A program made the position numbers and the translations under genes. From positions 74,643 to 138,642 of the forward strand of contig NMRA01000655.1 of the NCBI GenBank assembly GCA_002633005.1: a stretch of DNA of 64,000 nt, in the 5' to 3' direction. Positions within the stretch are counted from its first letter, which is position 1, and each line of letters starts with the position of its first letter. The stretch comes from Phoronis australis (taxonomy: Eukaryota > Animalia > Phoronida). Below the pieces are notes generated by a model. The model was not told where the DNA came from. It searched no databases and was given only the letters and a program-made list of their open reading frames with translations. Below, piece after piece: positions 1-64,000 of this stretch.

Positions 1-515
1 GGGGCTCAAATCCAATTTAAGGGTCAAATTCGGAAAACGGCGCATTCGTAACGGAACTATGGCTAAGTATAGGCTCTCCCGCGATATCCTAGGCGACCGG
101 CAGTGGCGCGGCGCACTACGATTCCGTTTCCGTCGTCTGCTCCACTGTGCAATGAAGAAAATTTACTTCATTTTTTAAAGAAAATGGAATTTGAGTGACA
201 ATGAAAAAACAGAAGCTGCTGGCAAGATGTGAATTTTAATCGAAACCTGAGTGAATCAATCAGAAACTCGCAATACTCTCTTTGACAAACCTTATCTTAA
301 GACGATTTCCTAAGCAATCCCGTCATTATTGCCAACACGAAAAGTGGATTTGGTCTTTTGGGCATTTGAAGACTATTTCAAATACGACAAATTTGTTAAG
401 AATTGATGGCACAAAATACAAAACGTGTAATAAGCATTACAAAAAGAAGTAGGTTTCGCGCGCAAACGCTGTGGACCATAAACAAGTAGGTCTTTTAGTA
501 CGAGATTAGAAGTTA

Positions 516-586
516 AGTCGTGTTGGCGTAGTGGTAACTCACGCACGCTCTACAGTGTATCTGCAAGGTCGTGAGTTCGAGTCTTT
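516..586 (+). repeat. tRNA-derived SINE head / tRNA-like relic
   Basis: Pol III A box TGGCGTAGTGG (~523) and B box GAGTTCGAGTC (~572); no convincing acceptor stem. Confidence 0.4.
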
Positions 587-1572
587 AGTACTTGCAGTTT
601 TTCCTGTTTGACACGTTCTTTTTTTGCCTTTTTTCTTGGATAATACTTCAGGAATCAAAGAAAATGCTTGATTTTTAGAGGTAAAAACAGAAAAATTTCC
701 TGGGCGGGAGGGGGGGCAAATCCCCCTCCCGACCTCCCCCCATTCGGTGCTATGCGCATCGACAATTGTTCAGTTTGCGCAAATTTTTGCAGCCGGACAA
801 AGTGTTGGGCCCCCCCTTGTGATATCCTAGATCCGTCACTGTAATAGACTCTATTCACGCTAACATTTCTCCGGGTTGAAAACGAGGCTGTGTGATCAAC
901 AGCTGGTCGAGAACAGGACAACGTGAGTGGCGCTACACTGCTGTGTCCCAAATTGCACGAACGATTCACGCTGTGGCTCGGGAAAACAATTGTCATTTCA
1001 CTGTTTTCCTTCGGATGAGAACCTCAGGAAACAATGGGTGGTGAAAATTCGCCGTGATATCGGCCCCCACTTTCAGCTTAGTTGTTTTTTCTGTCGTCGA
1101 CCGATTCATAGAGCTCAGCTCCTATATCGCTCGGCGGGCTTCACTGCGTTTCGTGGCCCCGTCACTCTAATGATACCATCAAAACAATCGCAAAAACTGA
1201 ACATTTATTTTGTATTACTAGTCACGTCATGATTGTTGACTTGTTAAAGTACAGTAGGCCTATTGCTTTTTTGCCTTAGCATACAGCTAACTCGGCATTT
1301 GGTTTAGTCCCGGGATTTGGTTACAAATCTAGGTCACGTTGTGTGGCCTCATGTCACGTGCATCATGCGTGCATCAAGCACATGATTCCATCGGCTGTGT
1401 TTGTTCTTAAAAAATGTTGTTTTTTGTTTATCGATTAAGCAAAATTTTTGTTCATTATTATCTGTTCTTCTTTGTTATAGATTACTAAAGGCACTAGAGT
1501 TCGCTCTCAACATTTTAAAGCAGAAGACATGGTCAAAACATTAGCAGGACTGCGTAAACTTAAACCTGGTAC

Positions 1573-4500
1573 CAAGGAGTGTACGAGTATTAGGAGAGTT
1601 CACTCTGCCATTTTACCATTCGCCGCAATGGTTACCGGTCGAAACACTAGCGCTCCAAGCGGTGAATAATCAACACTTACTTAGGAGCGCAGTCCGAACA
1701 ATGTAAACACTGATGAATTCATACTTTAATGACATTCAACGTGCAATAAAATTACTGTTATTGAAAATGGATAGAATACGTAAACTAACATCCACTTATA
1801 ATCGAATGAGAAAGAAAATGTGTATTTTAATCAATATTAAAGTGTATTTGTTACGGATGATTTGCAGGTTAATTGTGTTCATTATGTATTTTAAATGTGA
1901 GGTCTTTTGTTTTGCTTAGCTTTAGTTTTCTGCCTCGCCGCTAGGCACTTTCTAGGCTATTGTTTCACTGGCTTGCCATTTCACTCTGCCCGCATCATTT
2001 GAAGCGTCAAGTCGCTTACTGTTGATGTGTACTAGTGAGTATTTTCTTTCGTTATCTGTATCATTTGCTTTGTTTTGGACGCAGTTAGTACATTTTCATT
2101 TCCCTTAGTTTGTATATTTGTGTAGATAGTACTGTATTTAATTTGCTGTAATTTTGTGTATAATATGTTTCCATGGTCTGCTTTTTCTGTGTGTCTTGTG
2201 TTGACCACGCCCCGTGTCAGTCATTTTGTTAATTTAGTGTTTCTTGTTCTTTGCAGACAAGATTCGTACAAGTTTTGTATGGTAGTCAGTGGTTGCAGAC
2301 TTTATATTCGCTGTGTTCATGGGCCACTTTGGGCCACGGAACAAAGAATAAAGTTTACCATACCATTACAATCTTTCGTATATTATCACACGGCAACAGT
2401 ATTTGTTTTTATTCTCTTGAAGCTCCCTTCAAAATCTATCACGGTTTTGTTTCATGTTCGAGTTCTTAACAAGGCAAATTACCTTTCCTTACAACAGTTC
2501 ATACCTCCACGGACTACAAAATTTGAATGATTGCTCCTGGGGGTTCAGAGGGTAATTCCCCCAGGTGACAGCTAAGGGGGTACCAGGCAAAAACCAGGTG
2601 GGCGCCAAATGGGTGTTGACCCACTCCCAGGGGGTTACATGGGAGGAGTGCTAAACAGGTAAACCAAAGAGGTATGTCACATGGGTGTTGAGCCCCTCCC
2701 ATCGTCACAAATTTTGGTTGCTCCCCTGAGCATTGACAAACATGTTGCTCCCAGCTCACTGCTGGTTTCACCTCTACCCAACAATTTCGCATGCCGGTGT
2801 TCTCTATTCAAGGCACCAGGATACTAGCAATGCGAACAATTGTTTGGTGTAGTGGATGTTACACATGTAAGAAGAAGAAAGCAATTCACTACCACAAAAT
2901 CGTAATATAATTTTAGAACATTCCATTATTTCTTTGACATGGCAGCATAGGGTAAACTCGATCGCACTCTCCCACGCGCGCACCCAGCGGACTCGGGGGG
3001 CTCAAACGAGCCCCTCCATTTGGCGAAGTGGTCAAAAAGGTCCGTCCCCGAGAGACAAAAATTTCGAGAAAATGGGACAAAAGTCCACTAAAGAAACGCA
3101 AATGCGCAATTCACAGTGGTGGTCCTGTGTTTTTTTTTTAATCCGCCCCGGGAACTCATTTGTTAGCAAAAGGTTTACATCGTCAGGAATTCAAGCCCCC
3201 ACATTGAGTATATCACCACGCATAACTAGTCCAAGTTCATCATGTCATGACAAAAAAGTTAAGAGGTACTGAACAGCAATCAAAATATTCACTAGCCCCA
3301 CAACTTCATACAAAACTGAATTAAAAAGACTTGGATGATAAAACTAAAATTTTATTTTCTATACCCACTGTTCATATTATCAAAAACAGTAAATATTTCA
3401 GGTAAGCTAAAGCTAGACCACAAGATCATATTTGTTACTTAGTAACAAATGGGGCTTAAATTAATCACAATCTCCAAAAACGTACAAAATAGACAACACA
3501 TGCATCAATACAACAAGAAAATCTAACCAACCTTCTCACTCTCTATTAATTTACTAGTAAACAACAGCTATTTTTGCCAATGAAATGCGTTGAAGCTGAT
3601 AACTAATTTACTCACAGAGGTGTTTGTCATTGAGAAGCAAAATGATACGGATAGCTTGTGTTTAACAAAATGTCAGCCCACCATTCAGACTCTAAAAGAC
3701 CCATCAGTTTCACTTTGGCTCTCTTCAAATCACAGGCTAACCATTCATAAAATGTTTTAATCTGATCAATCTTAGTAAAATACGAAAACCAGATTTTGAC
3801 TAATTGTCCTTTCTACACGTGATGTTCCAGTACTTGCTTTGTGAGACCATAACCAGAAATGCAAAAAAGCCTATTCCACAGCTGTAACATAATTTCCGGA
3901 GAACTTTTTGAAATCTTCATTCTTGGTAATTCGGGACATAAAATACTGCTCGGGCACTGCATTCAATACCAGCTTGTTCTTCATTCATGAACATGGTCTC
4001 CTCAAAGTGATGAGAGCATTAGTTGCAGTTCTTGGACAAGTAGGTTGCATCTCTAGTCATAAGGTCGGCTCCCAGTGCTTGCACCTGAACAGAAATCAGT
4101 GAGAGACTCAGGAACAAACCTCATACTCACCAGGTTCACAGAGATTGGTAGCTTACACTAAACTACACTACAGAAGTCCTGTCATACTGTGATTGTGATA
4201 GAGACAAAAGCGTCTTGGTGTCAACTAAAAAAAAACTAGGACTCAAATGTGGATCCACGGATATTTTAAGGGCTGCACAACTTTTCACTGAGATCCACAG
4301 ATTCTCTAACTTGACTCAGGCCCTGTGGCTTGTGGCTGTGATTGTGCCATGGCCGTGTCACCACGATTCATATTCACCCATGGCCATGGGAAAGTTTTCC
4401 TAAAATTATCCCTGCGATCGTTAGAGTGACATTTTGATTTGGAATACATGGACTGCAAGTATCCAAATAGCTGACGATCACATTGTACGTTAATCATAGT

Positions 4501-4860
4501 CCTTTCGCCGGCTGCCCAGTAGGTCTAGCCTACACTGCAGACAACAGACAGTGCCAGGCACCGGGACTGCGATCGACTTGTCTAACAACCGTGAACAGAA
4601 CACACAAAATGAAAGACAATGTATCATATTATTGAATAACAGATAATCCTTACCTTTCTGGATCCTTAGGAAACCTACAAAATGACACGTCTGGGGTTTT
4701 CGTGGATGAATTCATGCAATTTATCGCACTGCAAAATGCGTCCTTCCCCATTGTTTTGGCGCTTCCTGGTTGACCGTTGCTTGTTCACCACTTGGCGGCG
4801 CTAGTAGTAGCGGTAACAGCGAACTCACAAGTGAACTCTCCTATACTCGTACACTCCTTG
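1573..4860 (-). mobile_element. P-element-like non-autonomous DNA transposon (3.3 kb) with THAP remnant
   Basis: Terminal inverted repeat CAAGGAGTGTACGAGTAT(T)AGGAGAGTTCACT at 1573-1604 and 4830-4860. 7-bp TSD CTGGTAC at 1566-1572 and 4861-4867. Imperfect subterminal inverted repeat at ~1647-1675 and ~4776-4805. Confidence 0.85.
3950..4751 (-). pseudogene. THAP zinc-finger N-terminus of the P-like transposase (2 exons, degenerate)
   Basis: Exon 4751-4654 reads MGKDAFCSAINCMNSSTKTPDVSFCRFPKDPE(R) followed by a GTAAG donor. Exon 4084-~3950 reads CKHW..ADLMTRDATYLSKNCN*CSHHFEETMF..NKLVLNAVP, with a stop and frameshifts. No DDE core was seen. Confidence 0.8.
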
Positions 4861-6724
4861 CTGGTACTGTCCCAACCCAGTTTGACTGGTCAACGGCTGT
4901 GACAAGAAGAGCGCCGAAAAAAAGAGTTCCTTGCAGGTATTGCAAAGAGATTATCCGTTCTTAGGTTATTTGACTCTAACTTCAATTCAGTATTGTTGTT
5001 TTTAATCCACTCTCAGTTAACAATTGGAAATAAGCATTGCTCTGAGGATGTTGCTTCTTGATATTGTAGGATTTAATTAATGCACTTTATTTATTACAAG
5101 TGGTAATTCTGCTTGCATGGTTATGGGCGGCACAGCACTGAAAAAAGTGAGGGCTATAGCCCCCCAGCCCCCAATGGTGCGCCGCCCATGTAAAAATCTT
5201 GGTTACTTGCTTATAACATTCGTTTTCTTAAAAAATTCCATTTTACGAGTCCAAAACACTGGTCTAGGTTGCCGCAAGACCAAACAAGGACATGTCTTTC
5301 GTTAGGTCAGCTCAATGACCACCCTCTCGTCTCAAGTTTCTCGATTTGAAGCTGTTATAAGCCTGCCTTTGAAGAAAGCTGTTGACAGAATGCAGGCTAT
5401 ACAGCACTTCTTATGTCCTGAATGATAATCAGAGTGAATTAGGTAGTCATACAAAAACTTAACTTTTTCAGTGTGGAAATATTGAGTAGGAGAAACGCAG
5501 AATGTTTCGACACAGAAGATGAGAAGGCGACTGAGACTCCGTGGGTATCTGAAGACCATGACTACAACTGCAAGCCAAGAAGTGACAGAGAACTTTTGGA
5601 AGGTGCTATAAAGCACATTGAGGAGTTGGCTGCTGAGAATACAATGCTGAAGCAGCAGATGTTCGGCCTAGAACATTTTTCAGCGGACCCTACAAACATC
5701 CTGTATTTCACAGGGTTCAAGAACTACGAAACATTGAAAGCAGTTTACCTGGCGTTAGAACCAACTGCGCAGAGAATGTTGAGGTTGACTCAAGCTCAAA
5801 GACGAAGCGGAAATGCGAATGGTTTAAAATATACTGCTTTCAGATCAGAGTCTCTTAAACTGATCACCAGTTCTTTTTATTTCTGTGTCAGATAAGGCAA
5901 GGATTATTTGAACAAGATTTAGCAGTACGGTTTAATGTATACCAATCTCCTGTTAGTCGCACTCTGATCACTTGGGTTAACTATCTTTATTCAAAGACTT
6001 ACTCAAGTTACAAAAGCCACACGACATTTAAAGGTCTTGTTGGTATAAGTCCTTTTGAAGCCCCACGTTTGTCAGCCCTTTGTATACAGGGTGCATCTCT
6101 GATAAAGAGATCACCAAGTTAAGTGGTGTAGTGCAGTTGGTTGAGACTGGTGACGATGTGATGGCCGATAAGGGTTTCCTTATTAGTGATCTTCTTGGTG
6201 CTAGGAATGCAACTCTGAACATTCCACCATTTTTGGGTAAGAAGAGAAAGTTTATCAGAAAGGAAGTCATCGAAACTCAGGAAATAGCTAGGGTAAGAAT
6301 TCACGTGGAAAGGGCCACCAGAAGGGAAAAGGAATACCACATGCTTGATGGGGCATTGCCACTGATTTTAGTTGGTTTTGCCAATCAGTTGTGTGTGCCC
6401 TTTTGACCATATTCAAAGGTCCATTGTTTTAGATTTGACACTGGTGTTACTCAGGGCTCATGGAGGTGTTAGTATTTAACAATTGTTAGTAAACTGCTTA
6501 AAAGCATGCGATACCATGAAGTAGGTCCCAAGATTTACACTGTGACATTTCAATCATAAGTAATACTATGTGCTAAAGGTGACGAATTATATAAGTAATA
6601 TAAAGATATCGTATCATCAATACATACCTATATTTGATAACACACTGTACATTACAACGAACGTGTTCACACACTATAAATGGTCAATTTCAGACAGTTC
6701 GATTTATAATTCACAGAATGGTGA

Positions 6725-8634
6725 CTACAAGAAGAACTCAAAAAAGAATTTGTCCAGTTTCACTTTCATTACTTCCCACAACGAAGCATCAAAGTAGATG
6801 CGCTCCAAATGATAGTCTACTTTGGCCTGAACAAAGAAATCGCACCATGCTGACCCAGTGATGGCCATCTGGCTCATGACCTGAAAATAGTAGTCGTGGT
6901 GCTCTGACAGTTTGTATTGACTGTCTGTCTCCTTGAAGTACTTTGTTTCTTTAAATGACTCCACAACTGGACATTTTATTTTCGGCAGACAAAACTGTGG
7001 ATTAGCTAACGGGTCATACTTTCCGGTGATGCACCAAGATATGGAGCATCGGGATTGACCACAAACCCAAACAGATAGACATTGGTATGCCTTATGTCTG
7101 CATAATTCCTAGCTGCGGTGGGTTCATGATCAATCCCATGCTGCATAGCTTGAGTGGTCACCCTCTTAGTAGTGGTCAAGTCACTGGCTAACTTCTCGAA
7201 GTCTTTCCTTCTGGAGACGATGCGTTTAAAAACACTAGAAGTCAGTCGTCCCTTTCTGGCTTCTTTCCACTGATGACATTCTGACTGAAGACTCGTCTCC
7301 TGCTCAGGAAGCATTACAGTGTCTTTATCAATGTGCAAGCCATTGTATTTGTCCATCTGCGGTTTTATCAAAGTTAGCATGTACATCTTTGACAGCACCA
7401 AAAAGTCAAACAAAGGCAGATCTGGAGAATCAATATGAATTATGTCCCCCGTTATTTTCTCTTGCACTGGCTGTTGGTACGATAACACACCTCCTCGTGG
7501 TACTTGACCAAATTTAGAGTCGGACAGTTCGAGTTCACTCAAGTTACTCAGCAGAATAAGAGCTTGTGAGTCACTTTTAATAGAGGAAAGGTTATTTACG
7601 AGCTGTTGCGTGAAGGTAACAGCTGGAATTGGCTGTTCCACCGGACAAAATACTTTTGGAACAACTCCTTCAACCACTTTTCTATAATTCTCCTTGGTCT
7701 TCACTGGCTTCACTTTGTTTACAACCAGGACATAAACAGGATTTGCCCTTATCCCATCTTGCCTATGGGGTACGTGCCATGCCTGGGGCAGGGAGGTCTT
7801 TGCAACGACGGGTGGAACGCTCTTAAAGCCCATCTTCTTGAAGTGGCACACAGTATAGAGGGGACCTATCACGTGGGTGCAGTGGCCGTTACCCGCCTTA
7901 CAGGTACACAAGCACTCCCCGATCTCGACTGATGCGCCCTGCTTGACTTTAACCTGGAAATGACATAAGGCATATGTTACACCAATCAAACTGATATTTC
8001 ATCTGCAATATCAACCTCTGTTATTCAACATTTTAGTTACCAATGAACAACTTAAATACCAGATAAAGTAGAAATGTCTAGTCATGGGTATTTGGATATT
8101 GTTATTAAAGGGAAGTGGGAGAGTGACATGGTCTCGAATGCCCACCTATTAGACAACGTTGGCTTAACTAATGAAATCGAAAACTAGTAGCCAGGGGAAC
8201 TTTCCTTCGGAATGTATCAAATAACAAGTATTCGAAATTTCATAGCAGTCTGTTCACGCATCGTCGAGAAGTCGATATTCAAAACTTGAAATAAATCCAA
8301 AATTGCAACGCGAGATATTGGCAATAACGCACATTCGGCATCATATCAGAACGTGGAAAGTGGTTGGTGAAGAATCTCTTAATATCCATGCCTTTGAATT
8401 TATTTTGATTCATATGAAGCGATAAATCAAAGTTAAGATATTAAAGAAGGCAGTTATCAAAAAATTGTTTTTTTTTGAGGTCACAATTACATTAAATGGT
8501 TTAGCCAAGCTGAGCCGAGGCAGAATTTGCACTTACGTAAGATATATTTACCTGTGAAATATATGGAGCATTATTCTTTCGCATGGAAGGGTTACACTTT
8601 CCTTTTTGCAAACATCCACCCTAGTCCTGCTTCA
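6725..8634 (-). pseudogene. SWIM zinc finger + YqaJ-like (lambda exonuclease-fold) nuclease pseudogene
   Basis: Exon 8634-8552 reads KGKCNPSMRK and contains an in-frame TAG. The exon from 7953 has CLCTCKAGNGHCTH (SWIM), WKEARKGRLTSS, AMQHGIDHE and YLGASP. After a frameshift it continues with KIKCP (~6970-6984) and YYFQVMSQMAITGSAWCDFFV. Confidence 0.85.
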
Positions 8635-8974
8635 CTGAAAACAAAGCATTTACGATTTAGAGTAATTTAATTCCAGGAAATTACTGTTCTTCAAAAATTT
8701 ACATGGACCACATTTTATTTTACAGTGAGAGGTGATGTTTGGAAGCGGTGGGGGGTCACCCCCTAGATCCACCACACTGCTGCTCCAAATTTTTTGGCAT
8801 TACTTAAAGGTTTGAAAGGCTCATCAGCATTTGCTGCATGCAAACTTTTTAGAATGTAATCTATTAGTGCGGGCGATAGAATAACGCGCCAGCTTCGTTT
8901 AAAACGATTTATTCTTGAAGAGACTGTTATCTGCAAACGATAAATACAGTTTGTCAAACAACGGAATCAAACAA

Positions 8975-9444
8975 TGTTCTCAAAACGTTACCCAATAGTC
9001 AATACGGCTAGCACACGGGACTCGAACCCGCATAAGACAAAACCACCACAAAGCAGCCGTTACAGTTCAACAATTAAACACTAGTCCTACAATGTCCAGC
9101 AGACCTACATGAATAGACTAAACGTAAAGCCTTAACAGAATTACATGTACTTACTGGAGTTTTCCTCGTGGCCCAGCTAATAATCTCTCTACAGTGCATC
9201 ACAACATGTTGAAACCAATATTCGAAATGAGCGCTGTAAATGACTGCTGAGGCTAAAACCCATCAAAACTGCACTGTGATTGGTTATATTACAATGGTAG
9301 CATCTATTTAGCCAATAAACAATTACCTAGGAGCGTGGGTAGACAGCAATTGCAATGCACTCTGGAAACGCCCTAAGGTGTACATACAACGCCTCTAGTG
9401 GACATAAAGTTCCTAAACAAAAGACTAATGCTCCTGCATTAACA
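8975..9444 (-). repeat. 3' LTR of BEL/Pao retrotransposon (putative)
   Basis: On the minus strand a purine tract GGGGGAA is followed by TGTT at 9444, just after the integrase stop. Plausible end ...GGGTAACGTTTTGAGAACA at 8975. Confidence 0.55.
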
Positions 9445-9532
9445 TTCCCCCGGAAGCATGGCATATGCTTAACAATTACAAATATTAAATAATCAAATAC
9501 AATCGATCACATAAATGTCCGACTTAACAAAA

Positions 9533-10468
9533 TCATTGGTCCTCCATGAGCAGCAGTACCACAGTCTTGTGAACTGGTCGCTTCAATGTCCCGTTCAGCG
9601 TCTTGACCTCGAGGCAGCGTACACGACCACGATCATCTGGATGTACACTAGACACTCGGCCCATCAACCACTTGTTACGAGGCAGGTTGTCGTCCTTGAT
9701 GAGAACTACGTCACCAATATTTGCATTACGCTTCGGCGAAGTCCACTTGAGGCGAGCTTGCAAGGATAGCAGGAATTCGTTTCTCCTTCGTCTCCAGAAG
9801 AGGCGAGCTTGCAAGGATAGCAGGAATTCGTTTCTCCTTCGTCTCCAGAAGAGGTCCGCTAAAAACTGAACACGACGCCATCTCTTTCGCATATAAACAT
9901 CCTGACGCTGAAACTGGCCCGGGGGAGGCACGACAACTGATGACCTCAGGGTTAAGATATCGCTTGGCGACAATGGGTTCAAATCATCTGCGTCGGTCGT
10001 CATTGGAGTAAGAGGGCGTGAATTGACGATGGCTTCCGCTTCGCAGAACAAAGTACGCAGCGATTCGTCATCCAGACAGCTACCTACATCCTGTCGTATA
10101 ACCTCCTCTTCCTTGTCCACTAAAGGGAGGCAGTTGTCCACCGTTCTGATCTGCCTTTCCCAGGCGCCTCCCATGTGGCTGACTGTGGGAGGGTTGAACT
10201 TCCAGTCAATGTCAATCTGGAGCATAGTTCGCTGAACTGCCGCATAATCGATTTCTGCAAGGGCCTCTTTCAATTCCTTGTAAGCACCTACAAAATTTGT
10301 CGCGTTATCAGGTTTGCTTGGATGATAAACAGCGTGATGAGGAAGATACCAACAGCGGCCATCGGGTGTTTGAAGCTTTTCTGTGGGAACCCTTTTGGCG
10401 TAACCCTTCTCAACAATGCCTTCTACGAATGCGACGTAGTCATCCCTATACCTTGAATCTCGCTGCAC
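9533..10468 (-). pseudogene. BEL/Pao pol fragment: pre-RT region fused to integrase C-half and DUF5641-like tail
   Basis: WYLPHHAVYHPSKP is joined directly to DNATNFVGA..WKFNPP..SHMGGAWERQIR..EAEAIVNSRPLT..RWRRVQFLADLFW..GDVVLIKD..RNKWLMGRV..KRPVHK. There is a 51-bp tandem duplication at 9749-9853. Confidence 0.9.
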
Positions 10469-10861
10469 CTTCTTCTTCTGTCAGTTTGCATGTGTCACGG
10501 CTTGCTGTCTGTTGGGAGCAACGGGTAAACGCCGTAAGGACACACACAACGGATCGTCATTGTCACGTGGTCTCCTGACATGGAATTTTCTCCTGAAAAG
10601 AAATTCTCTCCAGACAAGAAATTCTATGCCCTGACATAATAAATTGTGTGTCCCAGTATGATAAATTTTGGTTTTGAGTACATTTTTTGGTCACGCAGAG
10701 AGTCTAATTCTTGAACAGAAAACTGGTGTCCGGCAGTGGGATTTTGTCTGCTTTGGCTTTCCATAGGTAAGCAACCAACCACTGCATTTCAGACTCGTTA
10801 CTGGCATAAAACTCTTGTTAACGGCATTTAAATGAAAATCCACCCGCAATCAATGGGTTCC

Positions 10862-11623
10862 ATGCGCCCACATATATGTAATCATATATACGGGGCGCAC
10901 TATGTCGTCATCCTTGCCGTCCGCCGGTCCGTCCATTGACATCCACTGCTGTTTCTCCAATGTTCATGAAATTTTGCAGATATGTTTCTCAATACCCTGA
11001 GAAGGCGCAAGCGTTTTTTTTAGAAACGTTCATCTTGATCCGACTCTGTGTATGCGCCCTAGGGCCATTTAATTTTTACGTTTGCCTTGTAAGTATCTTC
11101 GTAGTTCCTTGGATTCATTGTTATGAAATTTGACGAATAGGTACCTTTTAAAGAGATGACGCTACGTTTTCGTTATCGTATAGATTCGTCATATTCTGCG
11201 CCACCTAGTGGCCATTTTGACGGTTAAACCACTCTGAGGATCATTACGACTTAAAATTAGCATATGTGCTCCTACTAGCAAGGACAACCTTTGGAACTTC
11301 ATTGTTTAATTTGGAAAACGTATTTCTAAGAACGTGCTCAGATGATAACGACTCTCGGACGGATCAGACTACCGCTGGGGACACCCTAGAGCAATTTTAG
11401 GTTTTTCTTTTTTGCTCCATCCTCGGAGTTCCTTGGCGAGTTTTTAAGAAATTTGCCAGATGTTTTTCGTCGCTTTTCCGCCTTCATATCGATTTGCTGT
11501 CAATAATTTACGCCACCTAGGGGCCACTTATATTTTTTGAGTGTTTTTGCCTACGGTTCTCTATCGACCAAACCCGTGTAAGCACCGTTATGAGAGCACG
11601 ACTGTCTGACACTTCCTTTGGTT
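10862..11623 (+). mobile_element. Helentron-associated (DINE-1/HINE-like) non-autonomous element, degenerate
   Basis: 5' hairpin TGCGCCC..CATATATG/CATATATACGGGGCGCA followed by a (CCGT)n-like microsatellite; internal repeated CGCCACCTAG(T/G)GGCC; T-rich 3' end. Confidence 0.45.
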
Positions 11624-13122
11624 TTAGTTTTCTGCGTTTTCATTTCCTCTTTATATAAGGATTTCACTGAAATTCGGTTAATAGGTTTCCATTAAAGAGA
11701 CGATAATGTTTTCCTATTTTGGAAAATTATACAAATTAAGTCCGCCATGATGCAAAATTTGCTTACCAAATACTGCAGTTATATTATTTTTATGTTTTTA
11801 CCCATGTTTCCGTGGTCAGTGAATTTAATGAAGCTACTTTTGAGGTGTATGCATCGATAATTTGAATAAATTATATTATGCAAATTAAGGCAGCCATCAA
11901 GGAAAATTCTACTTGTGCCTATAACTGCGGCATCAAACACCACAGGTAAATTAGACTGATATTTATTCAAATAAAGGCCGCTATTAATTAAAATTCTGTT
12001 TCTGCTCATATTTTTCTTACATGTGGATTACTTTGATATTTGCACTAATGCTTTATAGCCAAAGTGCTTAAAACAACCATTTACCTTGTTTTGACAAATG
12101 ACTACAATGTCACCACCATTAAACCTTCCTTTATAACACTGCATATAACAATCGTGAATTTAATAACCAAAAAACGAGAAAATAAAAGAAAGGCGACTTA
12201 GTTTCTTAGCTCCATGGACATTTGTGTAACCTATGAATGTATCCAGCACCAGTGTGCCATGTCCACCCACACGCAATGGCTCAGTAGTGCTATGATTGGC
12301 TTTCCCAATTTTACGCAATATGTATCGACAAATATATACTCGTAGCTCGGGATCACCTAATTAACTTATTATACGACAGTGTTTGCGGCAGTTCTAATTT
12401 GACATCTGATAGACTGATGGAGCTGTTTTTTTGAGTGTTTTTGATGTGAAATTGGTGCTTTTTAGTACGTTAACACAAACAAATTGCACATCATAAATTT
12501 GCATAATTCATGTAAATTATGTCCACCAACAGTAGTCTAGGTCATCGTCTTTGTTATACTAACTCTGAATGGTTTGAATAAGGTAGAGAGACTTGTATGA
12601 CTGCACAAAGAAACAGAAACAAGATCTTAAATTATTTTGAGACGTGTTCTATTATAATCTCCGTTCTCTTTGTGATGTCACCATTATCATACAACGATAT
12701 ATTCATATGGATATCCTTCACTCCTCGTTTGTCTCACAACTACAGCATCAAGCTTAGCAAGACTTGTTTAAGATTTCCTAAAACAATAACTGAGACACAA
12801 CGTGACATGTTTTCTTTTCTCAGCTTATCAAAACAAAGCAAAATTCGAGGTTTGAGGTCCTTCCAAATAAATTTTTCTAAATGGAATTCTGTTTCACTTC
12901 AGTAGCAGCCTATCGCAGAAACCTTTGTTTACGATTGCCAGTACATGCACGTTAAGGACCTCAATTGTTTGGACATGTACATTGTACACGGTCATCAAAA
13001 ATTACCACTACAGACCGTGTGATCGACGCAGCGAGTTTCTTACAATTCCAAAAAATCATTGCAAAAGAAGTACTCTTTGGGAAGAAGTACCGATTATATC
13101 GACATATAAAACTAACAAGATC

Positions 13123-15520
13123 ATTACTCTGCGCGTGCAAGCGCAGAGTACTGTTGTTCCTGGGTTTTCTTCAATTTTATTACTCTGCGCGTGTAATCGC
13201 AGAGTACTATTGTTCCTGGGTTTTCTTCAATTTTCTTCTTCTTATTATTCTTCTTCCGACCAACTTTGAGGCTTAATAACTCCAAATTGGTTGCAGGTAC
13301 GGTCTTTAAATTCAGCATATGACTTTTGACAGTATATAAATTTTGATTGGTTATATAATTATATTCCATATTGCACCGGAAGAGGTCGTTTGGTGCAAAG
13401 GTCATATAATTTTCAAAATGCTACTGCTCCTTTAGTTTTAAAGCTATCTTTTTCAAATTTGGTGCACAGGTATACGTCAACATGAAAATTTAAAAAATTA
13501 CTTTTCTAAGTAATCGGGTCATCCAATCAGGTGAAATAGGTCAAAGGTCATTAGGTGCAAACTAAAATTTTGAGCTAGACACTTCAAATTGACAGGTCTG
13601 ATTGCCACAGATAAATCAAATCGGAATCCAAAGTTTCAGGTCATTTAGTGCAAACATGGGGTCATTAGGTGCATTTTTCTTCTGAAAATTTGACCTTTTC
13701 AATCGGCAAGTATTCTGATGTGTCAACCGTTAGACAACTGTGATTCTCAGCGTTAAACACATTTTCCATGGGCTTTGCAATAATTCTACTAAAGATGCTT
13801 AAAATGCACCGGATAGGGTCAATTAGTGCAAAGGTCATCTAACATTCAAAATATTATATCCCCTATATTTTTCAAGGAATTCTTTTCAATTTCAGCACAT
13901 TGGTGTAAGTCAACATGCCAATTGAATACCCTACTTTACTTTGCAATAGGCCTAACCAATCAGAAAAAATAGGTCAAAGGTCATTGAATGCAAACTAAAA
14001 TTTTGAGCTAGAGACATCAGATTTACGCATCTGTTTACTAAGTGCGATTGAGTTTGAATTCTAAATTTTCAGGTCATTTGGTGCACCCATGGGGTCATTA
14101 AGTGCATTTTTCTTCTGAAAGTTTGACCACTTCATTCACCTTGTATTCTGAAGTGCTTAAAGTAAAACAACTGTGTTTATTAGCCTTAACCACAATTTTA
14201 ATCGAGTTAACAATTACTCCCTCATCGTGGCTCATAATGCACCGGAAGAGGTCAATTAGTGGAAAGGTCATCAAAAATTAATATGTAATTTCTCCTACAA
14301 TTTTAAAGAATTCCTTTTCATATTGGTAAACGGGTTGTTGTCAGTAACTTCCCACAATAATTCCAGTAATACACACGCGCAGAGTCCGTTATTGTCACGC
14401 CGTGACAATAATCTTTCTAGTTCTTCTTATTCTTATTCTTCTTCCTACCAACTTTAACACTTAAGACTCCAAAATTATTGGAGGTATGTTCTTCAAATTT
14501 AACATAAGATTTTCGGCAGTATATAAATTTTGATTCATTATATATTCATATTCAATAAAGCACCGGAAGAGGTCATTTGGTGCAAAGGTCATTTAATTTT
14601 TAAGTGCTACTCCTTCTTTAGTTTAAAAGATATTCTTTTCAAATTCGGTACACATGTATAAGTCAAGAAGGCAATTTAAAAAATTACTTTTTCTAAGTAA
14701 TCGGGTCATCCAATCAGGTTAAATAGGTCAAAGGTCATTAGGTGCAAACTAAAATTTTGTACTAGACACTTCAAATTCACAGGTCTGATTGGCACAGCTA
14801 ATTCAATTCGGAATTCAAAGTTTCAGGTCATTTAGTGCAAACATGGGGTCATTCGGTGCATTTTTCTTCTGAAAATTTGACCTTTTCAATCAGCAAGTAT
14901 TCTGATATGTCAACCGTTAGACAACTGTGATTCTCAGCATTAAGCGCATGTTCAAAATGTTATATCTCTTACGTTTATCAAGCAATTCTTTTCAATTTCA
15001 GCACACTGGTGTAAGTCAACACGCCAATTGAATTCCCTACTTTACTTCGCAATAGGCTAAACCAAAGCGAAAAAATAGGTCAAAGGTCATTGGGTGCAAA
15101 CTAAAATTTTGAGCTAGAGACTTCAAAATTACATATCTGTTTACTAAGTGCGATTGAGGTTGAATTCTAACTTTTCAGGTCATTTGGTGCACCCATGGAG
15201 TCATTAGGTGCATTTTTCTTCTGAAAGTTTGACCAATTCATTCATCTTGGATTCTGAAGTGCTTAAAATAAAGCATCATTCTGTGATTCTTAGCATCAAT
15301 TGAGTTTAGAATTTTTCCCTCATCGGGGCTCCTAATGCACCGGAGGTGGTCAATTAGTGGAAAGGTCATCAAAATATTAACATGTAATTTCTCCTACAAT
15401 TTTAAAGAATTCCTTCTCATATTGGTAAACGGGTTACTGTCAATAACTTCCAATAACAATCCCAGTAATACGCATGCGCAGAGTCCATTATTGTCACGCC
15501 GTGACAATAATCTTTCTAGT
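13123..15520 (+). mobile_element. Tandem dimer of a Helentron-type non-autonomous element (HINE)
   Basis: Sub-terminal IR ACTCTGCGCGTG (5', duplicated at ~13126 and ~13182) pairs with CACGCGCAGAGT (~14374). A (CTT/ATT)n microsatellite follows the 5' end. A 3' hairpin TTATTGTCACGCCGTGACAATAA precedes CTAG|T at 14417-14420 and again at 15516-15519. Internal ~430-bp repeats are present. Confidence 0.8.
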
Positions 15521-17611
15521 TATTATTTGAAATTCAAAAATATTGATCTTCCAGTTGTTCATTATTTCAATCCCATTAATGCTTTTGCGGGATGTCTCAT
15601 GATGTTGGTTGATTCTATTTTCCATGAACATATTTTGAGTTTTTTGTTACTTTATTTCTGTTTAAAACTAGTTGACTGGGCCGTATTGACATGATGCTAA
15701 AGGGGACTTTTTCCGCGCTGCCTCTCCGAAAGGCTTGCCACACATATACTCTACTACTAAGTTCACACAAGAGGCGAAAACGGCTAGCAAATTCGATGGC
15801 TAGAAAGGTGGCGAAAACACTAGCGTTTTAATCAGACAGACGTTGCGAGATGGTACGTTCGTCAGAAAGTGTCTAAAAGATATTTTGGATGGTCTTTAGC
15901 ATTCCATGCCTCTTTAAAAAATGAAATACGAAAGCAAGCACTAGAATCTTGGGTGCCCTGCTTCAACAATTTCACACAGAAAATCATTATTTTTCAAGCT
16001 TGGCTGAGCACGTGACTCGCGTCACGTGTTTAAGGTGTGGTTTTAACCCTACTTTTACGAATTTCACTTTATTGAGGTGTCAAAAAGATATACAACTAGA
16101 ACTAATAAAATTTCGTTTCATGGGTACCGAAACAACTCAATCAACTCCACTGGCGTGTTGCAAAATGCGGACAATCACTAAGAGAAACAGCATCACCTCA
16201 GCATACTAGAAAGAACGACGTCTCGTAAACTTCGACTATTCCCGTTTATTTTCGGGGGCGAAACGGAGGGCTGTTCCGGGTACATCAAACGTGAAGCCCT
16301 GAACTAAGCACTGCTTGATCTAGGATACCACAATAATGGGCATTTTTTAAAGAAAAATCTACGCGGAAGTTTGTGTGTCAGCGGCGATTGATTATGTTCG
16401 TATTGGAATGTGGACTCTTGCATGTGGTTACGCAGGATACTAAACCTTGTTTTGATGATTTCGACCAATCCTCACGGTGTCACCTGCTAATGTATCACTG
16501 GTGTCAATCTTGAAAGATAAATGCAGGAAATAAATGAAAACTCATAACCTTTATCATATATTACAACTTTTTGTACTTAATAATTCAGTTAGCAACACGC
16601 CAATCGTCATTTATCAAGTACCTACATAGGCTAAATTTCACTGTGTATTTTGCCGTAAGTATACAATTCAGTATAGCTACAATTAGCAGTCTGTATATTT
16701 ACTAATCCCTTACAACCCAGGCAGCAACCAAAACTAAATAAAATTAACCCGTGTTTGATGCAGGCTACTGCACTTCCCAAAACTTCTCCAGTTATTTCGC
16801 CTCCTCACTAGCCTTTCCCTGTGCGGAAGAACGCAGAATTCGTCAAACATGCGTTGACCTTTGTTGCCCTGTAAAATGTTGATACTACCTGTAGTGTAAG
16901 GAATCAGAATATGGTGAAGGTGGACCGTAAAATGATTTAATACCCTGTTTCGGTAGTTATATCACAAAATCACTTCTTTTCATGCAAGAAATACGGTACG
17001 TACGATGAAGTGGTCGGAACTTCCCAAAAGCTGACGACAGTCATAGGATACATGTACATTGTATGTTAGTTTGCAAATTTAACCAACTCTGATAGTTATC
17101 AAACTTGTTTTACACTTTTTAATGTTGACGAGTAGAGTATTTGCTTCTGTTAATTCAATATGGTGGATTTTGATACTCAGAAGATTTGTTTACACGTTCA
17201 AACAGGGTTTTGCATCCTTTCAAACAGTCATCTATCTTTTACATAAAATCTGTTAGTTCAAAATAACGAAATTCGTTACCAACACAAGTCATAGGCAAAA
17301 CATACAAGCCTCATTTCCGCTTGGACAATTCTGAAATTGACCGTACAATATTAAACTCTTAGTGCCGGAAGGTGGTGGTTTCAGCGTTTTTTTTGGTAAC
17401 GGAAAATGGCCTCCTCCCACAATGAAGAACATTATGAGATCAATTTTACGATAGTGAAAAGTCTAAATTGATCTTCGCTTTTGGCCAGCTAAACAAGGCG
17501 ACATGCAATTTTAGGCTGTCGTTGTTACGTGACACTTAACTCATTCAAATAACAAAAAAGATTCGACGTATAATAGAGCAAAAACGTAACCATTGTATTT
17601 CATATTCCCAC

Positions 17612-20342
17612 CTGTTGTATTTCGTTTTCCACTTTTCGCTGCGCAGAATACACTTCAGGCAACATGTACTTGATGCCGCACTGAGTCACTGCTTCGCTGA
17701 AGTGTTTCGCCTTCATTAGGATACTGATGATGACTCGACCACTTATGCTGAAACGCCAAAATGCTCAGATTAGAAAGCGATGTTTTTGTGACATGTCTTG
17801 TCGACAAAATGTGCAGTGAACACAGACACAATGATATTGTCGCCCCTCAACTATGTTGAGAAGTTTACCATGTTTGTTTGGCACAAAGATGGCTCCAGAT
17901 CGAGTCAGCGGAAGGCCCATGGAATTGTACAAAAGTCGAAAACAAAGTTGCAACAAGTTGATGGGGGCAAAATCCGATAGGCTTTCAATTTTGATCGAGC
18001 TGATGTACTGCCTACACTCGAAATAAGTCGAAAATTTGATTCTGCCAAAATTTTTCCTGCCGAATTTCCCTTCAAGTATTCGTGATTAGATGATAAATGC
18101 GAGTGTGGAACCTCCGCCAACCAACAAGAGAGCCGGTCAAAATGGATTCTTACCCTTCGGAACACCGTTACAGTAATGTCATATATCAATTACCGAATGT
18201 CTCTCGGTCCTTCTTTTTCAAAGTACCACAAAGCTTCAAGGAGTTTACTGAATATCTTTTTATTTCGAACTATCTGTGTGCTGCTACCCACGTCAACGAC
18301 AATGTTAATCATCCACCTGGCCACTTTGCATCTAACTCGAGGATGTCGATGTCTGTAAAATTAAGACCATAACGAAATAGTAATTTATCAGACTTTGAAT
18401 TTCATCCTGTGCCCTTGATCTCCAAACTTTACCCGACACTAGACTCGTAAATCAAGTTATCCCGTGGCACACCCTGTGTAAATTTTGAAATTCGACGCGA
18501 TATGGGTAAGCACTATTCGAGTCGAGTCTCGAAATAAAAGTCGGTGGTCTCGGGCTAGGCTAGTTGTTCTCCCATCTCACTGGGTGGATTTGCTGAAATG
18601 CCCATTCGCATTGCGCCGTTGGATTGCCGCGAGCTCCACTGACAGACTGAGATGTTGAAGTGAAGGTACTCGAAGGTATCTGGAGGCGTTATATTTGTTA
18701 GTAAGCTTGTCCGGCGCTGCTTTGGATGACCGATATTAAAATAACATTTTCTTTTGTGGATATGGTGTGTTACGCTATCCATTAAAATGCCAGTGGCCAA
18801 TATTAAAAATTAATTCCCGTAATTCGTTTTTCTTTGCAAGCGCAAGAAGAACAGTCAATAGATTTCAACGCATACCTACTCCCTGTGTTGATCAAAACGG
18901 CTAGCGTTGTCAGTGGTTGTACGCAAGAAATAATAGTCTGGATGACCTTCTCCGATTCTTTACTAATTTTGTCGTTGTCAGAAGTCAGTCTTGATAATAA
19001 GACCTTGCACAGCGTGTCCAATTCCTAATCAATAAAAGATAGAAACGCACAAAAGTTGCAAAACTGTCATTTCTATAACGCACGACATGCGCAAAAACGG
19101 AGATTCATGATGTCAGGACAGTTTTGCTGCTCAGCATCTTGAATTGCAGTGCCGAATGATAGGACGACCCCCTGAGTTTGCTCGTTGGTTTAAACGTTGG
19201 TTGTAGTTCACTCGCGTACACGAACAAGTACAACAGTTTAGCAAAGAATACGACTACCATAAGTGTAATGACGTGTTCATAACATATTGAGAAAGTGTCT
19301 ACAGTATTTTGAAAAGTTTGCAGTTGTGAGGTTTTTAATGTAGTACATTTCTGCGACGTTGTAGTGGAATAGTTTTAGCTTAGACGATTTGTCGTTATAA
19401 ACATTATCTCTACTTGTTGCTTGCTCAAATCAGACGTCATACCTGCGCTTGGCAAGATTTGCGTCTTGGCATAAAATAACCGCCTGGTAAATTTAACTTT
19501 TGAGCCCGACCAATGGCATAACTGTTGTCAGTTATGTCCGAGTCCAAAAATAAATTCTTGTTTCAATAACAAACAAGTAGTACTAGTGCTGTAGCGATAA
19601 ATGGCTTAAAGTTAAGGTTTTTTTCACGGAAGGCAGTAATAAAGGACGGGAGAAATCCTTAACATACCATCTCGATGGAGTAAGGGAATGCCATGATGAG
19701 TTCGCCTACTGCGTTGGCTGCACTAATCACAATCCTCGGTCTGGTGCTGCAGGTCAGTTTACTTGCAAGCCAGTCGCAGATGGCGCCAAGTTTTTCTTCC
19801 ATCAGGCCAGAATGGTGCTTGGTCAGCCGCCGTATCTCCGTCAAAATGTCGGGTTCTTTGCGCCTATGAACCGGTAGAATGGATCGCAAACCGTATACTT
19901 TCACAAGCCTTACTCAGAACAAGGTCATATTAATCTATACAGTATGTCCACACGGCAAATATTCGACAAGGGTAACGTAGTTGGGGTTGTGGATCTATTG
20001 GTTTAGGTCATAGTGAAGTTACTAACAGTGAATGGACGACTGTAGTGCAAGAAATGGAGTTAAGTAGTCGTTGGATCATACTTTAAACGGATGCCATCCC
20101 ATGGCTTTGAAAAACAAAAGAAAACGTGCAGACACGTGGAGCCAAAATAAACATCGATTTCTCTGACTAAGCTTGTCGCAATACTTTTACGAAACACCGT
20201 ATCATTATAATGGACAGCTGACCAGTCATTCTTCTCTCGAAGTTTCTTCAGAAGTTGAACCATATCATTGCTCGGAGATTGACAAGGACGAAGTTGTTCG
20301 ACTAGGGGATAGAATGGAGGCTCTCCCTCCCATGGAGGCTGG
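17612..20342 (-). CDS. Divergent TOG/HEAT-repeat domain protein, TOGARAM (crescerin/FAM179)-like, partial model
   Basis: Five phase-consistent GT-AG exons with no stops (~253 aa): 20342-20223, 19863-19668, 19024-18876, 18352-18194, 17747-17612. Translation: ..LRPCQSPSNDMVQLLKKLREKNDW-RKEPDILTEIRRLTKHHS..-ELDTLCKVLLSRL..LAVLINTGSR-HRHPRVRCKVARW..GPRDIR-ISGRVIISILM... This is collinear with the TOGARAM1 third TOG domain as I recall it. First and last exons are unresolved (possible terminal exon ~16740-16890). Confidence 0.75.
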
Positions 20343-20793
20343 CTGGAACAAACGTGCGAGCAAATAATTTATGTTTAGCCATTTCCCTCGACAAAATCAA
20401 TAAGTAAAAACATTGGGCCAAGTTAAGTGAAGTTTAACTCTACCAAATCGTGTAAAATAGATTGTCTAGCGTCACAGTTGACATATCAAAAATTTTATTA
20501 GATGTAGCCCAAACACAATCATTAAAAATGACGCTGATTTAGATGTGTCGGAAGACGTCATGCTTTTTGTCCTACACTAGGGCTGACTTCAGTAGACCGC
20601 AAAGCGTTAGCTTACACTCATGGCAAAAAAATCACTTATGGAACCGAAAACTGCAATCTCATAATGCAACACTCCAACCTTGTCGATCAATCCTTCAGTG
20701 GCCACCAGTTTGCTGGGACAAGCTATTAAGGTTCCCGAGAATACTCGCCGAACACTCTTTTTTCAATCACGTCTTGCGGCATCTTGCCTTTAA

Positions 20794-23090
20794 AGGCGAA
20801 GGCAACCCTTTTTCATGTCATTTTTAGCATAAATAGGGTTCGTTGACTATCCCAGACACATTTTTCATTTAATTACAGCTTTTCGTAATTTGATTAATTT
20901 CTCGTCCTCTACTCCGGAAGTGACGTTTTGGGAGGCAAGTGTTTCGAGCCAATTTCTTTTCATTATAGTCTGAGTGTGAGAGCTGTCGAGTCAGTCATTG
21001 TTCTACCTCGGTTGTGAAAAGTTCGGTCGTCGTTTGCTTTTGTTTACAAGTTAGTCAACATGCCACGCTGTTTCTGCGTGCCGGGATGTACATGTACTCA
21101 TTACCGTCTCACACGCGCTTTGGGTACCTTGCGTCGCTTTCCGAAGGATGACACACTTCACCGTACTTGGCTAGCTCGTTCATGTGAAGAACGCATTGCT
21201 ACACGTCCACGCAACATACAAAGCAGTGGAGGGTTACCGAGTGTGTGGCAAGCATTTTCTGCCGTCAGATTATGACAGATATGTACGCTGAAATGATGAA
21301 GGTCCCTGCGAAACAACGCCTGAAGAAGGGTACCATACCGTCGCTGTTGATTCCCGGCAGTGCCCCACCGCCAACCCCGAGAAGTGCGTTTTTGAAGCGA
21401 GAAGCCTCGCGAGCTGAGGCCACTATATACAGTGACTGGATGAACTTAGTCTACTGTCACCCGTGCCTCCGAACGTACCCCATTGCGTGCAATTCCGGGA
21501 ACTAGCAGTGATTCGCCCTGTGCTTAGGTGTTGCCTCTAGCCCAGAGCCTGCATGTAAGTAGGCAATGACCATCGCCTCTGTTGGCTCGAACCAGAGGCG
21601 ATGCAGAGGCTATAGGCGCTCTGTACGCCGGAAGCTTTTCGGTGAATTATGCCTCGCACCAACTAAACCATCAAAGTCACGTTGTTATAAATAACTTTTG
21701 CGCATAGAGGAACACCTTAGGAGGTTGTCGATGTGTTTAATTCCTTCCAACTCGAACAAATACTCCCGTTATGAAACTTTTTCTTCGAGCAGTCCCTATT
21801 TCAGTTCCCAAAATCGTGAAATCAACATTTTCATTTTTTTAACCAGGCCGAAGGTCAGAAGTTGCGGACCTACCGGCGAACTTTGAAAGCTGAAGTTCCC
21901 GCCCTTTGCGTACGTGCTGCCGGGAACCAGCCGTGCATTTGCCGTGTTGTTAAACATTAAAATGTCAAATATGTGCACAAAGACTATTAAATGTCATATC
22001 AACAGCATTTATTTTTATCAAATACAAACAATAATTCATTGAAATACAATCAGTTTCAAGTAACGCCAATTAAAGACAAGTATAAGTGGTGGCATTTTGG
22101 AAACGAACATTTGACTGACAAGACCGCAATGGCTCACCTTTGGCCTATTTAAAGATTGAGGTCATGAAGTCATATCACCTAGCGAGCACGGTAAAAATTG
22201 GAGCGTGCGCAGTATAAAAATGGTGAGTTCACGATTTTGGGAACTGAAATAGGGACTGCTCGAAGAAAAAGTTTGATAATGGGAGTATTTTTCAAGTTGG
22301 AAGGAATTAAACACATCGACAACCTCCTCAGGTGTTCCTCTATGCGCAAAAGGTATTTATAACAACGTGACTTTGATGGTTTAGTCGGTGCGAGGCATAA
22401 TTCTCCGAAAAGCTTCCGGCGTAAAGCATCTGGCGTAAAGAGCGCATATAGCCTCTGCATCGCCTCTGGTCCGGGCCAACAGAGGCGATGGTCATTGCCT
22501 AGCATGTAAGCAGCCCTGCAGCGATGTTGAGTAGTGGGAGTGAATACAGGCCCAGTTCAACACCCAGTGAAGAGGACAGTTCGTCATCCAATGAACAGAT
22601 CGGTGAGCCTACGTTTGATAAGTTTATTGTAGACTTGTATTGGAGCTATTTATAAGGTGCCAGGTGTGTGGCGAGGGAGTCACACGGCGGGATGTAAGCA
22701 GTTTGGGTGCTCAGATCACCCTCCAGTGGGAGTGTGTCGCGGGACACTCGGGCAAGTGCGACAGTTCTTCCTCTGAACGTGAGACGATAATGAGTACACC
22801 CGAGTACGCTGCAACAGCGTGGCATGTTGACTGACTCTTAAGCAAAAGCAAACAACGACCGAACTTATCACAACCGAGGTAGAACAATGACTGACTCGAC
22901 TGCTCTCACAGTCAGACTATATGGAAAGAAATTGGCGCGATATTCTTGCCTCCCAAAACGTCACTTCCGGAGAAGACGAGGAGTAATTAATTAAATTAAG
23001 AAAAGCAGTAAATAAGTAAAAAATATGTCTGGGATAATCAACGAACCTTATTTTTTGCTAAAAATGACATGAAAAAGGTTGCCTTCGCCT
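20794..23090 (+). mobile_element. Kolobok-type non-autonomous DNA transposon with THAP remnant and ~300-bp inverted ends (copy 1)
   Basis: TTAA TSD at 20790-20793 and 23091-23094; termini AGGCGAAGG...CCTTCGCCT. THAP start MPRCFCVPGC..RRFPKD..W at 21060. Kolobok-like LF..CQVCG...WECVAGHSG motif at 22640-22760. Confidence 0.8.
21560..22501. mobile_element. MULE-like MITE (942 bp, ~260-bp TIRs) nested in Kolobok copy 1
   Basis: TIRs TAGGCAATGACCATCGCCTCTG... at ~21560-21823 and ~22222-22501. 9-bp TSD GCATGTAAG at 21551-21559 and 22502-22510. Absent from Kolobok copy 2. Confidence 0.85.
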
Positions 23091-25405
23091 TTAACGCAAG
23101 AGAGGTTGAGTCTTCCAATCTAGCTATTCTCAGAAGATTGGATAGACTATTAAATCTGCAGTTCCTACACATTTTCTTCATATAAGTCACGCGTTCATCG
23201 AATGGGAGACTGCGACGGCTTTGATAGACCGTCTCAGCTTCCATACAACATTCAGGGCAGTTTGAAAATGCCATGTGGTCAGAATAAAGTTCAGTAACGC
23301 TAGGAGCTTCACTAGGACCTCGCTAAAAGCTAGCTAAAATCACGTGTTCTCGTATAAAATACACGGCAATATCTCGAGTAATCTCGCAAAGTCTTGCATT
23401 TATTAGAGGTCCTAGCGTTTCGATGCAGGAATGAGTTGCACTGTCCAGTCAGTACCTGGATCGCCAACCAATAACAAGCCTCTGTCTGTTGTATATTGTA
23501 TAAGGCTTTGGCTCAACAGGTCATGGAAACACTTTGTTTGTCTTTATGCAGAAATTTGATTTCCAAATGTTTCTGAGTTGAACGAGCCTATTTAGCAAAG
23601 ACTGAAAGGCTTTTGGTTCATTTTTTGTCTCCAAAAGGAATTTTTCTGTTACAAGTGCTGTTTTCAGAAGACACACAATTAATGTCATATATTGCATACC
23701 TGCCAGATTTATCTCTCCTCGTATTCGAAAGTGGACGCCTCCTGAATTTCTTTTCTGTAAAATACACGTAAGCTGAAACATAACAGTGACAACACAACTG
23801 CGTACAGGGATTACGTGCTTGAAGAAAGGTCCCCATTTTCTTTCTATTCTCATATGTCGCCAACGCATATGATTGCGACACTAAATTCATTAATTTATGA
23901 GCAACCTTTTCCCAGCTTTTCTTACCTAAATATTCTCCAATGAATATTTGCCAAAACTAAGGGTGAAAATGAAATAGATAGATTTATTTGGTGTCAATTT
24001 TCACATGCTTACCTTTTTCGTAAAGGTCTGGACAGGTGCATACATTAGAAGACGCCAGTTTCCCTGACCAAGAGCCGATTGTGTCCATCTCGTTACAAAA
24101 GACGTGTCGGGGAACTTTACTTGTTACCATAAGAGGACTCGCTGGAAATGCCTTACAGTTAATGAAAATATCAACTCAGTTGGATTCAAGCTCATCCCAT
24201 GCTTCCCACAGAGGAAACTTCGTTCTTTGAATGCCCGAGTACTTGTAAAACTTTTAAGCAACCAACAATATTCTGTACTTGTAAAAGTTCGGTAACGCAG
24301 ACTAGATTGAAAACCCGACTGAATTTTCTGTTTTATAGCTTCACAGACGCTCGTATTTTCTAGACAGTTTTCAGGTGTACAGTTATGAGAACACAGGCAC
24401 ATATATAGACACGATGGAAAGGAAATAAACAGTGGCAGCAGGTACACAAGCGTATAAACATCTGGTGTGAATACAACAGAGTGTTGGAAGACTACAAAAC
24501 ACTAGCCGAACAGTGCCAGCGTGCGGTAAACTCCTGTGAGCTGCTCATTCAGCACGGGTTTTTACAGCATTGGTGCAAAGCTGTATTAATTAATAGTATG
24601 TAAACAACTTTGCACCTATGCGGGTATTTTGACGTCAGTCTTCAAACACATAGCTGACCGTCTAAGGTTTTTCGTAACCGATCGACAGTCTTCAAAATCT
24701 TCAACATAACGAATAGTAGTGTTATCTACTATTTCTCTCCCAGATGCTTTACTGCCATGCTGATGTGTAAGTGGTATACGATTTTGAATGTACCCACCAC
24801 GAAGGCAACTGCATTAACAACTGTATTGTAATACGAGCGCATATCTGGCAATCTATCCAACGGAAAATACAGTTTTGCTTTAAATCAAGTTTATGGATTT
24901 CCGTATACATCTGACATGTCTTAAAACAATCCCACAGTTTTCAAAACAATTTGATTTTAGTTTTCAATATAGTTAACACAACAGGTACTCAAGTCTAACA
25001 GCATAATCACGAAAACATTTTCCTGTACATAGTCGTGCTCAGTGAAGGCGAGTGACATTTGTAATCAAGTTAAAACCAAGAATATAGTATATAACATGTT
25101 CATCGTGGTAACACACTTGCCTATTGTGCCTTTTTGCATGCTAGCTTTCCTCTGCTGAGATAGAGGCCGCCTGCTTAGGACCTCTTGGACACACATTGAA
25201 GGGGTTTTACGTAGAGGTTGTAGTAGATAATTCATCGAATTGACAGCGAGCAGTAACTAAAATGTCAAATTTGCGATTAGCATCGCACGCTTGCCAGATC
25301 ACGCTTTGACGAGGCATTGAAATTAGTAATTTTAAAGTTTAGGGAAGAAACAGGATTCATAAACCTAGGCAATATTTTCTAACCTTTAAACACGAGCCAC
25401 TTGTT

Positions 25406-25610
25406 CAACTGTTATTACTACTATTATTAGTATTGTTAGTGTTATTGTTGTAATTATCATTACTAATTTTCATTTTATATCTATTATTAGTATTGTAATT
25501 GTTATTCATGTTACTATTGTTGTAATTATTATTAATACGGTTGCTGTTGTTGTTATTATTATTATTATTAATATTAATGATAATGCTCATAATCATAATG
25601 TTTAATGTTT
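25406..25610. repeat. Degenerate (ATT/GTT)n microsatellite
   Basis: Visible triplet low-complexity tract. Confidence 0.9.
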
Positions 25611-25612
25611 AA

Positions 25613-26936
25613 TGTAATTTGATTAATTTCTCGTCCTCTACTCTCGAAGTGACGTTTTGGGAGGCAAGAATTTCGCGCCAATTTCATTTCATATAGTCTG
25701 ATTGTGAAAGCAATCGAGTCAGTCATTGTTCAACCTCGGTTATGATAAGTTCGGTCGTCGTTTGCTTTTGTTTACAAGTCAGTCAACATGCCACGCTGTT
25801 GCTGCGTGCCGGGATGTACTTAGTATCGTCTCACACGCGCTTTGGGTACCTTGCGTCGCTTTCCGAAGGATGACACACTTCGCCGTACTTGGCTAGCTCG
25901 TTCATGTGAGGAACGCAGCGCTACCCGTCCACGCAACGTACAAAGCAGTGGAGGGTTACCGAGGGTGGCAAGCGTTTTCTGTCGTTAGATTACGACAGAG
26001 ATATGTACGCTGAATTGATGAAGGTCCCTACGAAACAACACCTGAAGAAGGGTACCATACCGTCGCTGTTGATTCCCGGCAGTGCCCCGTCGCCAACCCC
26101 GATAGCCTTGTTACAAAGCTGTATATAAATATATATGTATTTTGGCGGCAGTCTTCATACAGCTAGCTGGCTGGCTACAACCCCGAGAAGTGCGTTTTTG
26201 AAGAGAGAAGCCTCGCGAGCTGTGGCCTCTATATACAGTGACTGGAGGCACTTCATCTACTGTCACCCGTGCCTCCGAACGTATCTCATTGCGTGCAATT
26301 CCGGGAACTAGCAGTGATTCGCCCTGTACTGTTGTCTCTAGCCCAGAGCCTGTAAGCAGCCCTACAGCGATGTTGAGTAGTGGGAGCGAATACAGGCCTA
26401 GTTCGACACCCAGTGAAGAGGACAGTTCTTCATCCAATGAACAGATCGGTGAGCCTAAGTTTGATAAGTTTATTGTGCACTTGTATTGGAGCTATTTAGA
26501 AGGTGCCAGGTGTGTGGCGAGGGAGTCACACGGCGGGATGTAAGCAGTTTGGGTGCTCAGATCACCCTCCAGTGGGAGTGTGTCGCGGGACACTCGGGCA
26601 AGTGGGACAGTTCTTCCTCTGTACGTGAGACGATAATGAGTACACCCCCGTACGCAGCAATAGCGTGGCATGTTGATTGACTCGTAAGCAAAAGCAAACG
26701 ACGACCGAACTTATCACAACCGAGGTAGAACAATGACTGACTCGATTGCTCTCACAATCAGACTATATGAAATGAAATTGGCGCGAAATTCTTGCCTCCC
26801 AAAACGTCACTTCCGGAGTAGACGACGAGTAATTAATTAAATTACGAAAAGCAGTAAATAAGTGAAAAATATGTCTGGGATAATCAACGAACCTTATTTT
26901 TGCTAAAAATGACATGAAAAAAGGTTGCCTTCGCTT
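25613..26936 (+). mobile_element. Kolobok-type THAP element copy 2 (5' ~95 bp missing)
   Basis: Closely similar to copy 1 along its length. Right terminus ...CCTTCGCTT|TTAA with TTAA at 26937-26940. THAP ATG at ~25788; CQVCG..CVAGHSGKW at 26486-26610. Confidence 0.8.
26103..26177. mobile_element. 75-bp mini-insertion with 9-bp TSD
   Basis: Ends TAGCC...GGCTA. TSD CAACCCCGA at 26094-26102 and 26178-26186. The empty site is present in copy 1 (~21372). Confidence 0.8.
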
Positions 26937-29475
26937 TTAAGCTGCCTGGAACGCGAAAAACAGAATAAATTTTGATATTCAAAGTGATTCTCCGCCACTG
27001 AAACAGAATTCAACCTGCTCACCAGGTATTTTTACGATTTGTTCATAAATATTTTGAGTTTCTGTTGATATTAAAGATTTTTTCTTTTAGTTTCAACTTT
27101 AAAAAACGATCTATTAACTGCTCGGCCTCCTTATTTGGTATGGAAAAACATAGACGTATTCTGTTTAAGACAAGACAACGCATCTTCAGTGGATTGACGA
27201 AGAATTTTTTCCTAGTATTCCTTATAATTCTTTGGTTTGTTACTGGAAGCTTGAATTATTGGGATTTTGCGACGATCAGCTTTCGTCCTTTAAATATGAT
27301 CTTGGATTAAAACAGATTGGTCTTTATATCTTTTTTACGAGACGGGTTTATTTGATTTTTCAAACACTCTATACGTAGACGCTTCTTTTTAATTCACGTT
27401 TTATATTATTATCAAACCAAGGTTTATTTTTTGGTTTACTTCACAAGGGATGCCACTTTTAATTAATAATGCTAAATACTGTTGAACCGTAGTTCAACTA
27501 AATGATGCTATCCTGACTTGTAACGAATAACAACAATAATGCCGAATGTTGCCGAATGTTGTCGAAATATGCATATCCAGCAGCTGAGCCTAGTTCGTAA
27601 ATTAAATTGAATTCGCAGTTTTTTTATTGGCGTATATGAACAGAAGGTGCTGCCACCATGAGAGAACCAAAACTAGAAAAGACTGAACGCCGGCTGGATA
27701 GATGATCCACAATGACATGGGCGGTGCCTGAAAAAGTGGGGCTAAAGCCCCCCTCATCCCCCTTGTGCTGCACCGCCTATAGACCATGTGTGTCGTATCA
27801 ATGAAAAAGTGGAAGGGCTATAGCTCCCCCCCAGCCTCCTATGGTGCGCCGCCCACGAATGAACTGAGACGATCCACTGATACTATTTTCTTTTGATTAC
27901 AATGTCTGTCCTGAAGGTGACGCTACAAAATTGCTCTGCTAGGTCGTTACCGTGGCTCATGTTAAACAATAAATTTATAAACACATTTCTGCCGTAGTGC
28001 TCATGATATACGCCCGCACGAAATACAAAAAAAATGAATTTCATTTGAGAACTAAATTCAGCTCCTCCGAACTAGACGCGCAACGTTCGTAACCCCGTCC
28101 TTCCCATCACAGCTCTCTCATTTCCATTTCTTGTCTACCCTTACCATTTGTGCACGTCTCTCTTATTTGAAGGCCATTCTTCCCCAGTACCACCTGCTTG
28201 TCACATTTGTGGCTCTGACCTCAAGTTTCCATATGAAAGTCTGTCCTCTACAGTTTTACCATTACTTAGTTGTTCAAATCACAAATAACACATACTCACA
28301 TAGAAAGTGGAAGCCAGCTGAAAACAGAAAATGGACATTGAAGAAAGATTCCGACTGTTTGTGACTCTTACTGAAGACGGGCGTCATTTTTAATTACGTG
28401 TCCGCGTTTTGTGGCAAATTATTAGCAGCAGTCAATATTGTTTGCATTTTGAACTAACTTTGCTGAGTTGCAATAGTTTAAATATAGCCCAGTAATTGTA
28501 TACAGCTAGTCAATAAAGAGACCTACTGTATACCTGATTCTGGTTTTGTACATTTGTGGAAATAAACGAGATACCCGAATTGAAGAATCGGTGAACCCAA
28601 AATTTGCGCCGGTGCTCCCGAATCACCCGGATGGCGTTTTTTGTTTTAGATTAACAGGCCCAATGTTTCGCCCAGGTTCGTCCAATTGAGAAGCAGACGC
28701 TCGGCACACATAACTTCGCATGTTTCATAAGGGGACCTTTCTGATTTTTGCCGAAAAATTCCGACTCCCGTTTGTTTACATCTTCTTACTTTTGGGCAAG
28801 GTCACAGCTGGCTAAATTGCCTGATTTTGATGTTATCTCTGGTCTGGGTCTATACAAGCCCTTGTTTACACCTTGTCTCAGGGGACAATGAAAAGAGGTA
28901 GAATGAAACTTACAGAAAGTCATGTATTTTTGCCTTTCTACTGCCACCGGAAAAAAAGAGACGTCAAAAATAACCAAAATTGTGATTTCGGCTCTTTGTA
29001 TCTTAACTCAGAAATTCATGACTGCTCTTGATTTATAGATTTCAGAAAAGTGTGTTAAAATATCAATATGTCATTACCAATCAGATTTTAACCGTTTCCA
29101 GTTGTTTGAAGCCGGGGTACATGGATTCGCGCCAAAACAAGGATGTGTTCTGAAAATGGCGGGACTTCCGTAATCGAGTACAAGTATATAAGAGCAGAAG
29201 CCAAATGTGCGAACGCTGGTGAGTGGCGGGGTGTTAAGTAAGAGAATCATCAGGAATTGAGATGATAATCGTCATTGTGAACGAACAATGGCGATAAAGT
29301 GCTGATGGTGGTAAAAATAACAACGATTAAGATTTTGTTGGTGTTCTGATAGTAATTTAGCTCAAGATAAGTGTCAGATAAGCGTGTTAACGTAGAGGAA
29401 TCGAGACCTAATTTTACAAATCAAATTTGAGTTACCATTGACTTTGTGCCATTTTATAATAGAAGTTACATAAAG

Positions 29476-32400
29476 ATGAAACATTGTTTTCGAGAGAAAC
29501 TGTTCATCACTCTTTGTTGCGTTTCCTACGTAGTTTCCCAAGAGACATCGTGCAAGCAAGTTTCAAGTTGCGCATGCGAAACGAATGATGGCAGAAGGAT
29601 CGATTTATCTCCCCTCGCTAATCGTGACGGCACCCCTGCGTAAGTACAGCTACAGTGTAAGTGATCGCTGGAGTACTTTTGCTTGCGAAATGCAGTTCTT
29701 TTTTGATACATCACTATTCATTTCTTCTGAACTCAATTCTTTTTTCTTGCACCAGAGCTCCTTTTTAAAGAAGAACGTTCCTTTCACCGGCACATGAAAT
29801 TACAATTGTTTGAAAGAAAAGATTGCCAATCATAAGAAAATGAATGGGATTGGTGAAAAGATGTTCCAGTACATTGTTAATGAGTACCACGTGCAGGCTA
29901 TGATTAAGGACAATGTTCAATCCTCATTTGGTTACGGCGAAAATTTAACCTTGAATACCTAATAGGTAGGAAATTTGTTCTTACAGGTTCAAAGCGACAC
30001 CACTTAGCTCTCGACCAATTAACACCTTTCTGTGGAATCCGTGTTTCAACTTCCATGGTAACGGCTTATGTGGCAATGTGGCGGTTAGTGGGATTGTATT
30101 AGAGCACAGTTTTTATTTGTTAATAGAATTTTAACACTTCATACAGTTTCAGAAAAATTATCATGGACGCCTAATATCTCGTGGCGAAATATTTGATTAG
30201 CAACATTGTTAAATAACTCTTTCCAATTTATGTTGCGAATCGAAATTGTCCGGTACTGCCTGATGCCCCAGTTTTAGACCAAGAACAATGACTTGGGCAG
30301 CGGTGAAATGATACGGCGATACATCCTTTAGAAACATTCGTTAATTCCAAACCTGATATAAAACCTTCATTCATTACCAAAACATAGTGATGACTCCCAA
30401 GAGAATTTCACACGATCATGTACACAGCTTCCGTATGTGCTAGCCTGCGGTTCTGCATTCTGCATAAAAGTGACGATTCTTGAATCACAAGCATGAATAT
30501 ACGCCATGACAAATGAATGCAACCAAGGACATGTACCAAGCAAAGCCTTTGAAAATCCCGAAAATGACAGTGGCGCTTATTGTGTTATAGGCTTGTAAGA
30601 TAGAAAACTACGGTGACACACGTTACGTTAATCTGGGTAATCAGACGTCAGCAAAGTTCCAGAGCATAGAACACGAGTTAACGCTCTTCTACAGCAACGA
30701 GAAAGACGAACCTTTAGAGTGAGTGGACAGCAAGACCACGTTAAAGTGACTTTAAGTCCTCATTTTATGAAATTACATTAGGCGATTTAGGCTACTTACA
30801 TGAATTATTTTCTAATTGATTCTTTACTTAACCTGGCTAACCAGTTTATGAGCCGTGTATTGTCTTTAGCAATAGCGAATGGTCAGTTATCCCCATCTGA
30901 TTAAGGATTAGTTTGTAATGATAAGTGGTTTAAATTATTAATCCATGGTCCAGTTTTGCATGAGTTCAAATTTTCACTCGCAAAATATTCAACCACTTTC
31001 ATATAAAGTGTCCGTTTATACTGTATCTTACTTTGAAATCGACACACAAAGTTTTCAATACTTTCGCAAATGACGACGGATATCTTGAGACTTAGTGCAG
31101 ACGATGAACTACGCCTCTAATGTAAGTGATCTCAACTCGCTACTCATTTCTGGGCAAAAACGAACCGTGGTATTCTCTTTGCTAGGCGGTATGCCAACTA
31201 TCTAAGTGGTTGCATAATTCCTTTGACTCGTGAACATAAATTGTCACGTAGCCCGGCATAATAAGATGCGAAATTGAAGCTACCACGAATTTATGTCCTC
31301 AAAGAGGCTTTCCAGAGTCATACGGTTTGTAGAGTTGAACACAAATGAGGCTTTATGATTGAACAGGACATACTGCTGAAAATCATCCAGACGTCTGGCA
31401 ATGACTGCTGATGATTGAACTAGTCCCACCAGATCACCTGCCAACAATTAAACGATTTGACAACATTTTCCTGACGGTGCACCTATTGTCGATTTCTGAC
31501 GCCGACGCCGGGTCCAATTACAATTAAGCTCCTCACATTTGCTAGACTGGCTAGATTGCCGGCCGATATGACCATTTTTAGCCCGGAAACTCGTCGTATT
31601 GGCGTCATCACCAGAAATTCGTGAACTAGGCCATCCGCTAGGTGGCGATCGTCGTGTGAGTGTTTGCCAATCACAGTCTAGGTCAGAGGTCAGTTCCCTT
31701 GTTTTTCGTTTACACTCACGAAGGAGGTGATCGACAAGAATTGAAATTAACTTAAAAGTTTGGTGGAATCTGATATTGATATCACAGAACCTAAACTACC
31801 GAAGCACGTCGAGACTGTGGGCAAGGAATTTCTGCAAATTGAACGTGTCATAGCTTGAGGAAAATCGAAAAGAGTGAGTATAAACATGCCAGGCATAGCT
31901 GGTGTAGCACAGCTTAGTTGATTCAGTGACTGACCAACCGAGTTGTTGCTGCACACAATTACTTAATATGATTTTACTGTCGATTTATTAATAACTATTT
32001 TATAGTTGCAATGGTCCGTGAAATGTGTTTTAATATAGCCTGATTACGTCTGTTACACTTTCCCACTCAACGAATTCATTCCTGCCCGTATGTACTATTA
32101 AACTTGCAACACAAGCACAGCTGTCTGACCTCAGTCCTCAGGTTTAAAATAAGTAGAGTGTCTTTAGGTCAGCATTATGGTATTATGCTGCAAAACAAAT
32201 TAATTTCGATTCAGACTAACAAAATGCCGATGTGCTTGATTTATTCTATAAATCTGGAGATTCTGCTGCTGATACGTTGCTTTTATTTTTAGGTTGGCTG
32301 GACCTTTTGCTTACATAATTCGCCAGAGAGACTGCAGTTGGAAACCAGAGTGCATTTAACACCAGACTTTGCCCCTCTGTACACCAAGCTATTGCTTCCT

Positions 32401-35400
32401 CTCAAAATCAAGAGGCGGTCAAAAAGATCACTTTTCGCAAGATTGTAGTGACCATTGGTTGATGATTCCAATCTTAGTTAGGGTAAAGTTCGTATTATCC
32501 CAACACTATATTCATTGCATGCAGAACTCGATATAATTAAGCGTGTACATGCTCGAAAATACAATAAAAAAGTTAAGTATGAATGGGAAATTGACCTCAC
32601 CCGTACAATCTAACAGGTACGGAGCGAACGTTCAGCATTTTTTTAGGTCGTCACTTTTTGCGAGTCCAAATCCGGGAACACGAGTGCAGAATTTGCGGTC
32701 ACTCGTATTTTCGAGCAGGCATTTTCGCCTGTGTCGAGGGCTGGCATGAATATGTTTGTTTTTTATTTTTGAAGTGCATCAGATGTCATCTATGGAAGTA
32801 GTGCTGATATATTTTACACTAGATTTTATTTTTGTTTACTTCATCTCTTATGAGTATTTTCACATGTGTTGAAATTCAGTTATTCCTCGTGGTTGATATT
32901 TGTAACATTTGCATTTTTTGTATTCATTTATGATGTTTATTTCGTGCTAAGTGATGTTGCTGTTTTCACAACAATCTCTTATTGCATGCAAACATGTCAT
33001 ATGAACTGGCTAAATCTTCCATTCTAGTCATTTACTATTTAAATCTGAACACTGCTATTTAAAGCAGCATTGGTGGCATTTTGTATGTTTAGCGTTATAA
33101 AAATAAAGTTTTGAACAAAAATTACTCATTTGTTTTTTCTGGCTATTATATGAACTCCTGTTTCTGTTGCTGGAAAGTCCATTCCATATTATTTACTTGT
33201 ACATTTACCAGCGCAACCTGTTTTGAACCCAAACTTTACACTGCATAAGTGGATTTAGGCTTCCCTTTCGCACACGATAAAAATGGCATTGACATGTCGT
33301 TTTCAGTTTCTGAAATCCTTATCCATTTCTGATACCTACTACTGATTCAGGAATGATAAAATTTTGTTCCACTCACCAGCACAGTGTGTTTTGAAACCAA
33401 ACGCAGGGGCGGATCCAGGTTTTTTTTAAAAAAGGGTGTCCAAGTCAATTCGAAAATTCTAGATTTCACGTAACTAAAATCAAGGGAAAAAGGGATCCGA
33501 AACCCTTTGACCCCTCTGGATCCGCCTATCAAACCGTGACGGTACGCTGCATAGATGGATATAGGGGGGTCCGAGGGGGCCAAGGGCTCCCTCATTCTGC
33601 ACACAATAAAAAATGGCGCCGATCTTTCGTTTTCAGGGATCTCACGAGGGTTTGTCCTACGCCCCTCGCAAGGCTATTATGAAGGTTTATCCTTCGGAAA
33701 TTGAGGTCGGGCCCCCATCATCTTAATTCCATTGATCCGTCTATGGGTATGAGTTCTTTTTTTAATAAATGTGATACCTTCAACACAGCACTGATAAATT
33801 AAAAACAGCAATATAATGTTAAAAAGAACTAGTACAACCTTAACCGAGCTGCGTCTCATGAATTGCTCTATTTGCAATAATTTCAGAATTCATTTTTTTA
33901 GCAAAATGCATGACCGACTGCTTCTTGTTGCACTACTGGGAATTAACATAATCATTCCCGGCTAAATCTTCCTCATTTGAGCTTTCAAATCGTACTACAG
34001 ACCACGAAACTTTAAGTGACTGCTTTTTACATTTCTGGCCGCGAATCCGTTTTCAACACCCTGTTGGACACCCGTTTTTTTCAGAAAATTCGTTCGAAAA
34101 CAGCATTTGTGATATCTAGGTCACACTGTTAGTGACCTGCGCTATCGGCAAACAAGGGAACTGAATTATACTCTCCACAGATTTGATTGATTGCCTTCCG
34201 GGCGATTGGCTGTGACCATCAACATGGGCTAACTTCAAACTTCAATGGACACCAAAAAATCTTCACCAATCTTTCCAATATTCAGCATAATGAATCATTA
34301 GATCTATGTTTTTCTCGCTAGCTATCGGCAAATTGCAGAGTTGTCTCCCCTAAATCAAAATTCCTCGGAAAAACCCTTCGTGTGTATTTCTGTGGGGGAA
34401 TAGTTAGCTGCTGGCTGCGCATGCGCACTGCCTATGTCAGATATTTCTGGCGTTGGTTGTGTTGAAACATCCAGGCATGTGACCAAGGCATATAGTGAAC
34501 GCAGACCAAAGATTATTTTTCTCTGTAATCGTGTGAACTACAGTTACACTGGTGACCACGGAACATGGAACTCCCAGTGTCCATGGACAGGGTTCACTCT
34601 CAGTGTCTATATATCGGACATGGTTCACAGCTTAGGGACAGTATAGGCACAAAATTACGAACTCAACTGGATGCTTGAAGTGAACGATAGAACGACAGCC
34701 GAGATGACAGCATACGCCAAGACGTGCAATACAATAACAACTGAACAAAATGCTGGTTAATTCCTGTGTTCTTGTCTGCAATGGCTACCGTAGGTAAAAT
34801 CGATATATGCAAAATAAACATAATTTGCGGGACTCAAAAGAGAATTTGAATTGTTTTGACATGAGCATTATATGAACTCAAGAAATAAATATGTTTGTTA
34901 AAAATAAGAATATAGGTTTCAAACCATACCTTTAATCGTCAGCTTTATTGCAGATATTTGGACATATTGCTCATCTGTAACGAAACCGCTGAGGAAGACG
35001 AATTGATAGTTTTGGAGAAAAACGTAAGGCAAATTTAATCAGTGGACAACTTCATGTTAGACGTATGTGCCTAGATGTGGGAAAAAGATTAAAGCCTACT
35101 ACGGAAGCAAGTCCTTTTTATGATGTAGGTACCCCGTCGCACAGATTTACAATACGTTATACGTGAATTTGAAGCATTACTCAGAGACGTTCCATTGATT
35201 TTGAACACACATGCACTTCCAATTCAAATCGTTCTCATTTTCCAGTATCTAATGCTCACTAGCAAATATTGCTGCCCTCGATCACAATACAGTACAGTAA
35301 ACACGACTGTTGCGACATCTGTAGCGCCATCACCACAACCGAACGGATACCGTCTCAGCGCTGGAAGTGTCCTGCTGATAATGTAAGAATTTATGTCTAG

Positions 35401-37595
35401 CTATTTTGTTACTGTCTCCATTGAGTTCTGTGATTGAAAGTTTAAGGTAAAAAAACAGAGGGGCTGAACTGTAGTGTTTCTAAACACCAAACTGAGGCGG
35501 CAAGTTCGCCTCACTTAAATTGTAAAGCAATTACAAGATATTTAAATGTGGCATTTAGTATTAAAATTAAAGCACATGGTTTTCAATTAGACGGTCTTCT
35601 TTTAGATGTCCTTTGGTTATTGCTGTCTATCTTTTGGTGGGAGGAACGTATTTGAAATTTGCCAAAGGGCGAGGATGTCCCGACAATATCCCGAACTATG
35701 AGTTCTGGATTGAATTACCTTCGCTAGTGCTGGTAAGCAATGTAAAACTATTAATGGCGAATTAAGTCATTTTATGACTAGAATACCAATTCAGTAATTC
35801 CTTGTCATCATTTACTTTTTATGCTTAAATGTGAAGGGTAGACATGTCACTTAAATGTGAAGGGTAGACATGTCACTTAAATGTGAAGGGTAGACATGTC
35901 ACTTAAATGTGAAGGGTAGACATGTCACTTAAATGTGAAGGGTAGACATGTCACTTAAGTGAGTGTGATCTCTTGCTTTACTTGTAATGCATGGCGATAT
36001 CACACCACACAAAGACTTTTACGTGATCTAGCTTTTCTCAAAAGAATCTTGGCATTCAGAACGCAGCCCAGTTTTGGGATTTAATCTCTTTATTCGACGG
36101 TAGACTCGAAAATCGTATAGCGTGGTTCGACTGAACCTGCAATTTAGTTCTCGATTAACGCGCCACGGTTGCTTAAATTTTTTTTTCTTAACTTCCACAA
36201 ATTTCCTAGTTATCTTAACCCATGCTTAATTGCTTAATATTTATTTTAAAGTTTACCGTCAAGGCAATGAACTTTTTGTACAGAAATGAGTGAAAATCGC
36301 TACCACTCTTTGTATCGACATGCGCAAACTAGTGTCATCCCAAGAACTCTCAACCAAGCATTGAGCATTTGGGCACTGATTCCCTAATTACTGGATGCTA
36401 ATAGACGCACAACCACAAACTCGTAATATAACACTTCAAACTCGTTTTTAGCGCCCAATAAACCTGCTACACACTCGATCGCTGCTAGCCATTCATCCAA
36501 AGATGACCTGTCGTGTGTACACACTCGCTGCTAACATTTTCACAACGTGCAAAAATTAAATTCATCACAAACCCGCCTTTTACCACCAAACGACTTTTCA
36601 TCTGTATCACTTACCGATATAAAATCGGCCTCACACTGTTCCCTTGTCGAAAGGAAGATGACATCCGGGCTTCGAAAGGACTTAAGAGTTCTTTATTGCT
36701 TGAAGTCAAAATTGTCGGTTTATGAGCCGAGTGTNNNNNNNNNNNNNNNNNNNNNNNNNNNNNNNNNNNNNNNNNNNNNNNNNNNNNNNNNNNNNNNNNN
36801 NNNNNNNNNNNNNNNNNNNNNNNNNNNNNNNNNNNNNNNNNNNNNNNNNNNNNNNNNNNNNNNNNNNGGGGGGGGGGGGCATCGTGTTGCCTCGGGGAAC
36901 TGCGGGGCAAAGCGCGAGTGTATGTGCACAGGCGCCAGAAATTTGCGGGGTCCGGGGACGTGGACCTTCATCTGTTCAAAAAAATCTGCCGGTGAACTAA
37001 AAAAAAATAGCGAACACCATTCCGCCGCCATCTGGGGCCTGAGCCCCCTCCCGTACCGGTCCTAGTTCCTGAACGCTGTTGCTGTTTCAATTTCCTTGCG
37101 GTAGCCAAGGGGGAGGGGGTTAAATCCCGCCTATAGTGCAAACCCAAAAACTCCTTTTCAGTAAGTTGAGACTACTATAGCGGTAAGTAGTCTAAGGCAA
37201 GAGTTCACTTCTTGGACCCACCCCAGTTCCTAAAACTTTCACCGCTGTCAATATGCTGGTTTTCAGACTCCAACATGTGATATTGACTGAGATGAAGTTG
37301 GCCGCTGTTGGGTTTATCATTTTGCACACGTGTCCAAACCGTATTACAAGTGGGAGTTTTGTTATCTAGTTCAGTTTACAATGAAAAATATGACTTTAAT
37401 GGAGTGCATGTAATGTCATTTCCAGTAATATCTCTGATGCACATCTGTTTTACATCTGGTATGAGATCGAAGATTACTGTTTGGATGCAGTTTCCCATCA
37501 AATTTGCTCTAAAATAAATGTTCTACGTGTATTTTCAGGAAGGATGTCGCTTTGTATTCAGGGATTGCAGAACTGATGTGTACCGAAAGATTTAA
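29476..37595 (+). CDS. MRH-domain type I membrane protein, CD-MPR/ATG27-like, paralog A (259 aa)
   Basis: Exons 29476-29639, 29987-30083, 30591-30718, 34954-35023, 35246-35382, 35606-35732, 37539-37595; all GT-AG, phases 2,0,2,0,2,0, 780 nt open. Features in order: signal peptide, CKQVSSCAC..IDLSPL..WNPC..C..AC..LG..LIC..LTSKYCCP, S/T/P stalk, TM LSAGSVLLIICPLVIAVYLLVGG, tail IPNYEFWIELPSLVLEGCRFV..YRKI*. Confidence 0.9.
35824..35958. repeat. 26-bp minisatellite, 5 copies
   Basis: CTTAAATGTGAAGGGTAGACATGTCA repeated five times with no spacers. Confidence 0.95.
36735..36867. other. Assembly gap (N run); further gap at 38353-38381 and single N at 40608
   Basis: N characters; both N runs adjoin poly-G tracts. 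Confidence 0.99.
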
Positions 37596-37941
37596 ACATG
37601 GGAGCTAGAGTCTAATGAAAAGATATTACGCCTGCACTGCTTATTTGTCACACTCGAAACTTAGGAAATCTGTGCGAGTCGGCTAGATATAGCATGATGC
37701 TTTTGTAACTACATGAAAATATTAATTCACCGATTATCGTTTTGCTTCATTCCAGGAGCGTGTTAGAGAATACAATCCACTTGCTCTGATAAAGTCGTGA
37801 TTACTTCATTTATCGCTATTAATCAGGTTGTCATGTGATTTCAACCTCGTGTACAGGAAATACATCTTTTAGTGCGAAACATGAGATATATATGATTTGA
37901 GGCCACCGTCGTCACCGTGGAAGCAATATTGAAAAACTAGA

Positions 37942-40900
37942 ATGGAACCGTCGGTGAATTCTGCCACAGCCATATTCTTTCTATTTCCGCTGATAATATG
38001 GCCAAACACATGTCAAGGTGAAATTCAAAATGTAAAATGTAAGAAGCAGTTGTCTGATTGTTCGTGTGATCTTGAAAATGGTGCTGGGACTATAAATCTT
38101 ACGTCGTTAATGAGATCAGACGGAATACCAAAGTAAGTAACTTTTGTTTCGAACGTTTCCTTCAACATGAGCGCATGGAGGTGAGCCGGGAGAGGCACAG
38201 CTCAAAGCGACCGTTCAGAAAACAGCTTAAGGGTATAAGAGGTGACGAAAGTTCAATACGAGCAGAGGGGGAGTGGTGAAACTGGTATTACACAGGTGGG
38301 TGGGGGGAAATGTGTCTGATGGAGACGACTGGTGACTGGGAGGGGGGGGGAGNNNNNNNNNNNNNNNNNNNNNNNNNNNNNTGGGAGGGGGGGGGAGTGC
38401 AGAGTGCGTTAGTATAATCATAAATGGTGATTTTAATGCCCGAAACTCTACATGGTACAATGATGATCATGACAATACGGCCGGAATACAATTGTTTGAT
38501 AATCTTATTGTCTAATGACTGCATACAGCTAATTAATGAGCCAATCCGCATCACCGACGTTTCTCGTTTGATATCTACGTAACAAACAATTTGAGTATCA
38601 TTGACTCGTGTTCTGTACTACCTCCTGTTGGCAATTCTGTTCACCTCACAATCGAAACCCCTCTCACACCTAAAAAACCGGTTAAAGAACAACACACCAC
38701 ATGAACCATTTGGAAATATGATCAAGTCAACACCGATAAGTTACGTCAGGATATCACCTACGCTGACTGATATATACTGGACACTGGCGACATTGATGAC
38801 ATTGTTTCACTCTTCACTAGTACTCTCTATGAAATTTAAAAAAAATACAACTTCCCATCAACTGAAAAGATAATTCAACACAACAGCCAACCGTGGTTCA
38901 ACAATAATATTAAACGGGCAATCCGCACAAGAAACAGACTTTACAACTCTTTCAGGAGATCTAACAACACTGTAATCTACAACAGATACAAGGAGCAGTA
39001 ACGCCAGGCAGAGATTTTAGTAAATCAAGTTAAAGCTGATCACCGCCACAAGCTTTTTCAACAAATTAACAATGCAAGCTAGAACTCCAAAGAATACTGG
39101 AACATCATCAATATAATACACGGCAGTCAACAACAATCAAGTCATCAACCACAATGGTAACCTAGCCTCAAGTAGCAGTGACATGTGTGACGTGGTTCTC
39201 AAAATTTTCACGAACAAAAGCCACACTACACCAACTGAAGTAGGTAACTTTCCTTTCTTCGTGAACGTTGTGTCAATCAACTGTCCGATATCCCGGCTAA
39301 TCAAACTGCTATCCGGATGTATCTCAATGAAATTGATCCCAATACGAATGATGGTACAGATTTTACCACCAGCAGGATGATCAAAATGGTTTCCAACGAA
39401 ATTACCATGCCCTCAACCAATCTATTTAACAAACTTCTTCAGCTAGGTATATATCCGTCTTCTTGGAAAAATAGAATTATGGTCCCTATACACAAAAAGA
39501 CTCCAAAACTGAAATTTCAAATTATCGCCCAATAACTTTACTTAACACGCTATCCAAAATCTCCGAGAAGATCATTGCTCAAACAAAACAACTTGATCTA
39601 TCATCGTCAATTTGTTTTTTTTTGCATGAGAACAATAACGTGCCACAACTTGTTGAAATAGTACATGAGATTCATTTACATTTTGAGAAGGGCGGCAGTG
39701 TCAGGTCCATTTTTCTAGATATAGCTTCTGCTTTCGACTGTGTCCCTCGCGATCTTCTACTTCACAAACTTCGATTAAATGGCATTACTGGGAATCTTTT
39801 AATCATGATCACCTCATATCTCTCCGATCGTACATACAGTGTTCGTGTCGACGGCGTACTTTCAACTTTATCCCCTCCTGGATTGGTAAACGCAGGTGTA
39901 CCTCAAGGTAGCGTATTGGGCCCTCTTCTCTTCTTGGTTTATATTAATGACCTTCCTGATAACCTGTCATGTAATACATACCTTTATGCACATGACACGG
40001 CGCTTTTTTACCCCTTTGCAGGGAGCAGCCTTGAGAGTTCTTTGCAGCTTCAACAAGACAAATAAACTCAGCTATTGGTCACAAGAATAAAGAATGAATT
40101 TTAAACCAGAAAAAAACGTTGACCTCACTTTCTCAAAATCGATTAATGCTCTCTTCCTTGTTGACCCGTCTTATGACCTTAAACTTATTGATGAAATCAT
40201 TCCTAGAAAACAGTCGCACAGACATCTTGGTAAACTGTTAGATGGAAAACTCATTCACTCCTCATGTTCGGGAGCTTGTACAAAAACTCGGAAACTAATT
40301 AACCTACATGTACTTAAGCTTGTCTCTCGTCATCTGTATTGTACACATTTAGAGGTTCTGTTCAAATTCTTTATACTTCCACACATCGATTATTGTGATA
40401 TAATATATCAGTCTGCCAATACTGGTGCACTCCAGCATTTGGAGAAATTACAGTATCATGCTGTCTTACTCATAACAGGAGCTTACTGGGGATTCAATAG
40501 TGTTAAGATTATGAATAGTCTCAAGTGGTCCAAACTGTCTACTCGACGCAATCTTCACATGACCACATTTACTTTCAAAGTAATAAACAATGTCAACAAC
40601 TCCTCTGNAATGATGGTACAGATTTTACCACCAGCAGGATGATCAAAATGGTTTCCAACGAAATTACCATGCCCTCAACCAATCTATTTAACAAACTTCC
40701 TCAGCTAGGTATATATCCGTCTTCTTGGAAAAATAGAATTATGGTCCTTATACACAAAAAGACTCCAAAACTGAAATTTCTAATTATCGCCCAATAACTT
40801 TACTTAACACGCTATCCAAAATCTCCGAGAAAGTCATTGCTCAAAGTATTCCTACATTTCTCAAACAAAACAACTTGATCTATCATCGTCAATTTTTTTT

Positions 40901-43900
40901 GCGTGAGAACAGTAACGTGGCACAACTTGTTGAAATAGTACATGAGATTCATTTACATTTTGAGAAGGGCGGCAGTGTCAGGTCCATTTTTCTAGATATA
41001 GCTTCTGCTTTCGACTGTGTCCCTCACGATCTTCTACTTCACAAACTTCGATTACATGGCATTACTGGGAATCTTTTAAACATGATCACCTCATATCTCT
41101 CCGATCGTACATACAGTGTTCGTGTCGACGGCGTACTTTCAACTTTATCCCCTCCTGGATTGGTAAACGCAGGTGTACCTCAGGGTAGCGTATTGGGCCC
41201 TCTTCTCTTCTTGTTTTATATTAATGAACTTCCTGATAACCTGTCATGTAATACATACCTTTATGCAGATGACACGGCGCTTTTTTACCCCTTTGCAGGG
41301 AGCAGCCTTGAGAGTTCTTTGCAGCTTCAACAAGACAAATAAACTCAGCTATTGGTCACAAGAATAAAGAATGAATTTTAAACCAGAAAAAAGCGTTTAC
41401 CTCACTTTCTCAAAATCGATTAATGCTCTCTTCCTTGTTGACCCGTCTTATGACCTTAAACTTATTGATGAAATCATTCCTAGAAAACAGTCGCACAGAC
41501 ATCTTGGTAAACTGTTAGATGGAAAACTCATTCACTCCTCATGTTCGGGAGCTTGTACAAAAACTCGGAAACTAATTAACCTACATGTACTTAAGCTTGT
41601 CTCTCGTCATCTGTATTGTACACATTTAGAGGTTCTGTTCAAATTCTTTATACTTCCACACATCGATTATTGTGATATAATATATCAGTCTGCCAATACT
41701 GGTGCACTCCAGCATTTGGAGAAATTACAGTATCATGCTGTCTTACTCATAACAGGAGCTTACTGGGGATTCAATAGTGTTAAGATTATGAATAGTCTCA
41801 AGTGGTCCAAACTGTCTACTCGACGCAATCTTCACATGACCACATTTACTTTCAAAGTAATAAACAATGTCAACAACTCCTCTGTCAAAAATATATGATC
41901 TATACATTAGGCAAGGCCATCGTAGCGATTTGAGATCCTCCACCCCATATGCAATTCTTCCGTCGTTCACTCAGGCATTCAGAAGGTCTACAGTTATGAT
42001 GTGCATCAACTGGAATTCTCTTCCAGTCTCTGATAAGGAAAGGAAATCTTTTACGAGAATAAAAAATAATTTTAGAACTGTTTTTCATAATTCAACACCC
42101 AATTCTCCCTTTCCCGCGATAACGAAATAGCAATGCGCAGATCAAGATGCGGTCTTGTCCTCATTTCCAACAAGTATAGGCACAACTTTAGTAATGTCTC
42201 TCCAAACTGTAAATGTGGTGACCATCAATCTTATCCTCATGTTTTCTTCAGATGTCCCCTCGTCGAATACCTGAGAGACTCACTCTTTCGTACATTCAAT
42301 GAAAACCAATCAATTGTGAAAGCTCTCAATTCTGGTAATAATATCCCTCCTAAAGTTACATTATTACTGAATGGTAGTCCTAACCTTGACCTTGTTCTCA
42401 ATGGATTCCTCCAAAGTAAACGTAAGCAATTTTTATGTACCGTTTATAAATATTGTTGGTTCTGATTTCCATAAATGAATCTGTGCATGTTTTTGTTTTT
42501 ATATGTTCGTAATAGCATATCTAGATATTGGAATACTTATATTAGATGCTACTTAAATGTATATACCTCTATGTATATGTTCGCAATAGCATATCTAGAT
42601 ATTGGAATACTTATATTAGATGCTACTTAAATGTAAATACCTCTATGTATATGTTCGCAATAGCATATCTAAATATTGGAATACTTATATTAGATGCTAC
42701 TTAAATGTATATACCTCTATGTATATGTTCGCAATAGCATATCTAAATATTGGAATACTTGTATTAGATGCTACTTAAATGTATATACCTCTATGTATAT
42801 GTTCGTAATAGCATATCTAAATATTGGAATACTTATATTAGATACTACTTAATTGTATTTACCTCTATGTATATTAGTTACATTTATGAATTGTCTACAA
42901 CCCAGATATAATGTTTCGCGATTTCTGGGTTTGTCATTATTTCTTTGTATGTTCTGTGTATTCTTCAATACACATATATCACTTAAAAAAGTGCAAAGAC
43001 GGGAGAGGTGATGGCCAAGAGCCGCTGCACTCAATTTTTCTTCTCACTGAACAAACCCTGTCTACCCTCACACATGAAACGTACATGTGCATTCACGTGG
43101 AAGATTTTGCCAGAGGAGGTTTGTGCCAATACTTTCAATAAAATTCACCAGAATGTATTCATTTGCGTGTTTAATACTAAATGTATTCATTTTTGCTTAT
43201 GGTATCACCATCAAAATACTGTAACGCTCAATTTTATTGTCAGGTTCTCAGGGGCCAAATTTGGAAAGGAGTACAAGTGGAACCCGTGCAAAGATTTCAC
43301 ACTTCAAAGTTGCAAAAATGTTGCGGTAAACATTTTCTTCGTCTCTTACTCCCTTATTGTGTTCTGTTTCACGATGTGCAGGTCTCTAAGCTAATAAAAA
43401 TAACACATTGAATCTTTATAAAATATGAGGATTCGACACAGTTTGACAGAACACGTAAAGTATTCCTTGTTTTTACGACACTGACTAACTTTTAAAACAC
43501 TTGAATATGATTTTCAATTTCAAATAACAGATTATTTGATGAAACAAATGTTGACTTTGCGCTGAATTTTTTTTTTAATTTTGGCGTTTAATAATATCGC
43601 GCGACATCAAATTTTACAATGACGTCTTACTAAACAATGGGCAAACCCCAAGTGTAGACTACTTAGTGTAAACATTAGGTACATACGCAAAACGTACCGA
43701 GAGTGGCGTAGATGAAGTTATATCACACGAGACATTTTTCCGCGTATCGACCGAGATCGGGTTAAGTGTATTTATCCCATACGCTTCGAATTCCAAAGTT
43801 TCTTTCATTTTTTTGGCAGATTTTCAAATACTTCACCTAGACTGTTAACGTGGCCGATCACATCCGATATGTATGTACTTGCGCGTTAGGTTACAAGCTT

Positions 43901-46900
43901 TCTCTAGTAAGAGAAGCAGTTTTAAATGTAACGATTTATTAGTTGAAAAGAGATAACGAAGATGAAAACGACGGTAATTGTGCATTGAACTTGCTACATT
44001 TCCTGAAAATAGTTAAATAACAACAATATTTGCTATTGTATTACCGAGGAATCGGCGCCTGAGTTGCAGACGATAAAAATATTTAGCAATAGAAAACTGG
44101 GACAGAAGTGTCATATGATTAACATTTTTGTTCCAGATCTTACGTTTGGGATCTGATTGCATGTTGAGTGTTATTTATACTGATGCAACTGAATTACTTT
44201 AAGCTATTTTGGGAAAGAAAGTTTGATGATCGAACCGGCTAACGACGTCGAGTCGACATTGACCTACCATTTGAACTTTCCATGTCAGAGGTCACTGTTG
44301 AAGTTGTGCGGGGCTGGAATACAGAAAACAATATCGCATGGGCGTATTGCAACCTACTGATTCAACGCGTATGGGATAAAATGCATGCCTTGATTCAAAC
44401 AGCAATTTTGAATTTATAAAAGAATAAATTCTCATCTTAAATTGCTCCCATGAACTTAACTTAGTTCACAATCTCGACAATACATTATAATCTATATCTT
44501 GTGAACTTTATCGGGTTTAATCATGGTCTTAAAGTACTCTAAGTCCATAAAAGCGTTAAATTTGATTGCACCGTGTTAAAGAAATGAATAACCCCGGAAC
44601 TGCGATTAAAACCCTTAAAATATGAAACTGACAATATGGAGCAAAATTAATCTGTTTTCCAAAAGATTTCAACCACTAACTAGAAGTGACTGTCAACAAC
44701 TCGCGTAAATTTCACATCTCTGCCAAAGGTGCCTTTGTTTATGCGGTTTTAACGGGAAAACTAATGCGGTGACACTAGACGTTATTGCCAATGTTGTGGG
44801 CTGACACAAAAATACAAAACACGAAAAATTAAAAAAGAAAAACAAATCAAAAGTTTGTCGAGTCCTCTTAGATCGTTTTTTTCAGTTATTCGTTTCACAT
44901 TACTTTCACGAAAAAATGTTCTTTTTGGTTTTTCAGTTATCCTGTTCTCGCTGTTTTGAATTCTATTTCACCTGGATGTCTTTGTGCAGAGTATTTTCGT
45001 ATCCGGATTTGTTACAAAATGTAAAATTATCCAATATTACGATCGAACTAATGAACTAGCATTCAAAGGAAAACACAAAATATTTTGTTTAGCAAAAGTT
45101 GCCTTTGTTTATGTTTTACTTTCTGTTTTGAAATTAATAGGTTTGTAGCATATCTCATTACCGAGGAGATTATTACGAATCCTTAGGAAGTCAGTCATCG
45201 GCTAAATTTGAGACGTCTCCAGACAAAGGGTTGCAGTTGACGTATATACTGGTTACGGCTGGATATACAAAGTGAGTACATGTGTATGCACTAAGAAAAT
45301 TATGGTCATCATCATTCTCTTTCACCATAGTATCCACCGCCACCAAGTCATGTCTATAACTAGCAGACATGGGCATATTCTATGAGTCTTTGTATTTTTG
45401 CTAAAGTGAGATTTTCTTATTGTTGGGGAAAAGCTGTGTGAAGTAAGTGTATTTAGTATCACATCTGAGCCCAGAAATAATTGATACAATTCTGTTAATA
45501 TTCTACTGATGACTCTTTGTATCTTTCCTAGAATGAGATTTACTTATTTTGATCAAATTTCTGACTTAATTCTTAAATCAATTATGAATGAGACCCAAGT
45601 TCGCATACTTCAGACATTAACATGGATTTGCGACGAGCAATTTTCACCAAGTGGAGCGTAAGCGGTAAATACTATGCCATAATGTAATAATTCAATATCA
45701 TAATTAAAGATTCTGACATCACTGAACTGTCCCTTCGCTGATTTTGCTAGGTTATGGAAGCAAAGTCTCAAACACACTCGCAAAACACCGGGCTTTCACG
45801 CGCATGATGTTTTTGTATGATCTTGCTTGATCTCATTTTTCTCTCACGAAACTTGGTCTACGGAAAGCTGACCAGGAAATATTGTCAAAAGTACAGAATC
45901 ACCGTTAAATAATGAGACCGCACTACGCACATTGATCTGTTTCTTTTGGGCATTGCAACTACGATAGGTAAGGTTTAGATTTTAATTAGGTCAGTATTGT
46001 GTACAAATGCGTGCTTACCTACAGATGACGTGTCCAGCGCACATCAGCAAAATGGCGGCAACTGAAGTGATTGATTTGTGTGATTAAAATGTTGAATTAT
46101 GGGATATAATTCTTTGTTTCCTGTTCATGGGCCTTTACAGCGTCTTGGGTCTACAAAACGCAATACAGTATTCATTAACTGTTCCAGGAAGTCCTCTATT
46201 AGCTTGCAATGTGACAAGAGTATAGAAGACGATACCTTCACCGTAGACAGTACTTCATACACGAATAAAACTACAGCCGAATATGTAAGATATTTTTATT
46301 CAGAATAATCTATTGAGAGAATAAATCAAATGTGTATGCGACAAAGCATTAAGAAGTAAGGTTATCTATAAAATAATACCTGTTTTGAATATTTGTCGAA
46401 TATGTAAGCTACGCTGAATTCTCATTACAGATTGCCCGTTTGAAAGAATGGCCGCGTTTTTTCGGCATATATTGATGATTAATGCAGACGGAATTGTTAT
46501 TACATTTTTCTTATATGGAAAATGTGAAATTAGATCTTTGACGGAAACAAAACGATGGCGAGTTCAAGCACCAGTCAGTCAGACTCGTTTAGCGGATGCG
46601 CACATACATATTATTAGGAGCGGAGAATATGAAAACTGTATTGGGCATGAAAGAGTTTATATTTCTTCTGTTTTTTTCAAAAATAATAAATCAGACGATT
46701 TTTTCTAGAAATTCTTGCAATATTCAAAATGAACAACTCCCACGTTAGCATCTCGAAGAAGTATATTCGTCACGATCTGTTTAAAAAGTAATTTTGCGAG
46801 AATTCGCGTCCCATGCCTCAGTCTCGGTCTATATTGGACCATCGGCGTATTTGGACTTCAAACGCATTATGGTGGCAACGAAGATGGAAGAACCCTTGTC

Positions 46901-49165
46901 CGAGATTGCCACCATTCTTATCCAAATCCGGGGGGGCTTGCCTATCTATCTATCATGCACTTAGTTATTCATCTTACGTCAATACATTTCCAGTATATGA
47001 CGTTACGAAGCAGGTTTTGTTGTCCCGTTCAACCAGCGCCAACAACAATGGTACCACCACCACCGACTCTCAGCGTAGGAACTATTCTGGTTATTTTGTA
47101 AGTCTTTCCTGTGGTTGTGAAAAGCTCAAAAGCGCTAGCGCGTATGCATGTGTCATCATTGACTTTTACCGACCAAGATGATTGCATTTTCTTAACTAGC
47201 ATCAACATTACTCGTGTCAAATTAGTACGCCCTCTGATGGCCACATTAATTTCTGATTAGAAAATAGTGGGTTCATAAACTTACAAGTTGGTACTCTAGA
47301 TAGATGTAATCTATGGCACGCTTATCCAATAGTAACTGTTTTAACCCTTTAGAAATATTCCCGATATAAAATTTTGTATTTTTGTAAAACCCTTCAATAA
47401 ATCCTTTGTGAATGTGAGTCCTACAAATATAACAGAACATTTCAGAAAGCTGTATTTCCTCAGCACTTAGCTGCCAAAAACGAAAAATGATTTAAGCCAC
47501 TTAAGCTCATGAAATCGGTTCTATAATACTTCTTACCCTGACAGGACTTGATTCATGTAACTAACAAGAATGAAAAAAATCAAGCGACTCGTGTCAAGAA
47601 AACGCTTCAAACTTTGTTGACGAAGGCCAACCCTAAAACTGCGAATTGGAAAATGTCGCATGTATACATTACTCCGAGATGCTCATTCGGCAACAATTCA
47701 AGATCGAATGAGAGTGATAATGTTTTAAAAAAAAACAACAAAGCTCTCGGTTTATAAATTCAACATTGACAGCTAAACAGTGCCGACATGCCCATTTAAA
47801 GTTCTATCAGATTACTGAACAATGCTCATGTTAATTGGGATGACAGTGTAAGTTATTGGACCTACCGTAGTAATTAAACAGCGCACTAGCTGTCCAATCT
47901 CTAAATCCCCAAACTGTAAATCAGCAGGGATACAAAAGCGACTTAAACGTGTCTTAATTCGATTACATGATTTTTCAGCTTTTTGGTTACGCTGACAGTT
48001 TATTTTCTGTCTGGTCTAATCTTCATGCGATTTCACCGCGATGCCTCGTGTCCTCATGTTATTCCAAACTACCGCTTTTGGTCTTCGCTACCTGGATTCA
48101 TAAAGGTTAGACTGAATTGTTAGTTTTCCCTATACGTCTTTGATCGTAATGAGTTGTATTACGTGGAAGGCAACGTTTCCTGAAATGCCGTTCTTGAGAA
48201 CGAATACAAGTATTTTGAAGTACAGTTATATGTAACACATGGGATGCAAATAGAACAAAACACTCAATTACCAACCACAACACTACTTTTCCGCTTCATT
48301 TTTAAGTTACTTCAGTCGAAACACAGGCCCGAACAATGCTCATTCAAGACAACTCCAAATATTTTCAAACGTAACAATTAAATATAACTTCTATAGTGTA
48401 CTTTTTGTTTTTGGTGGTGCACCACCACTTAAAATGGCCACCGTACTGAGTGACAGCTGACGCTGACTCACTCAACTTCCGCCATAGTTAGTGAGGTAAC
48501 ATAAGGTAAACGCAAACAAGTCTGGATTAGTTACGAATGTATTTTAGTCATTTGACTGACGAATCTCATGTTGTGTTGTGAATTAGTGAATGTAAAGAAA
48601 ACACATCATTTATAATCCACTGAGTCCTTAATGAAGATTTAGATTTCGCAAAACGGATCGAGTTTTATCCTTTTTGCATTGCACATGCGCGCACCCAGGG
48701 GGAAATTTGGCGAAGTGGGCAAAAAGTTCCGCATCAGAGAAACAAAAAGACCGGGAAAACGAGACAGAAGTCCACTAAAAGGCGCAGACGCATAGGCCAC
48801 AGTTCTGAAGGTGGTACCCCGTTTTTTCAGTCCTGCAGCATCGGCAGAAATTCGAGCCCCCCATATTAAAGGCTGGGGTGCACGCATGTTGCATTCTAGG
48901 ATTAAATTGCTCAAATTTAGACAACTCCCAATACAGTATAGGAGATGCAAATTTGTCTACTCAAATCACAAATCTAAATTTTGATAAAGGTAAACATTCG
49001 AAGGTTTGAGTCATTACGTTAGAGATTAATAACTAACACGATGGTGTGGTCATTCACGTTTAAATCATTTTTGGTAATTTTGTACTTACCGTATGCTCTT
49101 TTCAGGATGGTTTTGCAATCTCCACCAGAAGCTGTAGAGGACAAGGAACATATCAACAAATTTAA
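37942..49165 (+). CDS. MRH-domain type I membrane protein, CD-MPR/ATG27-like, paralog B (263 aa)
   Basis: Exons 37942-38132, 43244-43325, 45141-45271, 46188-46284, 46994-47097, 47979-48105, 49106-49165; 792 nt open, same phases as A. Translation: CKKQLSDCSC..INLTSL..YKWNPC..VC..LG..LQC..YMTLRSRFCCP..LSVGTILVIFFLVTLTVYFLSG..IPNYRFWSSLPGFIKDGF..YQQI*. Confidence 0.9.
38410..42465 (+). mobile_element. Degenerate CR1/L2-group LINE ORF2 (endonuclease + reverse transcriptase) in intron 1 of paralog B
   Basis: GDFNA endonuclease motif at ~38425, then QLINEP and PWFN. RT motifs FLDIASAFD, GVPQGSVLGPLLF and YADDT. C-terminal RHNF..SPNCKCG..HVFFRCP. Many stops and frameshifts. The segment 39347-40607 is repeated at 40609-41884 across an N. 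Confidence 0.9.
42501..42872. repeat. 74-bp tandem repeat, 5 copies, at the LINE 3' end
   Basis: Unit ATATGTTCG(C/T)AATAGCATATCTA(G/A)ATATTGGAATACTT..CTCTATGT starting at 42501, 42575, 42649, 42723 and 42797. Confidence 0.95.
48684..48888. mobile_element. Short hAT-like MITE; related copy at ~2972-3140
   Basis: Ends CATGCGCGCACCC...GGGTGCACGCATG. Internal TTTGGCGAAGTGG..AAGTCCACTAAA is shared with 2972-3140. Confidence 0.55.
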
Positions 49166-49875
49166 TACTTTTTTGAGGACTGTGTCAATCATTTTCATGG
49201 AAATATTTAACTATTTATTAATGATAAGTCATGTGCATCATGTGGCCATATCGAAATTATGGTACTTTATTTCATTCGCTATTTTAAATGTCACAAAAAT
49301 TAACAGTGGCATTCCAGTTCCAAGAGTACGTCATAAAATATCACCCCTGATGTACTTGTCACTGGGTGGTCCGTGGTACACCTCTCTTTTTTGTCCGTTT
49401 CGGCTTACGAACATTTAGCCACCGAACCTTCCGAATATTAGGTGAATCACACAAGGCATATTTCGTCCTCCGCAGGGTTTTGGAATCGTTGCACCTTTGC
49501 CCAGAATGGCTATGCTTATTGCACTGGATGACGTGGTTACATGTTGCGGTCACATGATGTAAGGTGACCACTTCGCCAGTCGATGACGACCATTTTGACA
49601 ATTTCCAATAGTGTCAGAGCGTACCCAGTTTTAAAGCCACAGGTTCACCGTGCGTTACTACTGTAACAACACGTAGTTAATTTCATGTGATAAGGAAAAT
49701 ATCAATTCACCGAGACTAAAGGATTTGTAAAAGTATTTAGATATCGTATCATGTCATTTCATAGAATGAATCATTGTCTACTTAGCATGCACAGGGGCGA
49801 GAGTATATGTAAATGTTGATAATACAGTGTATATGAGGTATCGCCTTTATACTCTTCGAGTCGTATGTTCTGGAT

Positions 49876-52800
49876 ATGACTTGGTTTCGCGTGTATATTA
49901 CACTTCTGTTTATTTTTGAACGGTCCTGTTCATCCATTCAAAACCTCAAGTGTAAAAAGCAACTTTCTAGCTGTAAATGCGAGTTGGAAAATGACGGAGG
50001 TATCATAGATCTCATGCCGCTGAGCAGGAAAGACGGAGCACCAAAGTAAGTTGCCTTTTACACGTATCCTATTTGTACCCAAACTTTGGTCATGTACATG
50101 AACAAATGTGCTGTACTTATATTCCTATAAAGCATTTAAAACACTTCTGTTGTGAGGTGATAGAGACATCAAAAAATTTTTCGCACCTTTCACACTGATT
50201 TCAAAGAAAACCGTGTATAAATCCATGTCAATTATTTACAGTTTTCGCGTGAAAAAAATCAAATTTCGTTTTGATTCCCCTTCAAAATAATTTCTCTAGT
50301 TTAATAATTTAATGACATAAGCACAAATAAATAAAATAAGGGCGCATAGATCGAATGCTTGAACTCAACGTAGTCATTAGCCTGGTTCAACAATGGTCCT
50401 TAAAATTTTACCGACCAGATCTTTCCCTTTTCCATTCGCTTGAAGGTTACTTGTATTTGCAGCAAAAATCGTCAAACTGAACAAGAACGTTCTCTGAATA
50501 TGGTAGGAGTTCCAGATCTGGGTAGGGCAGTGCAGAGCCAAATTTATGAACTTTCATTACTCAGAATTACTGAATAGAATTCGTGGCAATCAATCCCCGG
50601 TTACTTCACTGAATCTTTCCATTTTTGGGAAGTGCATGCCCTAACTGTGGCTTTAAACAGAATGAAAATCAGGCCAGAAATCGCCAGGAGCTTTTTAATG
50701 AGGCTTTAGACACTTAATACTCTAACAGAAGAAAAACTACCGTTCCAATTCTTTTCGGTTTTAGATTTTCCAGCGTCTATTCTGGATACACGTACAAATG
50801 GAATCCATGTTTGAACTGTTCTGTAGCAGATGCCTCAGAATGCGCTAACGTGGCTGTGAGTATAGATTGGTGACGTACAGTTAAGAAGTTGTATTATAAA
50901 TACATGCTTGTACTTTTGAGTAATGGTTTGCTTTGAACTAAACAAACGTAAAGTTTTATCCAATGCCCTATTGACCAACAATCTATACTTTACACATATA
51001 ATGGCCATCTATGTGGCTGCTTCATTTTCTTGTTTTTTATTACCATCCATCGCCGACGTTGTTCGTGTAACCTTGTCTTGGGTCTGTTTCATGAAAAGTG
51101 ACTTAACACTTAAGACAGACATTTTGTTTTACATATACACATAACTGCAAGTTACTCAGATAAATCCTCTAAATTATGTGTCGTATTCACAATTACTTGG
51201 CGAAACATTTAATCGTGGCCTGTAAATCAATTTTGATGTTGTCCAGCAGTTTGATCGTTATACATGTTTCAAGTTCATATAAACAACGTAAATGGTGAAT
51301 GATTTTCCTGCATCATAAACTCAGCGATTCGAGTATCAGTACAAGTAGGAATTGTGCAGACTCTTTCAATGCAGCAATGAGAGCACAGTTTGCCGGATGT
51401 AACACGAATGTACTATTTTTGAGTTGCCTTAAGTTAAAATCCGACTAATATGAACTTACCTTGGGTTTAGGTGTGCCAGGTTTCCATTTACAACACAAAC
51501 TATTGTTACTCGATGGGAAAACAGTCATCGGCAAAGTTCTTGACGCCGGACGACAGAGGGCTACAGATATCCTACTCACACGTGGACGGAACCATGACAA
51601 AGTACAACGCTTTTTGAAAGTCACATAACATATCCATAGTAGAAAAGGGGTGCGCTGCGTGGAACACATTTCTTGCGATAAATCTGAGATCAATTATCAG
51701 AGGTGGCAGTGAGGCCTTCTGGGACAAGTGCCCATTAGCTTTACTCGAGGTCGTGGATTCGAGTCCCACCGGGGCACACTGCTAATTCCTCGAGTCACAT
51801 CTCTAGCCCCTCGGCTCAGTTTTAACTATAAATTAATAAACATAAAAATAGTTCCATATGATCAGTGCAGTGGGACCAGCTGAGCAACCTCTGCACGTTT
51901 GGTGCAACGTGTACCAGACCAACAGCAATTATTTTTAAGTCCACTTATCGTTTGAGCAAACACGGGGAAGTCCATGGAAAAAGGCGAATGTTTCTCGAGT
52001 AAGTTTGACACTTGTACATGCATAGGCTAGCAGAAACGAGCATGACTTGGCGGCGAGATTGCAAAATTGAATTGTGAAAAAATAAAGGTTTCTATTTCCT
52101 ATGCGAAGATTTCTCATTGCAACTGTGTACCGAGTGTTTTAATTGTGTTACGGAACGCAACCCATGGGCCGCAAGTCTCTAGCGAGTGTTTTGTGTTACG
52201 GAACGGCATTAAATCTGTGTGTCAATACAAGCTTAGATTTAGGCCACGTATATGTACTGTACTGTTGTGAAACTGGCCTAAAATTTTCTCCGTAAAAATA
52301 GGTGTCATTCCTGGGCTTGGAAGAACTGACAGCTCGTCATTTCTTAGCTCAGACCAACTATGAGCAAAGCGTGACCGGAATTTTTGCAAGCTTGCGCATA
52401 TTTTAAGCAAATAATACGCGTTGAAATAAACGTTAATGGAGCTATTATAAATAGAAACTAGTTTTCTTCAGTGTATAAACTTGCATTTCTAACAAAACCA
52501 CACAGATTGACAATTCATAAAGGCAGGAAGTCATTACCAGGAAGGGCAACATTAATGTTCTGTGCTACAAATTGCACTGTCTGTGCAATCACTCATCGAA
52601 TTTATTCGCCGATGTCTGTTATTATAAGGATCATCGTATTCTCATACCCTGTTGTTCCTTTTTAGGAAATCTCTTATAAGTCTGCAGTGCGAAGAAAACA
52701 GCGAATATAACACATTTACAGTTGATGAATCGCGGTCTATTGCTCCCGACTATAAAGTCACCGAATACGTAAGGAGGTGTCCCAGGCACAGTTGTGCACG

Positions 52801-52973
52801 TAAAATCTAAAGCGATCTTCGGCAAGTTAGTCCAAAAAAGTTTTTCATAAGTAAAACTTCATGTGACTGGACTTTCTAGGTCACGTGATGTGACCATGTG
52901 ACTGTGATGACCATATATATTTATGTATGTATATATATATATATATATACATACATAAATATATATGGTCATC

Positions 52974-53005
<32 letters not shown>

Positions 53006-56000
53006 TTATGTATGTATCATTGTTCTAAGTGTAAAAATACCTCTACTACTTTCAGTATGATAAATGTTGACGCACTTCGAATTTGTTTTTTCTACAGAAA
53101 ACTTATTTACTATTTGGAAGCGACAATGTCAAATTAATTACCGTAAAACTACATTAACCATTTCATGTAATCGATGATTGTGTTTTGCTTGGCTAAAAGT
53201 TTGCTTATGACGCATCAGTGAAGCAGTGACTAATGGATTACAACCAGTGCATTTTTACATTGTTCACTGAGTTACATACACAAATGAGTGAATGACGTGT
53301 TATTTTGAAGGCATCCATGATCTCGTAATTTAGCTTTCACGAAAATACTTGATGAAACATCTTGCTACGTCCTCGATAAGATCTTCTAATGCAAGCTTTT
53401 AGTGAAGCATTATGGGAAATATTAATGTAACCAACTCACATTACGTTACTGAAGAAAATTCCCATAATTTGTCAGTCTATGCTTGCTTCAAAGGCACGGT
53501 GAACGTTGAACAGCTCAACAGTGATCGTTTCAGTATATGACATTGAAGAGCAAGCACTGCTGCCCTCATTCGGCACTCACCACGGCCGTTCCAACTACGC
53601 CCGCTCCACCACGACCGGCGATCACAATAGGAACTATTTTAGTTATTATGTAAGGCAATTTTCAATTTAATTCATCATAATATAAGCCACAGTGTATGCT
53701 TATATTTAGTTGCTGTTAACTAAGGACATTGGGACTTGCTCAAGACCACTCTAAGCTCTGTATAGTAAATCTGTCGTGAACCTAAACGCTTCAGATTAAC
53801 AGTAGCTGAAGGGCCTCTGAGCACTGTAGTTCCTATCGCGTACACACTTACAACCAAGGACAACCGAACCAAATAGGGGTCCCACAAAACACAATTTACA
53901 AGAGGGTCCTAAGGTTAAAGTAGTGCAATTCAGAGCGATGTGAATTCAGTGCAGAGACATTGGTATTGGGCATGCGTAGCAATGGCAAGCAAAGTGGAAA
54001 CTGGGGTACTGCATGTGGAAAGGTGCCTAGACACGTGACCTGTCTGTCAAAAGATATTTACATACAAGTTAGAGAAGATTTATACCTTTGGAACACTCGA
54101 GGTATTTGCGGTGCTCAAACATAACGTATAGAATTGTAGTGAGGAATTGACAGGGACCTCAGGGGTCTCAAACTCCACTGATTATCAATATTATTTTGAA
54201 AACGCTTTGCCCTGTCACACATTGTGTGTCATAAAATAGATAAGCATACATGTAGCCCCCTACCTGCAGCTGACGCAGCAAGTAGAACTACTCTCGTTTA
54301 TCACATTGGTGTACGTAGACTCACAGTTGAACTGTGGTTTTCTGTTGACCCCAGACCGTCCGGAGTTGCACCATATACCAACTCCGGACGGTCTCTCACG
54401 ACAATTTAGCGTTATGAAATGCACCAAAATTCAATACGGGTGCTAAGGAACACAAAAAAGGCGGGTGACAAGAGACGGTTTCACGCAAATCTTTTGTTCT
54501 TCCCGCTGTTTCATCTACACATTATTGTCTTTGCAGGTTCTTCGTGTCCGGCACTCTTTATTTTGTATGTGGTATATTGTTCATGACGTATGTGAGGGGC
54601 GCTACCAACTGTCCTGAACGCATTCCTAACGTTACCTTTTGGAAAAACTTACCCGGATTCATTAAGGTGAGGGTCACAAAAACACGTCATCAAACAAGAC
54701 GTTCAGAATTAAATTTTGTAGCATGCATGTAAACGCAAGGAAAATTCAGATAAGCGAGAGCGAATTGCGGCACAGTGGACCTCTCATTTGGGAAAATATT
54801 GGAGACATATAGAAACTTGTTTGAAATCGGTGGCCACCTGGGGTTGAGCGGTGGCATAAAAACTGAAACTGCTGGTATTGTGGTTTCCACGGGTAACTGG
54901 TGGCAACAGGAATAGCCAGATATTGGCAGCGACCGGAGATAGGGGTGGGGGATAGTGAAATTCTCGTGCGCCTTCAGCTAGGATGTCCAGATACGCCTAT
55001 TCATGTATGGGGTTTTTCTAGTAATGACAGGGCCTTAGTAATAGTTGTCGACTTTTAAAAATAGAAGAGAACCGACGCTTCTGCTTGGTGCTAAAGCAGA
55101 GATATTCGAGAAGTTGAGAGTTCTAAATTTAGCCACTTTATATCTCTGGGCTGATGACTTCTCCTGTCATCCATAAAACAGGTTACCCGAACAACACGGG
55201 TTAATGAGTTCAACACTCGGTATTGCATTATGTTTAAACAGTTCGCTCAAGTATACACGGCTCACTGACCCTTTGAACCGAGTCCACTGGCTCACAGACA
55301 CAGCTGTTGATGTCCAACATTGCGCCGTCACTGCAGTAGCCAGAAGTATTCAACAAAGGAGAGAGGGGGGAGGGGAGTGCTGGGTGAGTGCAAACGCAAA
55401 ATTTTTGGGGAAAGTATCGGACACCAAACTGAAAAGACTTCGACCGGGAGGACGGCTTTTCTGTAATAAATAGGGGAGCCTTAGCCCCTGTAGCTACGCC
55501 AGTGTAATTAAGTTCACCGGCGAAACACGCCTGAGGTTCCCAAACAATTTGTCGCTGGAGTTACAAACAATGCTCACTGACCTAATGTTCGTTTTCCGCG
55601 AGGACCATGCTTGTGAGCTTGGGAATGATTTGCTGGGTACAAAAGACGAGTTTGTCCGGCAACGTGTTTGGTTGATGTCGAGCCGTCTTGTGAATCGGTA
55701 AACCGAGTTTATCGGATCCGTGAACCGTGTTACGAGATGGAACCATGGTTATGATTGCGGTAGGAGTGTTGTTCCGGTAGCATGCAACGGTTAAGAACTA
55801 CAACCAAGCTCAATCAAGACTCACTACATGTAAATGTACGATAAGGAAGTTACGGCAACGGGGATTTTGACGACTAAGAGCCGAAGGAGACGGTAACACT
55901 ATAAAAAGATTCTTGGTTTTAATTGATTGGACATGGGCATTTAATTTACATTCTGAACGGGAGGTGTGGAGTACATTTTTTCCTCTCCATTACACAAATT

Positions 56001-58176
56001 TGCCATCGACATTAAATACCCGCTTGTATCGACTCATTATCCAACCAATCCAGACGGCACATTTCCCTATCTTTTGTGTTGCTTATAGCGCATAGCGCAT
56101 GTTTTGTTTAGGTGAAGGTATATAATTGAGCGCAGGCTTCTTTCGGCCTTACCATTCAAGCATCAGAAGTCAGTTTAATTTTGACGTGGGTAAACCCAGC
56201 TATGGCGAACTTATTTCTATGATTCGAACACTGATTTCGGTTACACTCTGTGTTCTTTATATTCGTAGAATCATTAATGCATGAAAATGTATAGTTTTCT
56301 TAAAGCAGTTTTGATAGGCAGAGTTGTTTGTCTCATTTTATGGTCTAGCTCGCGACTTATGATTCACTCTGCCCAGAAACACAGTTTGAATGATTATCGA
56401 TAACCTGAATATCAAGTTCAAACGCCTGCAGCTTCGCATTGCGCAAAATGGTGACCAGGAGTACTCGTACCTCGTATGGAAAGCCAAAGAGGAAAAAATT
56501 CAGGACACATATCCTATATTCACAAATTAAAAACTCTGCAGGACCAAAACAACAACTCAAAACCAGACCTATACATGTAATTATGTCGGGACCAAAATTT
56601 AACACTTCAGCACCGAAAATTTATCACGTCAAGACAGAAATCTTTCATGCCAGGAGACCTCGTGACCATCCACAAGCCGGTGTCCACGAACACTTGGACA
56701 GTGACCTAGATAGATATCTTGTAGCAACTTTAGTGAATCATCTGCATTTTGATAAAATGCACACAGGCAGACAGGCTGTGGTATTCATCCATATTCAAGT
56801 CTAATGTGTCCAAATGTGGAAGAAACATCGGAAATGCGTTCAACCTCATTGTCTCGACAATATGGTAGTCTTTGGCGAGACATTGTTGAACGCTTAGCCC
56901 TTGTGTACCCTCGCTGGTTCCCTGCGTGCCGCCAGCAGGTATCACTTAATTTTCCTCGGGAAATTTTTTTACACCTGCGTTTCTGATTGGCTAGTCGAAT
57001 TTTCAACAGGCAGCGCTTTACGCAAACAAACTGACATGACTGATGGACGGAAGTGTAAGTGTGGTCTGTTGTACAGACAAATCCGTGCTTAAAATTTATG
57101 TTAAAAAAAATGTGAAGCCTTTTCGGAATGCATCTTTCTACTGTCGATGACTTTTGTTTACGATAGTGTCCTGTATTCATACAGTATGAATAACACACCG
57201 GTTAAATCGGCCAGATATGTGTTTATTGTACACGTATGTGCTTCAAGCACGCGGCTATTTAAACATCACTGCAGAAACGAAATAGTTGCTGCGACGCCAC
57301 TTGCATGACAAGGCTAAAAATCGTTCACAGTCCGCCATTTTTTCACGGTATTGTAAAGCTAACCAATGACTGCCGAGGTTATATCGACCAATGCTATAGC
57401 GCGTGCCACTGCGTGATACCTGCGTGCTGGCTGGGCTAAGCACGCAGGGAACCAGCGAGTTGTGTACCTAGTAGTCACGTGATCGCCTGCCATGAAATAT
57501 TTCTGGCGTGATAAATTTTCTGTTCGGAGACGCGTTAACTTTTCGGTGGTGGCGTATGAAATTCTGGTTCTGACTTGTTATACTTTCAGTCCTGACGCGA
57601 TAAATTATACGTCTTGACGTTAGAAATTTTGAATCGTGACGTGATAAATTATACGTATTGACGTGATGAATTTTGGGTCTTGACGTGATAAATTATTGGT
57701 CGTAACGTGATGAACTTTAGGTCATGACGTGACAAATTAAAGGTCGTGACCTGATGAATTTTGGGTCGTGACGAAATAAATTATAGTTCGTGACGTGATG
57801 AATTTTGGATCGTGATCTGATGAATTATAGGTCTTGAGTTGTTTTTGGTGTTGCAAATTGAAAAAACATTTTAGAATGTTTGTAATTTTTGGATAATTGA
57901 GGCATAAATGTTCGTCTTGCAGAGTAAAAATAATGTTTTGTCTTGTTTTTGAGTCTTGCACAGAAAATAAGTTTCCTGGATTTGTTGCGCTCTAGCTTTT
58001 TATTACCTCGCCTCAACATTAGCAGATGTAGAAGTCAATGTAAGTGATACATCCGTATAATGTTTTTAAACTACTACTGCCTACGGATTATTCCGAGATT
58101 TTTTATGTTTTAGGATGGGTTCAAGTTTACTGTCAGCGGTTTTAAGACGTCTGGCGGTGGTTATGATAAGTTCTGA
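49876..58176 (+). CDS. MRH-domain type I membrane protein, CD-MPR/ATG27-like, paralog C (267 aa)
   Basis: Exons 49876-50045, 50765-50855, 51471-51601, 52666-52768, 53534-53649, 54537-54666, 58114-58176; 804 nt open, same phases. Translation: CKKQLSSCKC..IDLMPL..YKWNPC..VCQ..LQC..YMTLKSKHCCP..ITIGTILVIMFFVSGTLYFVCG..IPNVTFWKNLPGFIKDGF..GYDKF*. Confidence 0.88.
52913..53017. repeat. (TA)n/(TATG)n microsatellite
   Basis: Visible. Confidence 0.9.
56475..58058. mobile_element. Unclassified foldback-like element with 22-bp subterminal repeats; related fragment at 10560-10765
   Basis: Inverted arms AAATTTATCACG..TTTCATGCCAGGAGACCTCGTGAC (~56618-56667) and GTCACGTGATCGCCTGCCATGAAA..CGTGATAAATTT (~57474-57519). 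A ~22-bp TGACGTGATAAATT array spans ~57590-57835. The left end TATGGAAAGCCAAA is the reverse complement of TTTGGCTTTCCATA at ~10752-10765. Right boundary uncertain. Confidence 0.5.
56910..57459. mobile_element. MULE-like MITE (550 bp) with 9-bp TSD
   Basis: TIR CTCGCTGGTTCCCTGCGTGC / GCACGCAGGGAACCAGCGAG. TSD TTGTGTACC at 56901-56909 and 57460-57468. Confidence 0.85.
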
Positions 58177-59025
58177 TTTACAAGACTTCTCTTGCTGCGC
58201 TACTTCAAAGTGGTCAAAGGACTGGCGACAAAGTGGCGACACGTCGGGCATATCGAATTTGCGGGATTTACGTGGACTCTTTGTGCGCTCCTTACCGTAT
58301 GATTATTGAGTTGGCCGTTTCTTATAACATAATAGGCGAGGAAATGCTTTTTTCGATATAGAAATGCCATACTCTACTCGATGAACAAAATTATAGGGAC
58401 TTCATAGGCGAGAAAACAAATTTTGCAGAAATTAGCAACAGCGCGGAGTTGAGCACACTACCACTGGACATAGGAACTGTAGCGCTGGAAGGCCAACTCC
58501 TGCTCGTGACCTAGGAACTTTATTGTTAGAGGTTGCGACCCCGAGACCATCCGCGAGAGTTTGACCTCTGAATTTCCGTCCGTCTGCTCGATGCACTTTT
58601 GGTCGAGTGTTGTAGCAATCAAATCAACTTCAATTTCACTTCGTCAATTTTGTTCATCGAGCGAGACTCGTGGTTCTCTTCCAGACTGCCATCTATTTCT
58701 CGGCAACACTAGTCAACAAACCCGACAATTACACTGGTCATTCTTTACCCGCACCGACCTGTGACCCTGGTGGAATCCCGGAAGAGTCTGGCCTCTGACA
58801 TCTTTTCATCTCCAGCCTTAGAACCACTTGCAACAGCCTATCAACCTACATCCGGGGTTTTTCAACGAGACATTTTACAGTGTTATATTCACGTTACAGT
58901 ATTTTACGGAAAGAAGTGACATTTTGTGTTCGAGTGTTTGTTTTGCAAGTATGAATGTAAAGTTGAGGCCCTACTAACACGTGTGTTTACTATCTTTTGA
59001 AAATTAATCGTAATTGCGTACTTAA

Positions 59026-59075
59026 GTGTGTGTGTGTGTGTGCGTGTGCGCGTGTGTGTATTTGTGTGTATATGC
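59026..59075. repeat. (TG)n microsatellite
   Basis: Visible. Confidence 0.9.
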
Positions 59076-59710
59076 ATGCGTGCATATACTATTACCATTT
59101 TCAATTGTTTGTATAATAATTGTGGAAGGTTTACCTGTTGCCTCGACGCCGTTTTCTAATTTTATTCGATTTCCTAGCAGAACTTTTATCATCTGAAATA
59201 AAACGAAAAAACTAAAAATTTACCTTGTAAAAGAATCCAATCCAATACACCATGTTGCTGTCAACATACAGTCTACTTGGCGATTGTCCCGCTCTTGGCG
59301 GATTATAATCGTCATCAAGGCACACCAGCAAAATGTCCCGCTTTTGACAGACGTCGAATTTGACATAAGTTATCATATATAATCGTAATTTCCACGCCCC
59401 ATAGCTATACTGTCCCGTTCGACTAAAAGCAGAAAAAACAGGGCGTTTTACGGGCTTTAGCGGCATTCGCAATTTCCAATTCGACTAAAATAAAAAAGAC
59501 GTCGAATACTTTTGGGGTTCCGTCTCCCGTGTGTTGCGATAAAAATTTCACCCTTGCGTTTCGCCTTAGACCCAGATGTCCCGTTTTTTACCTGGAAGTA
59601 CCGCTTTTCTATCCAGTTGGCCGTGAAAACTTCATGTATGCACCAGATGCTCAAAAGCATTGTCAGTTCCTTATGAATATTGTTATTTTCCAAGAGACCA
59701 CTTTCTTTAA

Positions 59711-60907
59711 ATTGATTTATTGAGACATATACACATGGCCATTGGCCCCAAGTATGTCATGTACAAGACAGAACATTGTCAGGTGCCACGTTTCAAACTG
59801 GATAAGACATTATGACGCTTGAGAGCGTGATGGACGAATTTAATAAGTAGGCTATCTGGAGTTCTCATGAGAGAATCAAATTTAGATGTCGTGGGAGAAT
59901 GACAAAAACGATCACTTAAGTACTTAACCCGAAGGTCTTGATATGCACTACAAACTAACACAACGTGGTATTCGTCCTCTACACACCCAGAATTACATAA
60001 TTCACACAACCTGTTTTCATAGAGAATATTTGTGTGGCGACTTCCTTCCACCAGTAACGAATGATTTGAACATCGCAATCGAGTCAGGTGCGGAGAAGTC
60101 CTGAGTGACGAAGATATCAGTGTTATTGTTCTTCTTATTCTGTAGAACCTTGTCTTTATCTTTAGACCTCATTTTTGCGATTATCGGGCGATGTTTGTTC
60201 GAAGTTTTGCGGCCAAGTCTGTGAGCTCGTTCGATTATGACACCATCAACATCCAGGCAGTCTTTCAAAAAGTCGGTAACTTTGGACTCAGACTGTTCCC
60301 ACGATTCGTGATTCTCCTCCGGTATGCCATGAAAGATCAAGTTGTCGCGTCTTGATCGATTCTCTAGGTCGTCTAATTTAAACTCAAGGTATTTCACCTT
60401 TTCATGTAGACGACGATTTTCCTCTCGTGTTGCGTAGTAGTCTTGTCTCAGAGCATCTAGTTCTTTAAATACATCTGATTTCAAGTTCTCAAATTTATCA
60501 TTCAAAAGTTTCAATAGCTCCCTGTTAGAAATGTCAGACGTAGAGGGGTCCGGTTGAGTTAGATAAGACGTGATCCCCCGGGTTTGTGGCCTACTACTGG
60601 TTGGAGTTTTCTTGGGAGGCATGGTGAGACATCAATTACGTAACAATAGCTTCACAATCGATGTAGGTCAAAATCAAAATCAAAATGTCCGACCACTCTT
60701 TCAGCAATGACAGGGCGACAACTCAAAGTGTGCAGTAACAGAAAATAGACACACACATGGGACTTAACTCACCAATGAGCACCTCCACAAAACAAAGTCT
60801 TTCTGGTTTGGTAGCAATTAAAGTGCAGAAACCAGGTTACGAGTGCACAGAACACAAAATTAGGGAGACTTCAAGCGTGGCAATACTACGACAACGCAAC
60901 CTACCTG
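59711..60907 (-). mobile_element. Internally deleted LINE: ORF1 (coiled coil + RRM) fused to ORF2 C-terminus (RTEX/CR1-like)
   Basis: ORF1 60622-~60086 reads LDDLENRSRRDNLIFHGIPE..IERAHRLG..RPIIAK. It abuts an ORF2 tail RLRCSNH..RLCELCN..VEDEYHVVLVC..Y..LR ending at 59779, then AATAAA at ~59717-59722. Possible TSD TCTTTAA at 59704-59710 and 60908-60914. Confidence 0.8.
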
Positions 60908-63013
60908 TCTTTAATAACATAACAACCGTAAAATTGTTTTCCAATTTCTCATGTTTACGGGATCATTAATTTTTGCTTTCTGAAGAAAAGAGTTTATTTC
61001 TTAATTTCTTTGGCAAATCAATGTAATGAGCTCTCCACAGTACGTTTTAAAGTTACATAATGGATGCCCACAATTTATCAACCAGAAAATCCCTGTCAGT
61101 AAATTTCTGATACACAGGCGAAGTAATTAGTTATTCACATTTTTGTAAGTGTCCCTGCATCCTGAATTTTTCGGAAGAATTTATATACACGAAACGGCAC
61201 CAAATATCCAATTAATAGATAAAATAGGTAATTTTGAATAAATGTCTGAGTAAATTTTTCACAGCAACTCTGAGGGATCTATATTTTAAAATCTTTGTCT
61301 CTATAGGCAGAAATCTTTTGAATTGTTCATTGAAATTATTTACACTGAAGTTATTTCCCTGCAGGTTTAAGTAGTCATTTATGAAACTTCTCTAATCGCA
61401 TTTCCTTTTTATGTTTCTATTACCCTCTGCTATTTTTCGCGGTAACAAACTTGGTTTTTAATATTGAACAAAAAGTTTTAAACCTAGTTGCCATAATTAT
61501 ATGTGAATTAAATTATTCATGTTTTGCTGCAGGTATAATCATACACCATCAAGAACTGATAAAGAGTTTTGTAATGATATAACTCTAATGCAATTCGGAT
61601 GAAAAACGGAGTTCCGAAAAGTGTTAGTGACAGTAAATTCCATAGCAATAACCAAAATCGGAACAAACAATTCAAACAAACTCCAAGCATGCGTGAGAAA
61701 ACTCAGCAGCGCGAGACCGAAAAATGCGCTCTAATGCTAGAATTATATGCTCTGCAATAGCAGTCGAACGCTCTATCGCATGAGCCAAAACCCAAGCATT
61801 AAAGACGCATAGTCTAATTAAATTGTGAAAATGCAAAAAAGTACTAATTTACAATCAACTCCGCACCCTCCAGTGTGCCGGAAACCAGCCGAGAACCATT
61901 TACCATTACAATCTCACGAAAGTCTCGTTTTGCGAGACTATTTTTATGTAATACTTCTTCATGGCGGACGATGCCAGCCAAGAGAACGAAAAAGGCATAT
62001 AACTTAGTTTATTTGGGACCCCACCTTGCATGGCGGCAACTCAGTGTCTTGATGTAGCTGTAAATAAACAATGAATTGGCAATATATTTCCACAAACTTC
62101 TGGTCCACATTTCTTAGGACGACACGGGAATCCCTAATGAAACAAAGCACATTTTTATTATTTGTTTTTTCACTATCTAATAACAATTGTGTAATATGTT
62201 TTTAAGGGTACTGACTGTGGTGTTTCTTTTAAAAACGCAATTTATTTTCAAATTGTTTCTGTTCCTGATTATACCTGTACACACAGTTCTCCAGGAAGTA
62301 TCTAGGTGGCGCTTGTTAAATATTCACGGTTTTAATGAGACATATCGCAACTTTAAGTAGCATAGTATTTTAAGCGTAAGGTACCGGCTATGATTTCAGC
62401 TAATGCCCGACAGACAACGCCGACGATTTACGATTTGTAATAAATCACTGAAACAACGATTTATTTAACTTCAAGAAGTCCGAGTTATTCAATAATTATC
62501 CCAAACTTAAAGTTTTTCTGTCGCAAGCGATAACGTCCAAATAACTAATAAAGTCACCGGCAATCGAGTTCAGTTTGTGGCTGGAAATCGTCCAGGAGCG
62601 GGCCCAGGATTTTGAGTTAGGGGGAAGGCGGGGGCAGGGCAAAGTATTAGCCAGGATTTTGCTCGTCAGACATCCGCACTCCCGAATTGACAAATGGAAT
62701 CTGGGAGAATTTTAGGGAGGAGGGACATGGCCCCCTTGGTCCCCCTCTAAATCCACCAATGTCAACGGCAAGAAATGGCAAGTTGTAATAAAATCCCAGG
62801 TAGATGCCGTGCGTATGGAGTTGCCACTGTGAAAATTTAAGCTACGTAGCGTTTTCTCTAGGTGCTTCTCTATATCTCTACACCATGGTTGTGAAGTTGA
62901 CGATTTGTCAACCTTTAGCACCCGAAGACAAATCATTGTTGTGGCTTCTTATCATGTCTCATGATTTCGTATCACGCACTAATAAACCAACGAGCGCCAC
63001 AGTGAAGCAGGAA

Positions 63014-63234
63014 ATGGACATACTAGGTCGATTACGATGTTCACTGTCACTTACGAATCCGTTTAAAGGTAGAAGATGTCTCGTTATTGTTATAATAGCA
63101 ATCTCTGCTTGGCGAACTTGCGCAGACGGAGTGCAACATGTTAACTGCACGAAAATATCCAGCTGCGCATGTGAAGTAAAGGGCGGTGGGAGAATTGACT
63201 TGTCTCTACTCGATAACAAGACAGGACAGGCATC
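63014..63234 (+). CDS. Exon 1 of MRH-domain receptor paralog D (rest beyond window)
   Basis: MDILG..CLVIVIIAISAWRTCADGVQHVNCTKISSCACEVKGGGRIDLSLLDNKTGQA(S) followed by a GTAAGT donor. Same motif and same phase-2 junction as exon 1 of A-C. Start codon choice is uncertain. Confidence 0.8.
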
Positions 63235-63591
63235 GTAAGTTCGTCACATGTACATAGAGCGCGATTATAGCCGCGGTATAGAATTCACCAACGCTGACTT
63301 TTAAGTTCATGCACAGTCCGTTTGTTTGAATGCAAAACCACCGGCAACACTACTAGTTTTAATTGAATTATAACTGGATATTCAAATCTGCATTATCCTG
63401 CGGTTCTGCAGTTCGCCTGACATCTGAGACTAGCCTAGAATGTTCATAAAACTTGTGTGTTACGTTTAAGCGCCAATGCGTCTTCTACTCCTGAACACAG
63501 ATCACATACATGCACAGTCATGGTTCTTCAAACGTGTGCAACACTTCAATGTGATAACTTGTGAATTATCGTATACCGTTAAACTAATAAA

Positions 63592-64000
63592 CCTGGGCCC
63601 GGTCTCCAATCTTTTTACTCGAAATGGAACTCAAAACTAGGTTTGGCATTTTCTACTCTACTTTTGGGCGAACTCAAGATAATTGTCTATTATTCTATGC
63701 TCGAGTACACAATAACGTACGTAGATAATTTATTGCCCTTAGATCACAGTTTGTAAACTCGATATAAAAGCAATAAGTTCGAGTTTGAACTCGAAATTTC
63801 GAGTTGTTACTCGAGTTTGTAGCACGAATATAAGGGTTTTCAAGGGCAAACTTGAACTAGAAACTCCTATGCATAAACTATAATGTATTTGAGCACAGTC
63901 TGATAACCAATTATCTTAAGTTCGCACAAAAGGAGCAGAGAAATTGCCAAAAATAGTTTCGAGTTCGTTTCGAGTACAAAGATTAGAGACCGGGCCCAGG
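63592..64000. mobile_element. MITE with ~100-bp TIRs (Harbinger/Tourist-like)
   Basis: CCTGGGCCCGGTCTCCAATC..GCGAACTCAAGATAATTG is mirrored by CAATTATCTTAAGTTCGC..GATTAGAGACCGGGCCCAGG. Confidence 0.75.

What the first reader, a model, noticed from the sequence alone, without database searches (positions are those of the whole stretch)
29476..63234. Hidden tandem array of at least four diversified single-MRH (CD-MPR/ATG27-like) receptors
Seen: three complete 7-exon genes and a fourth exon 1, all head to tail on the plus strand. They share intron phases (2,0,2,0,2,0), the cysteine scaffold, a stalk, one TM helix and a short tail, yet their luminal loops differ strongly and all frames are open. 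Established: vertebrate CD-MPR and fungal Atg27 are typically single-copy sorting receptors with one MRH domain. Inference: an old, retained and diversified local expansion points to a lineage-specific set of endocytic, lysosomal-sorting or glycan-recognition receptors (cargo sorting, nutrient uptake or innate immunity). This is the best candidate for an undescribed system in the window.
Basis: partly seen in the sequence, partly recalled or inferred. Interest (0 to 1): 0.85.

Follow-up and report, generated by a model that had tools for sequence, protein, structure and literature searches.

The report
Tandem MPR-like receptors lacking sugar site
Three complete genes and the start of a fourth, all small relatives of the mannose-6-phosphate receptor, sit head to tail in an invertebrate genome; the complete ones lack most of the residues that grip the sugar, so they likely carry some other cargo toward lysosomes, and extra copies of this family occur in several other invertebrates too.

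Summary
The array is real. Genes A, B and C each have 7 exons, 18 of 18 introns are GT-AG with phases 2,0,2,0,2,0, and all frames are open; D shows only exon 1. They belong to the single-MRH CD-MPR/ATG27-like family: 171-199 bits against a relatives' profile, and the closest relative folds as MRH. A, B and C form their own clade (95/95) under purifying selection.

The family is not single-copy in invertebrates: soft coral, a snail, amphioxus and Lingula each have two or more copies, and this scan noted a similar array on other, probably sponge, DNA. The luminal domains are no more divergent than the membrane region.

The new point: none keeps the Gln-Arg-Glu-Tyr mannose site that 49 of 84 relatives keep (A K,E,-,N; B S,K,T,Y; C Q,K,S,Y), while the FW and terminal YxxΦ sorting motifs stay. 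They are likely non-M6P sorting or uptake receptors. RNA support is thin: no exon junction was seen, D exon 1 has sense reads, and C is mostly antisense.

The parts
29476..29639 (+). Gene A exon 1: signal peptide and start of MRH domain
   Evidence: homology to B, C, D exon 1
29987..30083 (+). Gene A exon 2
30591..30718 (+). Gene A exon 3 (Lys at the Gln sugar-site position)
34954..35023 (+). Gene A exon 4 (short; loop before the last strand lost)
35246..35382 (+). Gene A exon 5: end of MRH, Thr/Ser/Pro stalk, start of TM
35606..35732 (+). Gene A exon 6: TM, Cys-Pro, IPN..FW motif
   Evidence: PF02157 E 8e-4, below cut-off
37539..37595 (+). Gene A exon 7: tail ending YRKI
   Evidence: exon chosen by splice signal and tail motif
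37942..38132 (+). Gene B exon 1, 346 nt after the stop of A
43244..43325 (+). Gene B exon 2
45141..45271 (+). Gene B exon 3 (Ser at the Gln position)
46188..46284 (+). Gene B exon 4
46994..47097 (+). Gene B exon 5: stalk, start of TM
47979..48105 (+). Gene B exon 6
   Evidence: PF02157 E 3e-4, below cut-off
49106..49165 (+). Gene B exon 7: tail ending YQQI
49876..50045 (+). Gene C exon 1, 710 nt after the stop of B
50765..50855 (+). Gene C exon 2
51471..51601 (+). Gene C exon 3 (keeps Gln; weak donor follows)
52666..52768 (+). Gene C exon 4
53534..53649 (+). Gene C exon 5: stalk, start of TM
54537..54666 (+). Gene C exon 6
   Evidence: PF02157 E 4e-4, below cut-off
58114..58176 (+). Gene C exon 7: tail ending YDKF
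   Evidence: exon chosen by splice signal and tail motif
63014..63234 (+). Gene D exon 1; the rest lies beyond the window
   Evidence: best local match is gene A among 87 proteins; sense RNA reads in this bin

Best explanation
A lineage-specific tandem cluster of single-MRH membrane proteins of the CD-MPR/ATG27-like family that keep the predicted fold and the sorting tail but lack the mannose-binding residues, and so likely work as non-M6P cargo-sorting or uptake receptors in the Golgi-endosome-lysosome system. Shown: the gene structures, family membership, one clade, long purifying selection, loss of the Gln-Arg-Glu-Tyr set, and retention of the FW and terminal YxxΦ motifs. Inferred: a signal peptide puts the MRH barrel in the lumen on a Thr/Pro stalk; the terminal YxxΦ binds AP clathrin adaptors; the proteins cycle between trans-Golgi, surface and endosomes; and the remodelled pocket or barrel surface binds protein or other non-M6P cargo, as proposed for fly LERP and shown for CI-MPR domain 11 with IGF2. 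A canonical sugar-binding copy probably lies elsewhere in the genome (not testable here), which would have freed these duplicates.
For: Family: exon 6 of A, B and C hits PF02157 and PF09451 (3 of 20 exons scanned, all below cut-off). The exon-6 profile finds 912 clusters at E<=1e-3, and 18 of 18 full-length relatives scanned pass both Pfam cut-offs. Spliced A, B, C score 171, 199 and 189 bits over the whole profile of 45 relatives. Fold by proxy: that profile hits 19 PDB sequences, all MRH proteins; the model of the amphioxus relative P0051 (best BLAST hit of B and C, E 6e-38 and 2e-38; pLDDT 88.8) matches CI-MPR domain 5 and CD-MPR. Sugar site: four side chains Gln, Arg, Glu, Tyr hold the mannose (passages of PMC9388126 and PMC9266668), and P0051 aligns to CI-MPR domain 5 at these positions. 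49 of 84 relatives have all four and 16 have three. A has K,E,gap,N (K,E,K,Y by hmmalign), B has S,K,T,Y and C has Q,K,S,Y. Tail: FW in 3 of 3 (76 of 79 relatives), terminal YxxΦ in 3 of 3 (73 of 84). Selection: synonymous sites saturated (pS 0.81-0.83) against pN 0.36-0.49, no intron-to-intron similarity, and 0 of 2000 neutral simulations stay stop-free at distance 0.5. Clade: A+B+C 95/95, B+C 99/96; a cytosolic Cys four residues before IPN in 3 of 3 against 0 of 79 relatives. Precedent: LERP and Trichomonas MPRs lack the M6P residues (passages of PMC4610224, PMC8717582).
Against: No ligand or location was tested. The window proteins themselves were not folded; the fold comes from a 34%-identical relative. 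A and C carry a Glu one residue before the expected position, so C could be Gln-Lys-Glu-Tyr at best and might keep some sugar binding. RNA support is weak: no + strand exon junction among the joints shown (15 of 33, 15 of 17). Sense depth is 0 to 0.04 in five of the seven exon bins of C, and 0 in the bin of B exon 3. The donor of C intron 3 is weak. In yeast the MRH domain of Atg27 is dispensable for autophagy (passages of bioRxiv 10.1101/2025.11.06.685569), so the tail, not a cargo site, could be what selection keeps.
Confidence: 0.55

Rival explanations
1. The copies are pattern-recognition or feeding receptors: the remodelled pockets bind microbial surface polymers or food particles at the cell surface and take them up through the YxxΦ tail.
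For: A shrimp CD-MPR is reported to bind peptidoglycan, LPS and LTA (Zhang et al. 2018, seen only as a passage and reference in PMC7148315). The three pockets differ from each other. The soft-coral pair is an independent clade that also lost the site. An Aplysia immunome survey lists 13 P-type lectin genes among immune receptors by domain content alone (PMC9334734, passages and supplement rows).
Against: The luminal domain is not hypervariable relative to the membrane region. The duplications are old and no near-identical young copies are in the window. There is no signalling domain, and no challenge expression data were available.
Confidence: 0.22
2. They are still M6P or mannose lectins with altered specificity, most plausibly C (or D, whose site lies outside the window).
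For: C keeps Gln and Tyr, has Lys for Arg, and has a Glu one residue off register. The cysteine scaffold is kept.
Against: A and B lack the Gln, which sits right after an anchoring Cys, and all three lack the Arg. Relatives keep Gln in 70, Arg in 68, Glu in 57 and Tyr in 68 of 84. The four residues are described as required for the site (PMC9388126, PMC9266668).
Confidence: 0.12
3. Some copies (B, C) are recently silenced or decaying duplicates with no current function.
For: Little or no sense RNA over B and C exons in three runs, with antisense reads over C and one antisense splice joint. C intron 3 has a weak donor.
Against: Frames are open with 18 of 18 GT-AG introns despite saturated synonymous divergence. 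Only 18-19% of each of three runs of one study, of unknown tissue, was read.
Confidence: 0.11

Closest known systems
[quoted passage not shown]
   Same: One MRH domain, one TM helix, the juxtamembrane IPN..FW block and a tyrosine sorting motif; the relatives' profile hits CD-MPR structures at E 7e-7 to 4e-6.
   Different: No Gln-Arg-Glu-Tyr site; shorter tail without the acidic dileucine (0 of 3; that CD-MPR has one is recalled); Thr/Pro stalk; at least four tandem copies.
Invertebrate 'CD-MPR-like' or 'uncharacterized' single-MRH proteins (amphioxus XP_078573446, Capitella ELU00623, Patiria XP_038045186, Dendronephthya XP_028414025 and XP_028414125)
   Same: Same size, architecture and terminal YxxΦ; best hits 32-34% identical; often two or more per genome.
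   Different: 22 of 29 named relatives keep all four sugar residues. The window copies form a separate clade with a private cytosolic Cys-Pro. The soft-coral pair lost the site independently.
Fungal Atg27 (Pfam PF09451)
   Same: Type I protein with one luminal MRH domain, one TM helix and a cytosolic tail (bioRxiv 10.1101/2025.11.06.685569, passages).
   Different: No orthology or Atg9 link was tested; fungal sequences were not in my trees.
Drosophila LERP and Trichomonas TvMPR1-6
   Same: MPR homologues that lack the M6P-binding residues and keep sorting motifs; Trichomonas has six paralogues (PMC4610224, PMC8717582, passages).
   Different: Those have five MRH domains (CI-MPR type); these have one.

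Membership tests
Single-MRH P-type-lectin-like membrane proteins (PF02157/PF09451) | Whole-length sequence homology | tested here: met
   171-199 bits against the profile of 45 relatives; 18 of 18 relatives scanned pass Pfam cut-offs; single exons hit only below cut-off
Single-MRH P-type-lectin-like membrane proteins (PF02157/PF09451) | Signal peptide, one luminal domain, one TM helix, short tail | tested here: met
   Hydropathy, (no dedicated predictor)
Single-MRH P-type-lectin-like membrane proteins (PF02157/PF09451) | MRH beta-barrel fold | tested here: inconclusive
   Met for relative P0051 and for the relatives' profile; the spliced window proteins were not folded
CD-MPR (mannose-6-phosphate receptor) | Gln-Arg-Glu-Tyr mannose-binding residues | tested here: not met
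   A K,E,-/K,N/Y; B S,K,T,Y; C Q,K,S,Y by two alignments; Glu register uncertain in A and C
CD-MPR (mannose-6-phosphate receptor) | Cytosolic FW motif and tyrosine sorting motif (recalled as CD-MPR features) | tested here: met
   3 of 3
CD-MPR (mannose-6-phosphate receptor) | C-terminal acidic dileucine for GGA binding (recalled) | tested here: not met
   Absent in the three tails and in 84 of 84 relatives
CD-MPR (mannose-6-phosphate receptor) | Binds M6P and sorts hydrolases | not testable with these tools
   Needs binding and rescue assays
Atg27 | Tail binds Atg9 and acts in autophagy | not tested
   No host Atg9 was available; no genome is held
Diversified invertebrate immune receptor family | Hypervariable ligand domain relative to the conserved membrane region | tested here: not met
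   MRH 37-54% against TM region 27-56% identity

The most novel reading that the evidence does not exclude
Invertebrates have repeatedly duplicated their single-MRH receptor in tandem and erased its mannose site (this animal, soft coral, perhaps sponges), making an unrecognised class of non-lectin MRH receptors that capture microbes or specific proteins for endocytosis; this cluster would be a four-member set with a different ligand for each copy.
Probability: 0.2. Interest if true: 0.6.

Novelty: new variant of a known kind. Interest (0 to 1): 0.3.

Why it matters
How invertebrates sort lysosomal cargo, and what MPR homologues without the M6P site do (LERP, TvMPR), is open. These are small one-domain natural variants with the site broken in three different ways, and a close family keeps it intact, so ligand comparisons are easy. 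The parallel loss in a soft-coral pair hints at a recurring route. It remains a modest gene-family expansion of a known receptor type, not a new system.

Tried and rejected
Word-based protein searches with exon 6 found nothing, and the ESM Atlas gave only two hits under 0.9 for B exon 1; neither is evidence of novelty, as HMMER then found 912 clusters. No genome is held, so copy number beyond 64 kb, the rest of D and a canonical orthologue could not be checked. No RNA holder was listed by index; three raw runs added by species label were laid instead, and repeats dominated the tables. dN/dS could not be estimated because dS is saturated. The 74-row tree finished only in quick mode (13 rows left out as near-duplicates or poor alignments); the 36-row careful tree is the one cited; no AU test was run. 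Ten literature searches listed no paper on expansion or tandem arrays of single-MRH receptors in invertebrates; the library is open-access only, and a key MRH review was not held. PMC4346834 and PMC11186620 (passages) added nothing on this family's copy number. Aplysia's 13 P-type genes include other MRH types (two proteins in the GNPTG orthogroup), so I did not count them as CD-MPR-like copies. Further copies in 1-29000 were sought and not found. No complex prediction was run, since there is no candidate partner.
Full report
Observation. The window is animal DNA (34-45% GC in 2-kb bins, spliceosomal introns, transposons), and no whole genome is held. An all-against-all comparison of 1944 stop-to-stop ORFs showed short homologous blocks recurring in order on the + strand from 29.4 kb. 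Reading the splice sites gave three 7-exon genes, A (29476-37595, 259 aa), B (37942-49165, 263 aa) and C (49876-58176, 267 aa), and a fourth exon 1, D (63014-63234). All 18 introns are GT..AG with phases 2,0,2,0,2,0, and no frame has a stop. Identities are 35%, 35% and 50%. Exon profiles found no further copy in the window. The stop-to-start gaps are 346, 710 and 4837 nt.

Family. Of 20 exons scanned, only exon 6 of A, B and C hit Pfam (Man-6-P_recep and ATG27, below cut-off). A profile of those three exons found 912 clusters at E<=0.001, of which 150 were returned. I looked up 30 of them, and one search returned 31 proteins. The named ones are 'CD-MPR-like' or 'uncharacterized' proteins of sponges, Trichoplax, soft coral, an annelid, a brachiopod, a nemertean, molluscs, echinoderms and amphioxus. 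18 of 18 scanned pass both Pfam cut-offs. Spliced A, B and C score 171, 199 and 189 bits across a profile of 45 relatives. That profile hits 19 PDB sequences, all CI-MPR, CD-MPR, glucosidase II beta or ERLEC1. The AlphaFold model of the amphioxus relative P0051 (pLDDT 88.8) matches CI-MPR domain 5 (E 9e-7, TM 0.72 by target) and CD-MPR. The window proteins were not folded themselves, so their fold is carried over by homology.

History. In the careful 36-row tree A+B+C form one clade (95/95) and B+C another (99/96), apart from an 11-row lophotrochozoan clade and from the amphioxus and echinoderm groups; the backbone is unresolved. A shared cytosolic Cys four residues before the IPN motif is in 3 of 3 copies and 0 of 79 relatives. 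D exon 1 is closest to A among 87 proteins. Synonymous sites are saturated (pS 0.81-0.83), pN is 0.36-0.49, the introns share no similarity, and neutral simulations stay stop-free in 75, 7 and 0 of 2000 runs at distances 0.1, 0.25 and 0.5. The copies are therefore old and were long kept by selection. An unchecked note on another piece of this genome suggests a mollusc; I did not test that.

How unusual is the array? Not very. Two or more distinct members occur in Dendronephthya (P0022, P0068), Babylonia (P0132, P0163), a Branchiostoma hybrid (P0164, P0181), B. lanceolatum (P0162, P0165) and Lingula (P0136, P0171). An earlier unchecked note of this scan describes a tandem MRH-receptor array on other, probably sponge, DNA. 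The claim of strongly diversified luminal loops fails: MRH identity is 37-54% against 27-56% for the membrane region, and end branches (0.54-1.31) lie around the family median of 0.88.

The sugar site. MRH lectins hold mannose with four side chains, Gln, Arg, Glu and Tyr (passages of PMC9388126 and PMC9266668). P0051 aligns to CI-MPR domain 5 across these positions. Among 84 relatives (81 stored proteins of 200-300 aa plus three longer ones; near-duplicates included, and the set is biased to the best hits), 49 have all four and 16 have three. A has K,E,gap,N (K,E,K,Y by hmmalign), B has S,K,T,Y and C has Q,K,S,Y. The Gln and Arg calls are anchored by cysteines. The Glu is uncertain, because A and C have a Glu one residue earlier, so C may be Q,K,E,Y at best. 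The Arg codon spans intron 3 and depends on the exon model. The soft-coral pair, a separate clade, also lost the site (QK-F, RRQF), as did one sea-cucumber protein. The FW motif and a terminal YxxΦ remain in all three, and there is no acidic dileucine.

RNA. Three raw runs of one study (18-19% of each read) and one small contig set were laid. A GT..AG joint at 31873-32293 is read with first mates on the minus strand, which fixes the library orientation. The bin holding most of D exon 1 has sense depth 5.65, 1.6 and 0 against antisense 0.58, 0.47 and 0; it also includes intron. The exon bins of A have sense depth of 0 to 0.8 in two runs and 0 in the third. B is ambiguous, with 0 in the bin of exon 3. 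C has 0 to 0.04 in five of seven exon bins, with antisense depth up to 2.4 in two runs; its exon 2 bin (1.2-2.1) may be repeat-derived. No + strand exon junction is among the joints shown (15 of 33 and 15 of 17). One antisense joint (about 48092-49089, 6 reads in one run) was seen. So expression is suggested for D and weakly for A, and splicing is unconfirmed.

Mechanism. Best reading (0.55): type I membrane proteins whose tails route them through clathrin adaptors between Golgi, surface and endosomes, and whose MRH barrels bind non-M6P cargo. Tail function and cargo are inferred. Precedents are LERP (PMC4610224, passages) and the Trichomonas MPRs (PMC8717582, passages). The latter paper also notes that CI-MPR domain 11 binds IGF2. 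Against a cargo role, yeast Atg27 works without its MRH domain (bioRxiv 10.1101/2025.11.06.685569, passages). Rivals: microbial or food uptake receptors (0.22; shrimp precedent seen only as a passage and reference in PMC7148315), altered mannose lectins (0.12), and silenced copies (0.11).

Verdict. A real, old, lineage-specific tandem cluster of a known receptor family. It works like CD-MPR in trafficking by inference, but it fails the defining M6P site and should not be filed as an M6P receptor. New variant of a known kind; interest 0.3.

Noticed in passing
window 47300-56400, - strand: Low antisense RNA coverage over gene C and the end of B in two of three runs, with a minus-strand splice joint at about 48092-49089 (6 reads, strong donor) that overlaps B exon 6; a possible antisense long RNA.
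   Followed up: partly
window 31600-33300, + strand: Inside intron 3 of gene A, a stretch with stranded RNA depth 12-60 and a GT..AG joint 31873-32293. Reads carry many differences, so they likely come from related copies elsewhere; no ORF over 70 aa after joining.
   Followed up: partly
window 37595-37942: Only 346 nt separate the stop of A from the start of B, leaving little room for a 3' UTR and a promoter; read-through or shared transcripts are possible.
   Followed up: no
window 39347-42465: LINE reverse-transcriptase fragment present twice (98% identical, about 1.27 kb apart, single N near the junction) in intron 1 of B; possibly an assembly duplication.
   Followed up: partly
window 927-8000: Decayed transposon genes: THAP domain (927-1229 +), DDE_Tnp_4 (6059-6403 +), YqaJ-like recombinase (7009-7998 -).
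   Followed up: partly
window 9533-10480, - strand: LTR-retrotransposon-type fragment with DUF5641 and an internal duplicated peptide.
   Followed up: partly
window 20790-26940: Nested elements with long inverted repeats (134-234 nt arms) and duplicated internal segments; likely non-autonomous DNA transposons.
   Followed up: no
window 13279-15527; 35798-35987; 42426-42948; 57534-57863: Tandem repeats: a degenerate unit of about 433 nt, a 26-nt, a 74-nt and a 22-nt minisatellite.
   Followed up: no
window 63592-64000: About 400-nt element with 33-nt terminal inverted repeats in intron 1 of D, covered by very many RNA reads from both strands: a high-copy miniature transposon.
   Followed up: no
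P0022, P0068 (Dendronephthya gigantea): Two single-MRH paralogues, probably on one scaffold, form their own clade and both lack the sugar site: a parallel case.
   Followed up: partly
P0160, P0130: Database proteins in which a single-MRH receptor is joined to unrelated sequence (an amphioxus 'melatonin receptor' of 424 aa; a Nucella protein of 1519 aa); probably gene-model fusions.
   Followed up: no
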